The notes under the pieces: generated by a model | Seen by the model: the letters and a program-made list of their open reading frames with translations, nothing else | Told to the model about the DNA's origin: nothing | The model's database searches: none | In this document: piece after piece, positions 1 through 64,000 of the stretch | How the letters are laid out: each line of letters starts with the position of its first letter | How positions within the stretch are numbered: the stretch's first letter is position 1 | Program-made: the position numbers and the translations under genes | NCBI GenBank assembly: GCA_018696595.1 | Contig: JABHQW010000008.1 | Coordinates: forward strand, 32,001 to 96,000 | DNA from: Candidatus Woesearchaeota archaeon | Lineage (GTDB): Archaea; Nanobdellota; Nanobdellia; Woesearchaeales; GW2011-AR9 | Length of the DNA stretch: 64,000 bases | Direction of reading: 5' to 3'

Positions 1-728
1 CTACTAGTATGCATTTTTCTTGTTTTTGTTGCAGGAAGAATCGCACAATAATCATCATTAGAAGAATTATGCATACAAATTGCTACACCAGCAAATTTAG
101 TTTTTGTAATAAATTCTGCTGCGCAGATTAGATTTTGAGTTGCATCAGTACTTCCCCGATCAGAACTTCTTTGAGAACCAACAACCAACACAGGAATATT
201 TATTTTTTCCAACATAAAAGATAAAGCAGCAGCAGTATATCCTAAAGTGTCTGTGCCATGCCCAACAATAATCCCTGCAATATTTTTCTTTGCATGTTTT
301 TTAATTGCTTCAGCAATTTTCTGATAATTGCCAAACATCATATCTTCCGACATCATGTTAGAAACTAATTCCGTTTCAATGTTGGCAACCTCATTTAATT
401 CAGGAAACATCTCAAGCAAATCTTCAGCAGTAAATTTAGCAGAAACAGCCCCGGTTTTATAATCAACTTTACTAGCAATAGTTCCACCGGTATGTAAAAT
501 AACAATAGTTTTCTTTTTTTTATCAAAATTCTTTTCTTCTTTTTTAATTTCAGTTTCTTTTCTCTTTTCAATCAATTTGATACTGAGAATATCTTTTCTT
601 TCAAAACCAAGGTTATAACCATTATCTAACTTAATAATAACCGCCTTCTCATCAGGATCAGGCATCAAGATACCTTGTTCTGTTTGTGCATGAGTTTTAA
701 TCTCTACTAAGTCACCAGGTTGAGTCAT
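1..728 (-). CDS. gatD: Glutamyl-tRNA(Gln) amidotransferase subunit D, 5' part (runs off left edge; not in ORF track)
   Basis: Hand translation from ATG at 728: MTQPGDLVEIK..KLDNGYNLG..LHTGGTIASKVDYKTGAV..GHGTDTLGYTAAALSF..GSQRSSDRGS..KTRKMHTS; asparaginase-like GatD motifs. Confidence 0.92.
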   Translation of the reverse strand, partial: MTQPGDLVEIKTHAQTEQGILMPDPDEKAVIIKLDNGYNLGFERKDILSIKLIEKRKETEIKKEEKNFDKKKKTIVILHTGGTIASKVDYKTGAVSAKFTAEDLLEMFPELNEVANIETELVSNMMSEDMMFGNYQKIAEAIKKHAKKNIAGIIVGHGTDTLGYTAAALSFMLEKINIPVLVVGSQRSSDRGSTDATQNLICAAEFITKTKFAGVAICMHNSSNDDYCAILPATKTRKMHTS

Positions 729-776
729 GATTAACAAGAAATAAACTGAGTTTATATATTTTGTTAAAAAATATAA

Positions 777-1085
777 TTAAAGACCGGACAATTTAGATTC
801 CAACAAATCATAAGCTTCAGGAGAACAAGTGTCTTTTAGTCCATCCAATATAGTTTGAACCTTCTTTTTCCTTCCCGATCTCTCTTCTTCAGCTTTTACT
901 CCCGCAACATATTGATGATATGTCTTTAAGTCATCAATAGAAATAATTTGAGGTAAAGAATCCATTAAAGCATTATATTGTCTTGCCACGCCAGGAGAAC
1001 GATCTAATTCTTTAGCACTTTGAGGCATCGTTCTTTCTAAAACAGCAATTCTTTCTAAAGTGTCGTATAATTCTTTTGGGTTCAT
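777..1085 (-). CDS. Hypothetical protein (102 aa)
   Basis: ATG ORF filling the gap, co-oriented with gatD; no family recognised. Confidence 0.5.
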   Translation of the reverse strand: MNPKELYDTLERIAVLERTMPQSAKELDRSPGVARQYNALMDSLPQIISIDDLKTYHQYVAGVKAEEERSGRKKKVQTILDGLKDTCSPEAYDLLESKLSGL

Positions 1086-1231
1086 AAGGATTTAAGACCA
1101 TTTGTAGTTTAATAGTATTTTGTAATTAGAAAATATATTTACAATGATACTGATGTGAAATCTAAAACAACAATCTATTTAAATAAACCTAATAGATTAA
1201 TACAAATATCTAAACAAGAGGTAAACATAAA

Positions 1232-2641
1232 ATGGAAAATGAAAATAACGATTATAAAATTAAAGATATATCCCTAGCAGAATGGGGCAAGAAAGAAATT
1301 AAAATTGCAGAAAAAGAAATGCCTGGTTTAATGGCAGTTAGAGAAAAATATAAAGAAACTAAACCGCTCCAGGGTTCTAGAATCATGGGCAGTTTACATA
1401 TGACAATTCAAACTGCTGTTCTGATTGAAACACTAAAAGACTTAGGAGCAGAAGTTAGATGGGCTTCTTGTAATATTTTTTCAACTCAAGATCATGCTGC
1501 AGCAGCAATTGCAGCAACAGGAACACCAGTATTTGCTTGGAAAGGTGAATCTCTTAAAGAGTATTGGTGGTGTACAAAACAAGCTCTTGACTTTGCAGGC
1601 AAAGGACCAACAATAATTGTTGATGATGGCGGAGATGCCACGATGATGATTCATAAAGGAGTAGAAATTGAAAAAGATCAAAGTATCCTAGAACGAGACT
1701 TCTCTGGAGAAGGAGAAGATTTCAAAGAATTAATGATTTCATTAAAAGAAACATACCAAGAGGATAATCAACGTTGGACTAATGTTGCCAGAGAAGTTAA
1801 AGGCGTATCTGAAGAAACAACAACTGGAGTACACAGATTATATCAAATGGCTAAAGAGAACAAACTTTTATTCCCAGCAATTAACGTTAATGATTCTGTA
1901 ACAAAATCAAAATTTGATAACCTTTACGGATGTAGAGAATCATTAGTAGATGGAATTAAAAGAGCAACAGATGTAATGTTAGCGGGAAAAGTTGCTATCG
2001 TTGCAGGTTATGGAGATGTGGGAAAAGGTTGTTGTCAATCTTTGAAAGGTTATGGCTGCCGAGTTATTGTAACTGAAATTGATCCAATCAATGCCTTGCA
2101 AGCAGCAATGGAAGGTTACGAAGTTAAGAAAATGGATGACGCTGCAAAAGAAGGCGATCTCTTTGTAACAACAACAGGAAATTATCATGTTATTGTAGAT
2201 CGACATTTTCAGATGATGAAAGACCAAGCTATTGTTTGTAATATTGGACATTTTGATAATGAAATTGATATGGACTGGTTAGATAACAAATCAGGAGCAA
2301 CAAAAGAAAACATTAAACCACAATACGACAAATATACTTTGAATGGAAAAGAGATTTATATTCTTGCAGAAGGACGTTTAATTAATTTAGGTTGTGCTAC
2401 CGGACATCCAAGTTTTGTTATGTCAAATAGTTTTACTAATCAAGTTTTAGCGCAAATAGAATTGTGGACAAAAGAACATCAGATTGGTGTAACAGTTCTG
2501 CCAAAAGAATTAGACGAAGAAGTTGCTAGGTTACATCTAAAAAAGATTGGGGTAGAACTTGATGTAATGACCGAAGAACAATCTAAATATTTAGACGTTC
2601 CTAAAAAAGGACCGTATAAATCAGACCATTATCGGTATTAA
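1232..2641 (+). CDS. ahcY: S-adenosylhomocysteine hydrolase, long form with about 40-aa insert
   Basis: [74 protein letters not shown]; GAGGT SD upstream. Confidence 0.97.
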
Positions 2642-2643
2642 AG

Positions 2644-3636
2644 ATGAAACAATACGATGTAATTGGTTTAGGAAATACTTTAATGGATTTCTTAATAGAA
2701 GTGGATGATGATAAACTAATTGAATTTGATTTAAAGAAAGGAGAGATGCATCTTGTTGATGAAGAGAAAGCCAAATTGGTTTTAGAAAAGATTAATCAAC
2801 ATCAGTTAGAAATTGAAACAATTCCGGGTGGAAGTTCTGCCAACACTTTGAAAGGAATTGCTCTTCTGGGAGGAAAAGCTATTCTCTGCGGAAAAGTTGG
2901 TGATGATCCGCATGGAGAAGTTTATGTTCAACAAATAGAAAATCATGGCGTTTCTTCAAGAATTAATAAACACCAAAATATTACTGGACACGCAGTAACA
3001 TTTATCACTCCCGATTCTGAAAGAACTTTTTCTGTCCATCTTGGAGCAGCTTTAGAATTGTACAAAGAAGACATCTTAGAAGAAGACATAAAACAAAGTA
3101 AAGTATTACATTTAGAAGGTTACCAAATTGAAGGGCCAACAAAAGAGACTATTATGCACGCCATTGAGTTGGCTAAAAAACATAACACTTTGGTTTCAAT
3201 TGATTTAGCAGACCCTGGTTTGATTAGAAGAAATAAAGAATTTTTGAAAGATTTAGTGATGAATCACGCAGATATTGTTTTTGTTAACGAAAAAGAAGCG
3301 GAAGAATTTACTGGTTTACCTCCAGAAGAAGCACTGAATGAAATTGCCAAACATACAAAAGTTGCTGTAGTTAAATTAGGAAAAAAAGGTTCTTTAATTA
3401 GTGCAGACGGAATTATTACAATGATTGATGCCCATTTAGTAGAAGCAGTTGACACAACTGGCGCAGGAGATTCTTATGCTGCTGGTTTCTTATATGGATA
3501 CACTAACGGGTTAAACATGGAACAATCTGGGAAGTTAGGTTCATTATTAGCAGCAAAAGTTGTGCAAGAGAAAGGTGTAGGATTCAAAGATATTAATGTG
3601 AATGAATTAAAGCAAATGGTGAATAACAATGACTAA
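2644..3636 (+). CDS. PfkB/ribokinase-family kinase, probable adenosine kinase
   Basis: [40 protein letters not shown]; 2 nt after ahcY; substrate inferred from context. Confidence 0.85.
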
Positions 3637-4963
3637 AATCGGAATCATTGGTGGATCTGGATTAGACAATCCAGAGATTTTACAGGAAGCCCAAGATAAA
3701 GAAGTTGAAACAAAATATGGAAAACCAAGTTCACCATTAAAAGTGGGAAAGATTAATGGTGCTGATGTTGTTTTGTTAGCAAGACATGGAAGAAAACACG
3801 AAATCCCACCAACACAAGTTAATAATCAAGCCAATATTCAATCGTTGAAAGATGAAGGGTGCACACACATTTTAGCCACAACAGCATGCGGTAGTTTAAG
3901 AGAAGAGATTGGAAGAGGAGACTTTGTTATTTTAGACCAATTCATTGATTTTACAAGACATAGAAAAATTACATTTCATGAAGAATTTGTTAATGGAGAA
4001 ATTAAGCATACACCAATGGCCAAACCATTTAACAATAAGTTAAGAAAAGTATTAAACAAAACTGCAACAGATCTTGGATTAAAATGTCACAGTAAAGGCA
4101 CAGTGATTACAATTGAAGGCCCAAGATTTTCTACAAAAGCTGAATCGCATATGTTTAGATCATGGAATGCAGATGTTATTAACATGAGCATTGCACCAGA
4201 AGTTATCCTAGCTAATGAAATAGGAATCCCTTATGCAGCGGTTGCAATGTCCACAGATTATGATTGTTGGAAAGAAGAAGAGGAAGCTGTTACTTGGGAA
4301 GCTGTTCTAAAAGTATTTAAAGAAAATGTTAGTAAAGTAATGGAGTTATTAGTTAATGCAATACAAAAAATAAACTTTTGCCCAGGATTCCAATCAGGAG
4401 ATTGTTGTTCAACCACTATTGAAGAAGAGGAAGAAGAAACTTTTGATTTAAAATCAACCATAAGAACAATCCCTAACTGGCCTAAAGAAGGAATCATGTT
4501 CCGTGATATTACAACACTAATTGAAAACCCAAAAGCATTTTCTTATTGTATTGAAAAGTTTAAAGAGAAATATTCTGATTGTCAAATTGATAAAATTGCT
4601 GGTATTGAAGCCAGAGGGTTTATTTTCGGTGCCGCTTTAGCAAAAGATTTAGGATTACCTTTTGTTTTAATTCGAAAGAAGGGAAAATTACCAGGAGAAG
4701 TTGTTTCTCAAGAATATGAGTTAGAATATGGGACAGATAAAATTGAAATGCATATTGATTCTATTTCTGCTGGAGAAAAAGTTTTACTAATTGACGATTT
4801 ACTTGCTACTGGTGGAACTGCAAAAGCTTCTTGTCAACTAATTGAAAAAGTAGGTGGTAAAATTGTCAACATTGCTTTTGTTATCGATCTTCCAGATTTA
4901 AAAGGTGCAGAGAAACTCAAGAATTATAATTTATTTAAGTTAGTTAATTTTGAAGGAGAATAA
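3629..4963 (+). CDS. mtnP-apt: Fusion: 5'-methylthioadenosine phosphorylase (N-term) + adenine phosphoribosyltransferase (C-term)
   Basis: MTAP: [56 protein letters not shown] from about nt 4442: [40 protein letters not shown]. One open frame. Confidence 0.93.
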
Positions 4964-4965
4964 AT

Positions 4966-6003
4966 TCAAGCAACATAATTAGCTAAATTATCCTTTAACC
5001 CTTCTGCAACTTCATCAATATTATCAACAGTAATGGGGGCAGGATTAATGTAACCACCAATATTAGCTCTACCGCCACCACCGCAACTTTGAGAAAAATG
5101 ACTAGCATCAAAATCACATTCTGATAACATCATCACATTATTAACAGGATTACCTAAAGCTAAACAATAGATGTCTGCTTGTCCTGAAAACATTTTTGCC
5201 ATTTTTCTTAATCCATCTTTTTGTGGTAAGAGAGGATTACCATAAGCAAAAATTATTTTTAAATCATTACTCTCAAAAAGTTGAGCAGTACCATAAATTG
5301 TGTTTAAAGCGGATTTTTCCAATTCATCATACTTATCAATTAATCTCTGTAAACCCCTATTAAACTTCCCCTTAATAATTGCTCTTTCAAAAGACAAATT
5401 ATTTACTAGTCTTAACAAATTAAAATCCGCTGAAGCAACAGATTTAGCCCCATAATAGTTTAAAGAAATTATTTTTTGTAAATCATTTCCCAATTCTGGA
5501 TGAATACCATTTCCAGGATTATCATGTTCTAAGGCAATTTTACTCAACCAATCACAATAAGCATCACCATTAAGAAAGTTAGCATAAACTATTCGAGAGG
5601 AACATTGATTAATACCAGTTGCCAACATTAAGTCAACCCCCATTTCTTCTAAGTGCGGTTGTGCTCCTTTTGTAGTATCATGATGATCAACCCAATGAAG
5701 ATTGGTGTTATGGGCCAATTTTTTTATAACATTTTCGCCACTATCTTTTGCAGAGAGTAGATGGCCATTAATTCCTAAATCTAAAACATAAAAATCTTCA
5801 CCTAAACAGTTTTCTGAAAGTTTAGCTAAACCAATGAAAGTTTCAGAAATATTACTATACCTACCAAAACCAAAACTAGCAGAAACATTACAAGATCTAA
5901 GGTGACGCATTAAAAGCGCCATTGAAATTATCCCATCAGGATCTTCTCCATGTGAGATTACTATTGGCCTATTAATCATTTTTTGTTTAAGAACCCCCAT
6001 CAA
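4966..6003 (-). CDS. DHH/DHHA1-family phosphoesterase (start possibly 5979)
   Basis: SHGEDPDG, VLDLG, WVDHHD, C-terminal GGGGR. Confidence 0.72.
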   Translation of the reverse strand: MMGVLKQKMINRPIVISHGEDPDGIISMALLMRHLRSCNVSASFGFGRYSNISETFIGLAKLSENCLGEDFYVLDLGINGHLLSAKDSGENVIKKLAHNTNLHWVDHHDTTKGAQPHLEEMGVDLMLATGINQCSSRIVYANFLNGDAYCDWLSKIALEHDNPGNGIHPELGNDLQKIISLNYYGAKSVASADFNLLRLVNNLSFERAIIKGKFNRGLQRLIDKYDELEKSALNTIYGTAQLFESNDLKIIFAYGNPLLPQKDGLRKMAKMFSGQADIYCLALGNPVNNVMMLSECDFDASHFSQSCGGGGRANIGGYINPAPITVDNIDEVAEGLKDNLANYVA

Positions 6004-6015
6004 TAAATTTAATAA

Positions 6016-7080
6016 TTAATTTCTAATTTTTTCTATTGCTTTCTTGATTTCATCTTCAAAACCTAAAGAACCATCTTCATCAGTATCTTTCTTTTCAGAA
6101 CCAATCTTAATAACTTCCGGTTTAACAATTAAAGTTTCTTCTTTCTTCGCTTCTTCTTTATATTTAACTTTCCAAGTTTTATCTTTTATCTTTTTCATAA
6201 CAGAGTCAACATCATAACTTGGCTGTTTTGCTTCCCACAATAAAGTTTTATTCAGCCCATCATCTTGTGATCTTGGTAAAATATGAACACACAATTTCCC
6301 TTCTGAATTGTCATCAGTAGTTCCAGATTTCAAGATAATGTTTGTTCCTTGAGAACCTAATCCCTCAAAAACTAAAGTTGCCGCTAATGAAGCAGTAGAG
6401 AATAAATGAAATGATTCTTCTATTGATAAATTTTCAATTAAACTTTTCTCAACTTTAGAATAAACTTCAATGTGTCCTTTAACAACACCTTTTTCTGGGA
6501 CAACACATAAAACTTGTTCATCCTCATAAAGAACATGACCATTTTCATAAACTTCTTTTAGAAAACTTGGTTGTTCGCCATTCCCAGTATGCCAACTCAT
6601 TGGATTTCTTTTGAAATGGTTGCCCATCATGATTGGGAAATTGTTTTGCAAAACTTTTAATTTTTCATCTTCTAAAGTTTCTTTTTGTTTCCAGAAAAAA
6701 TTGAAGAACCCATCGCCTTGATCTCTTGGAAAAATGTGCATTAAAAAATGTCCTGCTTGTTGTCCTGCTACTCCGCCAGAAGCAATAAAAACATTGCATG
6801 AGGTTGTGACCATAGCCTTTTTAACAGCTTCACACATTCCGGGAACTAAACCAAATAAATGTTTGAATTCTTCTTGTGGCATATAAGGAAGAATAGGATA
6901 ATGTTCTTTTGGTAAGAATAAAGTGTGCCCTTTGATTGCTGGATAAATATCAACCATTGCAACTGTAACGTCATCTTCAAAAACTTTCTTTGCTTCCATT
7001 TCTCCGGAGATCAATTTACAGAAGATACATTGTTTCTTTTGCTCTTGTAATTGAGCTTTCATTTCTGGTGTAAGATTCAT
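6016..7080 (-). CDS. Tandem HIT-like domain protein with degenerate triads
   Basis: CIFCKLISGE, GHTLFLPKEHY, GQQAGHFLMHIFPR; second domain GHIEVY..KLCVHILPR. Confidence 0.8.
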   Translation of the reverse strand: MNLTPEMKAQLQEQKKQCIFCKLISGEMEAKKVFEDDVTVAMVDIYPAIKGHTLFLPKEHYPILPYMPQEEFKHLFGLVPGMCEAVKKAMVTTSCNVFIASGGVAGQQAGHFLMHIFPRDQGDGFFNFFWKQKETLEDEKLKVLQNNFPIMMGNHFKRNPMSWHTGNGEQPSFLKEVYENGHVLYEDEQVLCVVPEKGVVKGHIEVYSKVEKSLIENLSIEESFHLFSTASLAATLVFEGLGSQGTNIILKSGTTDDNSEGKLCVHILPRSQDDGLNKTLLWEAKQPSYDVDSVMKKIKDKTWKVKYKEEAKKEETLIVKPEVIKIGSEKKDTDEDGSLGFEDEIKKAIEKIRN

Positions 7081-7083
7081 TTT

Positions 7084-7599
7084 TTATTTTAAGATTATTT
7101 TATGTCTTTCTTGAAGATCACTTAATAACACTTCCAATTTAGAGACATAAGGAATGGTATCATCAAAACCATTACAACATTTGATTAATTCTATGTTCCC
7201 TTGACCTTTTAAATAAGTATCATCTCCCCCAACTAAATAAATATATCCATGGCTTTTAATAGTTTTTTGATTAACACCATCAAGAGTTATAGGAAAACTG
7301 TGTTTTCTCTTTATTCTTGTAGGATATCTCAAATTTGTTCCTTCATTTGATAATACTGCTTTCAACAAAGCAACACTACCAAATTCTGTAAGATAAATAA
7401 TCCCCTCATCGTTAGATTTTATAGGGCCATCAAAATCACAATGAGAACCGTGTAACAAAAGTTGATGTTCAATATTTAGATAATCTAAAAAATCTTCAAC
7501 TAATAAGCCCCCTTTTCTTAATTCATCTAAATCATCAGAACTAATTACAGTGCCATTTTGAAAATCATGTTGACCCATAAATTGATTGAATTTTTCCAT
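7084..7599 (-). CDS. Hypothetical protein (171 aa)
   Basis: ATG ORF tightly packed between tfb and the HIT gene. Confidence 0.55.
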   Translation of the reverse strand: MEKFNQFMGQHDFQNGTVISSDDLDELRKGGLLVEDFLDYLNIEHQLLLHGSHCDFDGPIKSNDEGIIYLTEFGSVALLKAVLSNEGTNLRYPTRIKRKHSFPITLDGVNQKTIKSHGYIYLVGGDDTYLKGQGNIELIKCCNGFDDTIPYVSKLEVLLSDLQERHKIILK

Positions 7600-7649
7600 C
7601 TTCTATCTAGAACACCCACAACCACAAAATAATAAATTAAAAAAGAAAT

Positions 7650-8570
7650 TTACTTCTTCTTGCTTTTCTCAACTTCTTTAGTTAACTTCAACTTCTTAAT
7701 CAGTTCTTTATACCGATTTCGAATAGTTACTTCAGTAACTCCAGCAACATCAGCAACTTCTCTTTGAGTTCGTTTCTCACCATGAATAAGACTAGCAACA
7801 TAAAGTGCAGCCGCAGCAATTCCAGTTGGACCCCTACCAGAAGTTAATTCAATATCTCGAGCATGTTCAAGAATCTCAACAGACTTACTTTGAGTTTCTG
7901 CTGATAATTTCAAAGCAGAAGCAAACCGAGGGATATAATCTGCAGGATTTGAAGGTTTAATACTGATTTCTAGTTCTCTAGTAACAAATCTGTAAGTTCG
8001 ACCAATTTCTTTCTTCTCAATACCAGAAGCCTCACCCATTTCATCTAAAGTTCTAGGAACTTCATGTCTTCGACATGCTGCGTATAAAGCACCAGCAACA
8101 ACTGATTCCATGCTTCGGCCACGAACAAGACCTTTCTGAACAGCTTGCCTATATATTCTAGCAGCCTCTTCTTCAACTGATTTAGGTAATTTTAAGAATG
8201 AACTTACTCTTTTAAGTTCAGCTAAAGCAACTTTTAAGTTTCTTTCAATTGCAGTACTAATTCTGATATTCCATTTTCTTAATCTAAAGAATCTGTCCCT
8301 TTCCCGATCTGAGCTTAATTTATAGAAATCTGAGGTATTCCCGACTTCAGTGCCTAAACCCTGATCAAAAGAAGTTTCTGAAGTTGGAGCTCCAGTTCTA
8401 CGTTTAGTATTAGCATCATCTTCAAATGTACGCCATTCTTGGCCAAAGTCAACCATTCTGTCCTCAATAACTAACCCGCAATCTCTACAAATAGTTTCGC
8501 CTTTCTCTCGATCTCCAAATATATTCTTACTAGCACATTCAGGACATTCCTTCAGTTGTTTCCTTATCAT
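7650..8570 (-). CDS. tfb: Transcription initiation factor IIB
   Basis: Zn ribbon CPEC..CRDCG, EWRTF B-reader, two cyclin repeats (LVRGRSMES, RTQREVADVAGVTEVTIRNRYKEL); GGTGA SD at 8578-8582. Confidence 0.98.
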   Translation of the reverse strand: MIRKQLKECPECASKNIFGDREKGETICRDCGLVIEDRMVDFGQEWRTFEDDANTKRRTGAPTSETSFDQGLGTEVGNTSDFYKLSSDRERDRFFRLRKWNIRISTAIERNLKVALAELKRVSSFLKLPKSVEEEAARIYRQAVQKGLVRGRSMESVVAGALYAACRRHEVPRTLDEMGEASGIEKKEIGRTYRFVTRELEISIKPSNPADYIPRFASALKLSAETQSKSVEILEHARDIELTSGRGPTGIAAAALYVASLIHGEKRTQREVADVAGVTEVTIRNRYKELIKKLKLTKEVEKSKKK

Positions 8571-8640
8571 TTTTGAGTCACCTTTAGTATAGAACTATCA
8601 CCGTGTAATCGTTACATTTAAATATAAATTGCAACACCTC

Positions 8641-8656
8641 TTTATAAATGTTTCGG
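8641..8656 (-). promoter_or_regulatory. BRE/TATA promoter of tfb
   Basis: Minus strand reads CCGAAACA TTTATAAA. Confidence 0.6.
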
Positions 8657-8697
8657 TAAAGCAACCCCAAACAGTCATTTTTTCTAAACTTAAACAG

Positions 8698-8713
8698 CCG
8701 ATACCTTTATATA
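8698..8713 (+). promoter_or_regulatory. BRE/TATA promoter of small ORF 8737
   Basis: CCGATACC TTTATATA ending 23 nt before the ATG (leaderless geometry). Confidence 0.65.
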
Positions 8714-8736
8714 CTAAAAAGTAAACTCTCCAGACT

Positions 8737-8883
8737 ATGAAACTTACAAAAAGAGGTCAGTTAGGAATCATCGAATTTAAATATTTCATGGTGGGATTAG
8801 TTGTTGGAATAATTATTGCATTAGTCTTAGTTTATCTTGGAACCGCAGAAATTTTACCATTTAAAATTCCATTAGTCTGCTGA
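8737..8883 (+). CDS. 48-aa membrane protein with class III (type IV pilin-like) signal peptide; missed by ORF track
   Basis: MKLTKRGQLGIIEFKYFMVGLVVGIIIALVLVYLGTAEILPFKIPLVC; KRG/Q site followed by hydrophobic helix; own TATA box. Confidence 0.7.
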   Translation: MKLTKRGQLGIIEFKYFMVGLVVGIIIALVLVYLGTAEILPFKIPLVC

Positions 8884-9011
8884 TAGAAATCAACTAGTTC
8901 TTTGTTTTTTAGATTATAATAGTTTTTAAAACCAATTAATATATCCCTGACAATAGAAAACGTTATAACTGAATTCTTTTTAATTAAACTACAAAAAACG
9001 AGGTACATACA

Positions 9012-9533
9012 ATGGATGTAGAAAGAATTCAAAAAGTTAACAATCTTGCTCTTGATTTAATGAAACAAGGCCTAGCACAAGACCGGGAAGAAGCAGTAAC
9101 TAAAGCCGAAGAGATTTTTAAAGAAAGAGATACAGAAGATTATGCTAATATTAGAGAAACAATGCAAGAAGGTAAAGAAAAGACAGAAGAACCAACACCA
9201 GAAACTCCCAAATCAGAACTATCTGAAGATAAAATTAAAGATATCCTGGGGAAAAACACACAGTTTATTATTAAAACATTCAAAGAATTTCAAGGGAAGT
9301 TAGATTCTATGCAAAGAGAAATTGAGTTTCTAAGAAATACTTCTGGAAGAAGCTCTGCGGTTAAACAGATTGTAACTAATGAAGTTAAAGACGTCCCCCC
9401 ACCAGTACAAGAACCAAAATCAGAAGTAACTCAAGAACAAAAACCGGCTAGTCAAGAGAGCCATCCACGTTCTGGAGATTATAAGGAAAACGACGTTTCA
9501 ATTGAAAAATTCTTCTATATGGGCAATAAATAA
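9012..9533 (+). CDS. Hypothetical protein (173 aa) with central coiled-coil-like segment
   Basis: GAGGT SD upstream, T-rich tract downstream; no family recognised. Confidence 0.75.
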   Translation: MDVERIQKVNNLALDLMKQGLAQDREEAVTKAEEIFKERDTEDYANIRETMQEGKEKTEEPTPETPKSELSEDKIKDILGKNTQFIIKTFKEFQGKLDSMQREIEFLRNTSGRSSAVKQIVTNEVKDVPPPVQEPKSEVTQEQKPASQESHPRSGDYKENDVSIEKFFYMGNK

Positions 9534-9641
9534 GCCCTTTTTATTCTCTTTGTTTTTCTTAACTGTTTACTGACGAAAAACACCTTATTTCTAAAGTATA
9601 GTCTGCAGTATATAAATCTTTAAAAAACAAATTGACTACTC

Positions 9642-11153
9642 ATGAATAAAAACTCTGTGGGGTGGGTTAAAATTAAACTAAAAATACTTATTGGATTACT
9701 AGCAATTATACTTTTTATTAGTTCTTTTTCTGCTTTTGCAGATGCGCCTTTCGCAACAACAGGCATAGAAATCACTGAAAATGAAATTACAATAGACGTT
9801 GATTATGAAAAATTCAATGACGACAATCAAGATACTATTTCAGTTTTAACAAATCAGATTACAGTTAAAAACAATAACCCAACAGAAGTAAAAATCCTCT
9901 TAGATGTTTCTAATTTACCTTCTGACTATTCTTCTGAAAGCCAAGAACTAACAATTGCAGGAAATGCAAGCGTTAATGCTAACTTAAATCTTAATGTACC
10001 CCATGAAGAAGAACCAGGAAACTCAACTATTGGAGATGTAGTTGTTTTGGGCGAAGGCAACGTTGAATTAGACAAAGCAACCTTAACTCAAGAAACTAAA
10101 TCAATGTTAGAAATGACTCATATAAAAGTGAAATACTACATTGAAGCAGAAAATGAAGAGTCAGATTCATTTGATTCCGATACGGAAGACTCTTTTGAAT
10201 TGGATGAAAAAGTTCAAGTTTATAGTGAAATCACATTAGAAATTAAAATTAAAAACTTGTTAGATGATAAATACGATGTTGATATCGATAATGTTAAACT
10301 AACTATTGAAGCAGATGATAATGACTTATTTGAAAGCGGCTTTGATGAAGAATACGAATTAGATAACTTAAAAGGAGAAGAAAAAATAGAAGAAACAATC
10401 ACATTTATGATCGATGAAGAAGCTGATGTAAAAGAATATACTTTAGAACTTACCTTGGAAGGAGAAGATGAAGAAGGGATAGAATACAAACTTAAGAAAG
10501 AAATCACGTTTGAATTAGAAAGTAAAAAAGATGACATTCGGATTTTAAATGTTGAAACAGTTCCTGAAGAAATTACTCTTTGTGAAAGTCAAGTGACTTA
10601 TTCCGTTTCTTTAAAGAATCTGGGACATAAAGACCAAAAATATGTTGCCTTATCCATTTTCAATGAAGAACTTAAGATTAATGAGAATATCCAAACAATA
10701 AATCTTGAAGAACATGGCGATGAAGATTCTTGGGACAAAGAATTCACCCTTAACTTAAAAAATGTAAAAGCTAAAGATTACGATTTAGACATTACTACCT
10801 ATGTAGACAACGATGAACCTGTTGATTATGAACGGTTCAAGTTAGTTATAGGTAAGTGTATTAAAGAAACAGTTGAAAAAGTTGAAGTTAAAGAAGTGTC
10901 TAAAGAAGAAGAGATTGTAGAATCAGTTACAGAAGTAATTGTTAGTAACTTAGACACAGAACAAAACAACAAAGAAACAGTAACAACAACTACCTCAACA
11001 AACCAAGAGGGAGATCTTATTTCTTCATCTGCGGTTGTTGAAACAGTAGAAGACTCTTATAGCAAAGAAGACTTTATTGTAGGAGTTATGTTAGTTGCCA
11101 TTGTGATGATCTTAATTTTGATCATTGTATTCTTTGTAGTATTACTAAAATAA
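9642..11153 (+). CDS. Acidic secreted surface/S-layer-like protein with Ig-like modules and C-terminal TM anchor
   Basis: N-terminal signal-like hydrophobic stretch, D/E-rich beta-type repeats, S/T-rich linker, C-terminal hydrophobic helix + K. Confidence 0.8.
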   Translation: MNKNSVGWVKIKLKILIGLLAIILFISSFSAFADAPFATTGIEITENEITIDVDYEKFNDDNQDTISVLTNQITVKNNNPTEVKILLDVSNLPSDYSSESQELTIAGNASVNANLNLNVPHEEEPGNSTIGDVVVLGEGNVELDKATLTQETKSMLEMTHIKVKYYIEAENEESDSFDSDTEDSFELDEKVQVYSEITLEIKIKNLLDDKYDVDIDNVKLTIEADDNDLFESGFDEEYELDNLKGEEKIEETITFMIDEEADVKEYTLELTLEGEDEEGIEYKLKKEITFELESKKDDIRILNVETVPEEITLCESQVTYSVSLKNLGHKDQKYVALSIFNEELKINENIQTINLEEHGDEDSWDKEFTLNLKNVKAKDYDLDITTYVDNDEPVDYERFKLVIGKCIKETVEKVEVKEVSKEEEIVESVTEVIVSNLDTEQNNKETVTTTTSTNQEGDLISSSAVVETVEDSYSKEDFIVGVMLVAIVMILILIIVFFVVLLK

Positions 11154-11199
11154 GAGACGTGATAGTTGTTAAAAATTAAAGTTAATTGAGGTTAAAAAA

Positions 11200-14100
11200 A
11201 TGAAATATGGAAAAACATTACTGATTTTGTTCATCTTACTTGCAGCCCTATTTGTTACTGCAAAAGCAGCTTTAGGTGCAGTAGTAGTTGATGAAATTGA
11301 AGATCAAACTGCAGTAGAAGGAGTAGAGTTTGAACTACCCGTCACCGCACACAACGAAAATAACATTAATGTAGAGATATTTTCGATCTCTCAAGCAGAT
11401 TCTATATTAGAATGGCTAGGTTTAAAAAACGATGCGGAAGGTAATCTTCGTATCCTTTATGAAACACCAGAAAGCAATAATATTGGAACTAAAGAAATTT
11501 CGGTTGTAGTTAATGATGGAGTAGATTTATCTGAAGCTGAAACATTCAACTTAACAGTTAAACCCGCATTAGAAATTACCCAAATCACAATTGGCGGAAA
11601 AGTTTGGGATGGAGAATCAGAAGTAAATGTAACTCCCGGACAGAATGTAGAAGTTAAAGTCGAGTTTGTGAATAATTTTAACCAAGACATGGGACATGTT
11701 GACTTAGAAGCCAATACAAATCCAAATATTAATGAAGAATATTCAGTTGAACCTGGTGTTTGTGAAGGAGTAGATTGTAATGATGGAGATTGGTATTTAG
11801 GAAAGGAAAATGGTAAAGGAGAAGATGAATTTATTTTTCAAGTACCCTACATTATTGGTGAAGAATTTGATCTAAGCATCGAAACAACATATGATGATTT
11901 CTTATTATTTAATTGGTTCCCCTGGTTAGAGGGATTCTTTGATAATTATAAATACGAAAAAATCATCACATTCAACGTAGAAAAAGATTTAGCAGACATT
12001 TACTTAGATGAAGATGAAGAATTCACATTCTTGTATGATGAAGAATTAACTTGTGTAAAATCAACAGATTTAACATTACATCTATTCAACACTGGAGAAG
12101 AAATAATTACTCCCGAATTATTAATTTATAATAAAGAAGGAAATAATTTTAATTCTGTAACTGGTAAATTTTCTAGTTTCACTGGAGGAGAACCAGCAAT
12201 TAACATTGCAGAAGATTTAATCCCAATTGCTCCAGGAGATGACCCTTCGCTTGATTACGAGGATGTTGAAGGATTAAGATTAAACCTAACAGCACTTGAA
12301 GAAGGAGACCACACTTTGTATGTTTACATTGTAAACCCATACTTTGATGGTGAAACAAAACACATTGCTGGATTTACAACCTTTGATGTAACAGTAGGAC
12401 CTTGTTTAAATGTTGAAGCAATTGAAGAAGTTTTAACAATGAGTAAAGGTGGAGATGCACCAGAGAGTATTAATTTCTTTGAAGTTAATGCAGATAACGA
12501 ATATATTTACATCTTTGAAGATTACAAGATTGATGAAGTAGAACAAGTGTACGAAGATATCTTAACTTTCAATTTTGTTGAAGACAATGAAGAAGAAGGA
12601 ATCTTTGGCCAAAGTAACTTAGATTTGATTTCTTGTAGTGTTATAGACAACGTTTTAAGTTGTTTAAAACCAGTAGATAACGAAGCAGGAAGTTCAGAAC
12701 TATTAATTGAAGTTACTGCAGACACTTACCCTTCAGTTGTTGAAGAAACAGTTGAAGTAACTGTTGGAAACACTTTAGAAGTAACTGAAGTAAAGATTAA
12801 TGGAGTTTCTGTTGAAGAAGATGGAGAAAGTGTTTCTTTAGAACCATTACAAGAAACAAAGTTTCAGGTTACTTTTAAGAACCATTTAGACCATTACGTA
12901 ACAAATGTTGGTATGATGGTTTTTGTTGAAGGAGAAATGTTGTTAATAACAGGAAATGGTGAAAGTGTTAATATTGCACCAGGAAGTACAAAAACAATAA
13001 CTTTAACAGACAACTTACCAAAAGACATTGTTAGTAACATTTATCCAACAGACATTTTACTTGCGGGTGAAGATGAATTAAATAATGAAGAAATACAAAG
13101 TGATTTATTTAGTTTTAATTTAGTAGTAGAACTAGACCCTAATAACTTAATAATCTCAAAAGCAGAAATTGAAGAAGATGACTTAGAGATTATCTGTAAA
13201 ACTGAAGTGAATCTTTTCTTAGAACTTACCAATACTGGAAGTAATACAGAAAAAGATGTAATCATTAGCTTGTTAGGAAACGACTTAGATTGGTCAAGTT
13301 ATATGACTAATGAAGAAGGAGAAATCGAAGGAGAATTGATTACAATAAAAAGTGCTAAAGTTTGGGGAGATAATGAGAATGGAGAAGAAGGACATTTCAT
13401 AATCCCAACAGATGGATTCCATGTAGGAGAAAATACAATTACTATTGAAGTAAAATATACTGGATCAACAAGTAAAGACGGAGCATTACATAAAGAAACT
13501 GAACAAGTTACCATTAACAAAGCTTCATGTATTGCAGAAGAAATTCCAGAACATGACTTTTGGGTTCTAGCTAATGATATGACAATTAGTGACCCAGTAG
13601 AAATTCCAAATGGTTTAGAGATTGTCTTAGCAGAAGAAGGTTATGATAGTGAAGTTGTTTGGTATGTAAATGATGAGGAAGAAACAGAAGGACCAACAGA
13701 CAACACATACGATTTCTCATCCGATGTTGATGGAGAATATGAAATCTATGCAATGATTGGCGGAGAAAAAAGTATGGTCTGGACAATCTTTGTAACTGGT
13801 GTACCAATCTCAGATTCTGGATTATTCCCAGAAGATTACTTTGAAGATAAAGACGCTGGAAACGTAGAAGACTTTACTGTTGAAAATGGTTTTGGTAAAA
13901 TTGTTTTTAATGAAGCAGTAAATCTAAACAGTATCTTAAACATCGATGAAGTGATTAGTATTACTAATGGACAAGTTTCTGTTGATGCTGATTTTGCAAT
14001 AGAATTAGATGTTCCAGCAACAATTACTTTGAAAAAAGAATTCAGCCAACATGTAATTTTGTTAGCAGAAGAATATATTGACAACGAAAATATTAACTTT

Positions 14101-15456
14101 GCTCTTTGTCCAGAAGATGTTTGTCAGGGAATAAGCAATGACAATGGAGAATTTGTTTTCACAGTTCCTGGATTTTCAACTTACAAAGTAGTAGAAAATA
14201 AAGAAGCAAACTTCGAAGTGGCTGATGTTATTATTGCAGATGTTGATAGAGGAGATAATACTAGTGTTGAAGTAACTATTAACAATGTAGGGGTTCTAGA
14301 CTCCATTACTGGGGTTACCGTTGAATTAGAAGACTTTAGCAGTGATTACAGCGCAGTATTATCTGACAACATTCCAAGTACAGTTAAAGCTGGAGAGAAC
14401 TTCAAAGTAACTTTAGACTTAGCTGTCCCAGATGATGAAAACTCTGGCCAACATAAAGTTGGTAAGATTAAAGTTTCTGGTCAGAAGAACGGCGAAGCAG
14501 TTTCCACCACAGCAAATGTTTACTTAAACCCAATCAGTCACTTAAGTATTGAAAGTGTTAAGTTAAATGGTAAAACTAGTGGAGATTTATCTGTTGATGA
14601 AGATAATGAATTCAAAGTAAAAGTGCAAAACGATTACACTGAAGATTTAGAAGATGTTGTTGTTACTGTAACAGTTTTAGATGTTGACAATGATGACATT
14701 GAAGAAGAATCTGATGAATTTGATCTAAACAATGGAGATGATGACACAGTAGAAATTACTTTTGACTTATCTGGAGAGGAACTAGAAGACGATACTTATG
14801 ATGTTGAAATCAAAGTTGAAGGAGAAGCAGATGACGGAAGTGAACATGAGACTATTGAAATCATTACTGTAGACGTTGAAAGAGAAGATCATAAAGTTGT
14901 GATTAAAGAAGTTGACTTAAGTGCTAGCTTTGTAGAATGTAGCAGACATTCAACATTAGAAGTTACCGCAGAGAATGTTGGTAATAAGAATGAAGATGTT
15001 GAAGTAACTGTTAAGAACACTGCTCTTGGCTTAGAAGAAACTAAAGAAATGGATTTAGACAAGTACTCTGGAAGTGATCCAAAGGACAATGTTAAGTTCT
15101 TCTTAGATTCTTTCTTAGCTGACGCTGATGCAGGATCTTACCCATTAACCATTGAAGTTAGGTTCGATGATGGTGATGAGAAAGAAACTGAAAGTGTTAC
15201 TATTGAAGTTAAAGACTGTGGCACAACTAGTAGTGCTTCTCAAGGACAGAACCAGTTAGCTGATGATTTGTTAGCACTGCAATTACAACAGCAGTTACAA
15301 GACCAGTTAAACGCACAAAAAACAACTGTGGGAAAAAGTTCAGTTCAGTCTTCATTCAGAGAAAGTAATACCTACACATTATTGTTAGGAGTACTAATTG
15401 TCTTAGTATTGTTCGCAATGATCTTGGCTATTGCAGTAATGATGAAGAAGAAGTAA
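11200..15456 (+). CDS. Large acidic multi-Ig-domain surface (S-layer-like) protein, 1418 aa
   Basis: Signal peptide MKYGK..AALG, repeated Ig/CARDB-like modules, C-terminal TM + KKK. Confidence 0.85.
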   Translation: MKYGKTLLILFILLAALFVTAKAALGAVVVDEIEDQTAVEGVEFELPVTAHNENNINVEIFSISQADSILEWLGLKNDAEGNLRILYETPESNNIGTKEISVVVNDGVDLSEAETFNLTVKPALEITQITIGGKVWDGESEVNVTPGQNVEVKVEFVNNFNQDMGHVDLEANTNPNINEEYSVEPGVCEGVDCNDGDWYLGKENGKGEDEFIFQVPYIIGEEFDLSIETTYDDFLLFNWFPWLEGFFDNYKYEKIITFNVEKDLADIYLDEDEEFTFLYDEELTCVKSTDLTLHLFNTGEEIITPELLIYNKEGNNFNSVTGKFSSFTGGEPAINIAEDLIPIAPGDDPSLDYEDVEGLRLNLTALEEGDHTLYVYIVNPYFDGETKHIAGFTTFDVTVGPCLNVEAIEEVLTMSKGGDAPESINFFEVNADNEYIYIFEDYKIDEVEQVYEDILTFNFVEDNEEEGIFGQSNLDLISCSVIDNVLSCLKPVDNEAGSSELLIEVTADTYPSVVEETVEVTVGNTLEVTEVKINGVSVEEDGESVSLEPLQETKFQVTFKNHLDHYVTNVGMMVFVEGEMLLITGNGESVNIAPGSTKTITLTDNLPKDIVSNIYPTDILLAGEDELNNEEIQSDLFSFNLVVELDPNNLIISKAEIEEDDLEIICKTEVNLFLELTNTGSNTEKDVIISLLGNDLDWSSYMTNEEGEIEGELITIKSAKVWGDNENGEEGHFIIPTDGFHVGENTITIEVKYTGSTSKDGALHKETEQVTINKASCIAEEIPEHDFWVLANDMTISDPVEIPNGLEIVLAEEGYDSEVVWYVNDEEETEGPTDNTYDFSSDVDGEYEIYAMIGGEKSMVWTIFVTGVPISDSGLFPEDYFEDKDAGNVEDFTVENGFGKIVFNEAVNLNSILNIDEVISITNGQVSVDADFAIELDVPATITLKKEFSQHVILLAEEYIDNENINFALCPEDVCQGISNDNGEFVFTVPGFSTYKVVENKEANFEVADVIIADVDRGDNTSVEVTINNVGVLDSITGVTVELEDFSSDYSAVLSDNIPSTVKAGENFKVTLDLAVPDDENSGQHKVGKIKVSGQKNGEAVSTTANVYLNPISHLSIESVKLNGKTSGDLSVDEDNEFKVKVQNDYTEDLEDVVVTVTVLDVDNDDIEEESDEFDLNNGDDDTVEITFDLSGEELEDDTYDVEIKVEGEADDGSEHETIEIITVDVEREDHKVVIKEVDLSASFVECSRHSTLEVTAENVGNKNEDVEVTVKNTALGLEETKEMDLDKYSGSDPKDNVKFFLDSFLADADAGSYPLTIEVRFDDGDEKETESVTIEVKDCGTTSSASQGQNQLADDLLALQLQQQLQDQLNAQKTTVGKSSVQSSFRESNTYTLLLGVLIVLVLFAMILAIAVMMKKK

Positions 15457-15505
15457 CTTCTTTCTTTTTATTTTTTATTTTTTATAATTTTCTATTTATT
15501 TTTCT
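15457..15505 (+). terminator. Oligo-T terminator tract
   Basis: CTTCTTTCTTTTTATTTTTTATTTTTT.. immediately after the stop codon. Confidence 0.6.
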
Positions 15506-15561
15506 AAACATCACTAAAAAACCATAACAAATATAAACAATCTAATTATTTTCCAACCTAA

Positions 15562-16101
15562 ATGATTCTTGGAACAGATAAAGTAAAGAAACTAATTGAT
15601 GAAGAAAAGCTAATTGAAGATCTTTGTGAACGTGAATTAAACAACCCGGAAAGTATTGTTATCGATTTAAGACTAAACAAACTATTCAAACTTAAAGGGA
15701 AAGGTTTTCTAGGCATAGATGAACGACAGACACCCGAAGCAGAAGAAATTATTAGTTATCATCCAGAAGAGAAAAGATCTTATATCATAAAACCAGGAGA
15801 ATATCTTATCGCAGAAACTATTGAAAAGATTAATGTTCCAAAAGATGTTTTCGTTCTATTTAAACCAAGAACAACATTACACAGAATGGGCATTATCATG
15901 CGAGGAACAATTGCAGATCCCGGCTTTGGCGGAATATTGCATCCAGCAATTTATAATGCTGGCCCTTGTGAAGTAGAAATAGAATTAGGAGCAAGATTCT
16001 TCCAATGCTTCTTTGTTAAAATTGATGGTGAATCTGTTTCTTACAGAGGCCAATGGCAAGGTGGCAGAGTTTTCACAGAAGAAAAGGAGAAACAGGTTTA
16101 A
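15562..16101 (+). CDS. dcd: dCTP deaminase / trimeric dUTPase family
   Basis: PESIVIDLRL, IKPGEYLIAETIE, KPRTTLHRMG, ADPGFGG, GQWQG. Confidence 0.85.
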   Translation: MILGTDKVKKLIDEEKLIEDLCERELNNPESIVIDLRLNKLFKLKGKGFLGIDERQTPEAEEIISYHPEEKRSYIIKPGEYLIAETIEKINVPKDVFVLFKPRTTLHRMGIIMRGTIADPGFGGILHPAIYNAGPCEVEIELGARFFQCFFVKIDGESVSYRGQWQGGRVFTEEKEKQV

Positions 16102-16102
16102 A

Positions 16103-16837
16103 ATGAGAAACATAAAGAAAATTCTAATTGAACAAAAAACGGGGAAAAAACATTTTGTTAAAGATCTAGATGACAATTATCATACTTCCTCTGGAGTTAT
16201 CTTAAAAAAAGATTTAAAATCAAAGAAGAATATTATCAAGTCCGACAAAGGAAAAACTTTCTTTATGATTGAACCAACATTCCCAGATTTATGGGAATCA
16301 CTTAGCAGAGGCCCACAACTAATGTTACCAAAAGATATTGGGATGGTTATGGCTAAAACTGGAATTAACCATAATTCAAAAATCGTCGATGCCGGTGGTG
16401 GAACAGGAAGTTTATGTTTATCTCTAGCAAATATGTGTAAAGAAATTACTGTTTACGAAATTAATCCCGAACATTATGATGTTGTTGCTAAAAACATTAA
16501 ATTGTTTGGTTTTAAAAACATCAAATTAAAACACGATAGTATTTACAAAGGGATTAAAGAGAAAGATTTAGATTTAATCACTTTAGATCTTCCGGAACCA
16601 TGGCAAGTTATTGAACATGCAGAAAAATCCTTAAAACAAGGAGCACATTTAGTTGTTTATCTTCCAAATCTTAATCAAGTAAAAATGTTTATCGATTCTT
16701 GTAGAAGAAGCAATATCAAAGTCACAGAAACATTAGAACTTATTGAGCGTAAATGGAAAATCGAAGACAGGATCATGCGTCCAGAGTTCCAAATGTTAGG
16801 ACATACTGGGTTCTTAATATTTTGTAGGAAATTCTAG
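16103..16837 (+). CDS. trmI: tRNA (adenine-N1)-methyltransferase TrmI/Gcd14 family
   Basis: RGPQLMLPKDIG, VDAGGGTGS, LDLPEPW, RPEFQMLGHTGFL; start moved to ATG 16103, 1 nt after the dcd stop. Confidence 0.9.
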   Translation: MRNIKKILIEQKTGKKHFVKDLDDNYHTSSGVILKKDLKSKKNIIKSDKGKTFFMIEPTFPDLWESLSRGPQLMLPKDIGMVMAKTGINHNSKIVDAGGGTGSLCLSLANMCKEITVYEINPEHYDVVAKNIKLFGFKNIKLKHDSIYKGIKEKDLDLITLDLPEPWQVIEHAEKSLKQGAHLVVYLPNLNQVKMFIDSCRRSNIKVTETLELIERKWKIEDRIMRPEFQMLGHTGFLIFCRKF

Positions 16838-18336
16838 AGAATTAAATATCCATGATTCTTTTTAGCAAACTCTTTAGCCAGACCCAACTTAAATTTATTC
16901 TCTGCAAAGATAGTATAAAGAACCTCTCCTTTCTTAATTGGGTGATGAATTTTTTTATTAATATATAAACCTGAACCCTTATCTTGAGGCGCACCAGCAA
17001 TCCGGGCAATCTTAGAAATTATTTCGTTATCAATCTCTTTAACCCGACCAATTTTTGTTGACTTTACAATATGTTGATAATAACCAATTTTAACTTTTTT
17101 TTGTTTTCCTTGTAATTCAATAATTTCGTTCATCTTTTTAAGAGCTTTACCACTTTCAAGAATTTCATGTGCTACTTTCAAACCTTTACCTTTTCGGTAC
17201 TTGCCAGTCATTTCTAATAAAGCTCCCGCCATAATTAAGGCTTTATGTTTCAAATCCTGTGGAGCCAAAACATCATCTTTTAAAACTTGCATCACATCCA
17301 TAGCTTCTAAAAATGGACCAATCCCATTACCAATAGGTTGAGAACCATCGGTAATAACAACTTTAACATTCATTCCTAATTTTTTTCCAATCAACATAAA
17401 CATTTTCTTGAAATGTTTTGCTTGTTTCCAATTCTTTGCTTTAACCTGTTTACCCATAGGAATATCTATCAAAACATGATTAGCAGAAACAGAAAACTTC
17501 TTTGCCATAACTGAAGCCAAGAGCTGTCCTTCTGCGTCGATAGATAATGGATGTTCAACATCAATAATTTTGTCATCGGCTGGAGCCAGGTTCATGCTAC
17601 CACCATGAACAATACAGGACTTAGCTTTTTTTACAATTTGTTTGATCTTTTTTTCAGGAAGTTCAACCCTGGCAAGACATTCCATAGTATCTGCAGTTCC
17701 TGCCGGACTTGTAATTGCCCTACTAGAAGTTTTAGGAATTGTAAAACCAGCAGCTGCAACAATGGGGATAACAATCATAGTGGTTCTGTTTCCCGGAACC
17801 CCGCCAATGCAATGTTTATCTAATGTTATTCCCGAGAACTTTAATTTATACCCCGTCTTCACCATTGCTCGAGTCATATCAACAACTTCTTCATTGTTCC
17901 AGCCATTAACAAATCCCGCAGCTACAAAATAAGTTTTTTCAATATCGGTTAATCGATCATTTGTAATATCATCAATAATATGTAATAATTCTGTGTAAGA
18001 CAAACGTTTCCCATAAAGTTTACTTCTAATATGTTTTACAGATTCTGGTTTACCAGTAAATTTTAATTGTACAGCACTATCTTTTTTAACGTTTAATTTC
18101 TTAAGAACTTCTTCAAATAATCCAATTTTGCCTTCGGGAACGGCTTTTTGACTCTCAGAAATATCTAAGATGCAAACTTGTTCCCTGCCATCAGTTTTAA
18201 GTAGAATTCTATCCCCAGAATGTAAATCTAATTTGTGTGCGTCTTTAGTATTAAGAATGGCCACTAAAGTGCCGCCCGTAGCAATATCCATATCTTTAAC
18301 TTTAAACTTAAGACTGTGATTCTTCTTAGACTTCAT
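16834..18336 (-). CDS. deoA: Archaeal AMP phosphorylase (thymidine phosphorylase family)
   Basis: N-terminal extension typical of AMPpase, DKHCIGGVPGNRTT, IPKTSSRAITSPAGTADTME, GSQPIGNGIGP, ARIAGAPQDKGSG. Confidence 0.92.
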   Translation of the reverse strand: MKSKKNHSLKFKVKDMDIATGGTLVAILNTKDAHKLDLHSGDRILLKTDGREQVCILDISESQKAVPEGKIGLFEEVLKKLNVKKDSAVQLKFTGKPESVKHIRSKLYGKRLSYTELLHIIDDITNDRLTDIEKTYFVAAGFVNGWNNEEVVDMTRAMVKTGYKLKFSGITLDKHCIGGVPGNRTTMIVIPIVAAAGFTIPKTSSRAITSPAGTADTMECLARVELPEKKIKQIVKKAKSCIVHGGSMNLAPADDKIIDVEHPLSIDAEGQLLASVMAKKFSVSANHVLIDIPMGKQVKAKNWKQAKHFKKMFMLIGKKLGMNVKVVITDGSQPIGNGIGPFLEAMDVMQVLKDDVLAPQDLKHKALIMAGALLEMTGKYRKGKGLKVAHEILESGKALKKMNEIIELQGKQKKVKIGYYQHIVKSTKIGRVKEIDNEIISKIARIAGAPQDKGSGLYINKKIHHPIKKGEVLYTIFAENKFKLGLAKEFAKKNHGYLIL

Positions 18337-18458
18337 GATCTACCTCTTTTTGATATTAGAATTAAAGTTTTATGTTTTATAAGGTTTTTGGAAATCTTTA
18401 ATTTCCTAAATACTTAATAGTATTAGATTTTTGAAAAAAAGAAAAAGTAAAAAAAAAG

Positions 18459-19649
18459 TTATTTGCTCAATAAACTCTTAATTCTTTCTGTTTCTTCTAA
18501 AGTTAATTCAGGGTTATTAGGAAAATAAAACCCGAACTGGTGAATCTTTCTAGCATTAGGACAACTAAAACTTAATCCCTTTTCTGATAAATAATTCCTA
18601 AAGAAAGGTTGCTCAACAATTGAACCCCCAACAATGGGTCTTATTTCAACATTATTCTCTTCAAACTTATTCCTATAACTGTTGAAAGTTTCTAAGTCTT
18701 TACAAATTAAAGGAAAAGCAAAATTTGAAACTAGGCTCATGTGGCCTACATTTAGTTTTTCAAAATCTGAGTTTGTCCCTGCAGTAATACTAAACTCTTT
18801 AAAATTATTTTCTCTTGCCAAATTTATTTCTTCAGCATACTTAAGTTGTTCCACACCAATAAATCCGGTAATCTCGGTTGGTCGCAAATTATATGCTGGG
18901 AAAAAGAATGCATAACGAGAATAAAACCCATCAATATTATTCTCTGCCCTTAATTTAGTCTGTGTTTCTTGATCTAGATTTCTGTCCCAGCCATGCGCTC
19001 TAACCATCAAAAGCATGTCATGTAACTCTTTATCGTTAGTACAAACCATGCCCCCCTCGATTGTAGAAAGATGATGCCCCACAAACGTAGAGAAAGTTCC
19101 CGCCAACCCAAAACTACCTAGCTTAGTATTATTTAACTCGCTACCAAAAGATTCACAATTATCTTCTATTAAAACAATCCCTTTTTGTTCACAGACTGCT
19201 TTTATTTTATCTAAATCCCCACTAAAACCAAGAAGATTAGTAATGAAAAGAACTTTCATGTCAGTATTCTCTAATGTTCTTAATAATGTTTCAGAACTTA
19301 CGTTTAAAGTTTCTAAAGAAACATCAACGGGAACTGGATTTAATCCTAATTGTAATAAAGGCATGACATTAGTGGCCCAAGTTAAAGCAGAAAAACCCAC
19401 TTTATCTTCTTTTCTAAGAATGTTAAGATTAAGTAAAGATTGTATTAAAGCAAGGTTAGCAGAACTACCACTGTTAAAAAGTACAGAATATTCTTGATTT
19501 TGAAATTTGCTAAATTCATTTTCAAATTCTGCACATTTATGGCTCATGCTCAGCTGTTCTTTTTCCATAATAAATTTGCACAATTTCTCTTTAACTTCTT
19601 GTTCATGATAGAATGTTGATTTCATTAACCTAATTTTGCTATCTGTCAT
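18459..19649 (-). CDS. DegT-fold PLP enzyme with His at the Schiff-base Lys position; ColD-like sugar 3-dehydratase
   Basis: FNSGSSANL, EDNCES, FSTFVGHHLSTIEGG, VRAHGWDR, YNLRPTEI. Confidence 0.82.
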   Translation of the reverse strand: MTDSKIRLMKSTFYHEQEVKEKLCKFIMEKEQLSMSHKCAEFENEFSKFQNQEYSVLFNSGSSANLALIQSLLNLNILRKEDKVGFSALTWATNVMPLLQLGLNPVPVDVSLETLNVSSETLLRTLENTDMKVLFITNLLGFSGDLDKIKAVCEQKGIVLIEDNCESFGSELNNTKLGSFGLAGTFSTFVGHHLSTIEGGMVCTNDKELHDMLLMVRAHGWDRNLDQETQTKLRAENNIDGFYSRYAFFFPAYNLRPTEITGFIGVEQLKYAEEINLARENNFKEFSITAGTNSDFEKLNVGHMSLVSNFAFPLICKDLETFNSYRNKFEENNVEIRPIVGGSIVEQPFFRNYLSEKGLSFSCPNARKIHQFGFYFPNNPELTLEETERIKSLLSK

Positions 19650-19687
19650 TTTTAGTATCTCCTTTTAATTTGATTTCATCTAATCTC

Positions 19688-20830
19688 TTAACAATCCTTA
19701 TCAACACACTCGCCAGCATCTAACTTCTTGCCAACTTCACATTTGTCTTTAACAAACGCACCCAACTTCTCTTTACCAGAATCATGTTCTTTGCCATTGC
19801 CATTAACTTTTACAGTTTTATCTTTTCCAGCATTGGAAACTTTAACGCCAGCACTTAACCTGGCCTTATCGCCTAGAACAGAATCACTAACTTCACAACC
19901 CTCTTCCAAATCGCAGCCAGCACCAACAATAGTATTTTTTAATTTAACATTGTCACCGATTCTAGAACCATCACCAATAGCAGTGAAACCTTCCAAAATA
20001 CAATTTTCACCGATTAAACATCCTCTGCCAATAACAATATTTCCTTTCAATACACAACCATCTTCTATAATTGATCCTTCACCAATGTCAACAGAACCTT
20101 CAATAATAACGTCTTTTCCTAACTTACCTTTAATTGAGATTTCATCTTTTTCATTCAATAATTTTTCAGTTGCATCTAAAACATGCCAAGGATATCCGAC
20201 AGGGATCCAATAACCTTTAACTTCTTCTGCATGCATTTTTCCTTGCTTAGCCAAAACTTTAACCGCATCCGTCAATTCATATTCACCCCGAATGGAAGGT
20301 TCTAACCCCTGTAAGATTGCAAAAACTTCTGGACTAAAACAATACATTCCTGCATTTACGTAATTAGAAACAAACTCTTTAGATTTCTCAACAATATCTT
20401 TAACTTTTCCATTCTCAATAACTACTGCCCCGAAAGCAGATGCATCTCTTTTATATTTTATTAAGATACAGTTTTCATATTTAGAAATATTCCCCATATC
20501 TTTACGGGAGAATAAATCATCCCCATTCAGAACTAAAAACTTTTCATTAACAAATTCTTTAGCCATTAGAACAGCGTGGCCAGTTCCTAATTGTTCTTCT
20601 TGAACAACATAAGTTATCTTGATTCCTTTGTAATTATTACCAAACCGATTAATGATCATGTCTTTCTTGTAACCAACAATAATAACCACTTCTTCTACTA
20701 ACCCTAACATTTGTTCAAGGTTGTGTTCCAAAACCGGTTTGTTAGCAACCTCAATTAATGGTTTAGGTTTATCAACTGCTAATGGATACATTCTTGTTCC
20801 TTTTCCGGCCGCTAATATTACTGCTTGCAT
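19688..20830 (-). CDS. GlmU-like sugar-phosphate nucleotidyltransferase with left-handed beta-helix
   Basis: QAVILAAGKGTRMYPL..PKPL, EQLGTGHA, RGEYELTDA, hexapeptide repeats. Confidence 0.88.
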   Translation of the reverse strand: MQAVILAAGKGTRMYPLAVDKPKPLIEVANKPVLEHNLEQMLGLVEEVVIIVGYKKDMIINRFGNNYKGIKITYVVQEEQLGTGHAVLMAKEFVNEKFLVLNGDDLFSRKDMGNISKYENCILIKYKRDASAFGAVVIENGKVKDIVEKSKEFVSNYVNAGMYCFSPEVFAILQGLEPSIRGEYELTDAVKVLAKQGKMHAEEVKGYWIPVGYPWHVLDATEKLLNEKDEISIKGKLGKDVIIEGSVDIGEGSIIEDGCVLKGNIVIGRGCLIGENCILEGFTAIGDGSRIGDNVKLKNTIVGAGCDLEEGCEVSDSVLGDKARLSAGVKVSNAGKDKTVKVNGNGKEHDSGKEKLGAFVKDKCEVGKKLDAGECVDKDC

Positions 20831-21297
20831 TTTAAGACTTCATTCAATTCTGTAAATTCTTCAATTTTGTGATCTGGAACTTCAAAATCATCTTTTGCTT
20901 TTAAAGTTTTATATTTTCCTTGATTTAGTAAGACAGTTTTAAGTCCCAATTCTTTCCCATAACGGATTTCTGAAGTTATTTTATTGCCAACAACTAAAAA
21001 ATGATAAGAAGGATATTTCTGCATTATCTTTCTAAAACAATTAATTTTGTTTTTATCTTCTAAAGGATAAAAGATTTCATCAAAAAAGTTTTTGATTCCT
21101 AAAATATTAATCTTCTCTTCTTGAATCTCTTTATTTCCTTTGGTAACTAAAATTTTCTTAGAATCGTCATTGATTAAAAATTCTCTCACTCCCAGAAATG
21201 GTTTTATTTCATTAAGATTAGAATAATCTGGTTTCACAACATTAGAACATAAATAGAGGGTATCATCAAGATCAAAAATGATTAACCTAGATTTCAT
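20818..21297 (-). CDS. HAD-family hydrolase
   Basis: IIFDLDDTL; VVGNKITSEI; overlaps both neighbours. Confidence 0.8.
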   Translation of the reverse strand: MKSRLIIFDLDDTLYLCSNVVKPDYSNLNEIKPFLGVREFLINDDSKKILVTKGNKEIQEEKINILGIKNFFDEIFYPLEDKNKINCFRKIMQKYPSYHFLVVGNKITSEIRYGKELGLKTVLLNQGKYKTLKAKDDFEVPDHKIEEFTELNEVLKCKQ

Positions 21298-22255
21298 GGA
21301 TAATCCCCATCAGAATTTGAGTTAGCTTCTTACGATCATGTCGAATAAGATTCCTAGCCATTAAGTCAACTTTATCTGCTTGTTTCAGTTTACTGCTTAA
21401 CAAATCTGCAACAATAACTCTTTCCTCTTCCATTAAATCGTTTTCAATTAGTTCCCCTTCTTTAGCATAAACCTCCACTAATTCTTGAGGGGGTTTACCA
21501 TCATTAACAACAATGAAATCAAAAACATCTTTACCTAAATAACGTCTAATTTCTTTAAGATACCCATTAGTTGTAAAACCGGTAGTTTGACCTTTACGGT
21601 TCATTAGATTTACTACAAAAACTTTTTCAGCCTTAGTTTCTCTTAAAGCTTTACTTACCCCTTCAACTAATAGAAGAGGAATTAAACTGCTATATAGGCC
21701 ACCGGGCCCGAGAACAATTAAATCAGCATTCATGATTGCATCAATTGCTCGTTGGTTAACTTTAGGAATTGGTTCTAAAAAAATACTTCTAAAACCTTGA
21801 TCAATTTCTTCAGACAAATAAATTTCTCCTTCACCATTGAGAATCTTATTGTTATCTAGAATCATTTTCAAACGAACTTCGTTTGTAGTTATCGGAAGGA
21901 CCTTTCCTTTAATATTCATTATTCGGCTTACTTCTTCAACCGAAGTTTCAAAACTGCCAGTAACTTTCTCTAATGCAGATAATAAAAGGTTACCAAAACT
22001 GTGGCCTTGTAAACAACCATTGTCAAAACGATAATTCATTAAATTTCTCATTAACTTACTAGAATCTGATAAAGCTACTAAACATTGTCTCACATCTCCC
22101 GGAGGAAGAACACCTAACTCATCTCTTAAAACTCCTGTTGAACCACCATCATCAGCCATTGAGACTACTGCAGTTAAATCTAAAGGATATTTCTTTAAAC
22201 CTCTGAGAACGGTAAAATTACCTGTACCGCCACCTAAAGTCACTACCTTTTTCAT
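21287..22255 (-). CDS. yvcK: YvcK/GlmR (UPF0052) family uridine-diphosphate-sugar-binding protein
   Basis: TLGGGTG, ADDGGSTGVLRDELGVLPPGDVRQCL, GHSFGNLLL, LGPGGLYSS, IRHD. Confidence 0.88.
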   Translation of the reverse strand: MKKVVTLGGGTGNFTVLRGLKKYPLDLTAVVSMADDGGSTGVLRDELGVLPPGDVRQCLVALSDSSKLMRNLMNYRFDNGCLQGHSFGNLLLSALEKVTGSFETSVEEVSRIMNIKGKVLPITTNEVRLKMILDNNKILNGEGEIYLSEEIDQGFRSIFLEPIPKVNQRAIDAIMNADLIVLGPGGLYSSLIPLLLVEGVSKALRETKAEKVFVVNLMNRKGQTTGFTTNGYLKEIRRYLGKDVFDFIVVNDGKPPQELVEVYAKEGELIENDLMEEERVIVADLLSSKLKQADKVDLMARNLIRHDRKKLTQILMGIIHEI

Positions 22256-22316
22256 AGTGTTTTTAGAGAGATTTAGTTTTTAAAAGTTGTGAAAAAGAAG
22301 CAATCATTAAAAAGAA

Positions 22317-23090
22317 TTATTCTTTCCTGATTCTTACCATCATAGCATAATCATAAGTGTCAAGAAGGATAAAAGAAAAGTTTTCTTTTTTGACAAAACT
22401 GAGATAATCATAAACTCTTTGTTTAGTGAATCTTTGAGACCACCATCCTTCTTTAGTTGCTGTGAAACAATCTCTTTCATCAGTTATAACTGTCCAACCA
22501 AAATTCCTATAAGAATCTTCTTGCTTTTTTCTAGTTTCTTCATTGTCAATATACATTGAACCAATTACTAATTCCCCATTTGGTTTTAACATCCCATAAG
22601 CTTGTTTAATAATTGTTATGATTTTATCATTTGTAGACAGATCTAGTCCTGGTTTGAATTTTTCTAAATCAAAATTTGAAGGATAAAAAGTTCCTATAGT
22701 AAACCAAGTAGAAATTATTAGATCATATTTTTGATTTAAAGAGTCTAACTTTGTTGCATCCAATAATTGAACATTAGATTTATCCCCAATGTCTAAATCT
22801 GCGATAACTTTCTGAGAAAGATTAATACAATTTTGGGCAATATCAATTCCTTCATAATGTTCAATAGCATTCCAGATTTCTTTTATTCCAACAAGATGTT
22901 TTAATATTCTTGCATCACCAATACCAATATCTAAAACCCTTAGCGGCGATCCCTTCTTTTGATAAAGTTCAGTAATTGCCTTTTTTAATTCAATAAGTTC
23001 GGCCCATTGTGCTTGTAATAAATATTCAGTAAGGTTATTCTCATTAAAAGTGTCCTTTACGTGTTGAGGTTTGTCATACATTTCTTCCAT
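22317..23090 (-). CDS. Class I SAM-dependent methyltransferase
   Basis: VLDIGIGDA motif I, EGIDIA, YDLII, LKPNG; TATA at 23113-23120, 22 nt before the ATG. Confidence 0.8.
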   Translation of the reverse strand: MEEMYDKPQHVKDTFNENNLTEYLLQAQWAELIELKKAITELYQKKGSPLRVLDIGIGDARILKHLVGIKEIWNAIEHYEGIDIAQNCINLSQKVIADLDIGDKSNVQLLDATKLDSLNQKYDLIISTWFTIGTFYPSNFDLEKFKPGLDLSTNDKIITIIKQAYGMLKPNGELVIGSMYIDNEETRKKQEDSYRNFGWTVITDERDCFTATKEGWWSQRFTKQRVYDYLSFVKKENFSFILLDTYDYAMMVRIRKE

Positions 23091-23138
23091 AAGAACAAAA
23101 AAATAAGGTTAATATATAAATTTTCAGGTATAAAAATT

Positions 23139-23167
23139 AAAAAAAGAAAAAAAGAAAAAAAATAAAG
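23139..23167 (-). terminator. Oligo-T terminator after rps2
   Basis: Minus strand CTTTATTTTTTTCTTTTTTTCTTTTTT directly after the stop. Confidence 0.6.
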
Positions 23168-23171
23168 AACT

Positions 23172-23777
23172 TTATTCTTCAGTAAAGTCTTCGATACTTG
23201 CAGACATTTCTTCATTACCAGCTAACATACCTTTCTTTTGCATGTATTCTCTAGCAATCAAGTAAAAGATTAAACCAATAGATTTCTTACCTTTATTGTT
23301 ACAAGGAATTACTAAATCTAATTTGTTAGACTGGTTGTTTGTATCACATAAAGCAATTACAGGCACACCAATCTTGAAAGCATCTTCAACAGCATTTTTG
23401 TCTGGCCACGGGTCACAAACAAAAACAACTTGTGGTTCTGTAAAAGTTTCCAAGTTAGGGTTTGTCATAATTCCTGGCGGATATCTTCCAGGTAAAACTT
23501 TGATTCCAGTTAATTCTCCCAATTTCTTAAGAGCTTTCCAACCATTTTCCCTTCTACAAGTTATTAAGATTTGTTCTGGTTCGTATTGTGCTAAAAAGTT
23601 AGCAGCAATAGCAACTCGTTCATCAATCTGTTTTAAGTTTAAAACAGATAAACCGTCTGGCCTAGTTTTGTAAATAAATTTAGCCATGTACTTGGTTTTA
23701 AATTTAGTTCCAATATGAATTCCTGATTTCAGGTATTCTTTGGATTCTATTAGTAAATTTTCTTGTTCTTCTCCCAT
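23172..23777 (-). CDS. rps2: 30S ribosomal protein S2 (uS2)
   Basis: GIHIGTKFK, TRPDGLSVL, GRYPPGIMTNP, PVIALCDTNN, IPCNNKGKKS. Confidence 0.97.
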   Translation of the reverse strand: MGEEQENLLIESKEYLKSGIHIGTKFKTKYMAKFIYKTRPDGLSVLNLKQIDERVAIAANFLAQYEPEQILITCRRENGWKALKKLGELTGIKVLPGRYPPGIMTNPNLETFTEPQVVFVCDPWPDKNAVEDAFKIGVPVIALCDTNNQSNKLDLVIPCNNKGKKSIGLIFYLIAREYMQKKGMLAGNEEMSASIEDFTEE

Positions 23778-23790
23778 TTTAATTTTCCTC

Positions 23791-24063
23791 CTATTTCAGT
23801 AATGATTCTTTTGTACTTTTTTCTTTACTCTTATCCCAAACATTTTCAAACTCTTCTTTACTGATTTCAATGTAAGTGGGTTTTGGGGGTTCTTCACCAA
23901 ATAAACTGTGGTCTGAAGAAGAACAAGCTTGAAAAAAATCTTTTGCAGACCCTTTAGTTGAATCTCCATTTTCTTCTTGACAAACTACTCTCCCCATATT
24001 TCCTTCTGACAAAATCTCTTCAAAATAAACTTTATCATTAACTGTTTCTTTAATATATTTCAT
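23791..24063 (-). CDS. Hypothetical protein (90 aa), first gene of putative rps2 transcript
   Basis: ATG ORF; its stop overlaps the GGAGG SD of rps2. Confidence 0.55.
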   Translation of the reverse strand: MKYIKETVNDKVYFEEILSEGNMGRVVCQEENGDSTKGSAKDFFQACSSSDHSLFGEEPPKPTYIEISKEEFENVWDKSKEKSTKESLLK

Positions 24064-24067
24064 TTTT

Positions 24068-24158
24068 CAGATAACAAATAAGAACTAAATCTTATCTGCG
24101 TATTTCTTTTGCCTCACGCAGCTATGCTTCACCCTACAACAGGTAAGCGTCGGCTATG
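24068..24158 (-). ncRNA. Candidate structured 5' leader RNA
   Basis: GC-rich island in AT-rich spacer; inverted repeats CTGCGT/ACGCAG (24096-24121), GCTT-ACC/GGT-AAGC (24126-24148), CAGATAA/TTATCTG (24068-24098); TATA at 24179-24186 places the TSS near 24156. Confidence 0.45.
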
Positions 24159-24238
24159 TTGTTTATTTTAGAGAGGGGTTTATAAATGTTTCTAGAATTT
24201 ACTATTAGATTCTAAAACCACAGAAAAATCTTCATTTT

Positions 24239-25006
24239 TTAACAGCTTCTTATAAGTTCTAAAAGATTCTCTTGATCAAGTACTGTTGCACCAAGCCTTG
24301 CTGCTGCTTCTTGTTGTTTCTCGGTGTTATAACCCCATGGGGCCATTACAAGATTAACCCCCAGGTCATGTAATCTAATAACTTCAGGTAGACTGTCCTC
24401 AATCATCGTTATATCTTCCAAACCCACACCTTCTCTTTCTGCAATCTCTCTCAAATGATCAGCTTTTTTCTTACCATGTGTTGCTTTTGTAAAAATATTT
24501 TCTTCATTGATATCGAAACCCAACATCTTCAATCTTTTTTGTGCCATTTGGTTTGAAGAAGAAACATACACTGGACCATTTTCCTTTGCAGCATTAATAA
24601 TATTACGAATACCTATGTAAACAATTAATAAATTAATTATTTCTTGTGAGTGTTCATATGGTAAACAGCTACGCACATCAGTAAAAGCTAAACAGAACTG
24701 ATTATATTCACTATCACCTACTTTGTCCCTATACTTAGCCACTTCAGTCTCAAATTGTTCTCTACTCTCGACGTTCGGAGATGTTTCTCTAAAATGAGCA
24801 CATATTGCTAAAAATTCATGGCCATGAACTAAGAAAGGTCTGTATTGATTAATAGCTTTTTCAAATCCAGGATAAGCCAGTTCAGTAGCTTCCAATGATA
24901 AAATTCTATTACTTGGTTCAGTTCCACGAAGAGCATTAACAGCTTCAATACCCCCCAATATTGCTGAATTGGTTAATACTCCATCCATATCAAATACAGA
25001 TATCAT
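24239..25006 (-). CDS. HAD-family phosphatase
   Basis: VFDMDGVL motif I, MIEDSLPEV motif IV; AGGAGGT SD, coupled to the carbamoyltransferase. Confidence 0.8.
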   Translation of the reverse strand: MISVFDMDGVLTNSAILGGIEAVNALRGTEPSNRILSLEATELAYPGFEKAINQYRPFLVHGHEFLAICAHFRETSPNVESREQFETEVAKYRDKVGDSEYNQFCLAFTDVRSCLPYEHSQEIINLLIVYIGIRNIINAAKENGPVYVSSSNQMAQKRLKMLGFDINEENIFTKATHGKKKADHLREIAEREGVGLEDITMIEDSLPEVIRLHDLGVNLVMAPWGYNTEKQQEAAARLGATVLDQENLLELIRSC

Positions 25007-25008
25007 GA

Positions 25009-26730
25009 TTAACCTCCTTTTTTTGTAACTAAAAATTCTCCTATCGCCAGGTACTTAACATCTTCTGACTCAAGAAAAGCATGGATAGCTTGTTGAGAAT
25101 TATTTACAATCGGCAAACCTTTAATATTGAGTGATGTATTTATGAAAAGTGGAATTCCACTTATCTTTGAATACTCTTCTAATAAAGAATAATAAATATC
25201 ATCAGATTCTTCATTAACAGTGTGAACACGAACACTTCCATCAACATGCTGAGCAACTGGAACTATACTTTTAAATTTAGGTTTTATTGAATCAACTAAT
25301 AACATATAGGGAGACTTAGTTCCCCTCACAAGCCACTTCTTAGCTTCAGTTTCAAGAATAGTAATGGCAAATGGACGGAATTGTTCTCTTTGCTTAATAT
25401 TATTTAGTTTCTCTTGCATATTCTTATCTACGGCAGATGCCAGAATGCTTCTTGACCCTAAAGCCCGTGGACCAAATTCTAACCTTCCTTGAAACCACAT
25501 AACAACTTCTCCTTTGTGCAATAATTTCGCTACTGTTTTATGAATTGCTTTGTCTTTAGAAAATTCTAGTTCATATTTTTTCAAAACATCTTCAATCTCT
25601 CTCAATGAATATTCGGGACCAAGAGATGCATTTTTCATTGGTTCTGGTTTAACACCTTTATTAGATTCTTGTTGTAATAGATATGCAGCTCCGATAGCTA
25701 CACCTGCGTCATGTGATGCAGGTTGTATAAAAACTTCTTTAAATGGAGTTTTTTCCAATATAAATCCGTTAGTTACAGAATTCAAACAAACTCCGCCAGC
25801 CATTACTAATTTTGTTTTTCTCGTCTTTTTATGAATGTTATTAAGTTTTCCAAGTATGATCTCTTCAGTATACTTTTGCCATGTAGCAGCCACGTCACAA
25901 TGGACCTGCAGATATTTTCCTGATTTAGCAGAAAGTGCACCAATCAGTTTCTCAAATTTTTCTTTAACTTGGCCTTTACAATCAGCTATTTTAAAGTAAT
26001 CTTTATCTATGCTCAACCAATCTTTACCTTTTTCAGGGAAAAATTTAATCATTTTCTTAAATTCCTTCATGTATTTCGGCTTTCCTAATGCTGCTAAACC
26101 CATTGTAACACCAGCTCTTTGCCATCCGGGAACAAAACCACAGTATTCACTGATTGCTCCCCAAATACAACCTAATGAGTTGGGGTGGCATATTGATCCT
26201 TTTACTTGTATTCCACTGTAATAATCAACCTTACCCCATAAACTACTCTTGTATTCACCTCTTGCATCAATTGTTAAGAATGCAGCATCATTAAATCCAG
26301 AAGCATAAAATGCTGAAGCAGCATGTGCTTTGTGGTGAGAAAAGAACTTTATTTTCAGGTTTGTAGGAAGTTTTCCAATATTTCTTTCAAAAACTTTCCT
26401 TATCCCTAATAATCTCAATAACTTTTTTATGGTCTTAGCAAAAACATAGTAGGGAGGGCGAAACTGAAACATGTACTCCTTTATCACCCTATCAAAAAAT
26501 AGTTCTTTTGGATTCCAACCTACTGCTATACCTTTCAAATTTTTAGGTAATATTCCTGCTTCTTTCAAACAGAACTTAATGGCATTTTTTGGAAAAAGAG
26601 AGTAGTGTTTTATTTGTCTAAAGCGTTCTTCTTCAGCCGCTGCTATAATATTGCCTTGTTCATCCATGAGACAAGCACTGCTGTCATGCGAATAAGCATT
26701 TAATCCTAAATAATAATGTTTATTTTTCAT
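25009..26730 (-). CDS. O-carbamoyltransferase (NodU/CmcH/TobZ family)
   Basis: SHDSSACL, AEEERFRQIKH, HHKAHAASAFY, FQGRLEFGPRALGSRS, REQFRPFA, HVDGSVR, NTSLN. Confidence 0.93.
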   Translation of the reverse strand: MKNKHYYLGLNAYSHDSSACLMDEQGNIIAAAEEERFRQIKHYSLFPKNAIKFCLKEAGILPKNLKGIAVGWNPKELFFDRVIKEYMFQFRPPYYVFAKTIKKLLRLLGIRKVFERNIGKLPTNLKIKFFSHHKAHAASAFYASGFNDAAFLTIDARGEYKSSLWGKVDYYSGIQVKGSICHPNSLGCIWGAISEYCGFVPGWQRAGVTMGLAALGKPKYMKEFKKMIKFFPEKGKDWLSIDKDYFKIADCKGQVKEKFEKLIGALSAKSGKYLQVHCDVAATWQKYTEEIILGKLNNIHKKTRKTKLVMAGGVCLNSVTNGFILEKTPFKEVFIQPASHDAGVAIGAAYLLQQESNKGVKPEPMKNASLGPEYSLREIEDVLKKYELEFSKDKAIHKTVAKLLHKGEVVMWFQGRLEFGPRALGSRSILASAVDKNMQEKLNNIKQREQFRPFAITILETEAKKWLVRGTKSPYMLLVDSIKPKFKSIVPVAQHVDGSVRVHTVNEESDDIYYSLLEEYSKISGIPLFINTSLNIKGLPIVNNSQQAIHAFLESEDVKYLAIGEFLVTKKGG

Positions 26731-26846
26731 TTTAATTCTCTTTATTACTTGATAGTGATTATTACTCTAATAGGCATATTAAATTATTCCTTGTTTTTCT
26801 TAATTAACCACAAGATTTAAATAAGGTTTCTGTGTTATATGAGAAT

Positions 26847-27845
26847 ATGAACTTAAATGCTAAAGACAAAAAAATACTAGCAGAATTAGATTTAAATGCC
26901 AGAGCCCCATTTCAGGAGCTAGGAAAAAAAACAAGATTATCAAAGGAAACAGTTATTTATAGAATTAAAAATCTTGAAAAAAAAGGAATTATACAAAGAT
27001 ATACAACATTAGTGAATTGGGGGAAATTAGGATATACCGGATTTGGAGTTTACAATCGGTTTCAAAATGTTAATGAGAGTTTGAAAAAAGAGATAATTGA
27101 ATATCTAAGCAAAATCCCTGAACTTTATTGGATAGCCACAATTGGAGGGAAATTTGATATAGTCTTTGGAGTTATAGCAAAAAGTGTCTATGAATTTAAC
27201 ACTATCCATTACCAGATTCTTGCAAAGTACGGAAATCATCTTGTTGACAATAGTGTAACCATAAGAACAGAGTTAAGACAAAACAAAAGAGATTACTTAA
27301 CAGGAAATAAACCCAAATTATTCAAACCTCCTTACTTTGGAAAGAAACCAGAGATTGAAGAACTTGATGAGTTAGATTCTATAGTCTTATCATTAATGTC
27401 AAATAATGCTCGTATGAGCATAATAAAACTTGCCCAGATTATTAAAAAACCAGCTAGTACTATCGCTTTGAGAATTAAGAATTTAGAAAAAAGAGGCATA
27501 ATACAAGCATACACTACTTACATAAAATCGCAAAATTATGGCATGCAAAGTTATCGGTTATTGTTTAACTTGCAAAATATGGAAGAAAAAGTAAGAAGCA
27601 GTCTTTTCTCTTATGCATATTCAAATCCAAAGATGGTTTTAGCAATAGAAACTGTAGGGAAATGGAACTTTGAAATCACTATAGAAGTTGAATCGCAGGA
27701 GGAATTACAAAAAGAAATCTCAAAGTTAAGAAGAGAATTTAGTGACATTATAAAAAATGTAGAATTCATAGTTATGTTTGAAAACGATTTAATTTATGAC
27801 CCTTATCCTCTTAAAAAAGTAGAAAGAGAGAAACTACTAAAATAA
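26847..27845 (+). CDS. Double Lrp/AsnC transcription regulator
   Basis: Two HTH+RAM units (DKKILAELDLNAR..; LDSIVLSLMSNNAR..); start set at ATG 23 nt after TTTAAATA. Confidence 0.88.
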   Translation: MNLNAKDKKILAELDLNARAPFQELGKKTRLSKETVIYRIKNLEKKGIIQRYTTLVNWGKLGYTGFGVYNRFQNVNESLKKEIIEYLSKIPELYWIATIGGKFDIVFGVIAKSVYEFNTIHYQILAKYGNHLVDNSVTIRTELRQNKRDYLTGNKPKLFKPPYFGKKPEIEELDELDSIVLSLMSNNARMSIIKLAQIIKKPASTIALRIKNLEKRGIIQAYTTYIKSQNYGMQSYRLLFNLQNMEEKVRSSLFSYAYSNPKMVLAIETVGKWNFEITIEVESQEELQKEISKLRREFSDIIKNVEFIVMFENDLIYDPYPLKKVEREKLLK

Positions 27846-27860
27846 TATCTTTAGTATAAA

Positions 27861-28532
27861 CTAAACACCTTCAATACCTTCGCCAATAATCTTGAACTTG
27901 AACTCAAGACCTTCAGGAAGTGAACGATGTTTCCGCAATATTAAACCACGGCAGTTAGAAAAGCTTCTCAATTCAATTAAACATTTCGAACCATACTTCA
28001 ACAAATCGCCACCAACCATCTTAACTTGATCTCTGTTATCGAAATCAGAATAAACTTGATTTGTTATCAACACAGGAATTTTCTTACGCCGAGCAATCTC
28101 AACCAAATAAGCAATCTGCCGACCCAAAGAAGCATTGACATCATAAACTTCAGTTGACCGACCCAATTCCAAACGATACAACATAGAAATAGAATCAACT
28201 ACAATCATGCCAATGGTTTCGTTAATCATGCCCCGAAGAGTTTCAAAAATCTCGTTCTGTTCAATAAAGTTAACTGGATTAAAGAAAACAATATTCTTCA
28301 ACACAGAATCATAATTTTTAGTTAACTGCTTAATTCTTTCCACACAGATACCACCTTCAGTATCAATAAATATTACCTTTTTGCCAGACTCCACTACTTT
28401 AACAGCAGAAACTAAACAAAGATTAGTTTTCCCAGTTCCAGAAGGCCCATAAATGGTTGTGATTATATCTGTATCGTAACCACCTGAAAGCAATTTGTCC
28501 AGTACTGAAGACCCAGTAGAAACTTTGTTCAT
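27861..28532 (-). CDS. radB: DNA repair protein RadB
   Basis: VSTGSSVLDKLLSGG, YGPSGTGKT, IDTEGG, VVDSIS, LRKHRS; start moved to ATG 28532. Confidence 0.93.
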   Translation of the reverse strand: MNKVSTGSSVLDKLLSGGYDTDIITTIYGPSGTGKTNLCLVSAVKVVESGKKVIFIDTEGGICVERIKQLTKNYDSVLKNIVFFNPVNFIEQNEIFETLRGMINETIGMIVVDSISMLYRLELGRSTEVYDVNASLGRQIAYLVEIARRKKIPVLITNQVYSDFDNRDQVKMVGGDLLKYGSKCLIELRSFSNCRGLILRKHRSLPEGLEFKFKIIGEGIEGV

Positions 28533-28573
28533 GAGAAATAACCAGATTCTCCAAGTTATAAAGATTTCTAGTT

Positions 28574-29539
28574 TCAACTATAATTGACTGGTTCTTTTCC
28601 AATTTGCATAATCTCTTCTTCTAATGGTCCAAAAACTTTGTCTAAGACAGGTTCAAGTAATTTTTCGTAAGCATCTTCAATTAAAAACTCTGGTGGTACT
28701 GGCAATTCTAGAGGCCCCAATTTCTTGATAAATTTTTTACGATATACCTCCAATCGCTGACTTGAAGTTAATGGATAATAAGAAAAAGCTGCTTCAATTC
28801 CCCAACAAACTTGATTCAGGTTACATTTCTCTTTTCGTTGTTTTCTTGTTATCTTTAATGGAAATAAACTAAATCCCCCCAATCTTTCTCCCTCCTGCTG
28901 AATTGATTTTCTTAATACTGCATTCCCTGTTATGTTTAAATAATTCGCAAAAGAAGATACATCTAATTCTTTAAACCAACCCTCATAAACTATTCCTTTC
29001 TCTTCTAAATCCTTAAAAATAACCTTATTGCTTAATTCTCTTGGCAAATCTATTCTTAAAACAGAATCCTGATAATAAACAAATTGTGTAGGGTCCGCAC
29101 CCACAAAATTAATTTTCACTTTCTCTCGAAGATTATTAGACATCCTTTCAGCAACAACCATAAGATCGTCAATTTTAGATTTTTCATAAACTTCTATATG
29201 TAAATCCCATCCATATATACGATGAGGATAATGAGTATTACTACTCTTTGCAATGATTGGTTCTGTAACAATCCTAGCGACCGTTTTCTTTTTCCAGGGA
29301 GGTAATCCTTCTGTCTCTTTCTCTTCAATCAGATGATCTTTCAGAATATCCCACGAAGCAGTTGAACCCAATAAACTTACAATGCCACTAGTCTTTTGAA
29401 TATAAAAATGACTCAGTCCCACTTTGTTCAATTCATTTTCAAAAACAGAATCATATTCTTCAACACAAATCTCTTCAAGTCTACCAACCATTATCCAACT
29501 AGGACCAAACCCAAATTCTATTTGATATTCTTCAACCAT
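28574..29539 (-). CDS. Hypothetical protein (321 aa)
   Basis: Long ATG ORF; no family recognised. Confidence 0.7.
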   Translation of the reverse strand: MVEEYQIEFGFGPSWIMVGRLEEICVEEYDSVFENELNKVGLSHFYIQKTSGIVSLLGSTASWDILKDHLIEEKETEGLPPWKKKTVARIVTEPIIAKSSNTHYPHRIYGWDLHIEVYEKSKIDDLMVVAERMSNNLREKVKINFVGADPTQFVYYQDSVLRIDLPRELSNKVIFKDLEEKGIVYEGWFKELDVSSFANYLNITGNAVLRKSIQQEGERLGGFSLFPLKITRKQRKEKCNLNQVCWGIEAAFSYYPLTSSQRLEVYRKKFIKKLGPLELPVPPEFLIEDAYEKLLEPVLDKVFGPLEEEIMQIGKEPVNYS

Positions 29540-29642
29540 TTTTAATTACTCACTAATAGCAGTTCACCACAATAAATAACTTCCCCTCAGAACTTACCCC
29601 AAAACAGCAAGATTTAAATAATAATTACCCCATCAAGGCAAT

Positions 29643-30620
29643 ATGGACGAAATTAAGCTTGATGTTAAAGATAGAAAGATTTTGTATTATCTAGATATTG
29701 ATGCAAGACAACCATCCTCAAAAATCGCTAAGAAAGTTGGATTAAGTAAAGACGCTGTTAATTACAGAATCCAGAAGATGTTGAGATTAGGAATAATAAA
29801 ACATTTTTATACAGTTCTTAACACACCACAATTAGGTTTTATGCATTTTAACACCTTGTTTAGGTTTAGAAATATAAACCAAACAATAAAGAACAATTTT
29901 GTAAATTATTGCAAAAATAACCAAAAAGTTATTTGGTGCACTTCTTGTTATGGTGGTTGGGATTTTGGAGTTTCGTTTCTTGCAAAAGACTTGAACGAGT
30001 ATAATGAGTTTATTCAAGAAGTTCTTAATCAATTTGGAAAAAACATCCATGAAAAATCAATGTCCATGATATTAGATAGTCCAACATATTCACGAGAATA
30101 TTTGAAAGGAGGAAAAATTGGAAAAGAGTTCAAATATAAAGTATCAAAAAAAAATACTTTAGATCAAACTGAAAAAAAGATTTTATCAATTATTTCACAA
30201 AACGCGGAATTAACCGCTATTGAAATTGCTAACAAATTAAAACTAACAACAGATATTGTTCGTTACAGAATTAAACAATTAAAAAAGAAGAATATTATCC
30301 AGGGGTTTAGAATCTCTATTGATTTAGAAAAGATTGGTTACACATACTATAAACTATTATTTACACTTAAAGATTTAACAATTAAAAAAGAGAATGAACT
30401 TCGAGAATATTGTAAAACCCACCCTTACATAATCCAATTCATCAAATACTTAGGAAATTGGGAAATTCAAATAGAATTAGAAGTCCCTTCTGAAAAAAAG
30501 TTATTTGTGATTCTTGAAGACCTTAGAAACAGATTTGCAGAGATTATAAAAACTTATGAGGTTCTGCGACTTAAAGAAGAAAAACTTAATTATTATCCTT
30601 TCGAAGTTCAAACAACTTAA
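29643..30620 (+). CDS. Double Lrp/AsnC transcription regulator (paralog of 26847)
   Basis: DRKILYYLDIDAR..VNYRIQKM; TEKKILSIISQNA..VRYRIKQL; TATA 22 nt before the ATG. Confidence 0.88.
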   Translation: MDEIKLDVKDRKILYYLDIDARQPSSKIAKKVGLSKDAVNYRIQKMLRLGIIKHFYTVLNTPQLGFMHFNTLFRFRNINQTIKNNFVNYCKNNQKVIWCTSCYGGWDFGVSFLAKDLNEYNEFIQEVLNQFGKNIHEKSMSMILDSPTYSREYLKGGKIGKEFKYKVSKKNTLDQTEKKILSIISQNAELTAIEIANKLKLTTDIVRYRIKQLKKKNIIQGFRISIDLEKIGYTYYKLLFTLKDLTIKKENELREYCKTHPYIIQFIKYLGNWEIQIELEVPSEKKLFVILEDLRNRFAEIIKTYEVLRLKEEKLNYYPFEVQTT

Positions 30621-30662
30621 AACTAAACACCTTTATATAAAAATAAACAATTTACACAAAAG

Positions 30663-32144
30663 ATGGAAAAAAAAGTAAAATATTGGTTGTTAGCGATATT
30701 CATCATTACGCTAACTGTAAGGTTAGTCCTAGCTTTTACAAGCCCTAATTTAACTTATGAATCATATTTTCATTTAAGACAAGTAGAACAAATTACAGAA
30801 ACAGGATTACCACAATACCAAGATACTTTATCGTATGGTGGCAGAGAAATGATTTTTCCGCCAGCGTTCCATTATCTAGCAGCTTTCTTCAACCTGTTCT
30901 TACCGTTAGGGTTTGTAGCTAAGCTCCTACCAAATCTTCTCATAGCATCCCTAACATTAATAGTTTATTTAATCAGCAAAAAAATAACTAACAACAACAA
31001 CGCCGCCTTAGGTTCAGCATTAATAACTGGTTTCTTACCAGTTTTATTCTCTACAAACTCCTTCACCCCAAACTCTTTATTTTTGCCATTAATTTTTCTA
31101 ACAGTTTATGCCTTCATAAATATTAAAGCAAAGAATGCATTATACATTTACATCGCCACCTTTTTCATAGCTTCCTTAACTAGCTCAGCAACAATCCTAC
31201 TATTATTAGGGTTTGCAATTTATCTTATCCTTTCATTATCAGAAAATAAAAAAATCAAACAAGCAGAATTAGAAGTGATGATTTTCTCGGTCTTCTTCTT
31301 CATTTGGATCCAGTTTTTATTCTATAAAAATATTTTTCTAAAACAAGGATTAGGTTTCATTTGGCAAAACATTCCAACACAAATTGTTCAACAATATTTC
31401 CCCCAAGTATCAATCCCACAAGCAATATTATTGGTAAGTGTTGTGCCTTTCTTGATAGGAGTAGTTGTTGCTTACCGGGCCTTATTTAAATTAAAAACAG
31501 AAAAATCATTTTTATTAATCAGTTTCGTTATTTCAACTACAGCATTAGCTTGGTTTAAATTGATTGAGTTCCATTTATCTTTATCTTTCTTTGCTATAAT
31601 TTTAGCAATTCTTTTCGCATCATTTTATCATGACATCACTAATTATATGAAAAAAACAAAAGCACCAAAATTAATAAAATATCTACAGGCAGCGTTAATT
31701 ATTCTAATACTAGCAACAACAATTTATCCAGCAATAAACGTAAGTCTTAAACAAGATCTACCATTAAAAGAAGAGATAGATGCTTTCCGTTGGTTACAAT
31801 ATAACTCCCCTCAGAATGCGGGAGTGGTTTCTTTATTAAAAGAAGGACATTTGATTACCCATTATAGTAAAAGAAAAAACTTAATGGACGACCATTTTAA
31901 TCTAATTGAAAAAGTTGAGGAAAGATTTACAGATTTAAACTCCTTATTCACAACTAAATTTAAAACTCAAGCACTACAAATCTTAGATAAATATCAAATC
32001 AAATATTTGATTATAAGTCCAAGTGCCAAGGACCAGTTCAAGATTGAAGAATTAAGTTATGCAACGGAAGACTGTTTTGAATTAGTTTACGATGAAGAGA
32101 CTAAGATTTATCAAGTTAAGTGTCAATTATCAGCAACATCTTAA
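30663..32144 (+). CDS. GT-C-fold (ArnT/PMT-like) polytopic membrane glycosyltransferase candidate
   Basis: About 12 TM helices, YESYFHLR..YPPAF-like first loop (IFPPAFHYL), C-terminal soluble domain (AFRWLQYNSP). Confidence 0.7.
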   Translation: MEKKVKYWLLAIFIITLTVRLVLAFTSPNLTYESYFHLRQVEQITETGLPQYQDTLSYGGREMIFPPAFHYLAAFFNLFLPLGFVAKLLPNLLIASLTLIVYLISKKITNNNNAALGSALITGFLPVLFSTNSFTPNSLFLPLIFLTVYAFINIKAKNALYIYIATFFIASLTSSATILLLLGFAIYLILSLSENKKIKQAELEVMIFSVFFFIWIQFLFYKNIFLKQGLGFIWQNIPTQIVQQYFPQVSIPQAILLVSVVPFLIGVVVAYRALFKLKTEKSFLLISFVISTTALAWFKLIEFHLSLSFFAIILAILFASFYHDITNYMKKTKAPKLIKYLQAALIILILATTIYPAINVSLKQDLPLKEEIDAFRWLQYNSPQNAGVVSLLKEGHLITHYSKRKNLMDDHFNLIEKVEERFTDLNSLFTTKFKTQALQILDKYQIKYLIISPSAKDQFKIEELSYATEDCFELVYDEETKIYQVKCQLSATS

Positions 32145-32146
32145 AA

Positions 32147-33559
32147 ATGGAACAAAAAGACAAACAAGAAATAATTGGGAAAAAGAATAAAGTTCTTTGT
32201 CATTTAGTAAAGCACCAAAAAAAATATTTGATTTTACTACTCTTAATTATTTGGTCAATACCTTTATTAACAAATTTAGCCAATAATGAACCGATCATAA
32301 AAGGGGCTGAAAGTTATTATCATTTAAGTCAAGCTAAAGACATTACAATAAACAATTTTTATTATTGGCCGTTAAATTTCCTCTCCACTAACTTCCCGGA
32401 CCAATCATTAATCTTGATTCCATTAATCCTAGCAATTTCTTCAATCATACTATTTGTTGCTATAACAAAAAAGACAAACTTTACAGAAAAATCAACTTTC
32501 TTTTATTTATCTTTAACAGTTATTTCTCCAGCATTTATCTGGACTTTTACAACCATTTCTGCTTATTCAGTTCAAATATTCTTGACTTTGTTAGGATTAT
32601 ATTTTCTGTCAAGAGACAAACAATCCATCAAAATATTGTCTCTAGTTCCTTTCATCTTAGCAACGTTCTTTGATACATTCAGTTCATTAGTTTTAATCTC
32701 ATTATTATTAGTTTACTGGTTTTACAAAAGAAAAGATGCAGTAATAGTAAAAACAATTTTAGGAGCAACTATTATTCTTACAACCATTAATTCCTTATTA
32801 TTAAGATTGCCTTTTATGTTAGGCCCATTCCATCGACAAGAATTTGTTTCTGAATTAATTACAGATCTTGGCGGACTATCTGGAATTAGTTTGTTCACTA
32901 TCTTGATTGGCTTAATCGGATTCACTATAACATGGAAAAAGAAAGGGTTTTACTTTGCCTATCTTTTGTTGCCAGTAGTATTAATCCCTTATTTTCTCAA
33001 CACTAATACAATTATTTATCTTTCTTTGTTAACAACCTTCTTTGCAACGGTAGGCTTAACAAAACTATTTGAAAGAAATTGGCGAATTGTATCATTAAAA
33101 AAAATAACATTTTTTATCCTAATATTAGGTTTATTGTTCTCAACATTAACTTATGTTGAGAGAATAGCAGAATATCAACCAACTGAAGAGATTATAGAAA
33201 CACTTTCCTGGGTTAACCAAAACCTACCAAATCAAGAGAAAGTTTTCTCAACTCCAAAAAACGGTTATTTCATTAAATATTTTACAAATAAAGAACCATT
33301 ATATTACATACACCAAGCAACCCTAGAAAAAGAAGACCTATTACAAAATATATCTCAATCGTTTTATGTTACAGAATTATTCCCACTTTTAGAAGAAAAC
33401 AACATCTCAATCATATATGTTACAAAAGATATGAAAGAACAATTGTCTGAAGAAATAGGCTTGTTATTTCTGTTAAAAAACGAAAGATTTAAAATAGTTC
33501 ATTCTCATGAGGATACAGAGGTATGGGTGTTTGTTCCAAGTGCAGCAGAAGAGGAGTAA
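32147..33559 (+). CDS. GT-C-like polytopic membrane protein (paralog of 30663)
   Basis: AESYYHLSQ loop, many TMs, TLSWVNQNLP C-domain; start moved to ATG 32147. Confidence 0.62.
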   Translation: MEQKDKQEIIGKKNKVLCHLVKHQKKYLILLLLIIWSIPLLTNLANNEPIIKGAESYYHLSQAKDITINNFYYWPLNFLSTNFPDQSLILIPLILAISSIILFVAITKKTNFTEKSTFFYLSLTVISPAFIWTFTTISAYSVQIFLTLLGLYFLSRDKQSIKILSLVPFILATFFDTFSSLVLISLLLVYWFYKRKDAVIVKTILGATIILTTINSLLLRLPFMLGPFHRQEFVSELITDLGGLSGISLFTILIGLIGFTITWKKKGFYFAYLLLPVVLIPYFLNTNTIIYLSLLTTFFATVGLTKLFERNWRIVSLKKITFFILILGLLFSTLTYVERIAEYQPTEEIIETLSWVNQNLPNQEKVFSTPKNGYFIKYFTNKEPLYYIHQATLEKEDLLQNISQSFYVTELFPLLEENNISIIYVTKDMKEQLSEEIGLLFLLKNERFKIVHSHEDTEVWVFVPSAAEEE

Positions 33560-33640
33560 ATAGAAGTACAATTAGCGACAATGATTCTGACTTGTATAAA
33601 CTAAAAAAGACAACTATCGTTTGGTGAATGAGGGCCTCTA

Positions 33641-34915
33641 ATGAATATTTTTGTAAACATACTATTATGGATCGCATATGCAGCATCTTTGTATTTCTCA
33701 ATTTTCTTATTACTAGTCTTTTTTGACAATAGAACAATTTTCGCTCAAGAAGAGTCATCCGCAAACCCCAAAATCACTCCAGAAGTTACAGTAATTGTTC
33801 CTGCATATAACGAAGAAAAAACAATTACTAGAACTTTACAATCCATTTGTAATTTAGATTACCCAAAAGAAAAGTTAGAAGTCTTGGTAGTGAATGACGG
33901 TTCAAAAGATAAAACTAAAGAAATAATTCAAGAATTTATCAAAGATAAACCCAACTTTAAACTAATCTCTCACTCCAATCAAGGTAAAGCTGCTTCAATG
34001 AATAAAGCGTTAAATGTAGCAAATGGAGAATTCTTTGCTTGTCTTGATGCAGATTCCTTTGTTGATTCTAAAACACTAAAGAAAATGTTATCCTTATACT
34101 ACAAAGAAGACGATCCTTCTCTTGTAATTATTACTCCAGCAATGAAAGTTTACAAACCTAAGAACATTCTCCAAAAAATCCAATGGCTAGAATATTTAGT
34201 AATAATCCTAATTGCCCGTATTACAAGTCAAATTGATTCGTTATACGTTGCACCTGGACCATTTTCGTTATACAAAACAAAAGTAATTCAGGAACTGGGT
34301 GGATTTGATGAAAAGAATATTACCGAAGATCAAGAGATTGCTTACAGAGTTCAAAGGAACCAGTATAAGATCAAACAATGTTTTGATGGGTATGTTTTCA
34401 CAACTGCTCCAAAAAAGATTAAACCATTTTATAAACAGAGAAGAAGGTGGTATTTAGGTAGTATTATGTGTATTAACCAGTATAAAGATATGGTTGCTAA
34501 CAGAAAGTACGGAGACTTTGGAGTGATGCAAATGATCAAAAATGTTTTGGGTTATGTTCTAGCAATAACAGGGATATCGTTAGCGGTGTACTTAATTTTC
34601 CTACCATTATTTAATAAGTTAAAAAACCTAATTTTAATCAAGTTCAATCTGTGGCCTTGGTTAACTAGTTTAGAATTAAAATTTAATTTCATCACTTTAC
34701 TTTTGATTGATTTTAGAAAAGGGTTCATCATCGCTTTTCTTTTTATGATTGGGTTCTTTTTCTTTTATTTAGCCCACAAAAATGCAAAAGAGAAAATGAT
34801 GAAATTTGGTCTTATTGCATTAATCCCTTATTTCATATTTTACTATTTGCTTAAAGGGATAATACTATTATTATCATTATTTGAATTTACGAGAGGTAGA
34901 AAAATAAAATGGTAG
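33641..34915 (+). CDS. Processive-type GT2 glycosyltransferase with TM segments (PgaC/cellulose-synthase-like)
   Basis: VPAYNEE, VNDGSKD, GKAASMN, LDADS, ITEDQE, KQRRRW (D,D,D,QxxRW). Confidence 0.88.
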   Translation: MNIFVNILLWIAYAASLYFSIFLLLVFFDNRTIFAQEESSANPKITPEVTVIVPAYNEEKTITRTLQSICNLDYPKEKLEVLVVNDGSKDKTKEIIQEFIKDKPNFKLISHSNQGKAASMNKALNVANGEFFACLDADSFVDSKTLKKMLSLYYKEDDPSLVIITPAMKVYKPKNILQKIQWLEYLVIILIARITSQIDSLYVAPGPFSLYKTKVIQELGGFDEKNITEDQEIAYRVQRNQYKIKQCFDGYVFTTAPKKIKPFYKQRRRWYLGSIMCINQYKDMVANRKYGDFGVMQMIKNVLGYVLAITGISLAVYLIFLPLFNKLKNLILIKFNLWPWLTSLELKFNFITLLLIDFRKGFIIAFLFMIGFFFFYLAHKNAKEKMMKFGLIALIPYFIFYYLLKGIILLLSLFEFTRGRKIKW

Positions 34916-35652
34916 AAGAAAAAAATAAAGTTCAAAAGGAGAAAAAAGAAGAAAAAGAAAGCATTAGTACTTTCAGAAGAATTAGTAAAGACAAATACAT
35001 TCTTGCAGGAATCATTACTTTCCTAATCTTTTCTTTAGGTCTAACATTTGGTTTCATATTAGAAGATTATCGTTATGGCTTAGTGGAAGAAATTAACATG
35101 GAACAAGAAGTCAAGTATTTAAGTTTACAACTCCAATATTTATATTTGGATGTTTTCAGTAATCAAGATAATTGCCCAATATTAGCTACAACTTTAAAGA
35201 AAACTGTTGAAGATTTAGATGAATCATTAAGTCAAGTTATTGCTTATGAAGAGAATAACAAAGGTTCAAAGATAGAACAAGACTTAATTATGCGAAGATA
35301 CGTATTAGATAATTTGCGTTATTGGCTTTTGTCCTTAGAAAGTAAACGTAGATGTGATCTTGACATTGTACCAATACTTTACTTTTACTCCACTGAATGC
35401 CCTTCCTGCCCAAACCAAGGGGCTGTTCTAACTTTCTTCAAAAATAAATTTGGAGAACAAGTATTAGTGTTTCCAATCAATTTAGATTTAAGACAGAAAG
35501 AACCAATGGTAGAAATAACAAAGTCACAATTTAACATCAATAAGATTCCCACTTTAGTTATTGATAACAAAAAGTATGAGGGGGTTATGCCTAAAGAAAC
35601 ATTGCAAAAACTGATTTGCTCTTCATTAAAGAATAAAGAAAATTGTGATTAA
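34909..35652 (+). CDS. Membrane-anchored thioredoxin-fold protein
   Basis: One TM helix, FYSTECPSC (CxxC), FNINKIPTLVI. Confidence 0.75.
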   Translation: MVEEKNKVQKEKKEEKESISTFRRISKDKYILAGIITFLIFSLGLTFGFILEDYRYGLVEEINMEQEVKYLSLQLQYLYLDVFSNQDNCPILATTLKKTVEDLDESLSQVIAYEENNKGSKIEQDLIMRRYVLDNLRYWLLSLESKRRCDLDIVPILYFYSTECPSCPNQGAVLTFFKNKFGEQVLVFPINLDLRQKEPMVEITKSQFNINKIPTLVIDNKKYEGVMPKETLQKLICSSLKNKENCD

Positions 35653-37149
35653 ATGAAACTAAAAGACAATAAAACAATCAGGAAAGTACAAAAAGAGATA
35701 GTCAATAAACCACTATTTTATTTAATCCTACTTACAATCTTAATTCGATTGTTTTATTTGTCAATGCAACATCCTTTGTGGTGGGATTCCCACATTTATA
35801 TTGGAATGGGGAAGTTCATTTTTTCTCAAGGTAAAGTTGGAATCTGGGAAAGTTTTAGGCCGTTAGTTCACCCAATAATTATTGGGGCGTTCTGGAAACT
35901 AAACTTCAACCCTATCATGATTGGAAAACTATTAGATTTAGTCTTCTCAACTACCGCAGTTTACTTAACATACTTAATTGGAAAACAAACTTTTAATAAA
36001 ACGGTGGGACTGATTAGCGCATTAATTTTCAGTTTAACTTCTCTTTTCATTATGTTTACAGGATTAATTCTAACTGAACCCTTAGCAATTACTTTAGCAT
36101 TGTTAGGAATATACCTTTATCTTAGAGAAGAAAAAACCAGTAATACAAATAATGTAAAAGGTTATTTCTTATTAGCGATTTCAGGATTATTCTTAGGTCT
36201 TTCATTTATGACCAAATTTCCACAAGGGATAATATTTGGTGCATTGGCATTAATTCTATTATTTCGAAGAAAAAAATTAATTAAGAAATTTAAAGACCTA
36301 TTCTCCATAACATTCGGATTCTTGATTCCAGTCGCCCCCTATATGATTTTTAACTATTTTAAGTACCCAAACATGTTGGAACCGTTCATCTCAGGATCAT
36401 GGATTGTAACTACCTCTACCTGGGTTTATGGTACTGGAATAACTTTCTACCTAACAAATTTCTTTCTTCGCTATTGGATCTATCTTTTCTTTTTCGTGTA
36501 TATATATTTTTATTTCAAGGAAAAACATTGGCAAGACAATAAGAAAACATTTATCTTAATCACAGCAATCTTTTTTCTATTATACTTCATTATTCAAGTG
36601 CCAAGGAAAGAAGTAAGATACTTAACAACAATCTTACCTTTATTAACAACCTTAGTAGCCTATGCAATAATAAACATCTATCAAAAACTTAAAACAACCG
36701 AGAAACCCACATTAAGACCGTACGCTTTTGTAATTATTTGTATCATAATAACAATTGTTCATGTTCCAACTACCTTATACTCAGAGAAAGTCCCAACCTT
36801 TGAACAAGAAATCTTAATTCTTATTGATGAGTATAATATTACTAACGCAATTATGACCACAGACCCGTCATTTGTTTCATTTGTTGACCAACCAGTAATT
36901 ATCTTAAGTGCTGGATTACAGTTTGGGCCACAGATTTATGAAAGAGAGAAAAGTAATTATGGGTTATTGTTTATTAATAGTTGTGATTTCATTTGTGCTC
37001 CAAATGATAGTACTTGTTTAGAAAAAAAAAACAATTTTGTGAATTTAATTTTTAGTGAGAATAAAGAGATATTTAGGAAAACAGTTAAGAATTGTACTTA
37101 TTCAATCGCTTTACCAAAACCGCAAGATGGAGAATTAGCAGAAAAATGA
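35653..37149 (+). CDS. GT39/ArnT-like GT-C glycosyltransferase
   Basis: WWDSHIY, RPLVHP, ILTEPLA, FMTKFPQ, KEVRYL. Confidence 0.8.
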   Translation: MKLKDNKTIRKVQKEIVNKPLFYLILLTILIRLFYLSMQHPLWWDSHIYIGMGKFIFSQGKVGIWESFRPLVHPIIIGAFWKLNFNPIMIGKLLDLVFSTTAVYLTYLIGKQTFNKTVGLISALIFSLTSLFIMFTGLILTEPLAITLALLGIYLYLREEKTSNTNNVKGYFLLAISGLFLGLSFMTKFPQGIIFGALALILLFRRKKLIKKFKDLFSITFGFLIPVAPYMIFNYFKYPNMLEPFISGSWIVTTSTWVYGTGITFYLTNFFLRYWIYLFFFVYIYFYFKEKHWQDNKKTFILITAIFFLLYFIIQVPRKEVRYLTTILPLLTTLVAYAIINIYQKLKTTEKPTLRPYAFVIICIIITIVHVPTTLYSEKVPTFEQEILILIDEYNITNAIMTTDPSFVSFVDQPVIILSAGLQFGPQIYEREKSNYGLLFINSCDFICAPNDSTCLEKKNNFVNLIFSENKEIFRKTVKNCTYSIALPKPQDGELAEK

Positions 37150-38000
37150 AATTCAAAGATTTTTTAGCATTAATTAGAGTGCACCAATGGTACAAGAACT
37201 TAGTAGTTTTCTTAGCAATATTTTTTTCAGGAAACTTTTTTGATACAAACTTAATTTATTTAACAATAGTTGCATTCTTTTCTTTATCATTTGTTTCTTC
37301 TGCGGGATATATTATCAATGATTTAGTTGATTTAAAGAAGGATTTACTAAATCCCGAAAAAAGGACCAGACCTCTTGCTTCAGGTAAGGTTAAGAAGCCA
37401 ACAGCAATATTCATTTCATTACTACTATTGGCAGTTAGTATTTACATGGCTCATACTATCTCAATTGCCGTAACCTATTTTATAATCTTGCTTTTCATCT
37501 CACATCAAATTTATACCTTTTTCTTAAAGAATATTATCTTTGCAGATATTCTGTCTATTGCAACTTTCTTTGTTATTAGAGCAATAACGGGTGCATTTGC
37601 TATTGAAGTTAAAGTAAGTCCTTGGTTAATCTTGTGTCCGTTCTTTTTATCATTATTCCTTTCGATAGGAAAACGCCAATCAGAGTTGCACTTGTTAAAA
37701 GAGAAATCAGCCCAAGCAAGAAAAGTTCTTAAGGAATATAATAAAGAATTAACAAACTCATTAATGATTATCTCAACAACATTGTTAATCATCTCTTATG
37801 CTCTTTATTCATTTCTCAGCGAACATGCAAATTTATTATACACTTTACCCTTTGCATTATTTGTAATATTCCGCTTTTATTATTTGATTGATAAAGGATC
37901 TGAGATTGCCAGACACCCAGAAAGAATAGTTAAAGATAAAGCTATTATTGTAGGAATGATATTGTGGGCAATTGTAGTTGGGTTACTGATTTATTATTGA
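37146..38000 (+). CDS. UbiA family; polyprenyl-phosphate phosphoribosyltransferase (DPPR-synthase-like)
   Basis: LIRVHQWYKNLVVF, YIINDLVDLKKD..PEKRTRPLASG, LSIGKRQSE; start moved to ATG 37146. Confidence 0.82.
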   Translation: MKFKDFLALIRVHQWYKNLVVFLAIFFSGNFFDTNLIYLTIVAFFSLSFVSSAGYIINDLVDLKKDLLNPEKRTRPLASGKVKKPTAIFISLLLLAVSIYMAHTISIAVTYFIILLFISHQIYTFFLKNIIFADILSIATFFVIRAITGAFAIEVKVSPWLILCPFFLSLFLSIGKRQSELHLLKEKSAQARKVLKEYNKELTNSLMIISTTLLIISYALYSFLSEHANLLYTLPFALFVIFRFYYLIDKGSEIARHPERIVKDKAIIVGMILWAIVVGLLIYY

Positions 38001-38026
38001 AAATGTTTGAGAATATTTAACGAAAA

Positions 38027-38509
38027 CTATTTTCTCTTCCGCACCTTAATGAAATCGCCCAAAGTAAGCTCATCAGAAGGACCTTTCTTCTTTTTGTCAA
38101 TCTCAACAGAACCAACCACATCTTTTTCAACCAATACTAAGTTCAATAGTCGTTCTAATTGGCGAGCAATGTTAAGCCTAGGCCTTAATGTTCCAGATTC
38201 CCATTTAGCCAAAATGCTTTCCTTCTCATTTAAAGAATTGGCAAACTCTTCTTGAGTCATACATTTTTGTTCTCTCGCTTTACGAATTAACTGAGAATAA
38301 TTCCGAACTATTCTAAATTCAGGCTTATTTTGTTGCTTAGAAAAAGATTTTCTATTTGTCCCAGATGAAAATGTTCTTGTCCCGTGTCCATAACTTTTCT
38401 TTTTAACAGTACCATATTTACTACAACCAGAACATACACTAAGCTCTCCACCTTCAATTTCTGCTAAAATAAGGTTTCCTTCCTTCCCACACATCTCACA
38501 AATTGGCAT
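38027..38509 (-). CDS. mbf1: Archaeal multiprotein bridging factor 1
   Basis: CEMCG..VCSGCSKYG Zn ribbon + HTH (IRKAREQ..LAKWESG). Confidence 0.92.
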   Translation of the reverse strand: MPICEMCGKEGNLILAEIEGGELSVCSGCSKYGTVKKKSYGHGTRTFSSGTNRKSFSKQQNKPEFRIVRNYSQLIRKAREQKCMTQEEFANSLNEKESILAKWESGTLRPRLNIARQLERLLNLVLVEKDVVGSVEIDKKKKGPSDELTLGDFIKVRKRK

Positions 38510-38637
38510 TTTAGAATGTAAAAACAGAACCCATATTAAAAGCTAACGGTCATAAGAACTGATTAAAGTATTACACTATAATAAATCTTATAAAGGACCC
38601 CTGCTTAAAACCAAAATAAAGGGCGAGGTGGTCTAAT

Positions 38638-41600
38638 TTGGAAGAAAAAAGACTTGAAGAAGAAAATACAAATAATACCAATAACATTAATACTGTCAAC
38701 ATTACAAACGATATTATAAACAATAATCCAGAAGTTAATATTAACGATCCTGAGGTTAAAATTCTTGCTGAAGAGACTGAAATCGCTAAAGAAGAGACCA
38801 CAATAAATTTTAAAGAAAATAACCAAGAGCACAAAATAGAAGAAAGCAAAAGTAATGATAAAGAAAAGGAAAATGATGATGAAAAAAAGGCAGACAAAGA
38901 TGAAGAAATTGCCTTTGACTTCACTAAAACAAAAGAAAAAATAGTTGGATTCTTTAAAACAGATAAAAAATCAAATAAAAACAAACACAAAGAACAACAT
39001 CACTCTCATCATCATGAAAAAGAACAAAACTCAGAGAAAAAAGACTCTGAAGAAACTTCTTTTGATTTGAAAGAAATAAATAATGTATTTAAGAAAAATG
39101 CTAAATGGTTAATCCCTGTTCTTCTAATCTTTATTGCAATCTTTGTATCTAGTTATTTTAGAATGATGCCTTCAGATCTTCCAATCACAGATGCTTGGGC
39201 TGAGAATTCAGTAGACAATTTTTATAAACAACAGATACAACAACAAATTGATCAACAATATCCTAATTTACCACCACAAAACAAAGGCGCTTTAGTAGAA
39301 AAAGAGTTTCAAAACTTTCTCGATAATAATGAAGATTTAGTAAAACAACAAACCCAATCAACATCACAAGAGTATAAAAATTATTTCAAAGATGATTCTG
39401 GACAGACCTATCTATTAGCAATTGACCCGTACTATTGGTTCGCAGAGTCAAGAAATTATGTAGAAAACGGACAATTAGGAGATGGAACCAATTCTGAAGG
39501 AGATAGAATATTTAGTTTAAGAGGCGGAAGAGAAGATAAATCAATAACACAACTATCTTTTCACCCATTATTCCAAGGAATGTTGTTTAAAGTGTTAAGT
39601 TTCTTCAATAGAGATCTAACTTTATTACGAGTATCTTTCCTGCTACCTGCAATATTAATTGCACTATCGTTAATTCCTGCTTTCTTCATTGGAAGAAAAA
39701 TTGCCGGCAATGTTGGTGGGTTTTTTGCAGCAATAATCATAGCTATTAATTCAGCCCTACTAGGGCGGACCCCCGCGGGATTTTCTGACACTGACCCCTA
39801 TAACATACTTTTCCCATTAATAATTGCTTGGCTTTTCTTAGAAGCCTATACTATCAAAGAAAAATGGCAGAAACTTAGTGTTTTAGGTTTAGCTGGTTTA
39901 TTCACTGGTTTTTACGCAATCTCTTGGGGTGGATGGCACAACATTGTAAATTTTATTGTTTACGCTGCCATTGCATATTTGTTATATCAAACCTTCATTC
40001 ACCGTTCAGAGTTTAAAAAAGGAATAACCAATTTCTTTAAAAATAAAGAAATTAAAAACACTTTGTTAGTTTTATTCGCATATGTTATATCCTCTGGTAT
40101 TTTTGTTACTTGGTTTAAAAGTTTCGAAGATTTTATCCGAATACCCCTAAGACCTTTTCAATTTATTTTTATGAAAGATGTTGCAGTTAAATCTATTTGG
40201 CCAAATGTTTTAACAACCGTTGCAGAATTTAACGAAATTGCATTTAGTAATATTATTGCTCAAATGGGGGGCACTCTTTTGTTTTTCATTGGTGTTCTTG
40301 GAATAGTTTTAACATTTGTTAATAAAAATAAAGAAGGCAAAAGAAGAATTCATTACGCAATTTTCTTAACATTGTGGTTTATTGGAACTGCCTACTCATT
40401 CACTCAGGGAGTGCGTTTTTCAATCTTACTTGTACCTGCGTTTGCCATCTCATTTGGAGCGGCAATAGGAATTATTTATCAGTGGACATCCGGTTGGCTT
40501 AATAAAGAACTAAAATTGAGTAAATATTTAGCTAAGGGTTTAGTTTTGTTAATCTTTTGTTTGTTATTAATTGCTCCAATCACATCAGCAGATAAGATTG
40601 GAAAAAGTGAAATCCCAAGTATGAATGATGCCTGGTATAGTACCCTCACAAAAATTAAAGACACTTCAAATGATGCAATGATTACTTCATGGTGGGATTT
40701 TGGCCATTGGTTCTATGCAATTAGTGAAAGAAGAGTAACATTTGATGGTGGAGACCAAGGAGAAAGAATTCATTGGGTTGGAAAAACCTTGCTTACTGAT
40801 GATGAACAAGTTTCAGTAGGATTATTAAGAATGCTAAATTGTGGACAAGAAAAACCGGTACATATACTAGAAGAATTTTTAGAAAATGATGCAGTTAAAG
40901 CAGTAGACGTTCTTAATAAAATAATGGTAGTTAATGATAAAAAAGAAGCAATAAAAATATTGAAAAATGAAGGATTAACAACAGAACAGATTGCAGAAGT
41001 AATCAAATTAACTTATTGCGAAGACTTAATTGATCAGTATTATATTACTTCTGAAGATATGGTTGGAAAAGCTGGAGTCTGGGGCCATTTTGGTAGTTGG
41101 GATTTTAACAAAGCACTAATGTACCAAACAGTTATTAAAGACAAAGATAACGGAAAACAGATTTTAATGAACCAGTTTGGTTTAGATGAAGAAAAAGCAG
41201 ACCAATATTATTACAATATTATCAATACGGATGCTGATCGATGGATTGCACCATGGCCGGGCTATCACACTGGAATAAAAGGATGTGACTTGGTTTCAGG
41301 AACATCACAATTAAGTTGTTCTAACTCTGTCCAAGGACAAAATATAAATTTCTTGATAGACTTAAACACATACCAAGTTAGTATAGAAGGTAATCCTAAC
41401 GTTGTCCCAAACAGCATTGTTTACGCAACTAAAGAAGGAATAAAAGAGAAAGAACTTGAAGGGCAAAAGTTGGGTTCTTCCTTAGTTTTAATCCCAAATG
41501 GAGAAGGTTATAAAATTCTACTTGCCGACCCATTACAAGCAAATAGTATGTTCACAAAGCTATTTTACTTTGAAGGACATGGATTAAAATGTTTCAATAA

Positions 41601-42015
41601 ATTTGATGACCAACAACAAATGACTGGGGGTGGAAGAATAATTACTTGGACTGTTGATTTTAATTGCCAACAAGAAAACAGTATCTTTTTTCTTCCAAAA
41701 CCACTAAAAGAAGAAGTTAATGCTGCCCACATCTTAATTTCAACAGAAGATAAGAGTGAAGAAGAAGCATTAATATTAATTCAAGAAATAGAAAGTCAAG
41801 CAACAATAGAAAGTTTTGCAGAACTAGCCAAAAAGTATTCACAAGATCCAGGAAGCGCAGTTAATGGTGGAACTTTAGGGTGGTTTGGAAAAGGATTAAT
41901 GGTGCAAGAATTTGAAGAAGCTACTTTTTCACTAAATATTGGAGAGATTTCCAAACCAGTAAAAACACAGTTTGGGTATCATTTGATTTATTTAGTTGAT
42001 AAGAGAATGAGTTAG
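38638..42015 (+). CDS. aglB: Oligosaccharyltransferase AglB with low-complexity N-terminus and C-terminal parvulin PPIase domain
   Basis: IDPYYW, FSDTDPYN, TTVAE, SWWDFGHW, TFDGGDQ; C-term AAHILI..FAELAKKYSQDPGS..GGTLGWF..MVQEFEEATF..PVKTQFGYHLI; TTG start with GAGGTG SD. Confidence 0.93.
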   Translation: MEEKRLEEENTNNTNNINTVNITNDIINNNPEVNINDPEVKILAEETEIAKEETTINFKENNQEHKIEESKSNDKEKENDDEKKADKDEEIAFDFTKTKEKIVGFFKTDKKSNKNKHKEQHHSHHHEKEQNSEKKDSEETSFDLKEINNVFKKNAKWLIPVLLIFIAIFVSSYFRMMPSDLPITDAWAENSVDNFYKQQIQQQIDQQYPNLPPQNKGALVEKEFQNFLDNNEDLVKQQTQSTSQEYKNYFKDDSGQTYLLAIDPYYWFAESRNYVENGQLGDGTNSEGDRIFSLRGGREDKSITQLSFHPLFQGMLFKVLSFFNRDLTLLRVSFLLPAILIALSLIPAFFIGRKIAGNVGGFFAAIIIAINSALLGRTPAGFSDTDPYNILFPLIIAWLFLEAYTIKEKWQKLSVLGLAGLFTGFYAISWGGWHNIVNFIVYAAIAYLLYQTFIHRSEFKKGITNFFKNKEIKNTLLVLFAYVISSGIFVTWFKSFEDFIRIPLRPFQFIFMKDVAVKSIWPNVLTTVAEFNEIAFSNIIAQMGGTLLFFIGVLGIVLTFVNKNKEGKRRIHYAIFLTLWFIGTAYSFTQGVRFSILLVPAFAISFGAAIGIIYQWTSGWLNKELKLSKYLAKGLVLLIFCLLLIAPITSADKIGKSEIPSMNDAWYSTLTKIKDTSNDAMITSWWDFGHWFYAISERRVTFDGGDQGERIHWVGKTLLTDDEQVSVGLLRMLNCGQEKPVHILEEFLENDAVKAVDVLNKIMVVNDKKEAIKILKNEGLTTEQIAEVIKLTYCEDLIDQYYITSEDMVGKAGVWGHFGSWDFNKALMYQTVIKDKDNGKQILMNQFGLDEEKADQYYYNIINTDADRWIAPWPGYHTGIKGCDLVSGTSQLSCSNSVQGQNINFLIDLNTYQVSIEGNPNVVPNSIVYATKEGIKEKELEGQKLGSSLVLIPNGEGYKILLADPLQANSMFTKLFYFEGHGLKCFNKFDDQQQMTGGGRIITWTVDFNCQQENSIFFLPKPLKEEVNAAHILISTEDKSEEEALILIQEIESQATIESFAELAKKYSQDPGSAVNGGTLGWFGKGLMVQEFEEATFSLNIGEISKPVKTQFGYHLIYLVDKRMS

Positions 42016-42061
42016 AATTTCACAACCCTTATAAATTAACTTTTTAATTTTTATTATTATC

Positions 42062-42712
42062 ATGAACTACGTAGTTATTCCAGCACATAACGAAGAAAAG
42101 CATCTCGAACAAGTAATTGATACAACAAAAAAAAATTGTGAGAATATTATTGTTGTTGATGATGGTAGCAAAGATAAAACTTCGGAAATTGCTAAAAAGA
42201 AAGGGGTTTTATTGTTAAAATTAAAAGTTAATTTAGGTAAAGGTGCAGCATTAAAAACAGGGTGTGATTATGCTTATATCAATGGAGCTAAAAAGATAGT
42301 AGTAATGGACGCCGATGGCCAACATAATCCCAACCAAATACCATTATTCTTAAACAACCTTGATAATCATGACATTATTTTTGGGTACAGACAAAGATCA
42401 AAAGACATGCCAGCCATTCTAAGATTTGGCAATTGGTTTATTAATAAAACAGTGTCCATTCTTTACAATGTTTCATTAAATGATACTCAGTCAGGTTATA
42501 GGTCATTTACTAATAAAACATACAAAAAGATAAGATGGCAAGCTTCTGATTATAGTATGGAATCAGAAATGATTGCCAATACAGGAAAACATAAATTACG
42601 ATACAAACAAATACCAATTGAAACAATATATTCAGACAATTATAAAGGCACAACAGTTATTGATGGAATTAAGATTGTCTTAAAGACAATTAGTTGGAGG
42701 TTATTAAAATGA
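42062..42712 (+). CDS. GT2, polyprenol-phosphate glycosyltransferase (DPM-synthase-like)
   Basis: IPAHNEE, VDDGSKD, GKGAALKTG, MDADGQH, DTQSGYR. Confidence 0.88.
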   Translation: MNYVVIPAHNEEKHLEQVIDTTKKNCENIIVVDDGSKDKTSEIAKKKGVLLLKLKVNLGKGAALKTGCDYAYINGAKKIVVMDADGQHNPNQIPLFLNNLDNHDIIFGYRQRSKDMPAILRFGNWFINKTVSILYNVSLNDTQSGYRSFTNKTYKKIRWQASDYSMESEMIANTGKHKLRYKQIPIETIYSDNYKGTTVIDGIKIVLKTISWRLLK

Positions 42713-43062
42713 GCACTACATTTTGGATTCAATTATTAGGGGCTATTTTTGGTATAGCTATGTCATACTTCACTTATGTTAAATTTAAAAGAAAAGAATT
42801 AAGTTCGACAGAAGTAGTTTTTTGGACAGGCGGATGGTTATTATTAATATTAGTAGCAATTATCCCGGAGATCTTAGATCCAATAATTGGCCCATTAAAC
42901 TTTTATCGCAGATTAGATTTTTTTGTAGTTTTAGGATTTTTCTTTTTATTGGGAATTGGATTTTACAATTATAGCCTCACTAAAAAAATGGAGAAAAAAA
43001 TTGAACGTTTAGTTAGAACAGAAGCAATTAATCAAAGAAAGGATGATAAAATAGAAGAATGA
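42709..43062 (+). CDS. DUF2304-like small membrane protein
   Basis: Three TMs, RRLDFF, C-terminal IERLVRTEAI; coupled to the GT2; start moved to ATG 42709 after GGAGG. Confidence 0.75.
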   Translation: MSTTFWIQLLGAIFGIAMSYFTYVKFKRKELSSTEVVFWTGGWLLLILVAIIPEILDPIIGPLNFYRRLDFFVVLGFFFLLGIGFYNYSLTKKMEKKIERLVRTEAINQRKDDKIEE

Positions 43063-44198
43063 AAATACTATTTATTTGTGAGAATTACTTGCCCCATTAT
43101 GGGGGTGCCGAAGTTGTTTTCAAGAATCTTGCAGAATCTTATGCCATTAAAGGTCATAACGTTGCATTACTAACTCACCAAATTAAAGGAACAAAAAAAA
43201 GAGAAGAAATGGGGGCAGTTAAGGTTATCAGAGTCCCCTCATTTAACTCCAGATATATTTTTAGTTTTTCTGCTATTCTTAAGGCAATTAAATTAGCTAA
43301 ACATTGTGATGTAATCCAAACAACTACTTTTAATGGAACTTTTCCTGCTTGGATAGCTGCCAAAGTTTGCCGCAAACCAATAGTAATCACTGTACATGAA
43401 GTTTGGGTTAATAAATGGAGAAAAGTGACTAGTTTTCCCCGCTGGAAATGCTTCATTCATGATTTATTAGAAAGAGCAATTTATTTGTTACCATATGACC
43501 AATATGTTTGTGTTTCCAATGCAACAAAAAAAGACTTGCTTAAATTAGGAATAAATGAAAATAAAGTAAAAACAATCTATAATGGATTAGATTATAATTT
43601 CTGGAACAAAAATAATTTTAGTGACAAAAAGGTTCAAGAGATTAAGGAGCAACTCAATCTTAAAAAGAAAGTAGTTTATTACGCTAGTGGAAGACCCGGA
43701 GAATCAAAAGGTTTTGAAACTTTCATTAAAGCAATCCCTTTAATAAAGAGTAAAGTTCCAAATTCTTTTTTCTTATTAGCTTTGGGGTCTGTTGAAAAAT
43801 ACAAAAGAAAACATTTAGAATTACTGGCCTTAATAAAAAAGTTAAGAATTGAAAAAGAGATAAAAGTAATGAATTCTGTGCCATATGAAGAATTAGGACA
43901 TTATCTCAAAGCAGCCAATTATGTGGTGGTTCCTTCATTGGCGGAAGGATTTGGTTACACTACTGTTGAAGCAGTAGCAATGGAGAAACCAGTAATTGTT
44001 AGTAATGCGGGCTCACTTCCCGAAGTGGTTAGTGGTAAACACCTCATCTTTAAAAAAGGAAGCCCCATTGATTTAGCAGAGAAAGCGATACAAACAAATC
44101 AAGGCCAATACGAAAAAAGTAAAATGAAAAAGTTTTTATGGCAAAATAGTGTTCAAAGCTATTTGAGAGTTTATGAAAGATTGCTTAACCGTTTCTGA
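43059..44198 (+). CDS. GT4 glycosyltransferase
   Basis: YLPHYGGAE, TVHE, VVPSLAEGFGYTTVEA, GSLPEV. Confidence 0.9.
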   Translation: MKILFICENYLPHYGGAEVVFKNLAESYAIKGHNVALLTHQIKGTKKREEMGAVKVIRVPSFNSRYIFSFSAILKAIKLAKHCDVIQTTTFNGTFPAWIAAKVCRKPIVITVHEVWVNKWRKVTSFPRWKCFIHDLLERAIYLLPYDQYVCVSNATKKDLLKLGINENKVKTIYNGLDYNFWNKNNFSDKKVQEIKEQLNLKKKVVYYASGRPGESKGFETFIKAIPLIKSKVPNSFFLLALGSVEKYKRKHLELLALIKKLRIEKEIKVMNSVPYEELGHYLKAANYVVVPSLAEGFGYTTVEAVAMEKPVIVSNAGSLPEVVSGKHLIFKKGSPIDLAEKAIQTNQGQYEKSKMKKFLWQNSVQSYLRVYERLLNRF

Positions 44199-46192
44199 AT
44201 TAATGGTTTCCACCACCATTCGTTATCCCTATACCAAGAAATAGTTTTATCCAAACCTTCCTCGAAGCTGATTTGTGGTCTCCAACCAAGCGCATAAAGT
44301 TTATCAACATTAACACTATACCTTTTATCATTGAATGGTCGGTCTCTTACAAAGGTAATATAAGAATCATCTTTTCCCACCTTACTGATAATTAATTTTG
44401 TTAGTTCCAAGTTGGAGATTTCTTCATGGGTCCCAATGTTATAAGTTTCACCCACTATGCCACGTTCAAAAACAACATCTAATGCTGAACAAAAGTCTTC
44501 AACATGAATATAAGTTCTAATATTTTTGCCGTCACCATGTAAAGGAACTTTTTGATCCTGTAAAAGTTGAGTTATAAAACAAGGAATTATTTTTTCTGGA
44601 AACTGGTGTGAACCATAATTATTATTACCCCTAACAATAATAATTGGTAAGTTGTATGCCGTACAATACCCTTTAACAATCATCTCTGCAGCTGCTTTTG
44701 AAGCAGAGTAAGGATTCGTTGGATTTAACTTATCATCTTCTTTAAAACTGCCTTCTAAAATATCCCCATAAACTTCATCAGTAGAAACATGGATAATTCT
44801 CTTTATGTTACATTGGCGAGCCACTTCCATTAAAACATGTGTCCCATAAGTATTAGATTGAGTAAATATTAGTGAACTTTCAAAAGAATTGTCAACATGA
44901 CTCTCGGCAGCTAAATGAATTAAACAATCAACACCTTGTAATAAATGAGCCAAAAAGTTAAAATCACAAATATCCCCCCGTACAAAACTATAATTATCTT
45001 TATTATCAAGATCCTTTAAGCTATCTAAATTTCCGGCATATGTTAACTTATCAAAATTAATAAAATTGTGTTGTGGGTACTTGTTAACCATATAACGAAT
45101 AAAATTACTTCCAATAAAACCAGCCCCACCAGTTATAACAATCTTCATTTTATTTTTTATTTTGTTTCCTAATTCATTTTTAAAACCATCAATCATTTGT
45201 CCTTCACCATCCAAAGAATTATTCTTTTTAATATTATCAAAACAAGCATTTTTATTATTGTGATTAATATATTTATTTTTTAATCTTCCAATTCCTTCTT
45301 CTAAAAATATTTTTGGAGACCACCCGGTGATAGTTTTAATTTTTGTTATATCCATAACACAACTATCTAATTCAAACAACTTTTCTTTGTAAGCTAGCTC
45401 TTCAAATACAATGTTACTATTACTTTCACAAATAGAAATTATTTGTTTAGCAACATCCCTCATAATAACTCCTTCCCCAGAACCAACATTAAATACTCCC
45501 GTTGATTTTAAATCAATAAGTCTTAGGAAAAGATTAGTTAAATCATCAATGTAAAGAAAATCTTTAAAATCATTTCCATCACCAAAGACATTAATATCTT
45601 GATTACTAATGGCTTTTTTTACGAAAATAGGAATTACATTGTTTGGTTCTCCCCGACAATCAAACCCATAAACACTAGAAACTCTTAATGAAATTATTTT
45701 CAAACCATAGATCTTATGATAATAATTGATATACTGTTCCGCAGTTTGTTTGTGTATTCCATAAAGTGAAAAAGGATTTTGAAAAAAATCCTCGTTAATC
45801 TTTTTATCTAAAGCCCCAGTTTTTCCAAATTGTGTCCGCGAACCAATAAATATATGATAACAATTTGGATTAACATTTTTGATTGCTTCTAAAACATTTA
45901 ATTCCCCTAAGCAATTAACTTTTAAACTATTGATAGCAATTTTATCTTCAACATGTTTATCTATTACTGCAGCTAAATTTATAACAACATCATGATCTTT
46001 AATTAATCTCTCAACTAATAAGTAATCGGTGATAGACCCACTCACAAAATTAACTTTTTTAAAAAAAGCACAAGATTGAATTTTATTCTCATTATTAGCT
46101 AGAATAGTAATATGGTTTTCTTGTTCCAAAAGTGTTTTCACTAAGTTTAACCCAATAAAACCATTCCCTCCAATTATTAAAATTCTTTTCAT
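44171..46192 (-). CDS. rfbB: Tandem SDR fusion: NAD-dependent epimerase + dTDP-glucose 4,6-dehydratase
   Basis: Domain 1: IGGNGFIG..YGIHK. Domain 2 from M349 (nt 45148): TGGAGFIG, DKLTYAGN, AAESHVD, STDEVYG, NPYSASK, NNYG..FPEKIIP. Confidence 0.88.
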   Translation of the reverse strand: MKRILIIGGNGFIGLNLVKTLLEQENHITILANNENKIQSCAFFKKVNFVSGSITDYLLVERLIKDHDVVINLAAVIDKHVEDKIAINSLKVNCLGELNVLEAIKNVNPNCYHIFIGSRTQFGKTGALDKKINEDFFQNPFSLYGIHKQTAEQYINYYHKIYGLKIISLRVSSVYGFDCRGEPNNVIPIFVKKAISNQDINVFGDGNDFKDFLYIDDLTNLFLRLIDLKSTGVFNVGSGEGVIMRDVAKQIISICESNSNIVFEELAYKEKLFELDSCVMDITKIKTITGWSPKIFLEEGIGRLKNKYINHNNKNACFDNIKKNNSLDGEGQMIDGFKNELGNKIKNKMKIVITGGAGFIGSNFIRYMVNKYPQHNFINFDKLTYAGNLDSLKDLDNKDNYSFVRGDICDFNFLAHLLQGVDCLIHLAAESHVDNSFESSLIFTQSNTYGTHVLMEVARQCNIKRIIHVSTDEVYGDILEGSFKEDDKLNPTNPYSASKAAAEMIVKGYCTAYNLPIIIVRGNNNYGSHQFPEKIIPCFITQLLQDQKVPLHGDGKNIRTYIHVEDFCSALDVVFERGIVGETYNIGTHEEISNLELTKLIISKVGKDDSYITFVRDRPFNDKRYSVNVDKLYALGWRPQISFEEGLDKTISWYRDNEWWWKPLIQKRLSNLS

Positions 46193-46226
46193 TTTATGCC
46201 AAAAGTAAATTCTTTATTTTTATTCT

Positions 46227-47876
46227 TTATTTTTTATCTCTTTTTGCTATTATGGCATTAATTCTTTTATAATCTTCAAATGTATGAATTTCAGTCCAAC
46301 CTTTATTGACTTCTAAACAATCAACTTTGTGTCCTTGCTCAATTAACTTTTGAATAGCATAAGTAAAATCTTTGTTTTTCATTTCTTCATAATTCTCAGA
46401 ATAGATTTGTTTTAGTAACTCGGTACCTTGTCCCGAAAACATTGCCATGCCAATAAATTCAAAATTTGCTTCATCCGGATCTAAATGTGAACCAATTTTA
46501 ACAATTTCATTATGGTCATCAAAAGTTAATGATCTTTCACCTAGATAGGGGTCTCTTTTACCAACAACAAGATCTAACTTTTTATTATACCGATTAGCAT
46601 TTAATTTATATGAAGAATCAATCACTAAAGTAATATCTCCTTCTTTCTTAATTAATCTTTCAACAATGTCCTTATCAAAAAGAAGGTCAGAATAAAGCAT
46701 TAGAATTTTTCCGTTCATTTTATCTTTAGCAGTCATGATTGAATGTAACGCTTTGGTGTTTTCATATTCAGAGTTATGATACTTATTAATTGCAGGAAGA
46801 TTAATTTTTTCCCCACAATAGCCAGTAACTACACTAATATCATTAATCTTAAGAGAATTAAGAATCTCAATATTTCTTTGAATAATTGGTTTGCCATTAA
46901 TATCAAGTAAACAAAGAGGGGTATCTTTTAGGTATACATCATTGAGCTTAGGATCTATTGGCTTACCAGCGGCAGGAATAATAACTTTAATCTCTTCAAA
47001 GTCTCCTTTAACATATTTCGTTTCATGGTCCTTCATTTCAAAAGTACCTTGAAGTTCAAACAATTCTTTTACTGGAATCAATTTTTCTGAGATTGTATGA
47101 ATCCCTCCTTGTTCTTTTATTTCCTTAAGTGTTTCTTTAATAGAAGTTACTGCAGATCTAATCACATGATTAGCATAAATAACCATCTTAACTTTAGGGT
47201 GATTTTTTATTTTATCCTCAGTCAAAGTGTAATAATTTGTAGGAACAATGACGATTGGAATATCTTCTTTCCACTCTTCAATAAACCTAATAACTTCTGC
47301 AGGATCACTTTGTTTAGAATGAATCATAATTGCATCTGCCCCTGCCTCAACATAAGCTTTGGCTCTTTTTTTTGCTTCTTCATGACCCCATCCAGCAATG
47401 AGGGCTTCAACACGAGCAATAACCATGAAATCATCATCTCGTTGAGCATTTTTAGCAGCCATAATCTTTCCAGAGAACTCAGCAATAGATGCTAATTCTT
47501 GTTTCCCTCCAACTAAAAGGCTATTCTGTTTTGGAAACTTTTTATCTTCCATAATTACTCCTGCAATTCCGGCTGCCTCAAATTTTTGAACCATCCGAAT
47601 TACGTTAATAGAATTACCATAACCTTGATCAACATCAACAACAACGGGAATCGTAACTGCATCATTCATAGAAACTGCCGCATCTAAATAGTCTGTCATA
47701 GTGAGAATATTAGCATCTGGAACAGCATGTGACGCCGAAACTTCTAAAGAAGAAGCCCAAACTCCTTCAAAGCCTGCTTTCTCGATTAATTTCGCAGTCA
47801 AACCATTATGAGCCCCAACTAAACGAAAGAACCCAGGAAGATTAAATAATTCACGCAATTTTTTTGATTTTTCCAT
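46227..47876 (-). CDS. aepX: Phosphoenolpyruvate mutase fused to C-terminal NTP-transferase-like domain
   Basis: GAHNGLTA, WASSL, VDVDQGYG, PepM signature EDKKFPKQNS, ARVEALIAG; C-term VIIPAAG..PLCLLDINGKPII. Confidence 0.96.
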   Translation of the reverse strand: MEKSKKLRELFNLPGFFRLVGAHNGLTAKLIEKAGFEGVWASSLEVSASHAVPDANILTMTDYLDAAVSMNDAVTIPVVVDVDQGYGNSINVIRMVQKFEAAGIAGVIMEDKKFPKQNSLLVGGKQELASIAEFSGKIMAAKNAQRDDDFMVIARVEALIAGWGHEEAKKRAKAYVEAGADAIMIHSKQSDPAEVIRFIEEWKEDIPIVIVPTNYYTLTEDKIKNHPKVKMVIYANHVIRSAVTSIKETLKEIKEQGGIHTISEKLIPVKELFELQGTFEMKDHETKYVKGDFEEIKVIIPAAGKPIDPKLNDVYLKDTPLCLLDINGKPIIQRNIEILNSLKINDISVVTGYCGEKINLPAINKYHNSEYENTKALHSIMTAKDKMNGKILMLYSDLLFDKDIVERLIKKEGDITLVIDSSYKLNANRYNKKLDLVVGKRDPYLGERSLTFDDHNEIVKIGSHLDPDEANFEFIGMAMFSGQGTELLKQIYSENYEEMKNKDFTYAIQKLIEQGHKVDCLEVNKGWTEIHTFEDYKRINAIIAKRDKK

Positions 47877-47909
47877 AATTTCACCTAATGCAAAAGCAGA
47901 ATTGAAAAC

Positions 47910-47926
47910 TTATAAAACTTATGAAT
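47910..47926 (-). promoter_or_regulatory. BRE/TATA of pepM operon
   Basis: Minus strand ATTCATAAGTTTTATAA; 16/17 identical to 53091-53107; GGTGA SD at 47881-47886. Confidence 0.55.
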
Positions 47927-47928
47927 TT

Positions 47929-47945
47929 GTCTTATTAATTAAGAC
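47929..47945. promoter_or_regulatory. 17-bp palindrome, candidate operator
   Basis: GTCTTA-TTAAT-TAAGAC just upstream of the pepM BRE. Confidence 0.4.
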
Positions 47946-48009
47946 TATTAATTAAAATATTAAATGAAAGTCTTCCCAAAAAATAACAAAAATAACGTTA
48001 ATCTTTACT

Positions 48010-48025
48010 CCATAGAATATATAAA
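48010..48025 (+). promoter_or_regulatory. BRE/TATA of GT4-ppd unit
   Basis: CCATAGAATATATAAA, identical at 53198-53213; 22 nt before the ATG. Confidence 0.6.
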
Positions 48026-48047
48026 GGGACTACCTTAAATCAAATTT

Positions 48048-49103
48048 ATGAAAATCTTATTAGTCCATGAATTATTTATGCCCGACCAAGTTGGAGGGGG
48101 CGAAGTTTTAGTTTATGAATTAGCAAAAGGACTAATTAAGAAAGGTCACGAAGTCAAAGTCTTTACAACTGGAAAGCCAGAAATTAAACAGTATGAGAAT
48201 ATCCCAACAGTTAGAATAAATATCAACAGATATTTGTTTAATTTTTCATTTCTAAAAATAAAGAAATTAGCTAAAGATTATGATATCATTCAATCTTTTA
48301 GTTATAATGCTGCCTTCCCATCATATTTAGCTAGCAAACTTGGAAAAAAGCCAGTTATTTGTACCATCTTGGGAGTATACGGAAAAACTTGGAAGAAATT
48401 AAGAAAATTAAGTTTCTTTTGGAGAATGATGGAAAAAGTACAACTTAACAGAAAATTTAATGCCACTGTTTTCTTAAGCCCTCTCTCTCGTGAAATTGGT
48501 CATGAGATTGGGATGAAGATGGCCCCAAATTTTATAATTCCTTCAGGAGTTAATTTATCTAACACCCATCCCAATCTAAAAAAGGAGAAGTTTGTTCTTT
48601 TTGTAGGGAGGCTTTCAAAACAAAAAGGATTAGATTTACTTATTGATACAGCAGTTTTACTTCCAGAAATTAAGTTTGTTTTAGTAGGTGAAGGACCAGA
48701 AAAACAAAAGTTGCAACAAAAAGCAACGAAAAATGTTAGTTTTCTTCCTCCACAATACGGAGACAAATTGTTCAATCTATTTGGAAAAGCTCAGATTTTT
48801 TGTTTACCTTCTTACGCAGAAGGATTTCCAGTTGTTATAGTAGAAGCCATGGCCTCCGGTTGTGCCATTGTTTCAACTTTAGATTATCCTTATCATGGCC
48901 AGTACGTACCAAATAGGTGTCCGAACGAACTAGCCACTACAATTGAGAAATTGTATAATAATGAAAAATTATTACAGAAATATTCCAATAGCAATATTAA
49001 AGATTCTCGAGATTATACTTGGAATAACTTCGTTAATAAAACGGAACAAGTTTATCATTGGGTTCTAAATCAGAAAACATCAGAAAAAGAGATTGAAGAT
49101 TAA
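48048..49103 (+). CDS. GT4 glycosyltransferase
   Basis: VGGGE, FVGRLSKQKG, LPSYAEGFPVVIVEAMASG. Confidence 0.9.
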   Translation: MKILLVHELFMPDQVGGGEVLVYELAKGLIKKGHEVKVFTTGKPEIKQYENIPTVRININRYLFNFSFLKIKKLAKDYDIIQSFSYNAAFPSYLASKLGKKPVICTILGVYGKTWKKLRKLSFFWRMMEKVQLNRKFNATVFLSPLSREIGHEIGMKMAPNFIIPSGVNLSNTHPNLKKEKFVLFVGRLSKQKGLDLLIDTAVLLPEIKFVLVGEGPEKQKLQQKATKNVSFLPPQYGDKLFNLFGKAQIFCLPSYAEGFPVVIVEAMASGCAIVSTLDYPYHGQYVPNRCPNELATTIEKLYNNEKLLQKYSNSNIKDSRDYTWNNFVNKTEQVYHWVLNQKTSEKEIED

Positions 49104-49186
49104 TGCACAAGAATTATAAATGAATTATAACCATTAACTACCTATTAATTTAAAAAAATTAACGAGAATGGATTAATTAATTGAAA

Positions 49187-50308
49187 ATGATAAACCCAGC
49201 ACAATTTTACGAACTTTTACAAACTAAAGAACTAACTATGTTTACCGGGGTGCCTGATTCTACCTTAAAACAATTATGTGCTTACATCACAGATCATGTG
49301 CCTCCAGAAAGAAATATTATAACTGCAAATGAAGGTAATGCAATTGGTTTAGCAAGTGGGTATTACTTAAGCACAAACAACCCTGCCATCGTTTACATGC
49401 AAAATTCGGGATTGGGAAATTGTGTTAATCCCTTAACTTCTTTAACTGATGAAGATGTTTATTCTATTCCAATGTTATTGATTATCGGCTGGAGAGGCGA
49501 ACCAGGAAAAAAAGATGAACCGCAACATGTAAGAATGGGACAAATAACTCTGGAGATGTTGGATGTTCTAAAAATACCTTATTCTATTATTCCTGATACA
49601 ATTGAAGAAACAGAAATAGAGGTTAGTAAAGCTGTTGTTCATATGAACAATCATAAAACACCTTATGCTCTTGTTGTAAGAAAAGGAACTTTCACGGAAC
49701 ATAAATTACAAAATACAAAAACAACAAATTATCCCCTTAATCGCGAACAAGCAATAAGGACCCTTGTTCCGTTATTAGAAGAAGATGCTATTATAGTTTC
49801 AACCACTGGAAAAACATCAAGAGAATTATTTGAATTTAGAGAAGAACTTCAACAAGGACACGAAAGAGATTTCTTAACTGTTGGTTCAATGGGCCATTCA
49901 TCTTCAATTACTTTAGGAGTCGCCTTACAAAAACCAAAAAAGAAAGTATACTGTTTTGATGGTGATGGTGCGCTAATAATGCACATGGGTGCCTTATCAA
50001 CAATTGGCCAGTTACAACCAAAGAATCTGTGTCATATTGTATTGAATAATTTTGCACATGATTCGGTCGGGGGACAACCAACTGCTGCAGACAATATTGA
50101 TATTCCGCAAGTTGCTCAAGCTAACGGATATAAGAAAGTGTTCTCGGCTCAAAGCGAAGAAGAGATTAGAGCTAAAATAAAAGAAATCCAACAACTAGAA
50201 GGGCCAACATTATTAGAAATTAAAGTAAACAAAGGGGCAAGAAAAGAATTAGGAAGACCCACTACAACACCAAAAGAGAACAAATCTGAATTGATGAAGT
50301 ATTTATAA
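49187..50308 (+). CDS. aepY: Phosphonopyruvate decarboxylase
   Basis: FTGVPDS, ANEGNAIGLASG, YMQNSGLGN, GWRGEPG..DEPQH, TVGSMGH, DGDGALIMHMG, NNFAHDSVGGQPT. Confidence 0.96.
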   Translation: MINPAQFYELLQTKELTMFTGVPDSTLKQLCAYITDHVPPERNIITANEGNAIGLASGYYLSTNNPAIVYMQNSGLGNCVNPLTSLTDEDVYSIPMLLIIGWRGEPGKKDEPQHVRMGQITLEMLDVLKIPYSIIPDTIEETEIEVSKAVVHMNNHKTPYALVVRKGTFTEHKLQNTKTTNYPLNREQAIRTLVPLLEEDAIIVSTTGKTSRELFEFREELQQGHERDFLTVGSMGHSSSITLGVALQKPKKKVYCFDGDGALIMHMGALSTIGQLQPKNLCHIVLNNFAHDSVGGQPTAADNIDIPQVAQANGYKKVFSAQSEEEIRAKIKEIQQLEGPTLLEIKVNKGARKELGRPTTTPKENKSELMKYL

Positions 50309-50390
50309 CTCATTCTCCTCGAAGGAAAATTTATTAAAATTTCTAACTAACTATACTCATAATTAAAAAGATTCAAAAAAGACTCTTTAC

Positions 50391-51431
50391 TTAATTATCT
50401 TCCCAATCCTTTTTTGGAATTCTCCAGTCTTTTCCATAAACAAATTCGAGATGTTTTTCAGGATTAAAAGGGGCATGATACTCTTTCCCATAAAAATCTA
50501 TTTTTCCTAATTGACTATAATGTTCTCTTAAAAACTTCCACTCAATGATTCTACAATCTTTTAGTGAAACTTTTTCCCATAATAATTGAATTAATTTCCC
50601 TTTATAAGGAATAAAAGTAAATATAAATATCACTACATTAAAAAAACCTTTTAAAAACCAAGAAGGGATTCTTGAATCTTGTAGCTCTCCACCATGCCTT
50701 CTTATTAAAGTAATAAATGTATTTATTATCATCCTTCGCTTTTTTATGCCATCTCTAGCTGCCAACAACAACCAACCCAATAACGCAGTAATTTTTGTTT
50801 TTTTCTTTAAACTTTTTGTTTGAAAAAAAACTAAATAGTCCTTTTTTTTCCTAAGAATATGAATATTAATATGTAATGAACCTTTCTTTCTAAATGTAAT
50901 CATTCCACGATCAGCAAACCAACATACTTCAAACCCCTGATCTGATAGCTTATTAAGAGCATCTAGTAATGTATTTATATTAATTTCTTCCCTCACCATA
51001 CTAGTATCAATATCACAATCCCAAGATAATATTTTCTTATCCCTAACTGCTCCAAGAAGGGTACCACAATCTAATCTCCAAATTAAGTTATGTTCTTCAA
51101 ATACCTCTTTTATTTCTTCTAACGCTTTCACTGTTCCTTTTTCATGTGGGTTTTTTTCTTTTGAAGAAATTGTGGGCGTGTTCTTTCTAGAAATAACTTT
51201 TTCATTTAACTCCATTTGTATTTTTTGATTAATACTTTTATCTTTTATATTTCCAATTTTAGTTAAGTGTTTCCTAAAAGGACCGAGATTTGTCCTAAAT
51301 ATTCTACAATTTAACCAAAGGTATCCTTTCTCTTTTGTAATAGTATACACATTTTCTCTGAAAGGGTCTAATGGTGGTGTAAACCGAGTTGTTTTTACTA
51401 TATCGCCAACTTTAAAAATTGTTTTTGTCAT
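50391..51431 (-). CDS. LicD-family phosphotransferase with N-terminal extension
   Basis: LDCGTLLGAVRDKKILSWDCDID; C-term HLEFVYGKDWRIP; start moved to ATG 51431. Confidence 0.85.
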   Translation of the reverse strand: MTKTIFKVGDIVKTTRFTPPLDPFRENVYTITKEKGYLWLNCRIFRTNLGPFRKHLTKIGNIKDKSINQKIQMELNEKVISRKNTPTISSKEKNPHEKGTVKALEEIKEVFEEHNLIWRLDCGTLLGAVRDKKILSWDCDIDTSMVREEININTLLDALNKLSDQGFEVCWFADRGMITFRKKGSLHINIHILRKKKDYLVFFQTKSLKKKTKITALLGWLLLAARDGIKKRRMIINTFITLIRRHGGELQDSRIPSWFLKGFFNVVIFIFTFIPYKGKLIQLLWEKVSLKDCRIIEWKFLREHYSQLGKIDFYGKEYHAPFNPEKHLEFVYGKDWRIPKKDWEDN

Positions 51432-51502
51432 TTTCTTTATTATTCTCCACATAGTTAATCAATAAAATCAAAGATTATAATTACTAAGTAATTATAATTA
51501 AA

Positions 51503-53032
51503 TTATGTTTGTTTTATCCCCACAAAACCTATTCTTTCACCATACATCGCTTTTGCCCGAATTGGATCTCTTTTAAGTAACAAATGATTAAGATCAAAGT
51601 TTTGTTTTTCTACCCAACATTCAAACTCTCCTGCACTTTTAAAACCGTCAACAGTTATATGGGAGTTTCTGAAAGTACCACTTTTTTTTACTTCTCCATC
51701 CCACCATAAATTTTCTTTTGTAACTTGTCGATAAAGCTCTGTTCCAGGAAGGGGATTCACAATGGCAACAGAATAACTATCTGCCCCACAACTAGCAGCA
51801 AACTTAATTGTTTCTTCCCTTTCTTCTCTTGTTTCGCCTGGAAAACCAACCATCCAAAAAGTATGAGTATACAACCCGGCATCAATAGCAGTTCTAATTG
51901 TTTGAGGAATAAGTTCTAAATCCAACCTTTTATTGGCCTGATCTAAAGTTTTTTGCACACCACTTTCACATGCTAAAGTGACTTGATAGCAACCCGAATC
52001 TGCCATTTTTTCAAATAATTCCTGATGCTTACCCTGGTGATAATCTACTCTGATTCCATTCGGCGGGCACCAAGGAATATTCAAGGGTTTCATTAGATCA
52101 CATAATTCATTTAATTTTGAAAGGTCAGATGTTAGAGTATCGTCTTCAAACTGAACTTCTTGAATACCATGATTTTCAATAGCGTCTTTTATTTCTGCAA
52201 CAATTTCTTGAGGGCTTCTCCACCTAACTTTTCTTCCCCAAGTAACGGGAGTAGTACAATAAGTACAACGTTCCGGACATCCCCTAGAAGCCATAACATT
52301 CAATACCCTTTTTCTTTCAGTATCTGCATTATGAAATAAACCAACATTAAAGTACCCTTCCATATTCATAAGATGCCTAGCGGGAGAAGGTAAATCTTGG
52401 AGATTAAGTGTTTCTCCAGATAAAGGATTAATTACTATTTTACCTGCTTCGGATGAAGAATTTTCTCTATGAACTAAACCGGGAATCAAACTATAATCAC
52501 CACCAGTTAATAAACAATCAATTAAATGTGCAAATCTCAGTTCACTTTCTCCAACCATTGCAAAATCAATATTTTGATTATCCATGAAAGCCAATTCTTT
52601 TTCTAGATTTGATTCTTGGTTTCTAGGATCATTGGCATAAAGATAATCTGACACACTATTAGTGATATAGTTTCCACCTACAATAACTGGGAGATCTCTT
52701 TTAACCTCTTTTGTAATCCGAGCTAAGGCATGAGAGCCTTGAACAAGATTAGAAAAGAGTACAGAAATCCCAACAATGTCTGGATTAATTTCTGAGATAT
52801 ATTTAGCAATATCAGTATCTGATTCTCCCACAATAACTATTCCCTTCTCCCCGGAGGATTCAGAATGGTGATAGCCTTCTAATGCAGTATCACGAACATA
52901 AACGTCGTGGCCTTCTTTTTCAAGAACTGCCGCCAAATAACCCAAACCCAAAGGAGGTTGTATTCGGTTAACCCCTCCTTCAATGCCCCTGATATTTGGA
53001 GAGAATAACAAAATCCTACTTTTATTTACCAT
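51503..53032 (-). CDS. Cobalamin-binding radical SAM enzyme (class B methyltransferase-like)
   Basis: QPPLGLGYLAAVL, VGIS, GESE, ASRGCPERCTYC (CxxxCxxC), FEDD, GFPGET, PLPGTELY. Confidence 0.9.
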   Translation of the reverse strand: MVNKSRILLFSPNIRGIEGGVNRIQPPLGLGYLAAVLEKEGHDVYVRDTALEGYHHSESSGEKGIVIVGESDTDIAKYISEINPDIVGISVLFSNLVQGSHALARITKEVKRDLPVIVGGNYITNSVSDYLYANDPRNQESNLEKELAFMDNQNIDFAMVGESELRFAHLIDCLLTGGDYSLIPGLVHRENSSSEAGKIVINPLSGETLNLQDLPSPARHLMNMEGYFNVGLFHNADTERKRVLNVMASRGCPERCTYCTTPVTWGRKVRWRSPQEIVAEIKDAIENHGIQEVQFEDDTLTSDLSKLNELCDLMKPLNIPWCPPNGIRVDYHQGKHQELFEKMADSGCYQVTLACESGVQKTLDQANKRLDLELIPQTIRTAIDAGLYTHTFWMVGFPGETREEREETIKFAASCGADSYSVAIVNPLPGTELYRQVTKENLWWDGEVKKSGTFRNSHITVDGFKSAGEFECWVEKQNFDLNHLLLKRDPIRAKAMYGERIGFVGIKQT

Positions 53033-53197
53033 AAGTAATCTTCCTCTAAATCAATATCTAATAATTGTATTTTTTCGCATCAAGGGTCTTTTATAAAAGT
53101 TATGAATATGTAATGCAGTCAAAATCCTTTTATAAAGAACCCTAATGAATTAAATGTGGCCAAATCCACATTAGAATTATAAAAATGAATCGAAGAA

Positions 53198-53213
53198 CCA
53201 TAGAATATATAAA
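53198..53213 (+). promoter_or_regulatory. BRE/TATA of four-domain gene operon
   Basis: CCATAGAATATATAAA, 24 nt before the ATG. Confidence 0.6.
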
Positions 53214-53237
53214 TACTTTAATTTATTTAGTTGTTAA

Positions 53238-56200
53238 ATGTCATTAGCAAAACAGAGGGAATATTTTGGAATTGGAAAAATAGATAAGTTAAAAGAAATA
53301 TTAGCATTAGAACGAGCAAAAAAAGTATTTTTAGTAACCACAAAAAGATCATTCTCATCTTCTAGTGCTAAAGAAAGAATTGCCCCCCAATTAAAAGATT
53401 ACCAGGTCACTATTTTTAACGAATTCTCCCAAAACCCAAAACTAGAAGATATTAAAAGAGGAATAAAGATATTTAAAGAAAGTAATTCCGATTTAATTAT
53501 TGCTATTGGTGGAGGGAGTGTAATTGATATGGCAAAATCAATTAATGTCTTATCTGCCCAAACTTTAGCACCTGAAATATACATCATTGAAAAAGTTCCG
53601 TTTGAAAAGAAAGGTTGCCCATTAGTTGCAATACCAACCACATCAGGAACAGGAAGTGAAGCGACACATTTCGCGGTTTTGTATATTAACAAATCCAAAT
53701 ATTCGTTAGCTCACGAAGAATATATTCTTCCAAATTATGCCATTATCGATCCCGAATTGACATTTAGTTTACCTAAAGCCATTACTGCTACAACTGGTAT
53801 TGATGTTTTAAGCCAAAGCATAGAATCATATTGGTCGGTAAACTCAACTGAAGAAGCAAAGGCTTACGCCCAAGAAGCAATAAAGTTAGTTTTAAAAGAT
53901 CTAAAAACTGCGGTTAATTACCCTTGCAAAGAAGCCAGAGTAGCAATGGCCAAAGCGGCCAATTTATCTGGAAAAGCAATTAACATTGCAAAATCCACGG
54001 CCCCACACGCGATATCATACCCTTTTACTTCATACTTTAATATTCCTCACGGCCATGCAACAGGATTAACCCTTGGCCCAATACTAGTTTTTAATGCCAA
54101 TATTAATGAAACTAATTGTACAGACCCAAGAGGGGCAGAATATGTTAGATTAACTATTAATAAAATAATTTCTTTTTTTGGGTCTACTTGTGCCGCTGAT
54201 ACTTGTAAAAAAATTCAATATTTAATGCGAGATATTGGACTTGAAACAAACATTAAAAGATTAGGGATTGATTCTGAAGAAAAAGTAAATTTAATAATTG
54301 AAAAAGGGTTCAACCCCGATCGAATTAAAAATAACCCCAAAAGAATAGAGCCAGAACAGTTAAGAAAAATTTTAAATGAAATTAGCCAAGAAACAGAAAT
54401 TAAACCAGAAAAAATGGAAACAGTTTATATTGGCATGGTTGCTGATAGCATCCACCACGGCCACATAAATATTATCAGTGAAGCAAGAAAATTGGGAGAT
54501 GTAATTGTGGGATTAGTTACTGATGATGCGGCCCAAAGCTATAAAAGAAGACCAATCTTAAGCTTTAGTGATAGAGCAAGAATTATTAAAAATATCAAAG
54601 GAGTAACAAAAATTGTTCCCCAAAACACATTGGATTATGTCCCAAATATAGAGAAATATAAACCATCAATAATCATGCATGGGGATGATTGGAAAAAAGG
54701 ATCCCAAAGAATTATTAGAGAAAGAGCATTAAATGCAGTTGAAAAGTATGGGGGGAGAATTATAGACCTCCCTTATACTAAAGGCATTTCAACTACAGAA
54801 TTTATAGAAAAAGTTAAATCTTGTTCATTAAATAAAAAAAACACAACCCAAGCAATAATTCTGGCAGCAGGGATGGGTACAAGATTAAGACCACTTACTG
54901 AAGAGACACCAAAATGTTTAATTAAAGTGAACAATAAAACACTATTAGAATATTCACTTGATTGTCTTAAAGAAAATGGAATCCAAGAGGTAATTATTGT
55001 TATTGGTTATCGCGGAGAATTAATTAAACAAAAAATAGGTAATGATTATCACGGCTTAAAAGTAGCATACATTGAAAATTTACGTTTTTCCGAGACTGGA
55101 AGTATGTATTCTTTGTCACTTGCTAAAAAAGAGATTAAAAATGACATCCTGGTTTTAGAATCTGATCTGTTATATGAATCGTCTGCTATTAATACAATAT
55201 TAAATTCAAATCATAGAAATACTATGGTCATCTCTAAATTACTTCATTCTGGAGATGATGTTTACATTTGTACAAATGAAAAAGAAGAAATTATTAATCT
55301 TGGGAAAGAAATATCAGAAGAAGAGAAAAAAAGAGCTAAAGGAGCAATGATCGGAATTTCAAAATATTCTGGTGAATTTCTTGCAGAACTTTTTAAGAAA
55401 GCAGAAGAAGATTATGAAAAGGGGGAAGTCAATTACCATTATGAAGAGTGTGTATTTGCCACCAGTCATGAGAATAACCCGGTTAAAGCTATCTTTTGTC
55501 CTGAACTTCATTGGATTGAAATTGACAATGAAAATGATTTAAAGAAAGCAACAGAAGTAACATACCCCAAGATCAGAAATTTAGAGAATAATAAGCAAAA
55601 AAGTTCAAGTATAAAAAGAAATATCCTTTTAAATCCTGGACCAGCTACTACTACTGACACCGTAAAATATGCACAAATTGTTCCCGACATTTGTCCAAGA
55701 GAAAAAGAATTTGGGGATGTAATGAAATACATTAATAATAATTTAATTGAAATTGCTGGGGGAAATACGGAGGAAGATGTCTGCGTATTATTTGGTGGCT
55801 CTGGAACGGCGGCCATGGATGCTACAATTAATTCTGTTGTACCACCTGATAAAAAAATCTTAGTGATTAATAATGGAGCATATGGGGAAAGAATTGCTAA
55901 GATTGCTCGAGCGTATAGTCTTGGTTGTATTGAACTAAAGTTTGAATGGGATGCTCTACCAGATCTAAAAATAATTGAGGACCAACTAAACGAAAACCCT
56001 GAAATTTCTTGCGTTGCTATGATTCATCATGAAACAACAACGGGACTATTAAATCAGGTTAAAGAAATTGGAGAATTAGTTAAAAATCACAATAAAGTGT
56101 TCATAGTTGACACAATATCTAGTTTCGCAGGGATCCCAATGAATATTAAAGAATTTAATATTGATTTTATGATGTCTACTTCAAACAAGTGTATTCAAGG

Positions 56201-56732
56201 AATGGCAGGGGTTAGTTTTGTTATTTGTAGTAAGAAACAACTTGAAAGAATTAAAGAATACCCACGCCGATCTTTTTATTTAAGCTTATATGACCAATAC
56301 GAATATTTCATTAAAAATTACCAGATGAGGTTTACCCCCCCAGTACAAACATTATATGCTCTTAAAAAAGCAATTGCAGAATTTTTAGAGGAAGGATATG
56401 AAAACCGAGTTGCAAGATATACTCAGAGTTGGAAAGTTCTAAGAGCAGGAGTTCAAGAATTAGGATTTAAGATATTAACTCAACCTGAAAATGAGTCCAA
56501 CCTTTTAATTACTTTACTTAATCCAGAACACCCTAATTTTAATTTTAATATTCTTCATGACAAATTATTTGAAAAAGGATTTACTATTTATCCTGGAAAA
56601 GTGGGAAAAGTTAATTCATTTCGGTTATCTAATATGGGTGCCATTGATGAAAAGGATATTAGCGAATTCTTAGTAACATTTGAAGGTGTATTAAATGAAA
56701 TGGGAACAATTGGACAGCAAAAACCAACATAA
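53238..56732 (+). CDS. Four-domain fusion: Fe-ADH (phosphonoacetaldehyde-reductase-like) + HxGH cytidylyltransferase + LicC/PntC-like NTP transferase + 2-AEP aminotransferase
   Basis: GGGSVIDMAK, PTTSGTGSEAT, HAISYP..IPHGHA | ADSIHHGH, HGDDWK, PYTKGISTT | AIILAAGMGTRLRPLT, EIDNENDL | LLNPGPAT, CPREKEF, GSGTAAM, VDTISS, STSNKCIQG, RFTPP. Confidence 0.93.
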   Translation: MSLAKQREYFGIGKIDKLKEILALERAKKVFLVTTKRSFSSSSAKERIAPQLKDYQVTIFNEFSQNPKLEDIKRGIKIFKESNSDLIIAIGGGSVIDMAKSINVLSAQTLAPEIYIIEKVPFEKKGCPLVAIPTTSGTGSEATHFAVLYINKSKYSLAHEEYILPNYAIIDPELTFSLPKAITATTGIDVLSQSIESYWSVNSTEEAKAYAQEAIKLVLKDLKTAVNYPCKEARVAMAKAANLSGKAINIAKSTAPHAISYPFTSYFNIPHGHATGLTLGPILVFNANINETNCTDPRGAEYVRLTINKIISFFGSTCAADTCKKIQYLMRDIGLETNIKRLGIDSEEKVNLIIEKGFNPDRIKNNPKRIEPEQLRKILNEISQETEIKPEKMETVYIGMVADSIHHGHINIISEARKLGDVIVGLVTDDAAQSYKRRPILSFSDRARIIKNIKGVTKIVPQNTLDYVPNIEKYKPSIIMHGDDWKKGSQRIIRERALNAVEKYGGRIIDLPYTKGISTTEFIEKVKSCSLNKKNTTQAIILAAGMGTRLRPLTEETPKCLIKVNNKTLLEYSLDCLKENGIQEVIIVIGYRGELIKQKIGNDYHGLKVAYIENLRFSETGSMYSLSLAKKEIKNDILVLESDLLYESSAINTILNSNHRNTMVISKLLHSGDDVYICTNEKEEIINLGKEISEEEKKRAKGAMIGISKYSGEFLAELFKKAEEDYEKGEVNYHYEECVFATSHENNPVKAIFCPELHWIEIDNENDLKKATEVTYPKIRNLENNKQKSSSIKRNILLNPGPATTTDTVKYAQIVPDICPREKEFGDVMKYINNNLIEIAGGNTEEDVCVLFGGSGTAAMDATINSVVPPDKKILVINNGAYGERIAKIARAYSLGCIELKFEWDALPDLKIIEDQLNENPEISCVAMIHHETTTGLLNQVKEIGELVKNHNKVFIVDTISSFAGIPMNIKEFNIDFMMSTSNKCIQGMAGVSFVICSKKQLERIKEYPRRSFYLSLYDQYEYFIKNYQMRFTPPVQTLYALKKAIAEFLEEGYENRVARYTQSWKVLRAGVQELGFKILTQPENESNLLITLLNPEHPNFNFNILHDKLFEKGFTIYPGKVGKVNSFRLSNMGAIDEKDISEFLVTFEGVLNEMGTIGQQKPT

Positions 56733-56756
56733 TCAGAACTTAAAAAATTTATAAAA

Positions 56757-57503
56757 ATGATTACTAGAAATCAACAGAAAGAAAAATATGAAACTGATTT
56801 AAGATACCATTCAGATTCGGACAACTTAAATCAAACGTTTGATAACCGCTATTCATTACGTAATAATTGGGGATTATATTTTGAATTAATAAAATTTAAA
56901 GAGATGGTTAAGCTCTTAAATAAAAGTAAAGTTAGGTTAAAGAATAAAAAAATCTTAGATTTAGGTTGTCACCGTGGCTTTACTTCTAACCTTTTAGCAC
57001 AATTAAAAGGATCTTCTGAAAACATTTATGGGGCAGATTTTATCAATTCTTTTGTTGAGCAAGCCCAAGAAATTAATCCTGGTGTTAAATTCTTTCAACA
57101 TGATGTTTATAATGAGCTACCTTTTGAGAACTCTTATTTTGATTTAGTTACATTAATTTACTTGTTTAATGCCCTTCCCTCCCAAGACCAACAAGAAGTT
57201 GTTAAGAATATTTCCAAAAAAATAAAAGTAGGAGGTCATATCTTATTCTTTGACTTGTTTGAATCCAGAATGTCACGAGTAACACAAAGATTAGCTCACC
57301 TTAACAAGAGATATACTCCTTTGCCACATTTTAATGATAAAATTATTAAAAAATTGTTCCCGGACTTTAAGATAATCCAATCTAAAAAAATAATTAATTT
57401 GTTAACTTATCGAACAATTGGGTTTTCGTATGGTTTAGCAGAATTTTTAGATAAAATGTTACCATGCGAGTATTATATCACATTATTAAGAAAAATAAAA
57501 TAA
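56757..57503 (+). CDS. Class I SAM-dependent methyltransferase
   Basis: ILDLGCHRG, GADF, LPFENSYFDLV, GGHILFFD. Confidence 0.85.
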   Translation: MITRNQQKEKYETDLRYHSDSDNLNQTFDNRYSLRNNWGLYFELIKFKEMVKLLNKSKVRLKNKKILDLGCHRGFTSNLLAQLKGSSENIYGADFINSFVEQAQEINPGVKFFQHDVYNELPFENSYFDLVTLIYLFNALPSQDQQEVVKNISKKIKVGGHILFFDLFESRMSRVTQRLAHLNKRYTPLPHFNDKIIKKLFPDFKIIQSKKIINLLTYRTIGFSYGLAEFLDKMLPCEYYITLLRKIK

Positions 57504-57504
57504 A

Positions 57505-58155
57505 ATGGGCGAAAAAAGAATAAAAGAAAATGTGGAATTTTGGGATTGGGTATTCAGATTTGTATCTAAACCAGTCACACACTTTTTTGTTAAGTTCACT
57601 AAGATAACCCCTAACCAAATCACCATATTAAGTTTTATTTTAGGCTTATTAGCCGCGGGACTAATTTTAATGGGAGATTATAATTACTTAGTTGTTGCAG
57701 GCGTCTTAGTATTAATTTTCATGGTCTTAGATAATGTTGACGGGGAGATTGCTAGAATAACTAAGAAAACAAGTAAGTTAGGCCATTGGTTAGATGGAGT
57801 TGTGGGTTTTATTATAAATGAAGCATTAATTTTAGCCATGGCATTAAGTATTGGTAGCCCATTATCTCTATCCGTTGGATTATTAACAATGATTGCTTTT
57901 CCAATGCAATATTTATTAATATTCTTTTACAAAGCAGAGATTGTTAAAGAGAATGCCCCAATTACAATTGGATCTGGAAGCCTAATCAATAAAATAAAGT
58001 ATTTATATGGTTCAACCTTCTTTCAATTTACAGTTGCGATAGGTTGCTTTTTCAATAAGCTACTATGGGTTTTAATCTTCTTTGCAGTCATCGGAAACTT
58101 ATTCTGGATGGGGACATTGTTTGTCCAATATATCAACTTAAAACGAAAGTTTTAA
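57505..58155 (+). CDS. CDP-alcohol phosphotransferase family membrane protein
   Basis: ITPNQITILS, DNVDGEIAR-x8-G-x3-D-x3-G. Confidence 0.85.
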   Translation: MGEKRIKENVEFWDWVFRFVSKPVTHFFVKFTKITPNQITILSFILGLLAAGLILMGDYNYLVVAGVLVLIFMVLDNVDGEIARITKKTSKLGHWLDGVVGFIINEALILAMALSIGSPLSLSVGLLTMIAFPMQYLLIFFYKAEIVKENAPITIGSGSLINKIKYLYGSTFFQFTVAIGCFFNKLLWVLIFFAVIGNLFWMGTLFVQYINLKRKF

Positions 58156-58180
58156 AGAAGGCGGTTGTTCTGACTATAGA

Positions 58181-59170
58181 ATGGTAAACAATTTGTTGAG
58201 TCATTATAAAGTCTCCCCAAAATTAGAAGTGAAATTAACAGCAAGTTTTCCTTTATCTCGGAGTACAGGAATTCAACAAGCTTATAATTCTCAAGAACCA
58301 GATTGGGACTTATTATTTACGCATTGGGGTAAAGAGATTATATATATTAATCCTAATATCCCCCAATTACAGTGGAGAGAGATATGCTTAGCAACCCATT
58401 GGAATCAATTTGAAGAAGCAGTTAAAAAAAATGATAAATTAGTACTAGATGGGAGAAAAATCGATGGTTTTTCAATTCAAGCTCAACGTAAAGGGGCTTT
58501 AAAAGATTTAAGTTTTTTATCTACTGCAAATTATTGTTTTACTCTTACCGATGATGACCAACATATTTTAATGGGAGTTAGGGGAGGAAGTGATAATGTA
58601 GGACAAGCAGTAACAATGCCATTGGGGGTTGTTTCTTATCCTTCAGAACCTGACCCTAATAATTTAGATCCAATTACGGCTTCAGTTTACTCCGAAGCAA
58701 ATGAAGAAGGGGGCATTTTACCAAATGAATATTCTTCATTAAATTGTATTGGAACCTTGCGACAAGAGCAATGTTCTACACCAGTAAATAATCTTATTTG
58801 GATTGGAAGATTAAAGATTACAGGTGAAGAAATTATAGAGAGACACAAAGTAGCCATTGAATTATATAATAAATTTGGAAATGATTCTGAGAACATATTA
58901 AAGGCACGAATGGAGTTGAGAAAAAGATTTTTATTTAATCCAAGATTTCCAAAAGATGCTTGGGAAAATTCAAGATTAAATTTATTTTCTAATGATCCCG
59001 AGAAAATGGTTGCAGATCTCAGTTATTTAATTGACCAAGGAAAAGAAATTAAACATGGATTATATGGTGCTTTAGCCTTATATATTTTAAACCAACATGG
59101 AGATAAATATTATAGTCAATTAATGAATATACCACAATTTAAAGAAAAGATTCATGATCAAAAATTATAG
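58181..59170 (+). CDS. Hypothetical protein with degenerate Nudix-like segment
   Basis: ILMGVRGG..MPLG..SEANEEGGI resembles a Nudix box. Confidence 0.55.
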   Translation: MVNNLLSHYKVSPKLEVKLTASFPLSRSTGIQQAYNSQEPDWDLLFTHWGKEIIYINPNIPQLQWREICLATHWNQFEEAVKKNDKLVLDGRKIDGFSIQAQRKGALKDLSFLSTANYCFTLTDDDQHILMGVRGGSDNVGQAVTMPLGVVSYPSEPDPNNLDPITASVYSEANEEGGILPNEYSSLNCIGTLRQEQCSTPVNNLIWIGRLKITGEEIIERHKVAIELYNKFGNDSENILKARMELRKRFLFNPRFPKDAWENSRLNLFSNDPEKMVADLSYLIDQGKEIKHGLYGALALYILNQHGDKYYSQLMNIPQFKEKIHDQKL

Positions 59171-59257
59171 GAACAATAAAAGAAATAATCCATATCAAAA
59201 AGTGAATATATCAATGTAGCATAATATTTATATAATCAATTTTTGTTTTCTCTTTAA

Positions 59258-59962
59258 ATGAAAGCATTAATTACTGCGGCCGGAATGGGTACGAGACTGG
59301 GTAATATTACTAAAGACACAAACAAGTGTATCTTAAATGTCGGAAACAAACCATTACTTCTCCATTCAGTCGAGATTCTCAAGAATGTAGGAATTGATGA
59401 CATATATGTAATTATTGGCCATCACGGAGAGAAAATTAAACAACTTCTTGGAGATAAAGTTAATTATATCTATAATCCTGATTATGCCACTACTAGTATT
59501 CTAGGTTCTATTGTTCTTGCTAAAGAACATTTATTCCAGTCAGAATTTGTTTTTCTAACCGGAGATTCTTTGCTCCATCCCGAACTCATCAAGGGCTTAT
59601 TAGAACCAAGTCAAGATGTTCTTGTTTCTATTGAGCTTAAAAAATGTAATGAAGAAGATATGAAAGTTGTTTTAGAGAACCATAATATTAAAGAAATAAG
59701 TAAAACAATATCTTTGGATCAGGCCCAGGGAGAATATACTAGCCTTACTAGATTCCCAAAAGAGTCTTCCACTGTTTTTTTTAATGAAGTTGAAAAAGCA
59801 ATAAACAATCAGAATTGTAAAACTTATGTTGCTGACATCCTTTTAAATTTACAAAATTTAGGGTTTAATCTTAAACCAATATATACCAATAAACCAAGAA
59901 TTGAAATTGATTTCTTAGAAGACTTAGAAAAAGCCCAAGCATTGTACAAACAATATTTTTGA
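59258..59962 (+). CDS. LicC/PntC-like (phosphocholine/phosphonate) cytidylyltransferase family NTP transferase
   Basis: ALITAAGMGTRL, NKCILNVGNKPL, YNPDYATT, EEDMKV, IEIDFLEDL; own TATA 23 nt upstream. Confidence 0.85.
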   Translation: MKALITAAGMGTRLGNITKDTNKCILNVGNKPLLLHSVEILKNVGIDDIYVIIGHHGEKIKQLLGDKVNYIYNPDYATTSILGSIVLAKEHLFQSEFVFLTGDSLLHPELIKGLLEPSQDVLVSIELKKCNEEDMKVVLENHNIKEISKTISLDQAQGEYTSLTRFPKESSTVFFNEVEKAINNQNCKTYVADILLNLQNLGFNLKPIYTNKPRIEIDFLEDLEKAQALYKQYF

Positions 59963-60032
59963 TTTCTAGTATGAAAATTATAAGAATATAGAAAAGATAA
60001 AAAGAAAATTAAAAAAGAAATTAATAAAAAAA

Positions 60033-60761
60033 TTAAAATTTCTTTTCTTCAACACCTAACCGATCACAAATTTGACTAATACTAATTACTTTCAAATCAT
60101 ATTGATCTGCTAAGCCCCTAAGTTGTGCAGGGGAAGCCATTTTGTAAGGGTCATCAGGATGTAATATTTCCATATCAACTACCACTGGAGGATTGATTCC
60201 AGCTAACTTCATCAATTCAATTCCCGATTCTGTATGACCTTGTCTAGCATAAAGTCCCTGAGGATTACCTGCAATTGGAACAAGATGTCCTGGTCTAACC
60301 AAGTCTTCTGGGGTTGATGCTCTTTCTTCTAATTCTCCGGAAACTAATCGTGAATAATCAAAAGGCCTACCGTTCTCTCCAGTTTGATAAGGAACAAATC
60401 GACCGCCAAGAATATTCGCAGTTTGTGCTCTTTCTGCAGCAGAACAACCAGAATGACCATACAATGTATCGGTAGTTAAACGAAAATTAGTTTGACTACT
60501 TTCTTGGTTATCACTTGCATCTACTTGACCAGGCAACCCAAACTGAGTTGCATAATCTTCAGGCATAAAAATAGCAATAAATGCCCCTTTAGCATTATCT
60601 AAAACAAATTTCATTGTTGTGGGTGTTATTTTAGCAGCAGAAACAAGAAAATCTCCTTCTCCTTCCCTACCTGGATTATCCATTAAAATAATTGGTTTGC
60701 CTTGTTGGATATCAATTAAAGCATCATCCAAACTATCTAATTTTACGCCATAATTATTCAT
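60033..60761 (-). CDS. ribB: Stand-alone, divergent 3,4-dihydroxy-2-butanone 4-phosphate synthase homolog
   Basis: MDNPGREGEGDF, DLVRPGHLVPI, RQGHTESGIELMKLAG; start moved to ATG 60761 with GAGGT SD. Confidence 0.8.
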   Translation of the reverse strand: MNNYGVKLDSLDDALIDIQQGKPIILMDNPGREGEGDFLVSAAKITPTTMKFVLDNAKGAFIAIFMPEDYATQFGLPGQVDASDNQESSQTNFRLTTDTLYGHSGCSAAERAQTANILGGRFVPYQTGENGRPFDYSRLVSGELEERASTPEDLVRPGHLVPIAGNPQGLYARQGHTESGIELMKLAGINPPVVVDMEILHPDDPYKMASPAQLRGLADQYDLKVISISQICDRLGVEEKKF

Positions 60762-60929
60762 TTTATTTACCTCTTCACATTTTTTAAAAATGTTAAATTT
60801 ATAAAGTAATCTCAAATTCTGATATATAAGTTTTATGCACTACAAATCAGACTACGAAAACCTAAATGATTTAAAACCCACATTCCAAAATAGAGATTAA
60901 TTTAACAGAAAGACAAGAGATCCAAAAAA

Positions 60930-61691
60930 ATGAAAACCAAATATCCATTTAAAACAATAACAAAAACTGAAGAGCAACTTCATTCTTGGACTTATGTATT
61001 TCTACTTAAGTATCCAACAATCTTATTAACCTGGCTATTTGCAAATTTTACTAACTTCTCTCCAAACTTAGTTTCTTTCCTAGGGCTGATTCCTTCTTTT
61101 ATTAGTGCTTATTTTTATGTTAATGGGAACTTACTATTTGGTGCTCTTTTTTATCTCTTGGCTTGGCTTCTTGATGGAGTTGATGGAAGATTAGCAAGAG
61201 TCAAAAGCCTAGGGTCAAAGTACGGGGCATTTTATGACAATTATGTTGGCCAAATTGGTTTTATTATAATGATCATGGGATTTTTTTATGGTATAGCTAG
61301 AATAAAACAAAATTCTTTATGGTTGTTGTTGGGCATTCTAGTTTACTTTCTGGTTACTTTCCGCAGCTTGATTGCTTTAAAAGTTAAAACCTTGATGGGA
61401 AATGAATATCGTGTCAACTTAGATGAAGTAAATGTTGAAGAAGCAAGTATTAAAGAAACAAAAGGATTATGGGGATTAGCTGTAAGATTACAAAATAAAC
61501 TGAACCAAAAAGGTTTAGTTGAACCATTTAACCTAATTGATATGATTGTATTGATTTTTATTATTGGCCCAATTGCGGAATTAATTTTATCTGGTTCTCT
61601 AATATATGTGATAATATTTGCATTGATTATGATTATAATAAAAGAAATCATCTGGTTTCTCTATTATAGAAAGATTTTAAAAGATAGGTGA
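60930..61691 (+). CDS. CDP-alcohol phosphotransferase family membrane protein
   Basis: FSPNLVSFL, DGVDGRLAR-x8-G-x3-D-x3-G. Confidence 0.85.
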   Translation: MKTKYPFKTITKTEEQLHSWTYVFLLKYPTILLTWLFANFTNFSPNLVSFLGLIPSFISAYFYVNGNLLFGALFYLLAWLLDGVDGRLARVKSLGSKYGAFYDNYVGQIGFIIMIMGFFYGIARIKQNSLWLLLGILVYFLVTFRSLIALKVKTLMGNEYRVNLDEVNVEEASIKETKGLWGLAVRLQNKLNQKGLVEPFNLIDMIVLIFIIGPIAELILSGSLIYVIIFALIMIIIKEIIWFLYYRKILKDR

Positions 61692-61699
61692 AATTAAAA

Positions 61700-62836
61700 A
61701 TGAATATAATTCTTCTTACTGATGGATTCATGCGGAATAAAAAAGAATCAATATATCTTACATTAACTAGTTTAAGTAAAGAATTAATTAATCAAGGACA
61801 TCAAGTAGTAATTATTGCTAATGGAAATAATGATCTTCCCCGGATTAATATTGAAGAGAGAGTAACAATCGTTAGGCCGCCAAAAATCTTCAGTTTTTGT
61901 AGAATAATGAGGATAATTATTATTGGTCCTTTTATTAGAGTCTTACAAAAAAAACAGAAAAGAAAATACCAAATCATTAATAATTTTAGTTCTGCTCCAA
62001 TCTTAGTATTGAGAGCAGTATTTGCAAAATTGTTTTTGCCAAATATTAAAATTATTCAAAGCATAAAGTCTTATTCAAAAATGAATCTTGGAAACCATTT
62101 TTTTCATTTACTTAATTTTGCAAATTTAGTAACTATACCAACAAAAGTATTTGCAAAAAAGCTGGTTAGAAAAGGAGTAAAAGAAGAGAAAATCGAGGTC
62201 ATGAGATCCACCATTAATACCAATAAATTTTATCCAAAGAATGGAGACAAACTTAAGCAGGAATATGGCTATAACAATAAAAATGTGATTTTTTATTATG
62301 GGGCATTATGGAAAGAAAAAGGAGTGAAATATCTTGTTGAAGCCATCCCCGAAATTAAAAAGGTAGAACCACAAACAATGTTCATTTTTGCACCACGAGA
62401 AAGAAAAGAATTTTTATATCAACATAAGAAGTTACTAAATAAAATTAAAAAAATACCTGATACAACTATTTTAATTAACAAAATTAAAATTGAAGATTAT
62501 GTCAATATGGCCCAGATTTTAGTACTCCCTTATGCCAGCATTATTGGAACAGAAGGTAATCCTTCCTGCTTACTAGAAGCAATGGCTTGTAAAACTGCCG
62601 TTGTTACAAGTAATCTCCCTGAGTTGAAGGAAATTGTGCAACATGAACAAGATGTTCTTTTAGCAGAACCCGAAAATCCCGCCTCCATTGCTAAAAATGT
62701 AATCCGATTATTAAATGATAAACAGTTACAAGAAAGATTAACTGAAAATGCATATAAGAAATCAAAACAATTTGATGTAAGAATCATTGCCCAACAATAT
62801 TTAAAGTTATATCAAAATGTTTTAAACAAGAAGTAA
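61700..62836 (+). CDS. GT4 glycosyltransferase
   Basis: YYGALWKEKG, EGNPSCLLEAMAC, NLPELKEIV; AGGTGA SD before ATG 61700. Confidence 0.88.
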   Translation: MNIILLTDGFMRNKKESIYLTLTSLSKELINQGHQVVIIANGNNDLPRINIEERVTIVRPPKIFSFCRIMRIIIIGPFIRVLQKKQKRKYQIINNFSSAPILVLRAVFAKLFLPNIKIIQSIKSYSKMNLGNHFFHLLNFANLVTIPTKVFAKKLVRKGVKEEKIEVMRSTINTNKFYPKNGDKLKQEYGYNNKNVIFYYGALWKEKGVKYLVEAIPEIKKVEPQTMFIFAPRERKEFLYQHKKLLNKIKKIPDTTILINKIKIEDYVNMAQILVLPYASIIGTEGNPSCLLEAMACKTAVVTSNLPELKEIVQHEQDVLLAEPENPASIAKNVIRLLNDKQLQERLTENAYKKSKQFDVRIIAQQYLKLYQNVLNKK

Positions 62837-62870
62837 TAATGATTAAATTATGAATAAACTCTGATTTGTT

Positions 62871-64000
62871 TTATTTATTCAAGAAAGAAAGAGTTTTTGT
62901 GACTATTGCATTTAGATTTAACTCTTTATTATCAGTCTTCACATTATTTGCTTCAAAATTATTAGATAACTGTTCAAATAAACCCATCTGTCTACTTAAT
63001 TCTTCAGGAGACTGGTCCCTTTTTCGGTTATAAAGAGTATTGGGATCATTGTAAAGATAAAAAGTTAAAGAAGGTTTAGGGAAAAAACTAAGAAAAAATC
63101 TTTTCAGAAAAAAAGGAACATGTTTCATCAAAAGAATATCGCTGCAGTATCTGTCTGTGACCACAATAAAGCGTTTTCTCTTTGGTAAAACAATAAACAA
63201 ATATCGAATTAATAAATCAAGAGTATAAATTGGAGAAGACAATGAATAAATAATTTTCTTTAAGTTCTTGCCAACTTTCTTTTTCTTTTCAACCCCTTTG
63301 TAAATATTACCAATCTTTTTAATGGGGATTATATTCTTCTTTCCCCGTCCAACATAAATTAAATTGACAGGATAACCATTATTCTTTAATATGCTTACCA
63401 ATCCTTCTGTCATTGTTGATTTTCCAGATCCATCTGGCCCAATTAAAGAGATCAATGGTTTGCTAGGCATCAATAGATTAAGTAAAGGAACCTTTCTTAA
63501 AGGACAATATTTTCTACTAAAAAACCACCGAGCAGATAATTTAGTAAAAGTCCAAGCCCTTTTAAAATCTTTAAAAGCATAATAACTCGCTAAGAATTTC
63601 ATTCTTCTTTCAATCTTCTCAAATGTTCCTTCTTGTACATTCTTTAATAAAAATAAAGCAATCTTTTTATTAAATATTTGAGCCAGGTTAGATTTAATAT
63701 AACTAAAATTAAGATCTTCCTGAGATAAACTCACCAGTTCCTCTTTATACTTATGTTTAAAAAATCGTTTTCCCAAAATAGAATGACATAAATAATGAAG
63801 ATAAGAATCATTAACAGAAAGTATTGGAAAGAAATACTTGTTTTCTATTCCTGATAAAATCTGATTCATCTTTAGATACACAATGTCGTTCCAGTAGATT
63901 CCTCCTTTTTGTAAGTCAAAAGAAAAAGTTTTTTTATTCTCTGGAAAATATTTCCAAAAACCTTGGTGTTTTAAAGAAAAGTTCTTACTAGATTTATTAA
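62871..64000 (-). CDS. Thymidylate-kinase-like P-loop protein with N-terminal extra domain; 5' end beyond the window
   Basis: LIGPDGSGKST, VTDRY; frame stays open from 63881 to the window edge (..FDLQKGGIYWNDIVYL..), so the track start is artificial. Confidence 0.75.
   Translation of the reverse strand, partial: NKSSKNFSLKHQGFWKYFPENKKTFSFDLQKGGIYWNDIVYLKMNQILSGIENKYFFPILSVNDSYLHYLCHSILGKRFFKHKYKEELVSLSQEDLNFSYIKSNLAQIFNKKIALFLLKNVQEGTFEKIERRMKFLASYYAFKDFKRAWTFTKLSARWFFSRKYCPLRKVPLLNLLMPSKPLISLIGPDGSGKSTMTEGLVSILKNNGYPVNLIYVGRGKKNIIPIKKIGNIYKGVEKKKKVGKNLKKIIYSLSSPIYTLDLLIRYLFIVLPKRKRFIVVTDRYCSDILLMKHVPFFLKRFFLSFFPKPSLTFYLYNDPNTLYNRKRDQSPEELSRQMGLFEQLSNNFEANNVKTDNKELNLNAIVTKTLSFLNK

Follow-up and report, generated by a model that had tools for sequence, protein, structure and literature searches.

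An AglB oligosaccharyltransferase fused to a C-terminal parvulin prolyl isomerase in Woesearchaeales

The window, a stretch of 64,000 nucleotides from a Candidatus Woesearchaeota genome, encodes a genuine fusion of the oligosaccharyltransferase (OST) AglB with a C-terminal parvulin, a peptidyl-prolyl isomerase (PPIase; Table 1). The two parts occupy a single continuous open reading frame of 1125 codons with zero internal stop codons, which is matched by Pfam STT3 and Rotamase_3. This bears out an earlier note on the locus, made from the sequence alone, which had placed both parts in the same frame; every motif quoted there was located in the translation, and the parvulin, said to begin at about nt 41716, starts here at about nt 41707–41725. 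The open frame spans 1131 amino acids, leaving only six codons upstream of the TTG start. The first in-frame methionine lies inside the first transmembrane helix (TM1), and the gene therefore needs a non-ATG start. The N-terminal extension varies in length among AglB homologues, and a patch resembling the consensus I-D-F-S..K.K.K..FK is conserved before TM1.

Table 1. Features of the aglB-parvulin locus (coordinates refer to the window; amino acids to the fusion protein).
Feature	Amino acids	Nucleotides	Strand	Basis or remark
Shine-Dalgarno-like GAGGTGG		38625..38631	+	Six bases 5′ of TTG start; direct sequence reading
aglB-parvulin fusion gene	1–1125	38638..42015	+	1125 aa plus stop
Cytoplasmic low-complexity N-terminal extension	1–149	38638..39084	+	Composition: E/K/N-rich, His run
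GT-C membrane domain of AglB	150–655	39085..40602	+	Pfam STT3; PglB 3RCE alignment; invariant columns; AF2/Foldseek
DPYY	263–266	39424–39435	+	Catalytic D263
DTD	within 383–387	39784–39798	+	Catalytic D384/D386
TVAE	527–530	40216–40227	+	Catalytic E530
Catalytic R593	593	40411–40422	+	Membrane domain of AglB
Extracytoplasmic C-terminal OST domain	656–1015	40603..41682	+	WWDFG, invariant Cys; ends at VDFNC..FFLP strand
WWDFG	685–689	40690–40704	+	External OST domain
FDGGD	702–706		+	Quoted in the earlier note as DGG
Short linker	~1016–1023	41683..41706	+	AF2 model pLDDT ~87–97 there
Parvulin (PpiC-type) PPIase domain	1024–1122	41707..42003	+	Rotamase_3; H1031, D1070, T1110, H1115
AHILI	1030–1034		+	Parvulin motif
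FAELAKKYSQDPGS	1060–1073		+	Parvulin motif
GGTLGWF	1077–1083		+	Parvulin motif
MVQEFE	1088–1093		+	Parvulin motif
VKTQFGYHLI	1108–1117		+	Parvulin motif
GT2 gene		42062–42712	+	Pfam
DUF2304 gene		42694–43062	+	Pfam
GT4 gene		43059–44198	+	Pfam

In this 1.19 Mb, 97%-complete genome the fusion is the sole STT3 protein and the sole parvulin. It is not the sole external PPIase, as the genome also encodes a cyclophilin whose signal peptide is lipobox-like. Judged by the names of its homologues, the genome apparently belongs to Woesearchaeales; Rfam and tRNA scans of the window gave no taxonomic marker. The three genes downstream of aglB are conserved, and the order GT2 then DUF2304 is kept at two further loci. 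At one of these, which is parvulin-fused (L028), a single radical-SAM gene intervenes between aglB and the GT2-DUF2304 pair, and GT4 follows too; at the other, which carries an FKBP fusion (L029), GT2-DUF2304 comes after aglB and the contig ends after DUF2304. A thioredoxin-like membrane protein is encoded upstream (34909–35652); it was rejected as a conserved partner, being missing from all three homologous loci examined.

The AglB part is a predicted OST with every catalytic OST motif distributed across its membrane and external domains. Pfam STT3 matches aa 244–612 (E 6e-37), and STT3-PglB_core gives a weak match at aa 681–775. In an alignment with C. lari PglB the motifs coincide with its catalytic residues, namely D154/D156 (D384/D386 here), E319 (E530), R375 and WWDYG (WWDFG), and the first aspartate, D263 of DPYY, lies outside this alignment and is assigned from its invariance. 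D263, D384, D386 and E530 are invariant in 120 homologues, as are the arginine and, in WWDFG, the two tryptophans, the aspartate and the glycine. FDGGDQGERIHW is aligned to PglB IDGGKHLGKDNF and is a candidate for the DK/MI-type motif, which forms the Ser/Thr pocket. The AF2 model (pLDDT 94.6) finds PglB (E 9e-19) and AfAglB (E 1.5e-13) as its top Foldseek matches, and by these methods the protein has the GT-C fold of AglB/STT3, in which an external C-terminal domain comes after a membrane domain of many helices. The strand that closes the external domain is the endpoint, or nearly so, of unfused AglB homologues.

A run of six T residues (41686–41691) lies at the junction, and the earlier note had named an assembly error hiding a stop near nt 41700 as grounds for rejecting the fusion. 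That two adjacent genes were joined there by an assembly or sequencing error is vanishingly improbable, and refuted by two lines of evidence: four marine metagenome runs, each independent of the others, yielded contigs that bridge 41552–41921 with 0 differences and 0 gaps, and a single frame continues across the junction in 70 homologues, the most distant at 45% identity.

Past aa 655, where the last of the hydrophobic segments stops, the chain contains no further membrane helix. The parvulin, which comes after the external OST domain, is therefore extracytoplasmic, on the side where it had been placed from the sequence. The distance from the last OST cysteine to the catalytic histidine is 20 residues here and 17 in 41 of the 70 fused homologues. 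In a few of these the linker lengthens to as many as 52 acidic residues, which argues against a fixed docked geometry.

The add-on itself is a full parvulin domain of the PrsA/SurA type, as previously read. Its Rotamase_3 match (E 1e-29) scores 103.9 bits, where the curated cut-off is 22.5, and its closest solved relatives are PrsA and SurA P2, the active parvulin domain of SurA (E about 1e-23); Foldseek superposes it on PrsA with an rmsd of 2.3–2.4 Å at 43% identity, the values for PrsA and SurA-P2 domains together being 2.0–2.4 Å. Among the 70 fused homologues H1031 and H1115 are invariant, the T1110 column holds T in 67 and S in 3, and F1112 and G1113 are likewise nearly invariant. The D1070 column is more mixed (D 48, G 19, C 3, with D in the window); the neighbouring position 1069 has D in 13 sequences, and part of the G count may be due to the alignment being displaced by one residue. 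This residue pattern is that expected of an active enzyme, and PPIase activity is predicted. Conservation of at least 90% is found at 32 of about 100 parvulin positions, and mean pairwise identity is 59% for the parvulin, 44% for the membrane domain and 50% for the external OST domain. The fused parvulin is thus under strong constraint by purifying selection and is conserved more than the OST.

Of the 120 closest homologues, which come from separate assemblies, 70 have the same architecture. Within the phylum 401 genomes were sampled, and at least 21 of them have a parvulin in a frame of at least 937 aa, representing at least nine families and all in the window's domain order. The AglB tree has at least 13 state changes, and the domain has been lost or gained many times. 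The add-on is likely to be an accessory that AglB can dispense with, since it is missing from many close relatives; in the window's own family, 41 genomes were sampled and 29 lack a parvulin altogether. AglBs that have no PPIase domain are common and intact. A separate neighbouring parvulin gene is absent at the locus of the nearest unfused homologue (L006). In six homologues an unrelated FKBP_C domain is found at the same AglB C-terminus; well-supported branches force at least two origins for this add-on, and the ESM Atlas contains an FKBP-AglB cluster of 67 members. Given these two unrelated folds, PPIase function itself seems to be the target of selection. Other C-terminal add-ons of AglB exist, such as Big_3_5 in Bathyarchaeota clusters. 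The earlier note had asked whether the fusion was already widespread and described. It is widespread in the databases, in Woesearchaeales-type DPANN, and no paper on it was found: a literature search outside subscription journals returned no published description of an OST/AglB/STT3-PPIase fusion. The AglB-parvulin fusion is therefore real and conserved, and as a variant of a known enzyme it is apparently undescribed.

As to its role, we infer a functional coupling of the parvulin to glycosylation and regard it as fairly probable that an active, outward-facing parvulin tethered to AglB isomerises prolyl bonds of client proteins while they are being glycosylated. The single AglB, made as one polypeptide with its prolyl cis/trans isomerase, would engage newly exported, still unfolded proteins for N-glycosylation, with the linker of a few residues holding the PPIase within a few nanometres of these clients. 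The exported S-layer proteins proposed in the earlier note would be candidate clients. X-Pro bonds in the vicinity of sequons or further downstream could then be isomerised where and when the glycan is transferred, resulting in a 'glycosylate, then fold' hand-over. This would work much as PrsA does on the membrane of Gram-positive bacteria, AglB serving as both anchor and partner enzyme. The earlier suggestion of a holdase that keeps sequons unfolded fits less well, as the add-on is a bare catalytic parvulin of about 100 aa and in relatives the FKBP add-ons, too, consist of the catalytic domain alone; the lack of a chaperone module on either favours tethered prolyl isomerisation over the holdase idea. 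Further than this, and somewhat doubtful, goes the proposal that the PPIase takes part in the glycosylation reaction itself and does not just sit beside it. It would capture or isomerise proline-containing segments of unfolded clients, widen the range of sequons within reach of AglB, much as MagT1 and Ost3/6 do for sites close to cysteines, and have been recruited independently to this end as parvulin and as FKBP.

Alternatively, the parvulin could be a general extracytoplasmic foldase for which AglB is a convenient surface membrane protein, doing for it what a lipid does for PrsA or an N-terminal helix for the 350–530-aa archaeal parvulins, with no functional link to glycosylation. Tethering is indeed a common need, as parvulins of related genomes are anchored by a single N-terminal TM helix. 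The long, flexible acidic linkers of some fused forms, the frequent loss of the parvulin with AglB left intact, and the readiness of AglB C-termini to take up other add-ons (Big_3_5 again) also suit an anchor. Most linkers are, however, just a few residues long, and it is the end of AglB, not of other membrane proteins, to which two unrelated PPIase folds have been recruited. In the 41 genomes of the window's own family, all listed parvulin frames are of fused size, with no free or TM-anchored form seen among them. Elsewhere the two forms coexist: a further parvulin match is present in 6 of the 21 fused genomes, and for four of these the frame of 387–496 aa has the size of the TM-anchored form. 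Such coexistence argues that the fusion is not just a substitute anchor, and we judge the anchor explanation unlikely.

A non-catalytic or intramolecular role is less probable still. Here the domain would be a peptide-binding or adaptor module, or a built-in chaperone for the cysteine-containing external domain of AglB. The invariant cysteines of that domain are consistent with such a role, and PPIase activity is not known to be strictly needed for the function of PrsA and SurA. In addition, FKBP11 at the human SEC61-OST-A translocon has a buried catalytic site and acts as an adaptor (PMC12804085). Against a non-catalytic role stands the conservation of the catalytic residues, above all of the histidine pair; against an intramolecular one, the many intact AglBs without the domain indicate that AglB folds independently of the parvulin. 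Tethered isomerisation of glycosylation clients remains our preferred reading.

Prokaryotic OSTs are taken as stand-alone enzymes, and we know of no solved or described AglB, PglB or STT3 enzyme with a PPIase. The window protein shares with these GT66 enzymes (C. lari PglB, 3RCE/6GXC; A. fulgidus AglB, 3WAK/7E9S) the membrane and external domains and the motifs, from the first acidic aspartate through D-x-D, T-I/V-x-E and a conserved arginine to WWDxG, but differs in its 150-aa low-complexity cytoplasmic N-terminal extension. With PrsA of Firmicutes and SurA of Proteobacteria it shares the parvulin type, the catalytic residues and the location outside the membrane (34–46% identity to these and related parvulin domains; rmsd about 2.0–3.3 Å to PrsA/SurA-P2 structures). 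In contrast to them, it is without their defining N- and C-terminal chaperone domains: Pfam detects no SurA_N or other chaperone domain in it, and the NCBIfam PrsA/SurA models match the parvulin part only, at 68–78 bits against cut-offs of 343–394. Moreover, the parvulin has as its anchor the enzyme to which it is fused, and is neither lipid-anchored nor free in the periplasm. The FKBP-AglBs of sister Woesearchaeota lineages belong to the same AglB clade and agree in the C-terminal position of the PPIase and the downstream GT2-DUF2304 genes, and differ in its fold, FKBP_C being unrelated to parvulin.

An entire order of uncultured archaea conserves this one-chain OST-PPIase, and an FKBP version parallels it. 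As an object of study it is simple, a single gene that can be compared with versions lacking the 100-aa domain or mutated at two positions, and it could be useful for engineering bacterial glycoprotein production. To our knowledge, the eukaryotic ER is the only setting in which the timing of N-glycosylation relative to folding is understood, and there the coordination falls to separate subunits. The accessory folding factors of the eukaryotic OST include the thioredoxin-like Ost3/Ost6 and MagT1/TUSC3, and the oxidoreductase activity of MagT1 is required for sequons near cysteines (PMC4137057). The idea is the one proposed here for the window protein: with a folding catalyst kept close to the OST, a chain's folding would be coordinated with its glycosylation. 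These factors and FKBP11 are, however, separate subunits, not covalent fusions, and homology is not implied; Ost3/6 and MagT1 act through disulfide rather than prolyl chemistry, and FKBP11 seems to be a non-catalytic adaptor. The comparison suggests that the same problem of coordinating glycosylation with folding arises at the archaeal cell surface and has been solved there by fusion. Should the PPIase indeed take part in the glycosylation reaction itself, the AglB-parvulin protein would be a prokaryotic equivalent, minimal and in one chain, of the eukaryotic complexes of OST and folding factor.

One uninterrupted reading frame, 1125 codons long, encodes both the oligosaccharyltransferase (OST) AglB and a C-terminal parvulin peptidylprolyl isomerase (PPIase). 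Its start is a TTG codon six bases 3′ of a ribosome-binding-like GAGGTGG. Upstream of it the frame stays open for just six sense codons, and a non-ATG start is needed because the first in-frame methionine falls within the first membrane helix. The first 149 residues should be cytoplasmic; this extension varies in length among homologues and carries a conserved basic patch immediately before TM1. Pfam searches matched STT3 at aa 244-612 (E 6e-37), the STT3/PglB/AglB core weakly at aa 681-775, and Rotamase_3 at aa 1024-1122 (E 1e-29). The OST and parvulin motifs quoted in an earlier note were all recovered where that note had placed them. Alignment with Campylobacter lari PglB by phmmer pairs D384/D386 with D154/D156, E530 (in TVAE) with E319, R593 with R375, and WWDFG with WWDYG; neither these residues nor D263 (in DPYY) vary across 120 aligned homologues.

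The junction between the two enzymes is authentic. An 801-base stretch across it is present in 20 marine or seawater metagenome runs from 15 studies, and contigs of four runs, none of them a candidate source of the assembly, span positions 41552-41921 with 0 differing letters and 0 indels. Of the 120 nearest homologues, 70 read through the same junction into the parvulin domain; they come from many assemblies and include proteins with as little as 45% identity. The four-run contigs and these homologues rule out a stop hidden by assembly error near nt 41700, the main refuting possibility raised earlier.

As judged from its sequence, the fused parvulin is probably a live enzyme domain and is neither PrsA nor SurA. 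Its best solved relatives are PrsA and the P2 domain of SurA (E about 1e-23 to 1e-22), the latter being catalytically active. H1031 and H1115 do not vary across the 70 fused homologues, and T1110, F1112 and G1113 hardly do. The D1070 column holds D 48, G 19 and C 3 times; 13 sequences carry Asp one position earlier, and part of the Gly count may reflect a one-residue shift. Mean pairwise identity is highest in the parvulin (59%, against 50% for the external OST domain and 44% for the membrane domain), so that no other part of the protein is under such strong constraint. The fusion lacks the chaperone modules by which PrsA and SurA are defined; the NCBIfam models of both match the parvulin part only, with scores far under their cut-offs. 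The holdase activity suggested earlier thus finds no support in domain content, and a tethered catalytic isomerase is the simpler interpretation.

An AlphaFold2 model of aa 150-1125, with a 120-row alignment as input, reached a mean pLDDT of 94.6 and a pTM of 0.87, with no segment below 50. In Foldseek searches its body matches PglB (E 9e-19), Archaeoglobus fulgidus AglB and eukaryotic STT3, and its C-terminal ~100 residues match the parvulin domains of PrsA (rmsd 2.3-2.4 Å, 43% identity). No hydrophobic segment extends beyond aa 655 and, since the domain C-terminal to the last helix is external in solved OSTs (3RCE, 3WAK), the parvulin is by analogy on the extracellular side. Most homologues have a very short linker: the last OST-domain Cys and the catalytic His are 17 residues apart in 41 of 70 fused forms, most of these residues being part of flanking strands.

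The source names attached to homologues indicate Woesearchaeota or 'Nanoarchaeota' (DPANN). Parvulins are present in 196 of 401 sampled genomes of the phylum, and in at least 21 of these, all from the window's order and from at least nine families, the frame measures 937-1218 aa. The window's own family has a parvulin in 13 of 42 genomes (the window's included), every listed frame being fused-sized. Non-fused parvulins of the phylum are either free, at ~100 aa, or 350-530 aa long, with a single TM helix near the N-terminus and an N-terminal region resembling that of SurA/PrsA. The longer forms may be the DPANN counterparts of PrsA, anchored in the membrane; those from genomes of the window's order and class (L007-L016) have a basic cytoplasmic N-terminus before the single TM helix. 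Of the 21 fused genomes, six show an additional parvulin match, in four of them in a listed frame of 387-496 aa, the TM-anchored size class.

In a parvulin-domain tree, 72 of 74 fused domains cluster together, apart from both other classes, with a support of 88, which is not strong, and one fused pair (P0104 and the G202 copy) is placed among the anchored forms. These sequence relationships fit one main ancient fusion, and perhaps a second. The AglB-core tree requires at least 13 changes among the states parvulin, none and FKBP, counting well-supported branches only. Unfused AglBs end exactly at the OST-domain end or in a short acidic tail, and no parvulin gene adjoins aglB in the nearest unfused relative; together, these observations indicate frequent loss of the domain. 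The same AglB end has also gained an unrelated PPIase by convergence: FKBP_C occupies this C-terminus in six homologues, and the AglB-core tree forces at least two origins. The window's own family has no FKBP fusion. The model of an FKBP-AglB cluster in the ESM Atlas (67 members) superposes on the fusion model with a TM of 0.82. The unfused cluster closest in structure there (TM 0.78/0.91) carries mainly bacterial labels (Candidatus Omnitrophota), a possible sign that this AglB type has moved between DPANN archaea and bacteria or that sequences were mis-binned.

The window's genome (1.19 Mb, 8 contigs, rated 97% complete) has one STT3 and one parvulin, both within the fusion gene. The genome also encodes two FKBPs, both cytoplasmic, and one cyclophilin, whose N-terminal signal and lipobox-like motif make it a likely external PPIase with a lipid anchor; the fused parvulin is thus not alone as an external PPIase. 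The fusion gene lies within a large glycosylation cluster (see table), with PMT_2-type GT-C enzymes, a GT2, a UbiA prenyltransferase and a membrane-anchored thioredoxin-like protein on its 5′ side. The last, encoded three genes from aglB, is reminiscent of eukaryotic OST thioredoxin subunits and was not found at three homologous loci examined. On the 3′ side lies GT2-DUF2304-GT4; the order aglB, GT2-DUF2304 is kept in one FKBP-fused homologue and, with one extra intervening gene, in one parvulin-fused homologue. Beyond GT4 are sugar-nucleotide enzymes, including an apparent fusion of two, and phosphonate-pathway genes. The PEP mutase, TPP enzyme and LicD-family transferase together suggest phosphonate-decorated surface glycans.

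Features of the fusion gene, its cluster and a probably external cyclophilin
Feature	Position	Strand	Remarks
AglB-parvulin fusion	38638-42015	+	1125 aa
AglB N-terminal extension	38638-39084	+	150-aa (aa 1-149), low-complexity, E/K/N-rich, His run
GT-C (PMT_2-type) membrane glycosyltransferase	30663-32144	+	5′ of aglB; not STT3
GT-C (PMT_2-type) membrane glycosyltransferase	35653-37149	+	5′ of aglB; not STT3
Thioredoxin-like protein	34909-35652	+	247 aa; one N-terminal TM helix, external domain with C-P-S-C
Two tandem NAD-dependent epimerase/dehydratase domains	44171-46192	-	673 aa
PEP mutase fused to nucleotidyltransferase-like domain	46227-47876	-	same cluster
TPP enzyme, phosphonopyruvate-decarboxylase-like	49181-50308	+	same cluster
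LicD-family transferase	50391-51452	-	same cluster
Cyclophilin (L005)	G000:C3:150077-150529		outside window; N-terminal hydrophobic signal ending in lipobox-like L-S-C

For the fusion, we propose from these sequences that PPIase activity is coupled to glycosylation. X-Pro bonds of exported chains handled by AglB would be isomerised beside the OST, folding would follow glycosylation without diffusion, and PrsA-like work would be performed from the OST platform. What the sequences show is the covalent link, the external location, the conserved catalytic residues, the very short linker of most homologues and the convergent gain of an unrelated PPIase at this end; acidic linkers of up to 52 residues in some fused lineages, and the many losses of the domain, speak against strict mechanical coupling. 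The main rival, that AglB serves only to anchor the parvulin, is rated lower because two different PPIase folds occur at the same protein end, all listed parvulins of the window's family are in fused-sized frames, and fused and anchored forms coexist elsewhere. The parvulin may instead be a non-catalytic adaptor, the role suggested for human FKBP11 at the OST-A translocon (PMC12804085), but such a role fits poorly with the invariant catalytic histidines.

The protein qualifies as AglB/STT3 by its fold, catalytic acidic residues and WWDXG motif, and as a parvulin by its fold, family profile and active-site residues; the domain test for PrsA and SurA was negative. Such proteins appear in databases under the pipeline labels 'peptidylprolyl isomerase' or 'STT3 domain-containing protein', and no account of an OST-PPIase fusion turned up in full-text literature searches. 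In concept, the fusion comes closest to the eukaryotic OST and the folding factors that accompany it, namely FKBP11 and the thioredoxin-like Ost3/6, MagT1 and TUSC3; the oxidoreductase activity of MagT1 is required for cysteine-proximal sequons (PMC4137057). In contrast to the parvulin add-on, these eukaryotic factors are separate subunits, and they are not homologous to it.

What the first reader, a model, noticed from the sequence alone, without database searches (positions are those of the whole stretch)
46227..64000. Complete phosphonate-activation-and-transfer pathway in a putative DPANN archaeon, abutting the AglB locus
Seen: PepM with the EDKxxxxxNS signature, Ppd, both a PnAA reductase-like Fe-ADH and an AEP transaminase, four nucleotidyltransferase domains, LicD, two CDP-alcohol phosphotransferases and three GT4s. 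pepM is co-oriented 34 nt upstream of the epimerase-RfbB gene, and the block is contiguous with aglB. Established: PEP to PnPy to PnAA gives 2-HEP (Fe-ADH) or 2-AEP (PhnW/AepZ), CTP activation precedes transfer to glycans or lipids, and the well-studied archaeal case is the thaumarchaeal HEP/methylphosphonate pathway. Inference: this organism decorates its N-glycans, S-layer or lipids with two phosphonate head groups. That would be a costly C-P surface chemistry in a lineage usually considered biosynthetically reduced.
Basis: partly seen in the sequence, partly recalled or inferred. Interest (0 to 1): 0.92.

Follow-up and report, generated by a model that had tools for sequence, protein, structure and literature searches.

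The report
Hybrid phosphonate surface-decoration cluster, marine DPANN
A tiny marine DPANN archaeon carries, inside its protein-glycosylation gene island, a complete gene set for making and nucleotide-activating two carbon-phosphorus compounds, probably to decorate its cell surface; the enzymes are known from bacteria, but this merged arrangement, with one unique four-enzyme fusion protein, is new.

Summary
One 1164-aa ORF combines Fe-ADH, a Fom1-type HEP cytidylyltransferase, PntC and an AEP transaminase.

- a B12-binding radical-SAM enzyme;
- a Nudix-fold hydrolase with no Pfam hit;
- a SAM methyltransferase.

The genome is archaeal, 1.19 Mb and 97% complete. The stretch is held by seawater metagenomes of at least 15 studies.

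PepM is not unique to this genome. It occurs in 23 of 401 high-quality genomes sampled from the phylum, in two module types:
- an AEP type: PepM-NT, Ppd and PntC-AEPT;
- a HEP type: Fom1-like CyT-PepM, Ppd and Fe-ADH.

The window is a merger of the two. I found no other protein among 5.8 billion with all four domains of the fusion.

Best reading: a two-branch phosphonyl-tailoring pathway makes CMP-AEP and CMP-HEP, the latter probably methylated as by Fom3, and feeds surface glycoconjugates or lipids. Acceptors and products are inferred, not shown.

The scan had already noted this stretch in another reading (e1-5473761). I rate it a new variant of a known kind, of moderate to high interest.

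The parts
38638..42015 (+). AglB/STT3 oligosaccharyltransferase with a C-terminal parvulin PPIase; context that anchors the glycan island
   Evidence: Pfam STT3 1e-37 plus Rotamase. The AglB-GT2-DUF2304-GT4 block recurs next to phosphonate modules in relatives L022/L056 and L046.
42062..44198 (+). GT2, DUF2304 and GT4a, a conserved three-gene block downstream of aglB
   Evidence: Pfam. These genes are 56-69% identical to the same block in L022/L056 and L046.
44171..46192 (-). Double-SDR protein (epimerase-like N-half, dTDP-glucose-4,6-dehydratase-like C-half), co-oriented 34 nt downstream of pepM
   Evidence: Pfam GDP_Man_Dehyd and Epimerase, two stretches. An independent contig bridges this gene and pepM (X9 record 27).
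46227..47876 (-). PEP mutase (residues 1-292) fused to a PF12804-type nucleotidyltransferase (residues ~297-546)
   Evidence: TIGR02320 319.8 bits against cut-off 319.55. PDB 5unc PEP mutase, 313 bits. Motif EDKKFPKQNS at residue 110. 73-87% identical to homologues in the same family.
48048..49103 (+). GT4 glycosyltransferase between pepM and ppd
   Evidence: Pfam Glycos_transf_1 and Glyco_transf_4. A GT4 about 30% identical flanks the AEP-type module in L004, L005 and L057.
49181..50308 (+). Phosphonopyruvate decarboxylase (Ppd)
   Evidence: TIGR03297 507 bits against cut-off 312.5. 78-90% identical to L057 and L005.
50391..51452 (-). LicD-family phosphotransferase; residues 1-105 have no family match
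   Evidence: PF04991 39.6 bits against cut-off 22.6, N-terminal motif only. NF045866 cholinephosphotransferase Mf1, 61 bits. The motif LDCGTLLGAVR..WDCDID aligns with the LicD part of an Fe-ADH/LicD fusion, P0153. It is the only LicD hit in the genome.
51503..53032 (-). B12-binding radical-SAM enzyme, a candidate Fom3-like methyltransferase of a CMP-phosphonate
   Evidence: Pfam B12-binding plus Radical_SAM, with CPERCTYC at residue 252. The nearest curated family is NF038361, a phosphonate-cluster P-methyltransferase, at 259 bits, below its cut-off of 575. Homologues of 43-56% identity lie beside pepM, Fe-ADH or PF01467 genes.
53238..54392 (+). Fusion protein, domain 1: Fe-dependent alcohol dehydrogenase (PnAA to HEP, FomC-like role)
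   Evidence: Pfam Fe-ADH 1.5e-42 plus ADH_Fe_C. 50-54% identical to the Fe-ADH of HEP-type DPANN modules. TIGR03405 176.7 bits, below its cut-off of 423.7.
54420..54818 (+). Fusion protein, domain 2: PF01467 cytidylyltransferase of the Fom1 HEP-cytidylyltransferase type
   Evidence: PDB 5x3d (Fom1 CyTase domain) 151.6 bits, against 63 bits for the next enzyme, ethanolamine-phosphate cytidylyltransferase. 47-57% identical to the N-domains of DPANN CyT-PepM fusions.
54849..56705 (+). Fusion protein, domains 3-4: PntC cytidylyltransferase plus AEP transaminase, the Tde1415 architecture
   Evidence: PDB 6pd1, E 6e-141 over residues 538-1156. TIGR03301 430 bits against cut-off 360.8. 57-59% and 81-82% identical to the two-domain proteins of L005 and L057.
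56757..57503 (+). Class I SAM-dependent methyltransferase, substrate unknown
   Evidence: Pfam Methyltransf_25, _31 and _11. PDB gives only weak generic matches, including phosphoethanolamine N-methyltransferase at E 3.6e-6.
57505..58155 (+). CDP-alcohol-phosphotransferase-family membrane protein a; the fourth signature Asp is replaced by Gly
   Evidence: PF01066 42.6 bits. AF2299 (4o6m), E 4.6e-17, and that alignment shows DGVVG opposite DGVLD. 36% identical to the gene beside the rSAM in L022/L056.
58181..59170 (+). Nudix-fold protein of a rare family, a candidate CMP-phosphonate hydrolase (role analogous to FomD)
   Evidence: No Pfam or NCBIfam hit. 58 representatives among 1.8 billion proteins. 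AF2 model pLDDT 95.7. Best Foldseek match is human NUDT22, E 5e-9. R134 and E176 are invariant and E172 nearly so. A 37%-identical orthologue lies beside CyT-PepM in L022/L056.
59258..59962 (+). LicC/PntC-like free-standing nucleotidyltransferase (234 aa)
   Evidence: Pfam NTP_transf_3 and NTP_transferase. Best PDB match is LicC 1jyk, full length, E 1.7e-15. 39-40% identical to the gene between Fe-ADH and the next gene of the phosphonate cluster in L007 and L008 (that neighbour is a CDP-OH PT in L008 and a B12-rSAM in L007).
60033..60815 (-). RibB (DHBP synthase), probably a passenger gene
   Evidence: PF00926 1e-43. Not seen in related phosphonate loci.
60930..61691 (+). CDP-alcohol-phosphotransferase-family membrane protein b; the fourth signature Asp is also replaced by Gly
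   Evidence: PF01066 48 bits. Motif DGVDGRLAR..GAFYDNYVG.
61688..62836 (+). GT4 glycosyltransferase c, overlapping CDP-OH PT b by 4 nt
   Evidence: Pfam Glycos_transf_1 4e-28.
62871..64000 (-). dTMP-kinase-like / NTP_transf_5 protein that runs off the window; 434 aa in full (L002:871-2175)
   Evidence: Pfam Thymidylate_kin plus NTP_transf_5. Homologues of 31-35% identity lie beside phosphonate modules in L041 and L047.

Best explanation
This is a biosynthetic, two-branch phosphonyl-tailoring cluster in a marine DPANN archaeon. It arose by merging the two phosphonate module types found in its phylum.

Shown by sequence:
- PepM and Ppd convert PEP to phosphonoacetaldehyde.
- One 1164-aa protein carries, in order, an Fe-ADH, a Fom1-type cytidylyltransferase, a PntC cytidylyltransferase and an AEP transaminase.

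Inferred from characterised homologues:
- The first two domains make 2-hydroxyethylphosphonate (HEP) and CMP-HEP.
- The last two domains make 2-aminoethylphosphonate (AEP) and CMP-AEP.

Inferred from gene context:
- The B12-radical-SAM enzyme methylates a CMP-activated phosphonate. CMP-HEP to CMP-2-hydroxypropylphosphonate, as Fom3 does, is most likely. CMP-AEP is the alternative.
- The Nudix-fold protein hydrolyses a CMP-phosphonate, a role like FomD's.
- The LicC-like transferase can re-activate a head group.
- LicD and the two atypical CDP-alcohol-phosphotransferase-family proteins then transfer the phosphonyl groups from CMP donors to acceptors. The acceptors are made by the surrounding AglB/GT/flippase island (a surface glycan or glycolipid), or they are scavenged archaeal lipid.

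The acceptors and the final structures are not shown.
For: Core enzymes score at equivalog level:
- PepM has the EDKxxxxxNS motif.
- Ppd scores 507 bits.
- The AEP transaminase scores 430 bits.

The fusion's C-half matches the characterised PntC-AEPT Tde1415 (6pd1, E 6e-141; activity in PMC6697681).

The PF01467 domain scores 151.6 bits to the Fom1 HEP cytidylyltransferase, against 63 bits for any other solved enzyme.

Independent seawater contigs bridge the Fe-ADH|CyT|NT junctions.

The substrate supply fits biosynthesis, not breakdown:
- Enolase, which supplies PEP, is on the same contig.
- No phosphonatase or PhnJ was found in the 97%-complete genome.

The hybrid origin is supported by identities and a tree:
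- PepM, Ppd, PntC and AEPT are 57-90% identical to simple three-gene AEP modules in the same family.
- Fe-ADH, CyT, the rSAM, CDP-OH PT a and the Nudix gene are 36-57% identical to the HEP module of G284, also in the same family.
- The PepM tree puts the two module types in separate deep clades (100/100).

The rSAM is linked to phosphonates:
- 5 of 7 homologue contexts contain phosphonate genes, and 4 of those have Fe-ADH and/or PF01467.
- In the phylum, the hits at 49%, 43%, 37% and 35% identity all lie next to pepM-family genes.
- Related rSAM domains are covalently fused to AEPT-NT (P0124).

The surface-glycan context:
- AglB, three GT4s and a GT2 lie in the window.
- A flippase and a GT-C lie downstream of the window.
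- AglB lies within 10 kb of pepM in 4 other phylum genomes.
Against: - No product, acceptor or expression data exist.
- I could not compare the rSAM with Fom3 directly. It scores below the cut-off of its nearest curated family (259 against 575 bits). One close homologue (Nitrohelix, L020) sits with an AEP transaminase rather than Fe-ADH, and one (Omnitrophica, L060) has no phosphonate genes nearby.
- Both CDP-alcohol phosphotransferases lack the fourth signature Asp, taken in that family to be the catalytic base. They may work differently or not at all.
- The LicD match covers only the N-terminal motif.
- The Fe-ADH is below the cut-off of the phosphonate-specific Fe-ADH family.
- A B12-dependent step requires cobalamin, which a 1.19-Mb genome presumably must import. 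I did not examine this.
Confidence: 0.7

Rival explanations
1. The products are phosphonolipid head groups rather than glycan decorations. The CDP-alcohol-phosphotransferase-family proteins would transfer HEP/HPP or AEP from the CMP donors to archaeol-type lipids taken from a host, in a Kennedy-like route. This need not exclude the glycan route.
For: - Two CDP-OH_P_transf genes lie in the cluster.
- NT plus CDP-OH PT pairs recur beside Fe-ADH in L008 and L061, like the IPCT/DIPPS pairing.
- The genome has CDP-archaeol synthase (CarS) but no detectable GGGP synthase, so it probably remodels imported lipid.
- The Nitrohelix context has LPG_synthase_TM lipid genes next to AEPT and a CDP-OH PT.
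Against: - Both enzymes lack the fourth signature Asp.
- LicD, three GT4s, AglB and a flippase point to glycans.
- A housekeeping CarS and CDP-OH PT pair lies elsewhere in the genome.
Confidence: 0.2
2. The cluster makes a free small-molecule phosphonate, for example a fosfomycin-like antibiotic or another secreted metabolite. It would use the Fom1/Fom2/FomC/Fom3/FomD logic of transient cytidylylation, methylation and hydrolysis.
For: The cluster holds a Fom1-type cytidylyltransferase, an Fe-ADH, a B12-rSAM and a Nudix-fold hydrolase that could release the free phosphonate.
Against: - No HppE/cupin epoxidase or other late tailoring enzyme is among the cluster's ORFs.
- No exporter or resistance kinase was recognised.
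- LicD, the CDP-OH PTs, the GT4s and the AglB island all argue for transfer to a polymer or lipid.
Confidence: 0.05
3. The radical-SAM, methyltransferase and Nudix genes are unrelated neighbours that act on sugars or other glycan building blocks. On this reading the head groups are plain HEP and AEP.
For: - B12-rSAM genes are numerous and diverse in these glycan islands. L040 has four and L061 four (three complete ORFs and one cut at the locus end).
- One close homologue has no phosphonate context.
- The window's methyltransferase is not conserved in related clusters.
Against: - The rSAM and the Nudix gene travel together with CyT-PepM and Fe-ADH in G284/L022.
- The closest phylum homologues all abut pepM.
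- rSAM domains are fused to AEPT-NT elsewhere.
- The nearest curated family is a phosphonate-cluster methyltransferase.
Confidence: 0.2
4. The block is bacterial DNA mis-binned or mis-assembled into an archaeal genome, or it serves phosphonate catabolism.
For: - The window's PepM clade nests among bacterial PepMs, which suggests ancient transfer.
- The AEP transaminase is reversible.
Against: - The contig is 428 kb and carries AglB, AMP phosphorylase and enolase.
- GC content is uniform.
- Independent contigs tile the region.
- Same-family archaeal genomes carry 73-90% identical genes.
- The genome has no PhnX or PhnJ.
- PepM plus Ppd is the biosynthetic pair.
Confidence: 0.02

Closest known systems
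Bacterial phosphonyl-tailoring (Pnt) pathway: Ppm-nucleotidyltransferase fusion, Ppd, PntC-AEPT (Treponema denticola Tde1415, PDB 6PD1), LicD-like transferases (Rice et al. 2019, PMC6697681)
   Same: - PepM is fused to a PF12804 nucleotidyltransferase. This is the commonest Ppm fusion, 33% of Ppm enzymes.
- The cluster has Ppd, the PntC-AEPT architecture (E 6e-141), a LicD-family gene and neighbouring glycosyltransferases.
   Different: - The host is a DPANN archaeon, and the cluster sits in an AglB N-glycosylation island.
- PntC-AEPT carries an extra Fe-ADH and a Fom1-type cytidylyltransferase at its N-terminus.
- The cluster adds a B12-rSAM, a Nudix-fold gene and two CDP-alcohol-phosphotransferase-family genes.
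Early fosfomycin pathway of Streptomyces: Fom1 (CyTase-PepM), Fom2 (Ppd), FomC (Fe-ADH), Fom3 (B12-rSAM methylating HEP-CMP), FomD (HPP-CMP hydrolase) (PMC8158854; Cho et al. 2017 as cited in PMC6697681)
   Same: - The cytidylyltransferase domain scores 151.6 bits to the Fom1 CyTase domain.
- An Fe-ADH, a B12-rSAM and a candidate nucleotide-phosphonate hydrolase are all present.
- The relative G284/L022 even has the Fom1 domain order, CyT-PepM.
   Different: - There is no HppE epoxidase.
- The hydrolase candidate has a Nudix fold. From my own knowledge, FomD is a DUF402 protein; I did not test this here.
- I did not test homology of the rSAM to Fom3.
- The CyTase is fused to Fe-ADH and PntC-AEPT, not to PepM.
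- The context is cell-surface assembly, not an antibiotic cluster.
Thaumarchaeal (Nitrosopumilus maritimus) HEP to methylphosphonate pathway with MpnS, esterified to exopolysaccharide (as summarised in PMC8931226)
   Same: It is archaeal and marine, makes HEP from PEP through PepM, Ppd and an alcohol dehydrogenase, and its products are thought to end up on surface polysaccharide.
   Different: - No MpnS-type dioxygenase was recognised in the cluster.
- The phylum is different.
- An AEP branch, CMP activation and a radical-SAM step are present here.
LicC/LicD phosphocholine decoration of teichoic acids and LPS (Streptococcus pneumoniae LicC, PDB 1JYK)
   Same: The free 234-aa nucleotidyltransferase matches LicC over its full length (E 1.7e-15). 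A LicD-family transferase with the GTLLGAVR..DxDxD motif is present.
   Different: No choline kinase or choline transporter was recognised in the cluster. The context supplies phosphonates, not phosphocholine.
Phosphonoglycoproteins of Prochlorococcus SB and pepM-bearing marine bacterioplankton (Acker et al. 2022, PMC8931226)
   Same: These are marine producers that lack catabolic genes, and pepM lies next to glycosylation genes.
   Different: That study does not mention DPANN. Here the neighbouring glycosylation enzyme is the archaeal N-oligosaccharyltransferase AglB.

Membership tests
PEP mutase (TIGR02320 / PF13714 with Ppm motif) | EDKxxxxxNS catalytic motif, which separates Ppm from other isocitrate-lyase superfamily members | tested here: met
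   EDKKFPKQNS at residue 110. The criterion is as used in PMC6697681.
PEP mutase (TIGR02320 / PF13714 with Ppm motif) | Score over the curated equivalog cut-off, and better than the phosphonopyruvate hydrolase model relative to its own cut-off | tested here: met
   TIGR02320 scores 319.8 against 319.55, only marginally over. TIGR02321 scores 317.2, below its cut-off of 374.4. The best PDB match is PEP mutase 5unc.
PEP mutase (TIGR02320 / PF13714 with Ppm motif) | Mutase activity (PEP to phosphonopyruvate) | not testable with these tools
   Needs an enzyme assay. The adjacent Ppd is the usual thermodynamic partner.
Phosphonopyruvate decarboxylase (TIGR03297) | Equivalog-level score over the full length | tested here: met
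   507 bits against cut-off 312.5, profile positions 2-360 of 360.
PntC-AEPT bifunctional enzyme (Tde1415 type) | An N-terminal LicC-like nucleotidyltransferase followed by a class-V AEP transaminase, homologous over both domains | tested here: met
   6pd1, E 6e-141, query residues 538-1156 against chain residues 4-613. TIGR03301 scores 430 against 360.8.
PntC-AEPT bifunctional enzyme (Tde1415 type) | Preference for AEP over phosphocholine | not tested
   I did not examine the specificity residues described in PMC6697681.
Fom1-type HEP cytidylyltransferase (PF01467) | Closer to the Fom1 CyTase domain than to other PF01467 enzymes | tested here: met
   5x3d scores 151.6 bits. Ethanolamine-phosphate cytidylyltransferase scores 63 and TagD 43.
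Fom3-type B12-radical-SAM C-methyltransferase | B12-binding domain plus a radical-SAM core with CxxxCxxC | tested here: met
   PF02310 plus PF04055. CPERCTYC at residue 252.
Fom3-type B12-radical-SAM C-methyltransferase | Sequence homology or orthology to Fom3 itself | not tested
   No Fom3 sequence or solved structure was available through the tools. The nearest curated family, NF038361 (a P-methyltransferase), scores 259 bits, below its cut-off of 575.
Fom3-type B12-radical-SAM C-methyltransferase | Genomic association with HEP-forming and HEP-cytidylylating enzymes | tested here: met
   L022, L061 and a JGI contig have Fe-ADH and/or PF01467 beside the homologue. L062 has CyT-PepM plus PF01467. 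L020 has AEPT instead.
LicD phosphotransferase (PF04991) | Pfam score over the gathering threshold, and the conserved DxD-containing N-terminal motif | tested here: met
   39.6 bits against 22.6, but only profile positions 2-49 of 227 are matched. The motif is visible.
CDP-alcohol phosphotransferase (PF01066) | Signature D(x)2DG(x)2AR(x)8G(x)3D(x)3D with all four Asp residues | tested here: not met
   Both proteins end the motif with Gly in place of the fourth Asp. Alignment to AF2299 confirms this for protein a. Pfam scores are over the cut-off.
Nudix hydrolase | Nudix fold | tested here: met
   AF2 model pLDDT 95.7. Foldseek top hits are NUDT22 (E 5e-9) followed by many other Nudix enzymes.
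Nudix hydrolase | Canonical Nudix box GX5EX7REUXEEXGU, or a Pfam NUDIX match | tested here: inconclusive
   This protein has no Pfam hit. 3 of 38 homologues hit NUDIX weakly. The divergent box ..SEANEEGG.. has E176 invariant and E172 nearly so.
DPANN archaeon | Archaeal rRNA, a small and nearly complete genome, and relatives of DPANN lineages | tested here: met
   RF01959 scores 1407 bits. The genome is 1.19 Mb and 97% complete. Genomes in the phylum sample are 0.6-1.7 Mb. Relatives carry Woesearchaeota, Undinarchaeota or Nanoarchaeota labels. I built no formal marker-gene phylogeny.

The most novel reading that the evidence does not exclude
The cluster installs a C-methylated phosphonate on the archaeal cell surface, reusing the fosfomycin logic outside antibiotic synthesis.

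The proposed route: the fused Fe-ADH and Fom1-type domains make CMP-HEP, and the B12-radical-SAM enzyme methylates it to CMP-2-hydroxypropylphosphonate.

This product would then follow one of two paths:
- direct transfer to the acceptor;
- release by the Nudix-fold hydrolase, oxidation by the same Fe-ADH to 2-oxopropylphosphonate, transamination by the fused AEPT to 2-aminopropylphosphonate, re-activation by PntC, and then transfer.

The second path would explain why two apparently competing branch enzymes and two cytidylyltransferases sit in one polypeptide. It would also explain why Fe-ADH/AEPT and AEPT/NT/rSAM fusions exist elsewhere. The head group would be one not known from any surface glycoconjugate.
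Probability: 0.25. Interest if true: 0.8.

Novelty: new variant of a known kind. Interest (0 to 1): 0.6.

Why it matters
[quoted passage not shown] The producers are only partly known (PMC8931226).

This cluster comes from a DPANN archaeon whose DNA is held by seawater metagenomes of at least 15 studies. The phylum survey shows pepM in about 6% of sampled high-quality genomes, mostly as a HEP-type module. I found no paper in the searchable library that links DPANN lineages with PEP mutase.

If the products go onto N-glycans or lipids of an episymbiont's surface, they could affect host attachment, resistance to phosphatases and grazers, and the HEP-ester pool of marine organic matter.

The four-domain fusion and the recurring B12-radical-SAM partners suggest that methylation of CMP-activated phosphonates may be a general, uncharacterised step in surface-phosphonate pathways. 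Until now this step is known only from fosfomycin biosynthesis.

Tried and rejected
- tRNA and Rfam scans of the window and of the downstream 20 kb found nothing.
- A direct comparison of the rSAM with Fom3, PhpK or Sden_1168 sequences was not possible:
  - PDB holds no Fom3, and the best solved match is AprD4.
  - The protein-atlas search returned only generic 'B12-binding radical SAM' clusters.
  - A tblastn against plasmids gave only matches at about 30% identity or less, with generic annotation.
- PDB sequence search for LicD gave no hit.
- The methyltransferase gave only weak generic class-I matches, so I make no N-methylation claim.
- Expression: no RNA holder was listed for the stretch or for pepM alone.
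- Literature searches for pepM/phosphonate with DPANN, and for PEP mutase or phosphonate biosynthesis with Woesearchaeota, Nanoarchaeota or Pacearchaeota, found no paper making the link. The library covers only open-access papers.
- I rejected a catabolic reading: no PhnX or PhnJ was found.
- I rejected chimerism.
- I did not run complex prediction, because no protein-protein binding claim is made.
- I could not explain why the relative G284/L022 shows no Ppd within 10 kb of its CyT-PepM, and I did not follow it up.

Full report
OBSERVATION

- PepM lies at 46227-47876(-). It scores 319.8 bits on TIGR02320 (cut-off 319.55). It carries the Ppm-specific motif EDKKFPKQNS at residue 110. Its C-terminus is fused to a PF12804-type nucleotidyltransferase.
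- It lies 34 nt upstream of a co-oriented double-SDR gene (44171-46192).
- Ppd (49181-50308) scores 507 bits on TIGR03297.
- The cluster also holds a LicD-family gene, two PF01066 genes and three GT4s.
- AglB (38638-42015, fused to a parvulin PPIase) is contiguous.

The Fe-ADH and the AEP transaminase are not separate genes. They are the first and last domains of a single 1164-aa ORF (53238-56732), which also contains a PF01467 and a PF00483/PF12804 nucleotidyltransferase domain.

- a B12-binding radical-SAM gene (51503-53032, divergent from the fusion gene);
- a SAM methyltransferase (56757-57503);
- a 329-aa gene without any family hit (58181-59170);
- ribB (60033-60815).

The fusion gene, the methyltransferase, CDP-OH PT a, the 329-aa gene and the 234-aa nucleotidyltransferase are separated by 24, 1, 25 and 87 nt on one strand.

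The cluster continues past the window's end. Downstream genes include a dTMP-kinase-like protein, a Wzx-type flippase, a PMT_2 GT-C, a UDP-GlcNAc 2-epimerase and further GT2s.

WHOSE DNA IT IS

- The window is part of a 428-kb contig in a 1.19-Mb, 8-contig genome that is 97% complete with 0.4% contamination. GC content is uniform at about 32%.
- The genome has a full-length archaeal SSU rRNA (1407 bits).
- The window also encodes an archaeal-type AMP phosphorylase.
- Genomes sampled from the same phylum are 0.6-1.7 Mb.
- Public records of relatives are labelled Woesearchaeota, Undinarchaeota, Nanoarchaeota or Nanoarchaeia. Three same-family MAGs carry an evidently generic 'Methanosarcinales' label, but they are the same contigs as G260 and G286 of the window's own family.
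- The stretch is held by seawater or marine metagenomes of at least 15 studies.
- Contigs from four runs of other studies tile the region. One 3453-nt contig with no differences spans the rSAM gene, the divergent intergenic region and the Fe-ADH|CyT|NT junctions. Two other contigs bridge those junctions as well.

Chimerism and contamination are therefore excluded for practical purposes.

WHAT THE PARTS ARE

The four-domain fusion:
- Residues 538-1156 match the crystallised PntC-AEPT enzyme Tde1415 of Treponema denticola (6pd1) at E 6e-141. Rice et al. showed that this enzyme makes CMP-AEP (PMC6697681).
- Residues 395-527 match the N-terminal HEP cytidylyltransferase domain of Fom1 (5x3d). Searched alone, this domain scores 151.6 bits to Fom1, against 63 bits for the next solved enzyme, ethanolamine-phosphate cytidylyltransferase.
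- Residues 1-385 are a group-III Fe-ADH.

The free 234-aa nucleotidyltransferase matches LicC best, over its full length.

The 329-aa orphan:
- It belongs to a rare family, with 58 representatives among 1.8 billion proteins.
- It folds with pLDDT 95.7.
- It is a Nudix-fold protein. Its closest structure is human NUDT22, a UDP-hexose hydrolase (Foldseek E 5e-9).
- R134 and E176 are invariant and E172 is nearly so.

The radical-SAM protein has the B12-binding domain and CPERCTYC. Its nearest curated family is the Sden_1168 phosphonate-cluster P-methyltransferase, at 259 bits, below the cut-off of 575.

Both PF01066 proteins have the signature DxxDGxxAR..GxxxD, but the fourth Asp is replaced by Gly. 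Alignment to AF2299 confirms this for protein a. Among 15 homologues from phosphonate loci, that position is G, S, A, N, H, E or D.

COMPARATIVE EVIDENCE

PepM occurs in 23 of 401 sampled high-quality genomes of the phylum, and in 8 of 41 of the same family besides this one.

I fetched 20 kb around 20 of these genes and added loci from two other searches. The comparison shows two module types.
- The commoner 'H' type is a Fom1-like CyT-PepM fusion plus Ppd plus Fe-ADH. It often has a CDP-OH PT and B12-rSAM genes nearby.
- The 'A' type is PepM-NT plus Ppd plus the two-domain PntC-AEPT.

A maximum-likelihood tree separates the PepMs of the two types with 100/100 support. It places the window with same-family A-type genes (99/97), inside a clade that also holds bacterial PepMs.

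The window is a hybrid of the two types.
- Its PepM, NT, Ppd, PntC and AEPT are 57-90% identical to the simple A modules of G286 and L005.
- Its Fe-ADH, CyT, rSAM, CDP-OH PT a and Nudix gene are 36-57% identical to the H module of G284 (= L022/L056), also of the same family. That module itself lies next to AglB-GT2-DUF2304-GT4.
- The CyT domain, normally fused to PepM, is here inserted between Fe-ADH and PntC-AEPT.

A search of 5.8 billion proteins found no other protein covering more than 53% of the fusion. It did find related partial fusions:
- Fe-ADH/AEPT;
- AEPT/NT/B12-rSAM;
- MT/rSAM/AEPT;
- LicD/Fe-ADH;
- Ppd/Fe-ADH (many of these in CPR bacteria).

THE RADICAL-SAM STEP

Homologues of 46-56% identity are common in marine data. 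Of seven genomic contexts I inspected, five contain phosphonate genes:
- L022: CyT-PepM, Fe-ADH, rSAM, CDP-OH PT;
- L061: PepM-NT, rSAM, Ppd, Fe-ADH, a second rSAM, NT, CDP-OH PT, MT;
- a JGI contig: PF01467, Fe-ADH, APS kinase, rSAM;
- L062: CyT-PepM, Ppd, PF01467, APS kinase, with the rSAM further along;
- L020: AEPT, CDP-OH PT, MT, rSAM, MT, Ppd.

Within the phylum sample, the hits at 49%, 43%, 37% and 35% identity all lie beside pepM-family genes. One 39% hit and the weaker hits occur in genomes where the PepM search found no match.

An rSAM domain 31% identical to the window's is covalently fused to AEPT-NT in P0124.

The enzyme is therefore linked to phosphonate pathways. Its substrate is most likely a CMP-activated C2 phosphonate. 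CMP-HEP is favoured by the more frequent Fe-ADH/PF01467 partnership and by the Fom3 precedent (PMC8158854). CMP-AEP is not excluded. I could not compare it with Fom3 directly.

MECHANISM PROPOSED

Shown by sequence: the genes for PEP to PnPy to PnAA are present. So are the domains that, by close homology to characterised enzymes, convert PnAA to AEP and CMP-AEP, and cytidylylate HEP.

Inferred:
- the Fe-ADH reduces PnAA to HEP;
- the rSAM methylates a CMP-phosphonate;
- the Nudix-fold protein hydrolyses a CMP-phosphonate, a role analogous to FomD's;
- the LicC-like enzyme re-activates a head group;
- LicD and the atypical CDP-OH PT homologues transfer phosphonyl groups to surface acceptors.

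Supply and direction fit biosynthesis. Enolase is on the same contig. SAH hydrolase and an MTAP-APRT fusion are in the window. No phosphonatase or C-P lyase was found.

Glycan or lipid as the target remains open.
- For glycans: the island contains AglB, GTs, a flippase and a GT-C. AglB lies within 10 kb of pepM in four other genomes.
- For lipids: the genome has CarS but no detectable GGGP synthase, so remodelling of imported lipid is also possible.

COMPARISON WITH WHAT IS KNOWN

Each enzyme type is known from bacteria: the Pnt pathway, the fosfomycin early steps and LicC/LicD.

Li and Horsman catalogued 12 archaeal ppm neighbourhoods from RefSeq. They listed a Campylobacter ppm-ppd neighbourhood flanked by radical-SAM and adenylylsulfate-kinase genes among neighbourhoods fitting none of their seven branch points (PMC8942020).

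What is new here:
- the lineage;
- the merger of both branches around one PepM/Ppd pair;
- the unique four-domain polypeptide;
- the Fom-like enzyme set in a surface context;
- the Nudix-fold partner;
- the Asp-less CDP-OH PT homologues.

VERDICT

I rate the finding a new variant of a known kind, with interest about 0.6.

An earlier reading in this scan had already noted the same stretch (e1-5473761). Another agent had described the AglB-PPIase fusion (e1-4707682).

Noticed in passing
window 57505-58155 and 60930-61691: Both CDP-alcohol-phosphotransferase homologues replace the fourth signature Asp, the proposed catalytic base, with Gly. In 15 homologues from phosphonate loci of DPANN and other genomes this position is G, S, A, N, H, E or D. 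A further CDP-OH PT on the same contig (C3:~124.5 kb) keeps the Asp.
   Followed up: partly
window 3629-4963: A single 444-aa ORF fuses S-methyl-5'-thioadenosine phosphorylase (residues 1-261) to adenine phosphoribosyltransferase (residues 269-443). It lies near adenosylhomocysteinase (1232-2641). This looks like SAM by-product salvage, which is relevant to a genome with many SAM and radical-SAM enzymes.
   Followed up: no
window 62871-64000 and L002:871-2175: A 434-aa protein combines an NTP_transf_5 domain with a dTMP-kinase-like P-loop domain. Homologues of 31-35% identity lie beside phosphonate modules in two other DPANN genomes (L041, L047), and APS-kinase genes accompany rSAM and PF01467 genes in marine bacterial contexts (L062 and a JGI contig). 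It may recycle nucleotides or phosphorylate phosphonates.
   Followed up: partly
proteins P0124/P0125, P0127, P0130, P0131-P0166, P0138, P0153, P0167: Metagenomes hold a range of phosphonate-enzyme fusions: AEPT-NT-B12rSAM, Fe-ADH-AEPT, MT-rSAM-AEPT (Woesearchaeota), Ppd-Fe-ADH (many, including CPR bacteria such as Falkowbacteria and Parcubacteria), CyT-PepM-AEPT, LicD-Fe-ADH and CyT-PepM-Ppd.
   Followed up: partly
L022 / L056 (G284, same family): This HEP-type cluster (CyT-PepM, Fe-ADH, rSAM, CDP-OH PT, Nudix-fold gene) lies next to AglB but shows no Ppd within 10 kb. I did not examine how PnPy is drawn forward there.
   Followed up: no
L040 (G152) and L061: Several distinct B12-radical-SAM genes (four in L040; three complete and one cut at the locus end in L061) are packed around one pepM, which suggests multiple radical methylations or other radical chemistry on phosphonates or their glycan carriers.
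   Followed up: no
window 26832-27845 and 29643-30620: Two ORFs of about 330 aa each match Lrp/AsnC-family regulator models; in the second the hits lie at residues 3-130 and 169-263, i.e. two modules in tandem. They lie upstream of the glycan island.
   Followed up: no
window 60033-60815: An archaeal-type ribB (DHBP synthase, 260 aa) sits on the opposite strand in the middle of the phosphonate/glycan cluster. It is not seen in related loci and is probably a passenger.
   Followed up: no
G380:C11:32349-34429: Two tandem PEP-mutase-superfamily genes below the PepM cut-off (141 and 167 bits) lie next to a 43%-identical homologue of the window's rSAM, in a genome that also has a true CyT-PepM. This may be a different C-P or isocitrate-lyase-type chemistry.
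   Followed up: no

Follow-up and report, generated by a model that had tools for sequence, protein, structure and literature searches.

Within the window, the 64,000-nucleotide stretch of DNA analyzed here, one open reading frame joins two predicted consumers of phosphonoacetaldehyde with two unrelated cytidylyltransferases (CyTases). This raises the question of whether a single protein could direct one substrate into two activated phosphonates, CMP-2-hydroxyethylphosphonate (CMP-HEP) and CMP-2-aminoethylphosphonate (CMP-AEP). The first-pass annotation had described one 1164-aa frame of four domains, and this description was borne out, as a single ATG-to-stop frame with the Pfam domains was found. 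The 1164-aa gene is a genuine, intact four-domain fusion with the following parts.

53238..56732, + strand: four-domain gene, 1164 aa plus stop, a single ATG-to-stop frame
53238..54392, + strand: domain 1 (aa 1-385), group III Fe-alcohol dehydrogenase (Fe-ADH), presumed phosphonoacetaldehyde reductase forming HEP
54393..54413, + strand: linker 1 (aa 386-392)
54414..54827, + strand: domain 2 (aa 393-530), Fom1-type HxGH CyTase (PF01467), presumed HEP cytidylyltransferase
54849..55601, + strand: domain 3 (aa 538-788), PntC-type (PF00483/PF12804), predicted AEP cytidylyltransferase
55611..56729, + strand: domain 4 (aa 792-1164), predicted 2-aminoethylphosphonate:pyruvate transaminase (AEPT; PhnW/AepZ)

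The C-terminal PntC-AEPT half

Residues 538-1156 were aligned end-to-end with Tde1415 of Treponema denticola (PDB 6PD1/6PD2; Rice et al. 2019, PMC6697681) at E 1e-141, in agreement with the earlier statement that PntC-AEPT fusions were already known. The two proteins share the domain order, the PLP lysine, the GxGTRL signature, and both Glu104 and Glu196, and by this alignment the C-terminal half is a known Tde1415-type PntC-AEPT fusion. Tde1415 has two domains, whereas the protein described here carries 537 more N-terminal residues, which comprise the Fe-ADH and the second, unrelated cytidylyltransferase.

In domain 3, which has a LicC-like fold, Pfam NTP_transferase was matched at residues 539-656 (3.1e-15), within Pfam hits spanning 539-657, and the NTP-binding signature GxGTRL was found as GMGTRL at 545-550. 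Identity to the PntC part of the nearest PntC-AEPT fusions was 57-59%. PF12804 nucleotidyltransferases (NTases) also occur in HEP-only clusters, so the substrate is not fixed by the fold. In the alignment to 6PD1, E641 and E736 correspond to Glu104 and Glu196 of Tde1415, which contact the AEP amine and are Asp in LicC (Rice 2019, PMC6697681). At the Glu104 position, two HEP-cluster NTase sequences have His, versus Glu here. Domain 3 is predicted to prefer AEP and CTP, and the retention of the AEP-amine ligands is in line with the proposal that each product-forming domain adjoins its own activator, as far as the AEP side is concerned.

Domain 4 was assigned by Pfam Aminotran_5 (residues 821-1081, 2.7e-24) and by the equivalog model TIGR03301 (NCBIfam PhnW-AepZ), which scored 430.4 bits over residues 796-1147, above the cut-off of 360.8. 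It matched the AEPTs 9KK8, 1M32, and 7E7G in the PDB at E 1e-62 to 1e-74, and the PLP lysine, aligned with that of Tde1415, is K984 in STSNK (S-x-N-K motif). This domain is expected to interconvert AEP and phosphonoacetaldehyde by transamination.

The N-terminal Fe-ADH and HxGH half

Both Pfam parts of the Fe-ADH (PF00465 and PF25137) were present at full length in domain 1, with Fe-ADH at residues 9-172 (1.5e-42) and ADH_Fe_C at 183-381 (7.9e-29). GGGS lies at 91-94, and the metal ligands are D189, Q193, H257, and H271; Q193 replaces the classical His and is common to 92 of 97 homologues and the solved enzyme 6JKO. TIGR03405 (PsrA), the sole phosphonate-specific Fe-ADH model, missed the domain, which scored 176.7 bits against a cut-off of 423.7. 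Domain 1 was found to be related to ADHs that adjoin CyTase-PEP mutase (PepM) genes in related archaea (48-54% identity; Ppd, the phosphonopyruvate decarboxylase, is also there in G005 and G022) and to the ADH half of Ppd-ADH fusions (44-52%, dozens of proteins). Since many organisms have an ADH of this clade fused to Ppd, the clade points to the reduction of freshly made aldehyde, and domain 1 is presumed to be a phosphonoacetaldehyde reductase that makes HEP.

Domain 2 matched Pfam CTP_transf_like at 403-524 (1.1e-16) and the Fom1 CyTase domain, PDB 5X3D, at E 1.2e-43 with approximately 57% identity over 133 residues. It retains each of the 11 columns that are invariant in alignment A1. The boundaries given by the first-pass annotation also held, with M393 at nt 54414 and the motifs HHGH at 406-409 and GISTT at 516-520; HGDDW lies at 481-485. 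The claim that this CyTase type usually sits N-terminal to PepM was confirmed, as a PepM fusion was seen in 79 of the 80 nearest loci and PF01467 is carried by 23.6% of Ppm enzymes (Rice 2019, PMC6697681). Here, the usual fusion to PEP mutase is absent, and the domain is instead placed between ADH and PntC. An Fe-ADH was found within 5.5 kb in 70 of the 80 loci. When at least 5 kb was available on each side, an Fe-ADH was present in 42 of 42 loci and an AEPT in none. These counts and the CyTase-ADH fusions described below also uphold the pairing of product-forming domain and activator on the HEP side. Moreover, HxGH domains fused to AEPT were merely 34-37% identical to domain 2. Accordingly, domain 2 is presumed to be an HEP cytidylyltransferase, and judged by homology and gene context, the N-terminal half is an HEP module.

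In Streptomyces, fosfomycin synthesis employs Fom1 (an HxGH CyTase-PEP mutase), FomC (an Fe-ADH), and Fom3 (a B12 radical SAM enzyme). The locus resembles this system in its HxGH domain and in the adjoining Fe-ADH and B12 radical SAM genes. However, the CyTase is fused to ADH and PntC-AEPT, and PepM bears a PF12804-like domain. In addition, neither FomD nor an epoxidase was identified in the cluster with Pfam and NCBIfam, and the context is surface glycosylation rather than an antibiotic. The product of the Fom1 CyTase is CMP-HEP according to the work quoted in PMC6697681.

Rarity of the architecture and related fusions

No known chain of ADH, CyTase, PntC, and AEPT was noted in the first-pass annotation, and the databases searched agree as far as matches were scored. 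No second four-domain protein was found among the matches scored in 5.8 billion clusters, 1.84 billion representatives, and 441 related genomes. One of these searches scored the 8000 candidates with the most shared words, another took the best 150 matches (301 bits or more, all of 751 aa or shorter), and in the genomes two candidates were scored per genome. Among the matches scored, the architecture is known from one species-level population only. The literature on the architecture, on CMP-HEP/CMP-AEP, and on phosphonates in DPANN yielded nothing further than Rice 2019 and Li 2022.

Pairwise fusions already exist, including CyTase-ADH, ADH-AEPT, and PntC-AEPT, and it is the four-domain combination that had no counterpart among the matches scored. 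Undescribed metagenomic proteins include three CyTase-ADH fusions (P0083, P0106, and P0139) and an ADH-AEPT fusion of 695 aa without CyTase (P0007); many Ppd-ADH fusions of approximately 750 aa and a CyTase-AEPT fusion (P0092) were also found. The pairings of ADH with CyTase, AEPT, and Ppd thus recur in other organisms, but each such fusion holds at most two of the four domains, and the CyTase precedes the ADH in the CyTase-ADH fusions, opposite to the order in the 1164-aa protein. Domain 2 groups with two of these CyTase-ADH fusions in one clade (SH-aLRT 98), although P0139 lies on a long branch, so the clade may mean a shared release from PepM and not common descent. The ADHs of the fusions that group by CyTase were 43-44% identical to domain 1, versus 51-54% for its closest ADHs.

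Two CyTase folds in one polypeptide are not new, because Ppm+PF12804+PF01467 triple fusions (42 proteins, 2.8-2.9% of Ppm enzymes) were reported by Rice et al. 2019 (PMC6697681). These likewise unite both cytidylyltransferase folds in one phosphonate-pathway polypeptide. They are based on PEP mutase, whereas the 1164-aa protein has no mutase and is based on two phosphonoacetaldehyde consumers.

Gene neighborhood

The genes that would supply the substrate and use the products lie on both sides of the fusion gene.

46227..47876, - strand: PEP mutase (Pfam PEP_mutase) with a C-terminal divergent NTase, phosphonopyruvate source
49181..50308, + strand: Ppd (TIGR03297), leading to phosphonoacetaldehyde, the shared substrate
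50391..51452, - strand: LicD-family transferase (Pfam LicD)
51503..53032, - strand: B12-binding radical SAM enzyme (Pfam B12-binding and Radical_SAM), divergent from the fusion gene
57505..58155, + strand: CDP-alcohol phosphatidyltransferase 1 (Pfam PF01066)

PepM, the only one in the genome, scored 319.8 bits with TIGR02320 (cut-off 319.55), and Ppd scored 507 bits with TIGR03297 (cut-off 312.5). Like these two, the ADH, HxGH, and AEPT parts are each single-copy in the genome. The nearest NCBIfam models of the radical SAM enzyme were phosphonate P-methyltransferases, namely, Sden_1168 (259 bits) and PhpK (106 bits), both below cut-off. It was 48-49% identical to radical SAM enzymes adjoining ADH in the HEP clusters of G018 and G005 and 31-33% identical to those fused to AEPT. 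It is probably a methylase of an activated phosphonate that belongs to the HEP module.

LicD is a candidate transferase for a CMP-activated head group, with a glycan as acceptor; a LicD gene comes after the radical SAM gene in the AEP-type contig of P0003. CDP-alcohol phosphatidyltransferase 1 is likewise a candidate user of a CMP-phosphonate, and its homologues (32-35% identity) terminate the HEP clusters of G018 and G005. The cluster contains two CDP-alcohol transferases and is adjoined by an AglB glycosylation island. Its four NTase domains count against a simple two-activator scheme.

Relatives and origin of the fusion

The rRNA operon is archaeal, and the named neighbors in the comparisons are Woesearchaeota, Nanoarchaeia, or Nanobdellota.

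The closest relatives of the C-terminal half are two-domain PntC-AEPT proteins only, encoded in PepM-Ppd-(PntC-AEPT) operons. In L011 and the same-family genome G303, the arrangement is PepM_NT-Ppd-(PntC-AEPT) without ADH or HxGH; domain 4 was 81-82% identical to the AEPT half of both, and Ppd was 90% identical to that of L011. The HEP clusters of two other same-family genomes, G018 and G005, contain HxGH-PepM, ADH, a radical SAM enzyme, and a CDP-alcohol transferase, together with a 329-aa protein of unknown function in G018 and Ppd in G005. The cluster thus looks like an AEP operon merged with an HEP cluster. The starting state would have been a two-domain PntC-AEPT gene of the Tde1415 kind within a PepM-Ppd-(PntC-AEPT) operon, to whose 5' end the HEP module of Fe-ADH reductase and Fom1-type CyTase would then have been joined, the CyTase having shed its usual PepM partner. 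The ADH, HxGH, and AEPT parts are all without a match in G001 and G002, two genomes of the same genus, and the island is therefore young or variable.

Identity to P0002 shifts sharply at the PntC/AEPT border. An arrival of PntC with the HEP module by recombination was considered and rejected, as PntC halves are 0.6-0.9 times as conservative as AEPT halves in every pair that was compared. The step is within this usual rate difference, so recombination is not needed. A full-length MAFFT alignment (A2) was discarded because ADH and HxGH fragments were misplaced, with 11-20% identity versus approximately 50% expected.

Predicted function and alternative explanations

On balance, we favor a genuine fusion of PntC-AEPT with an HEP module that would split phosphonoacetaldehyde into CMP-HEP and CMP-AEP; the substrates and products of all four domains are read from sequence. 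PepM and Ppd would provide phosphonoacetaldehyde, part of which would be reduced to HEP by domain 1 and activated with CTP to CMP-HEP by domain 2. Domain 4 would transaminate the remainder to AEP, from which domain 3 would form CMP-AEP with CTP. The radical SAM neighbor would probably methylate one activated phosphonate in a Fom3-like manner, and LicD and the two CDP-alcohol transferases would transfer the head groups to glycans or lipids in the neighboring AglB island. That the one polypeptide serves as a metabolic fork supplying two surface head groups, one possibly methylated, is proposed more tentatively. In the inventory of Li et al. 2022 (PMC8942020), AEPT and PhpC are competing outcomes, and no dual-output precedent was found in the literature.

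Alternatively, one branch alone may matter, the fusion being a recent accident of cluster merging that leaves one module redundant and a single head group displayed; for example, AEP or a methylated derivative might be a further substrate of the HxGH domain, or the ADH might serve simply to detoxify excess aldehyde. The confinement to one species-level population among the matches scored and the lack of matching parts in G001 and G002 favor this explanation, as do the multi-NTase clusters with unclear division of labor that are common (Rice 2019, PMC6697681). However, the catalytic motifs are undamaged in all four domains, the identical full protein is recorded on 20 contigs, the DNA is present in 20 marine runs from 15 studies, and LicD with the two CDP-alcohol transferases would suffice for more than one head group. 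We regard it as unlikely.

ADH and AEPT might also act in series, converting environmental or recycled HEP to phosphonoacetaldehyde and then to AEP, or the reverse, so that the protein would interconvert or salvage phosphonates while the CyTases activate whichever is present. The reactions of both families are reversible, which counts for this reading, as does the direct ADH-AEPT fusion without CyTase (P0007). It is nevertheless quite improbable, because the whole de novo route of PepM and Ppd is in the same cluster, no phosphonate importer was found adjoining the fusion gene, and the ADH clade is one fused to Ppd.

Integrity and translation of the frame

Translation as a single chain is what the frame suggests. 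Two proteins might be made instead, with the ADH as one and HxGH-PntC-AEPT, initiated internally at M393, as the other, which would leave the four-enzyme chain merely formal. Junction 1 reads ...NEISQETEIKPEK-METVYIG, and PepM-fused relatives start with M-K-x-V-Y-V-G-M; M393 is thus at the exact start position of PepM-fused CyTases and resembles a leftover start codon from a formerly separate CyTase gene. However, there is no stop before M393, so ribosomes starting at 53238 would read through, and no GGAGG/GGTGA-like ribosome-binding site was seen by eye upstream of it. Moreover, junctions 2 and 3 contain no ATG, GTG, or TTG, and therefore at least HxGH, PntC, and AEPT could not be made as separate proteins. 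Two products are accordingly very improbable. No RNA runs covering 54200-55900 were listed, which has no bearing either way on expression.

The junctions were checked on contigs from four marine runs of at least three studies, and all three were bridged without indels: Logan contigs of runs X1, X2, and X6 showed no differences and no gaps over 53000-57000 (X6 ends at 56884), and in run X9, which is from a separate study and has no flag marking it as a possible source, pieces 53905-55217 and 55290-55838 span all three junctions with one G>A and no gaps. This gap-free agreement led to the rejection of an artefact of assembly or sequencing, by chimeric join or by a homopolymer indel masking a stop, and the chance of one is negligible despite the A8 run at junction 2 (54834-54841) and the A6 runs at junctions 1 and 3, as composition is also even over the four domains (GC 31-33%, GC3 20-24%; window GC 31.8%) and the downstream domains lack start codons of their own.

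Significance

Phosphonate clusters very often contain several nucleotidyltransferases, whose individual roles are an open question (Rice 2019, PMC6697681). As its two unrelated NTase folds adjoin different product-forming enzymes within one chain, the protein gives a clean, testable prediction of which fold activates which product. It would be a natural single-protein test bed for how PF01467 and PF12804 cytidylyltransferases divide their substrates, and possibly a handy biocatalyst, as a single gene would convert phosphonoacetaldehyde to two CMP-phosphonates. The AEPT/PhpC-type exclusivity of the published inventory (PMC8942020) would be contradicted by the 1164-aa protein, and the fork, if true, would be the first phosphonate tailoring pathway with two branches.

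The locus also suggests that marine DPANN-type archaea, whose genomes are close to 1.2 Mb, devote coding capacity to C-P surface chemistry. In the comparative set, the CyTase-PepM/Fe-ADH (HEP) cluster is widespread over marine and other phyla, and this spread bears on the origin of the HEP esters of marine organic matter, for which a concrete archaeal source would be named if the proposal is true.

Domain content of the fusion protein

The reading frame at window 53238–56732 (+) runs uninterrupted from ATG to stop and encodes a fusion protein of 1164 aa. Four essentially full-length domains without overlap were assigned to it using Pfam:

Residues 9–381: Fe-ADH with ADH_Fe_C
Residues 403–524: CTP_transf_like (the HxGH cytidylyltransferase, CyTase)
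From residue 539: NTP_transferase / NTP_transf_3 (PntC)
Residues 821–1081: Aminotran_5 (AEP transaminase, AEPT)

Thus, the single four-enzyme frame described in the first-pass annotation was borne out, and its domain coordinates, including M393 at nt 54414, were correct.

The C-terminus scored 430 bits against the AEP transaminase equivalog TIGR03301 of NCBIfam (cut-off, 360.8). Residues 538–1156 matched, end to end, Tde1415 of Treponema denticola (6PD1, E 1e-141), a PntC-AEPT enzyme that makes CMP-AEP and transaminates 2-aminoethylphosphonate (AEP) (Rice et al., PMC6697681). PntC-AEPT fusions were known, as the first-pass annotation had stated, and one has already been solved. The PntC-AEPT half is common to both proteins, and the AEP-amine-contacting Glu104/Glu196 of Tde1415 are kept as E641/E736, with K984 being the PLP lysine. 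The HxGH domain was approximately 57% identical to the cytidylyltransferase domain of Fom1 (5X3D, E 1e-43), the maker of the CMP derivative of 2-hydroxyethylphosphonate, CMP-HEP (quoted in PMC6697681), and retained all invariant columns in an alignment with 18 relatives.

The ADH domain carries a GGGS motif and the ligands D189, Q193, H257, and H271; the Gln replacing the classical His is common to 92 of 97 close homologues and to the solved enzyme 6JKO. The domain fell below the cut-off of TIGR03405, the sole phosphonate-specific Fe-ADH model. As its homologues (44–52% identical) are fused to phosphonopyruvate decarboxylase (Ppd) in dozens of proteins from CPR and DPANN members, strong "Rosetta stone" evidence suggests that this ADH clade acts on phosphonoacetaldehyde.

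Integrity of the reading frame

Twenty runs of marine or seawater origin, belonging to 15 studies, contained the DNA of the fusion region. For three runs, Logan contigs covered 53000–57000 fully or nearly, with 0 differences and 0 gaps. In a fourth run, which came from a different study and bore no flag as a possible source, one gap-free piece (53905–55217) bridged junctions 1 and 2, and another (55290–55838) bridged junction 3. The homopolymers A8 at junction 2 (HxGH/PntC, 54834–54841) and A6 at junctions 1 (ADH/HxGH) and 3 (PntC/AEPT) are natural spots for indel errors, and no indel or length variation was found in the contigs of the four runs. No frameshift was seen at the three junctions in these contigs. 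The identical protein was recorded on 20 contigs, the longest being 496 kb. An artefact as the source of the frame was rejected owing to the gap-free contigs in four runs and to GC and GC3 values that were even across the four domains and equal to those of the window.

No ATG, GTG, or TTG was found at the starts of the PntC and AEPT parts, so these cannot be separate genes. A methionine occurs at junction 1 only; as this M393 lies precisely at the start point of the PepM-fused relatives, it is most simply read as a relic start codon. Internal initiation at M393 is an unlikely rival to a single four-enzyme chain.

Gene neighbourhood and proposed pathway

The genome comprises 1.19 Mb in 8 contigs and is 97% complete. 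Its rRNA operon is archaeal, and the named relatives of its proteins belong to Woesearchaeota, Nanoarchaeia, or Nanobdellota. PEP mutase (PepM), Ppd, ADH, HxGH, and AEPT each occur in a single copy. The fusion gene is located within a surface-glycosylation island, with AglB upstream and the following genes nearby:

46227–47876 (−): PepM with a C-terminal NTase-like domain, the genome's sole PEP mutase
51503–53032 (−): B12 radical SAM gene, transcribed divergently from the fusion gene
58181–59170 (+): 329-aa protein
Near the fusion gene: GT4 glycosyltransferase, Ppd, LicD, SAM methyltransferase, CDP-alcohol transferase, free NTase, second CDP-alcohol transferase, and further GT4

The gene immediately 3′ of pepM, in the same orientation, encodes a 673-aa protein (44171–46192, −) consisting of two tandem SDR epimerase/dehydratase domains. 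The NTase-like domain of PepM lacks GxGTRL (AAGKPIDPKL instead) and has Tyr at the PntC Glu104 position; it may bind a non-AEP ligand or be degenerate. The radical SAM protein was nearest to the phosphonate P-methyltransferases (Sden_1168, PhpK) among the curated NCBIfam families, below cut-off, and was 48–49% identical to the radical SAM proteins of HEP clusters versus 31–33% to AEPT-fused radical SAM domains. The 329-aa protein matched no Pfam or NCBIfam family; its nearest ESM Atlas clusters were NUDIX-like and mostly from Nanobdellota, and its SEANEEGGI resembles a Nudix box by eye. A homologue (36% identical) lies in the HEP cluster of a same-family genome (G018; L013 10897–11904). The protein may, by analogy with FomD, hydrolyse a CMP-phosphonate.

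The best-supported reading is a fork, with putative substrates throughout, in which phosphonoacetaldehyde would be split into CMP-HEP and CMP-AEP. PepM and Ppd would supply phosphonoacetaldehyde; domains 1 and 2 would reduce and then cytidylylate it to CMP-HEP, while domains 4 and 3 would transaminate and then cytidylylate it to CMP-AEP. Later steps would fall to the radical SAM enzyme and to the transferases. A less likely rival explanation is that one of the two branches is redundant. The existence of an ADH-AEPT fusion (database protein P0007) also makes HEP-to-AEP interconversion in series, or salvage, thinkable.

Proposed association of each enzyme with its activator

The fork would place each product-forming domain beside its own activator, as the first-pass annotation had proposed. 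To test this, the HxGH domain's 80 nearest loci (L018–L097; one genome per species) were examined by scoring their flanking regions against the proteins of the window. PepM directly followed HxGH on the same strand in 79 of 80, consistent with the claim that this CyTase is normally N-terminal to PepM, and Fe-ADH lay within 5.5 kb in 70 of 80. AEPT occurred in one locus only (L072, Clostridium uliginosum), where CyTase-PepM was paired with AEPT, not ADH. Where both flanks reached at least 5 kb, ADH was found in 42/42 loci and AEPT in 0/42. This CyTase-PepM/Ppd/Fe-ADH (HEP) cluster occurs in Bacteroidota, Marinimicrobia, Gammaproteobacteria, Bacillota, Patescibacteria, Thermoplasmatota, and DPANN; with so many phyla, a single inherited cluster does not account for the loci, even if related ones are not fully independent.

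AEPT-fused HxGH domains (P0092, P0018) were only 34–37% identical to ours and lay on very long branches. CyTase-ADH fusions, with CyTase first, were found in three metagenomic proteins; two form a clade with the query HxGH domain (SH-aLRT 98). One of these two sits on a long branch, and the picture from the ADH halves differs from that of the CyTase tree. The PntC half was closest to those of PntC-AEPT fusions. The PF12804 NTases of HEP-only clusters have His-Gly at the Glu104 position (two sequences: L014 3923–4606, −; L101 9187–9903, +), and AEPT-linked ones have mostly Glu or Asp; with very few sequences, this residue is a possible specificity marker. As far as sequence reaches, the interpretation in the first-pass annotation is supported.

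Origin of the fusion

For the C-terminal half, the closest relatives were two-domain proteins in a compact operon of PepM_NT, Ppd, and PntC-AEPT, without ADH or HxGH:

Metagenome contig L011: Ppd 90%, AEPT 81%, PepM_NT 73% identical
G303, same family: 72% overall; AEPT half 82%, PntC half 59%
G280, same family: 67% overall; AEPT half 75%, PntC half 58%; contig stops inside Ppd, and no PepM was seen on it

A recombination scar behind the lower PntC identity was rejected, this being the usual rate difference between the halves. Other same-family members carry pure HEP clusters, namely, HxGH-PepM and ADH in G014, G011, and G022, and additionally radical SAM (48–49% identical) and CDP-alcohol transferase in G018 and G005, with the 329-aa homologue in G018 and Ppd in G005. 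As some relatives have the AEP operon only and others pure HEP clusters, the window cluster reads as an AEP operon that may have merged with an HEP cluster. The second PepM would then have been lost, and the orphaned CyTase would have come to lie between ADH and PntC.

Rarity and precedents

The four-enzyme chain was not common in the databases searched. A word-indexed scan of 5.8 billion 90% clusters (640–2037 aa), in which the 8000 candidates sharing the most words were scored, turned up at most two of the four domains in any one protein. Exhaustive HMMER against 1.84 billion 50% representatives gave no protein longer than 751 aa among its best 150 matches, the top one being a 617-aa PntC-AEPT. 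In its own 90% cluster, the fusion is accompanied by just two fragments. In the 40 nearest genomes and 401 of the phylum (the latter scored with two candidates per genome), the ADH (HEP) type occurred in approximately 21 and the AEPT type in 5, and none besides the source had both. In the same-genus genomes G001 and G002, none of the ADH, HxGH, and AEPT parts was matched. The phosphonate island may thus differ among near relatives, but these two genomes are only 81–84% complete. No description of the architecture was found in the literature searched. Within the databases searched, the four-domain fusion is confined to one population.

Every pairwise link between the fused domains has precedent. 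The two CyTase folds are combined in 42 Ppm (PEP mutase) enzymes (Rice 2019, PMC6697681), as they are in the fusion protein, and CyTase-ADH and Ppd-ADH fusions exist, as do AEPT-NTase-rSAM proteins of approximately 1100 aa (P0004, P0005) and an rSAM-AEPT-MTase protein (P0010). A wide range of undescribed phosphonate fusions was observed in CPR, DPANN, and marine metagenomes (P0007, P0018, P0033, P0047, P0083, P0092, P0106, P0139; Ppd-ADH set, P0011–P0046), comprising Ppd-ADH, LicD-ADH, ADH-AEPT, CyTase-ADH, CyTase-AEPT, AEPT-CyTase-PepM, and CyTase-PepM-Ppd types. The building blocks of the four-domain protein are well-known phosphonate enzymes, and what is new is their unique four-enzyme arrangement. 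Phosphonate gene fusion is common in these small-genome lineages, and this protein is the most extreme case seen.
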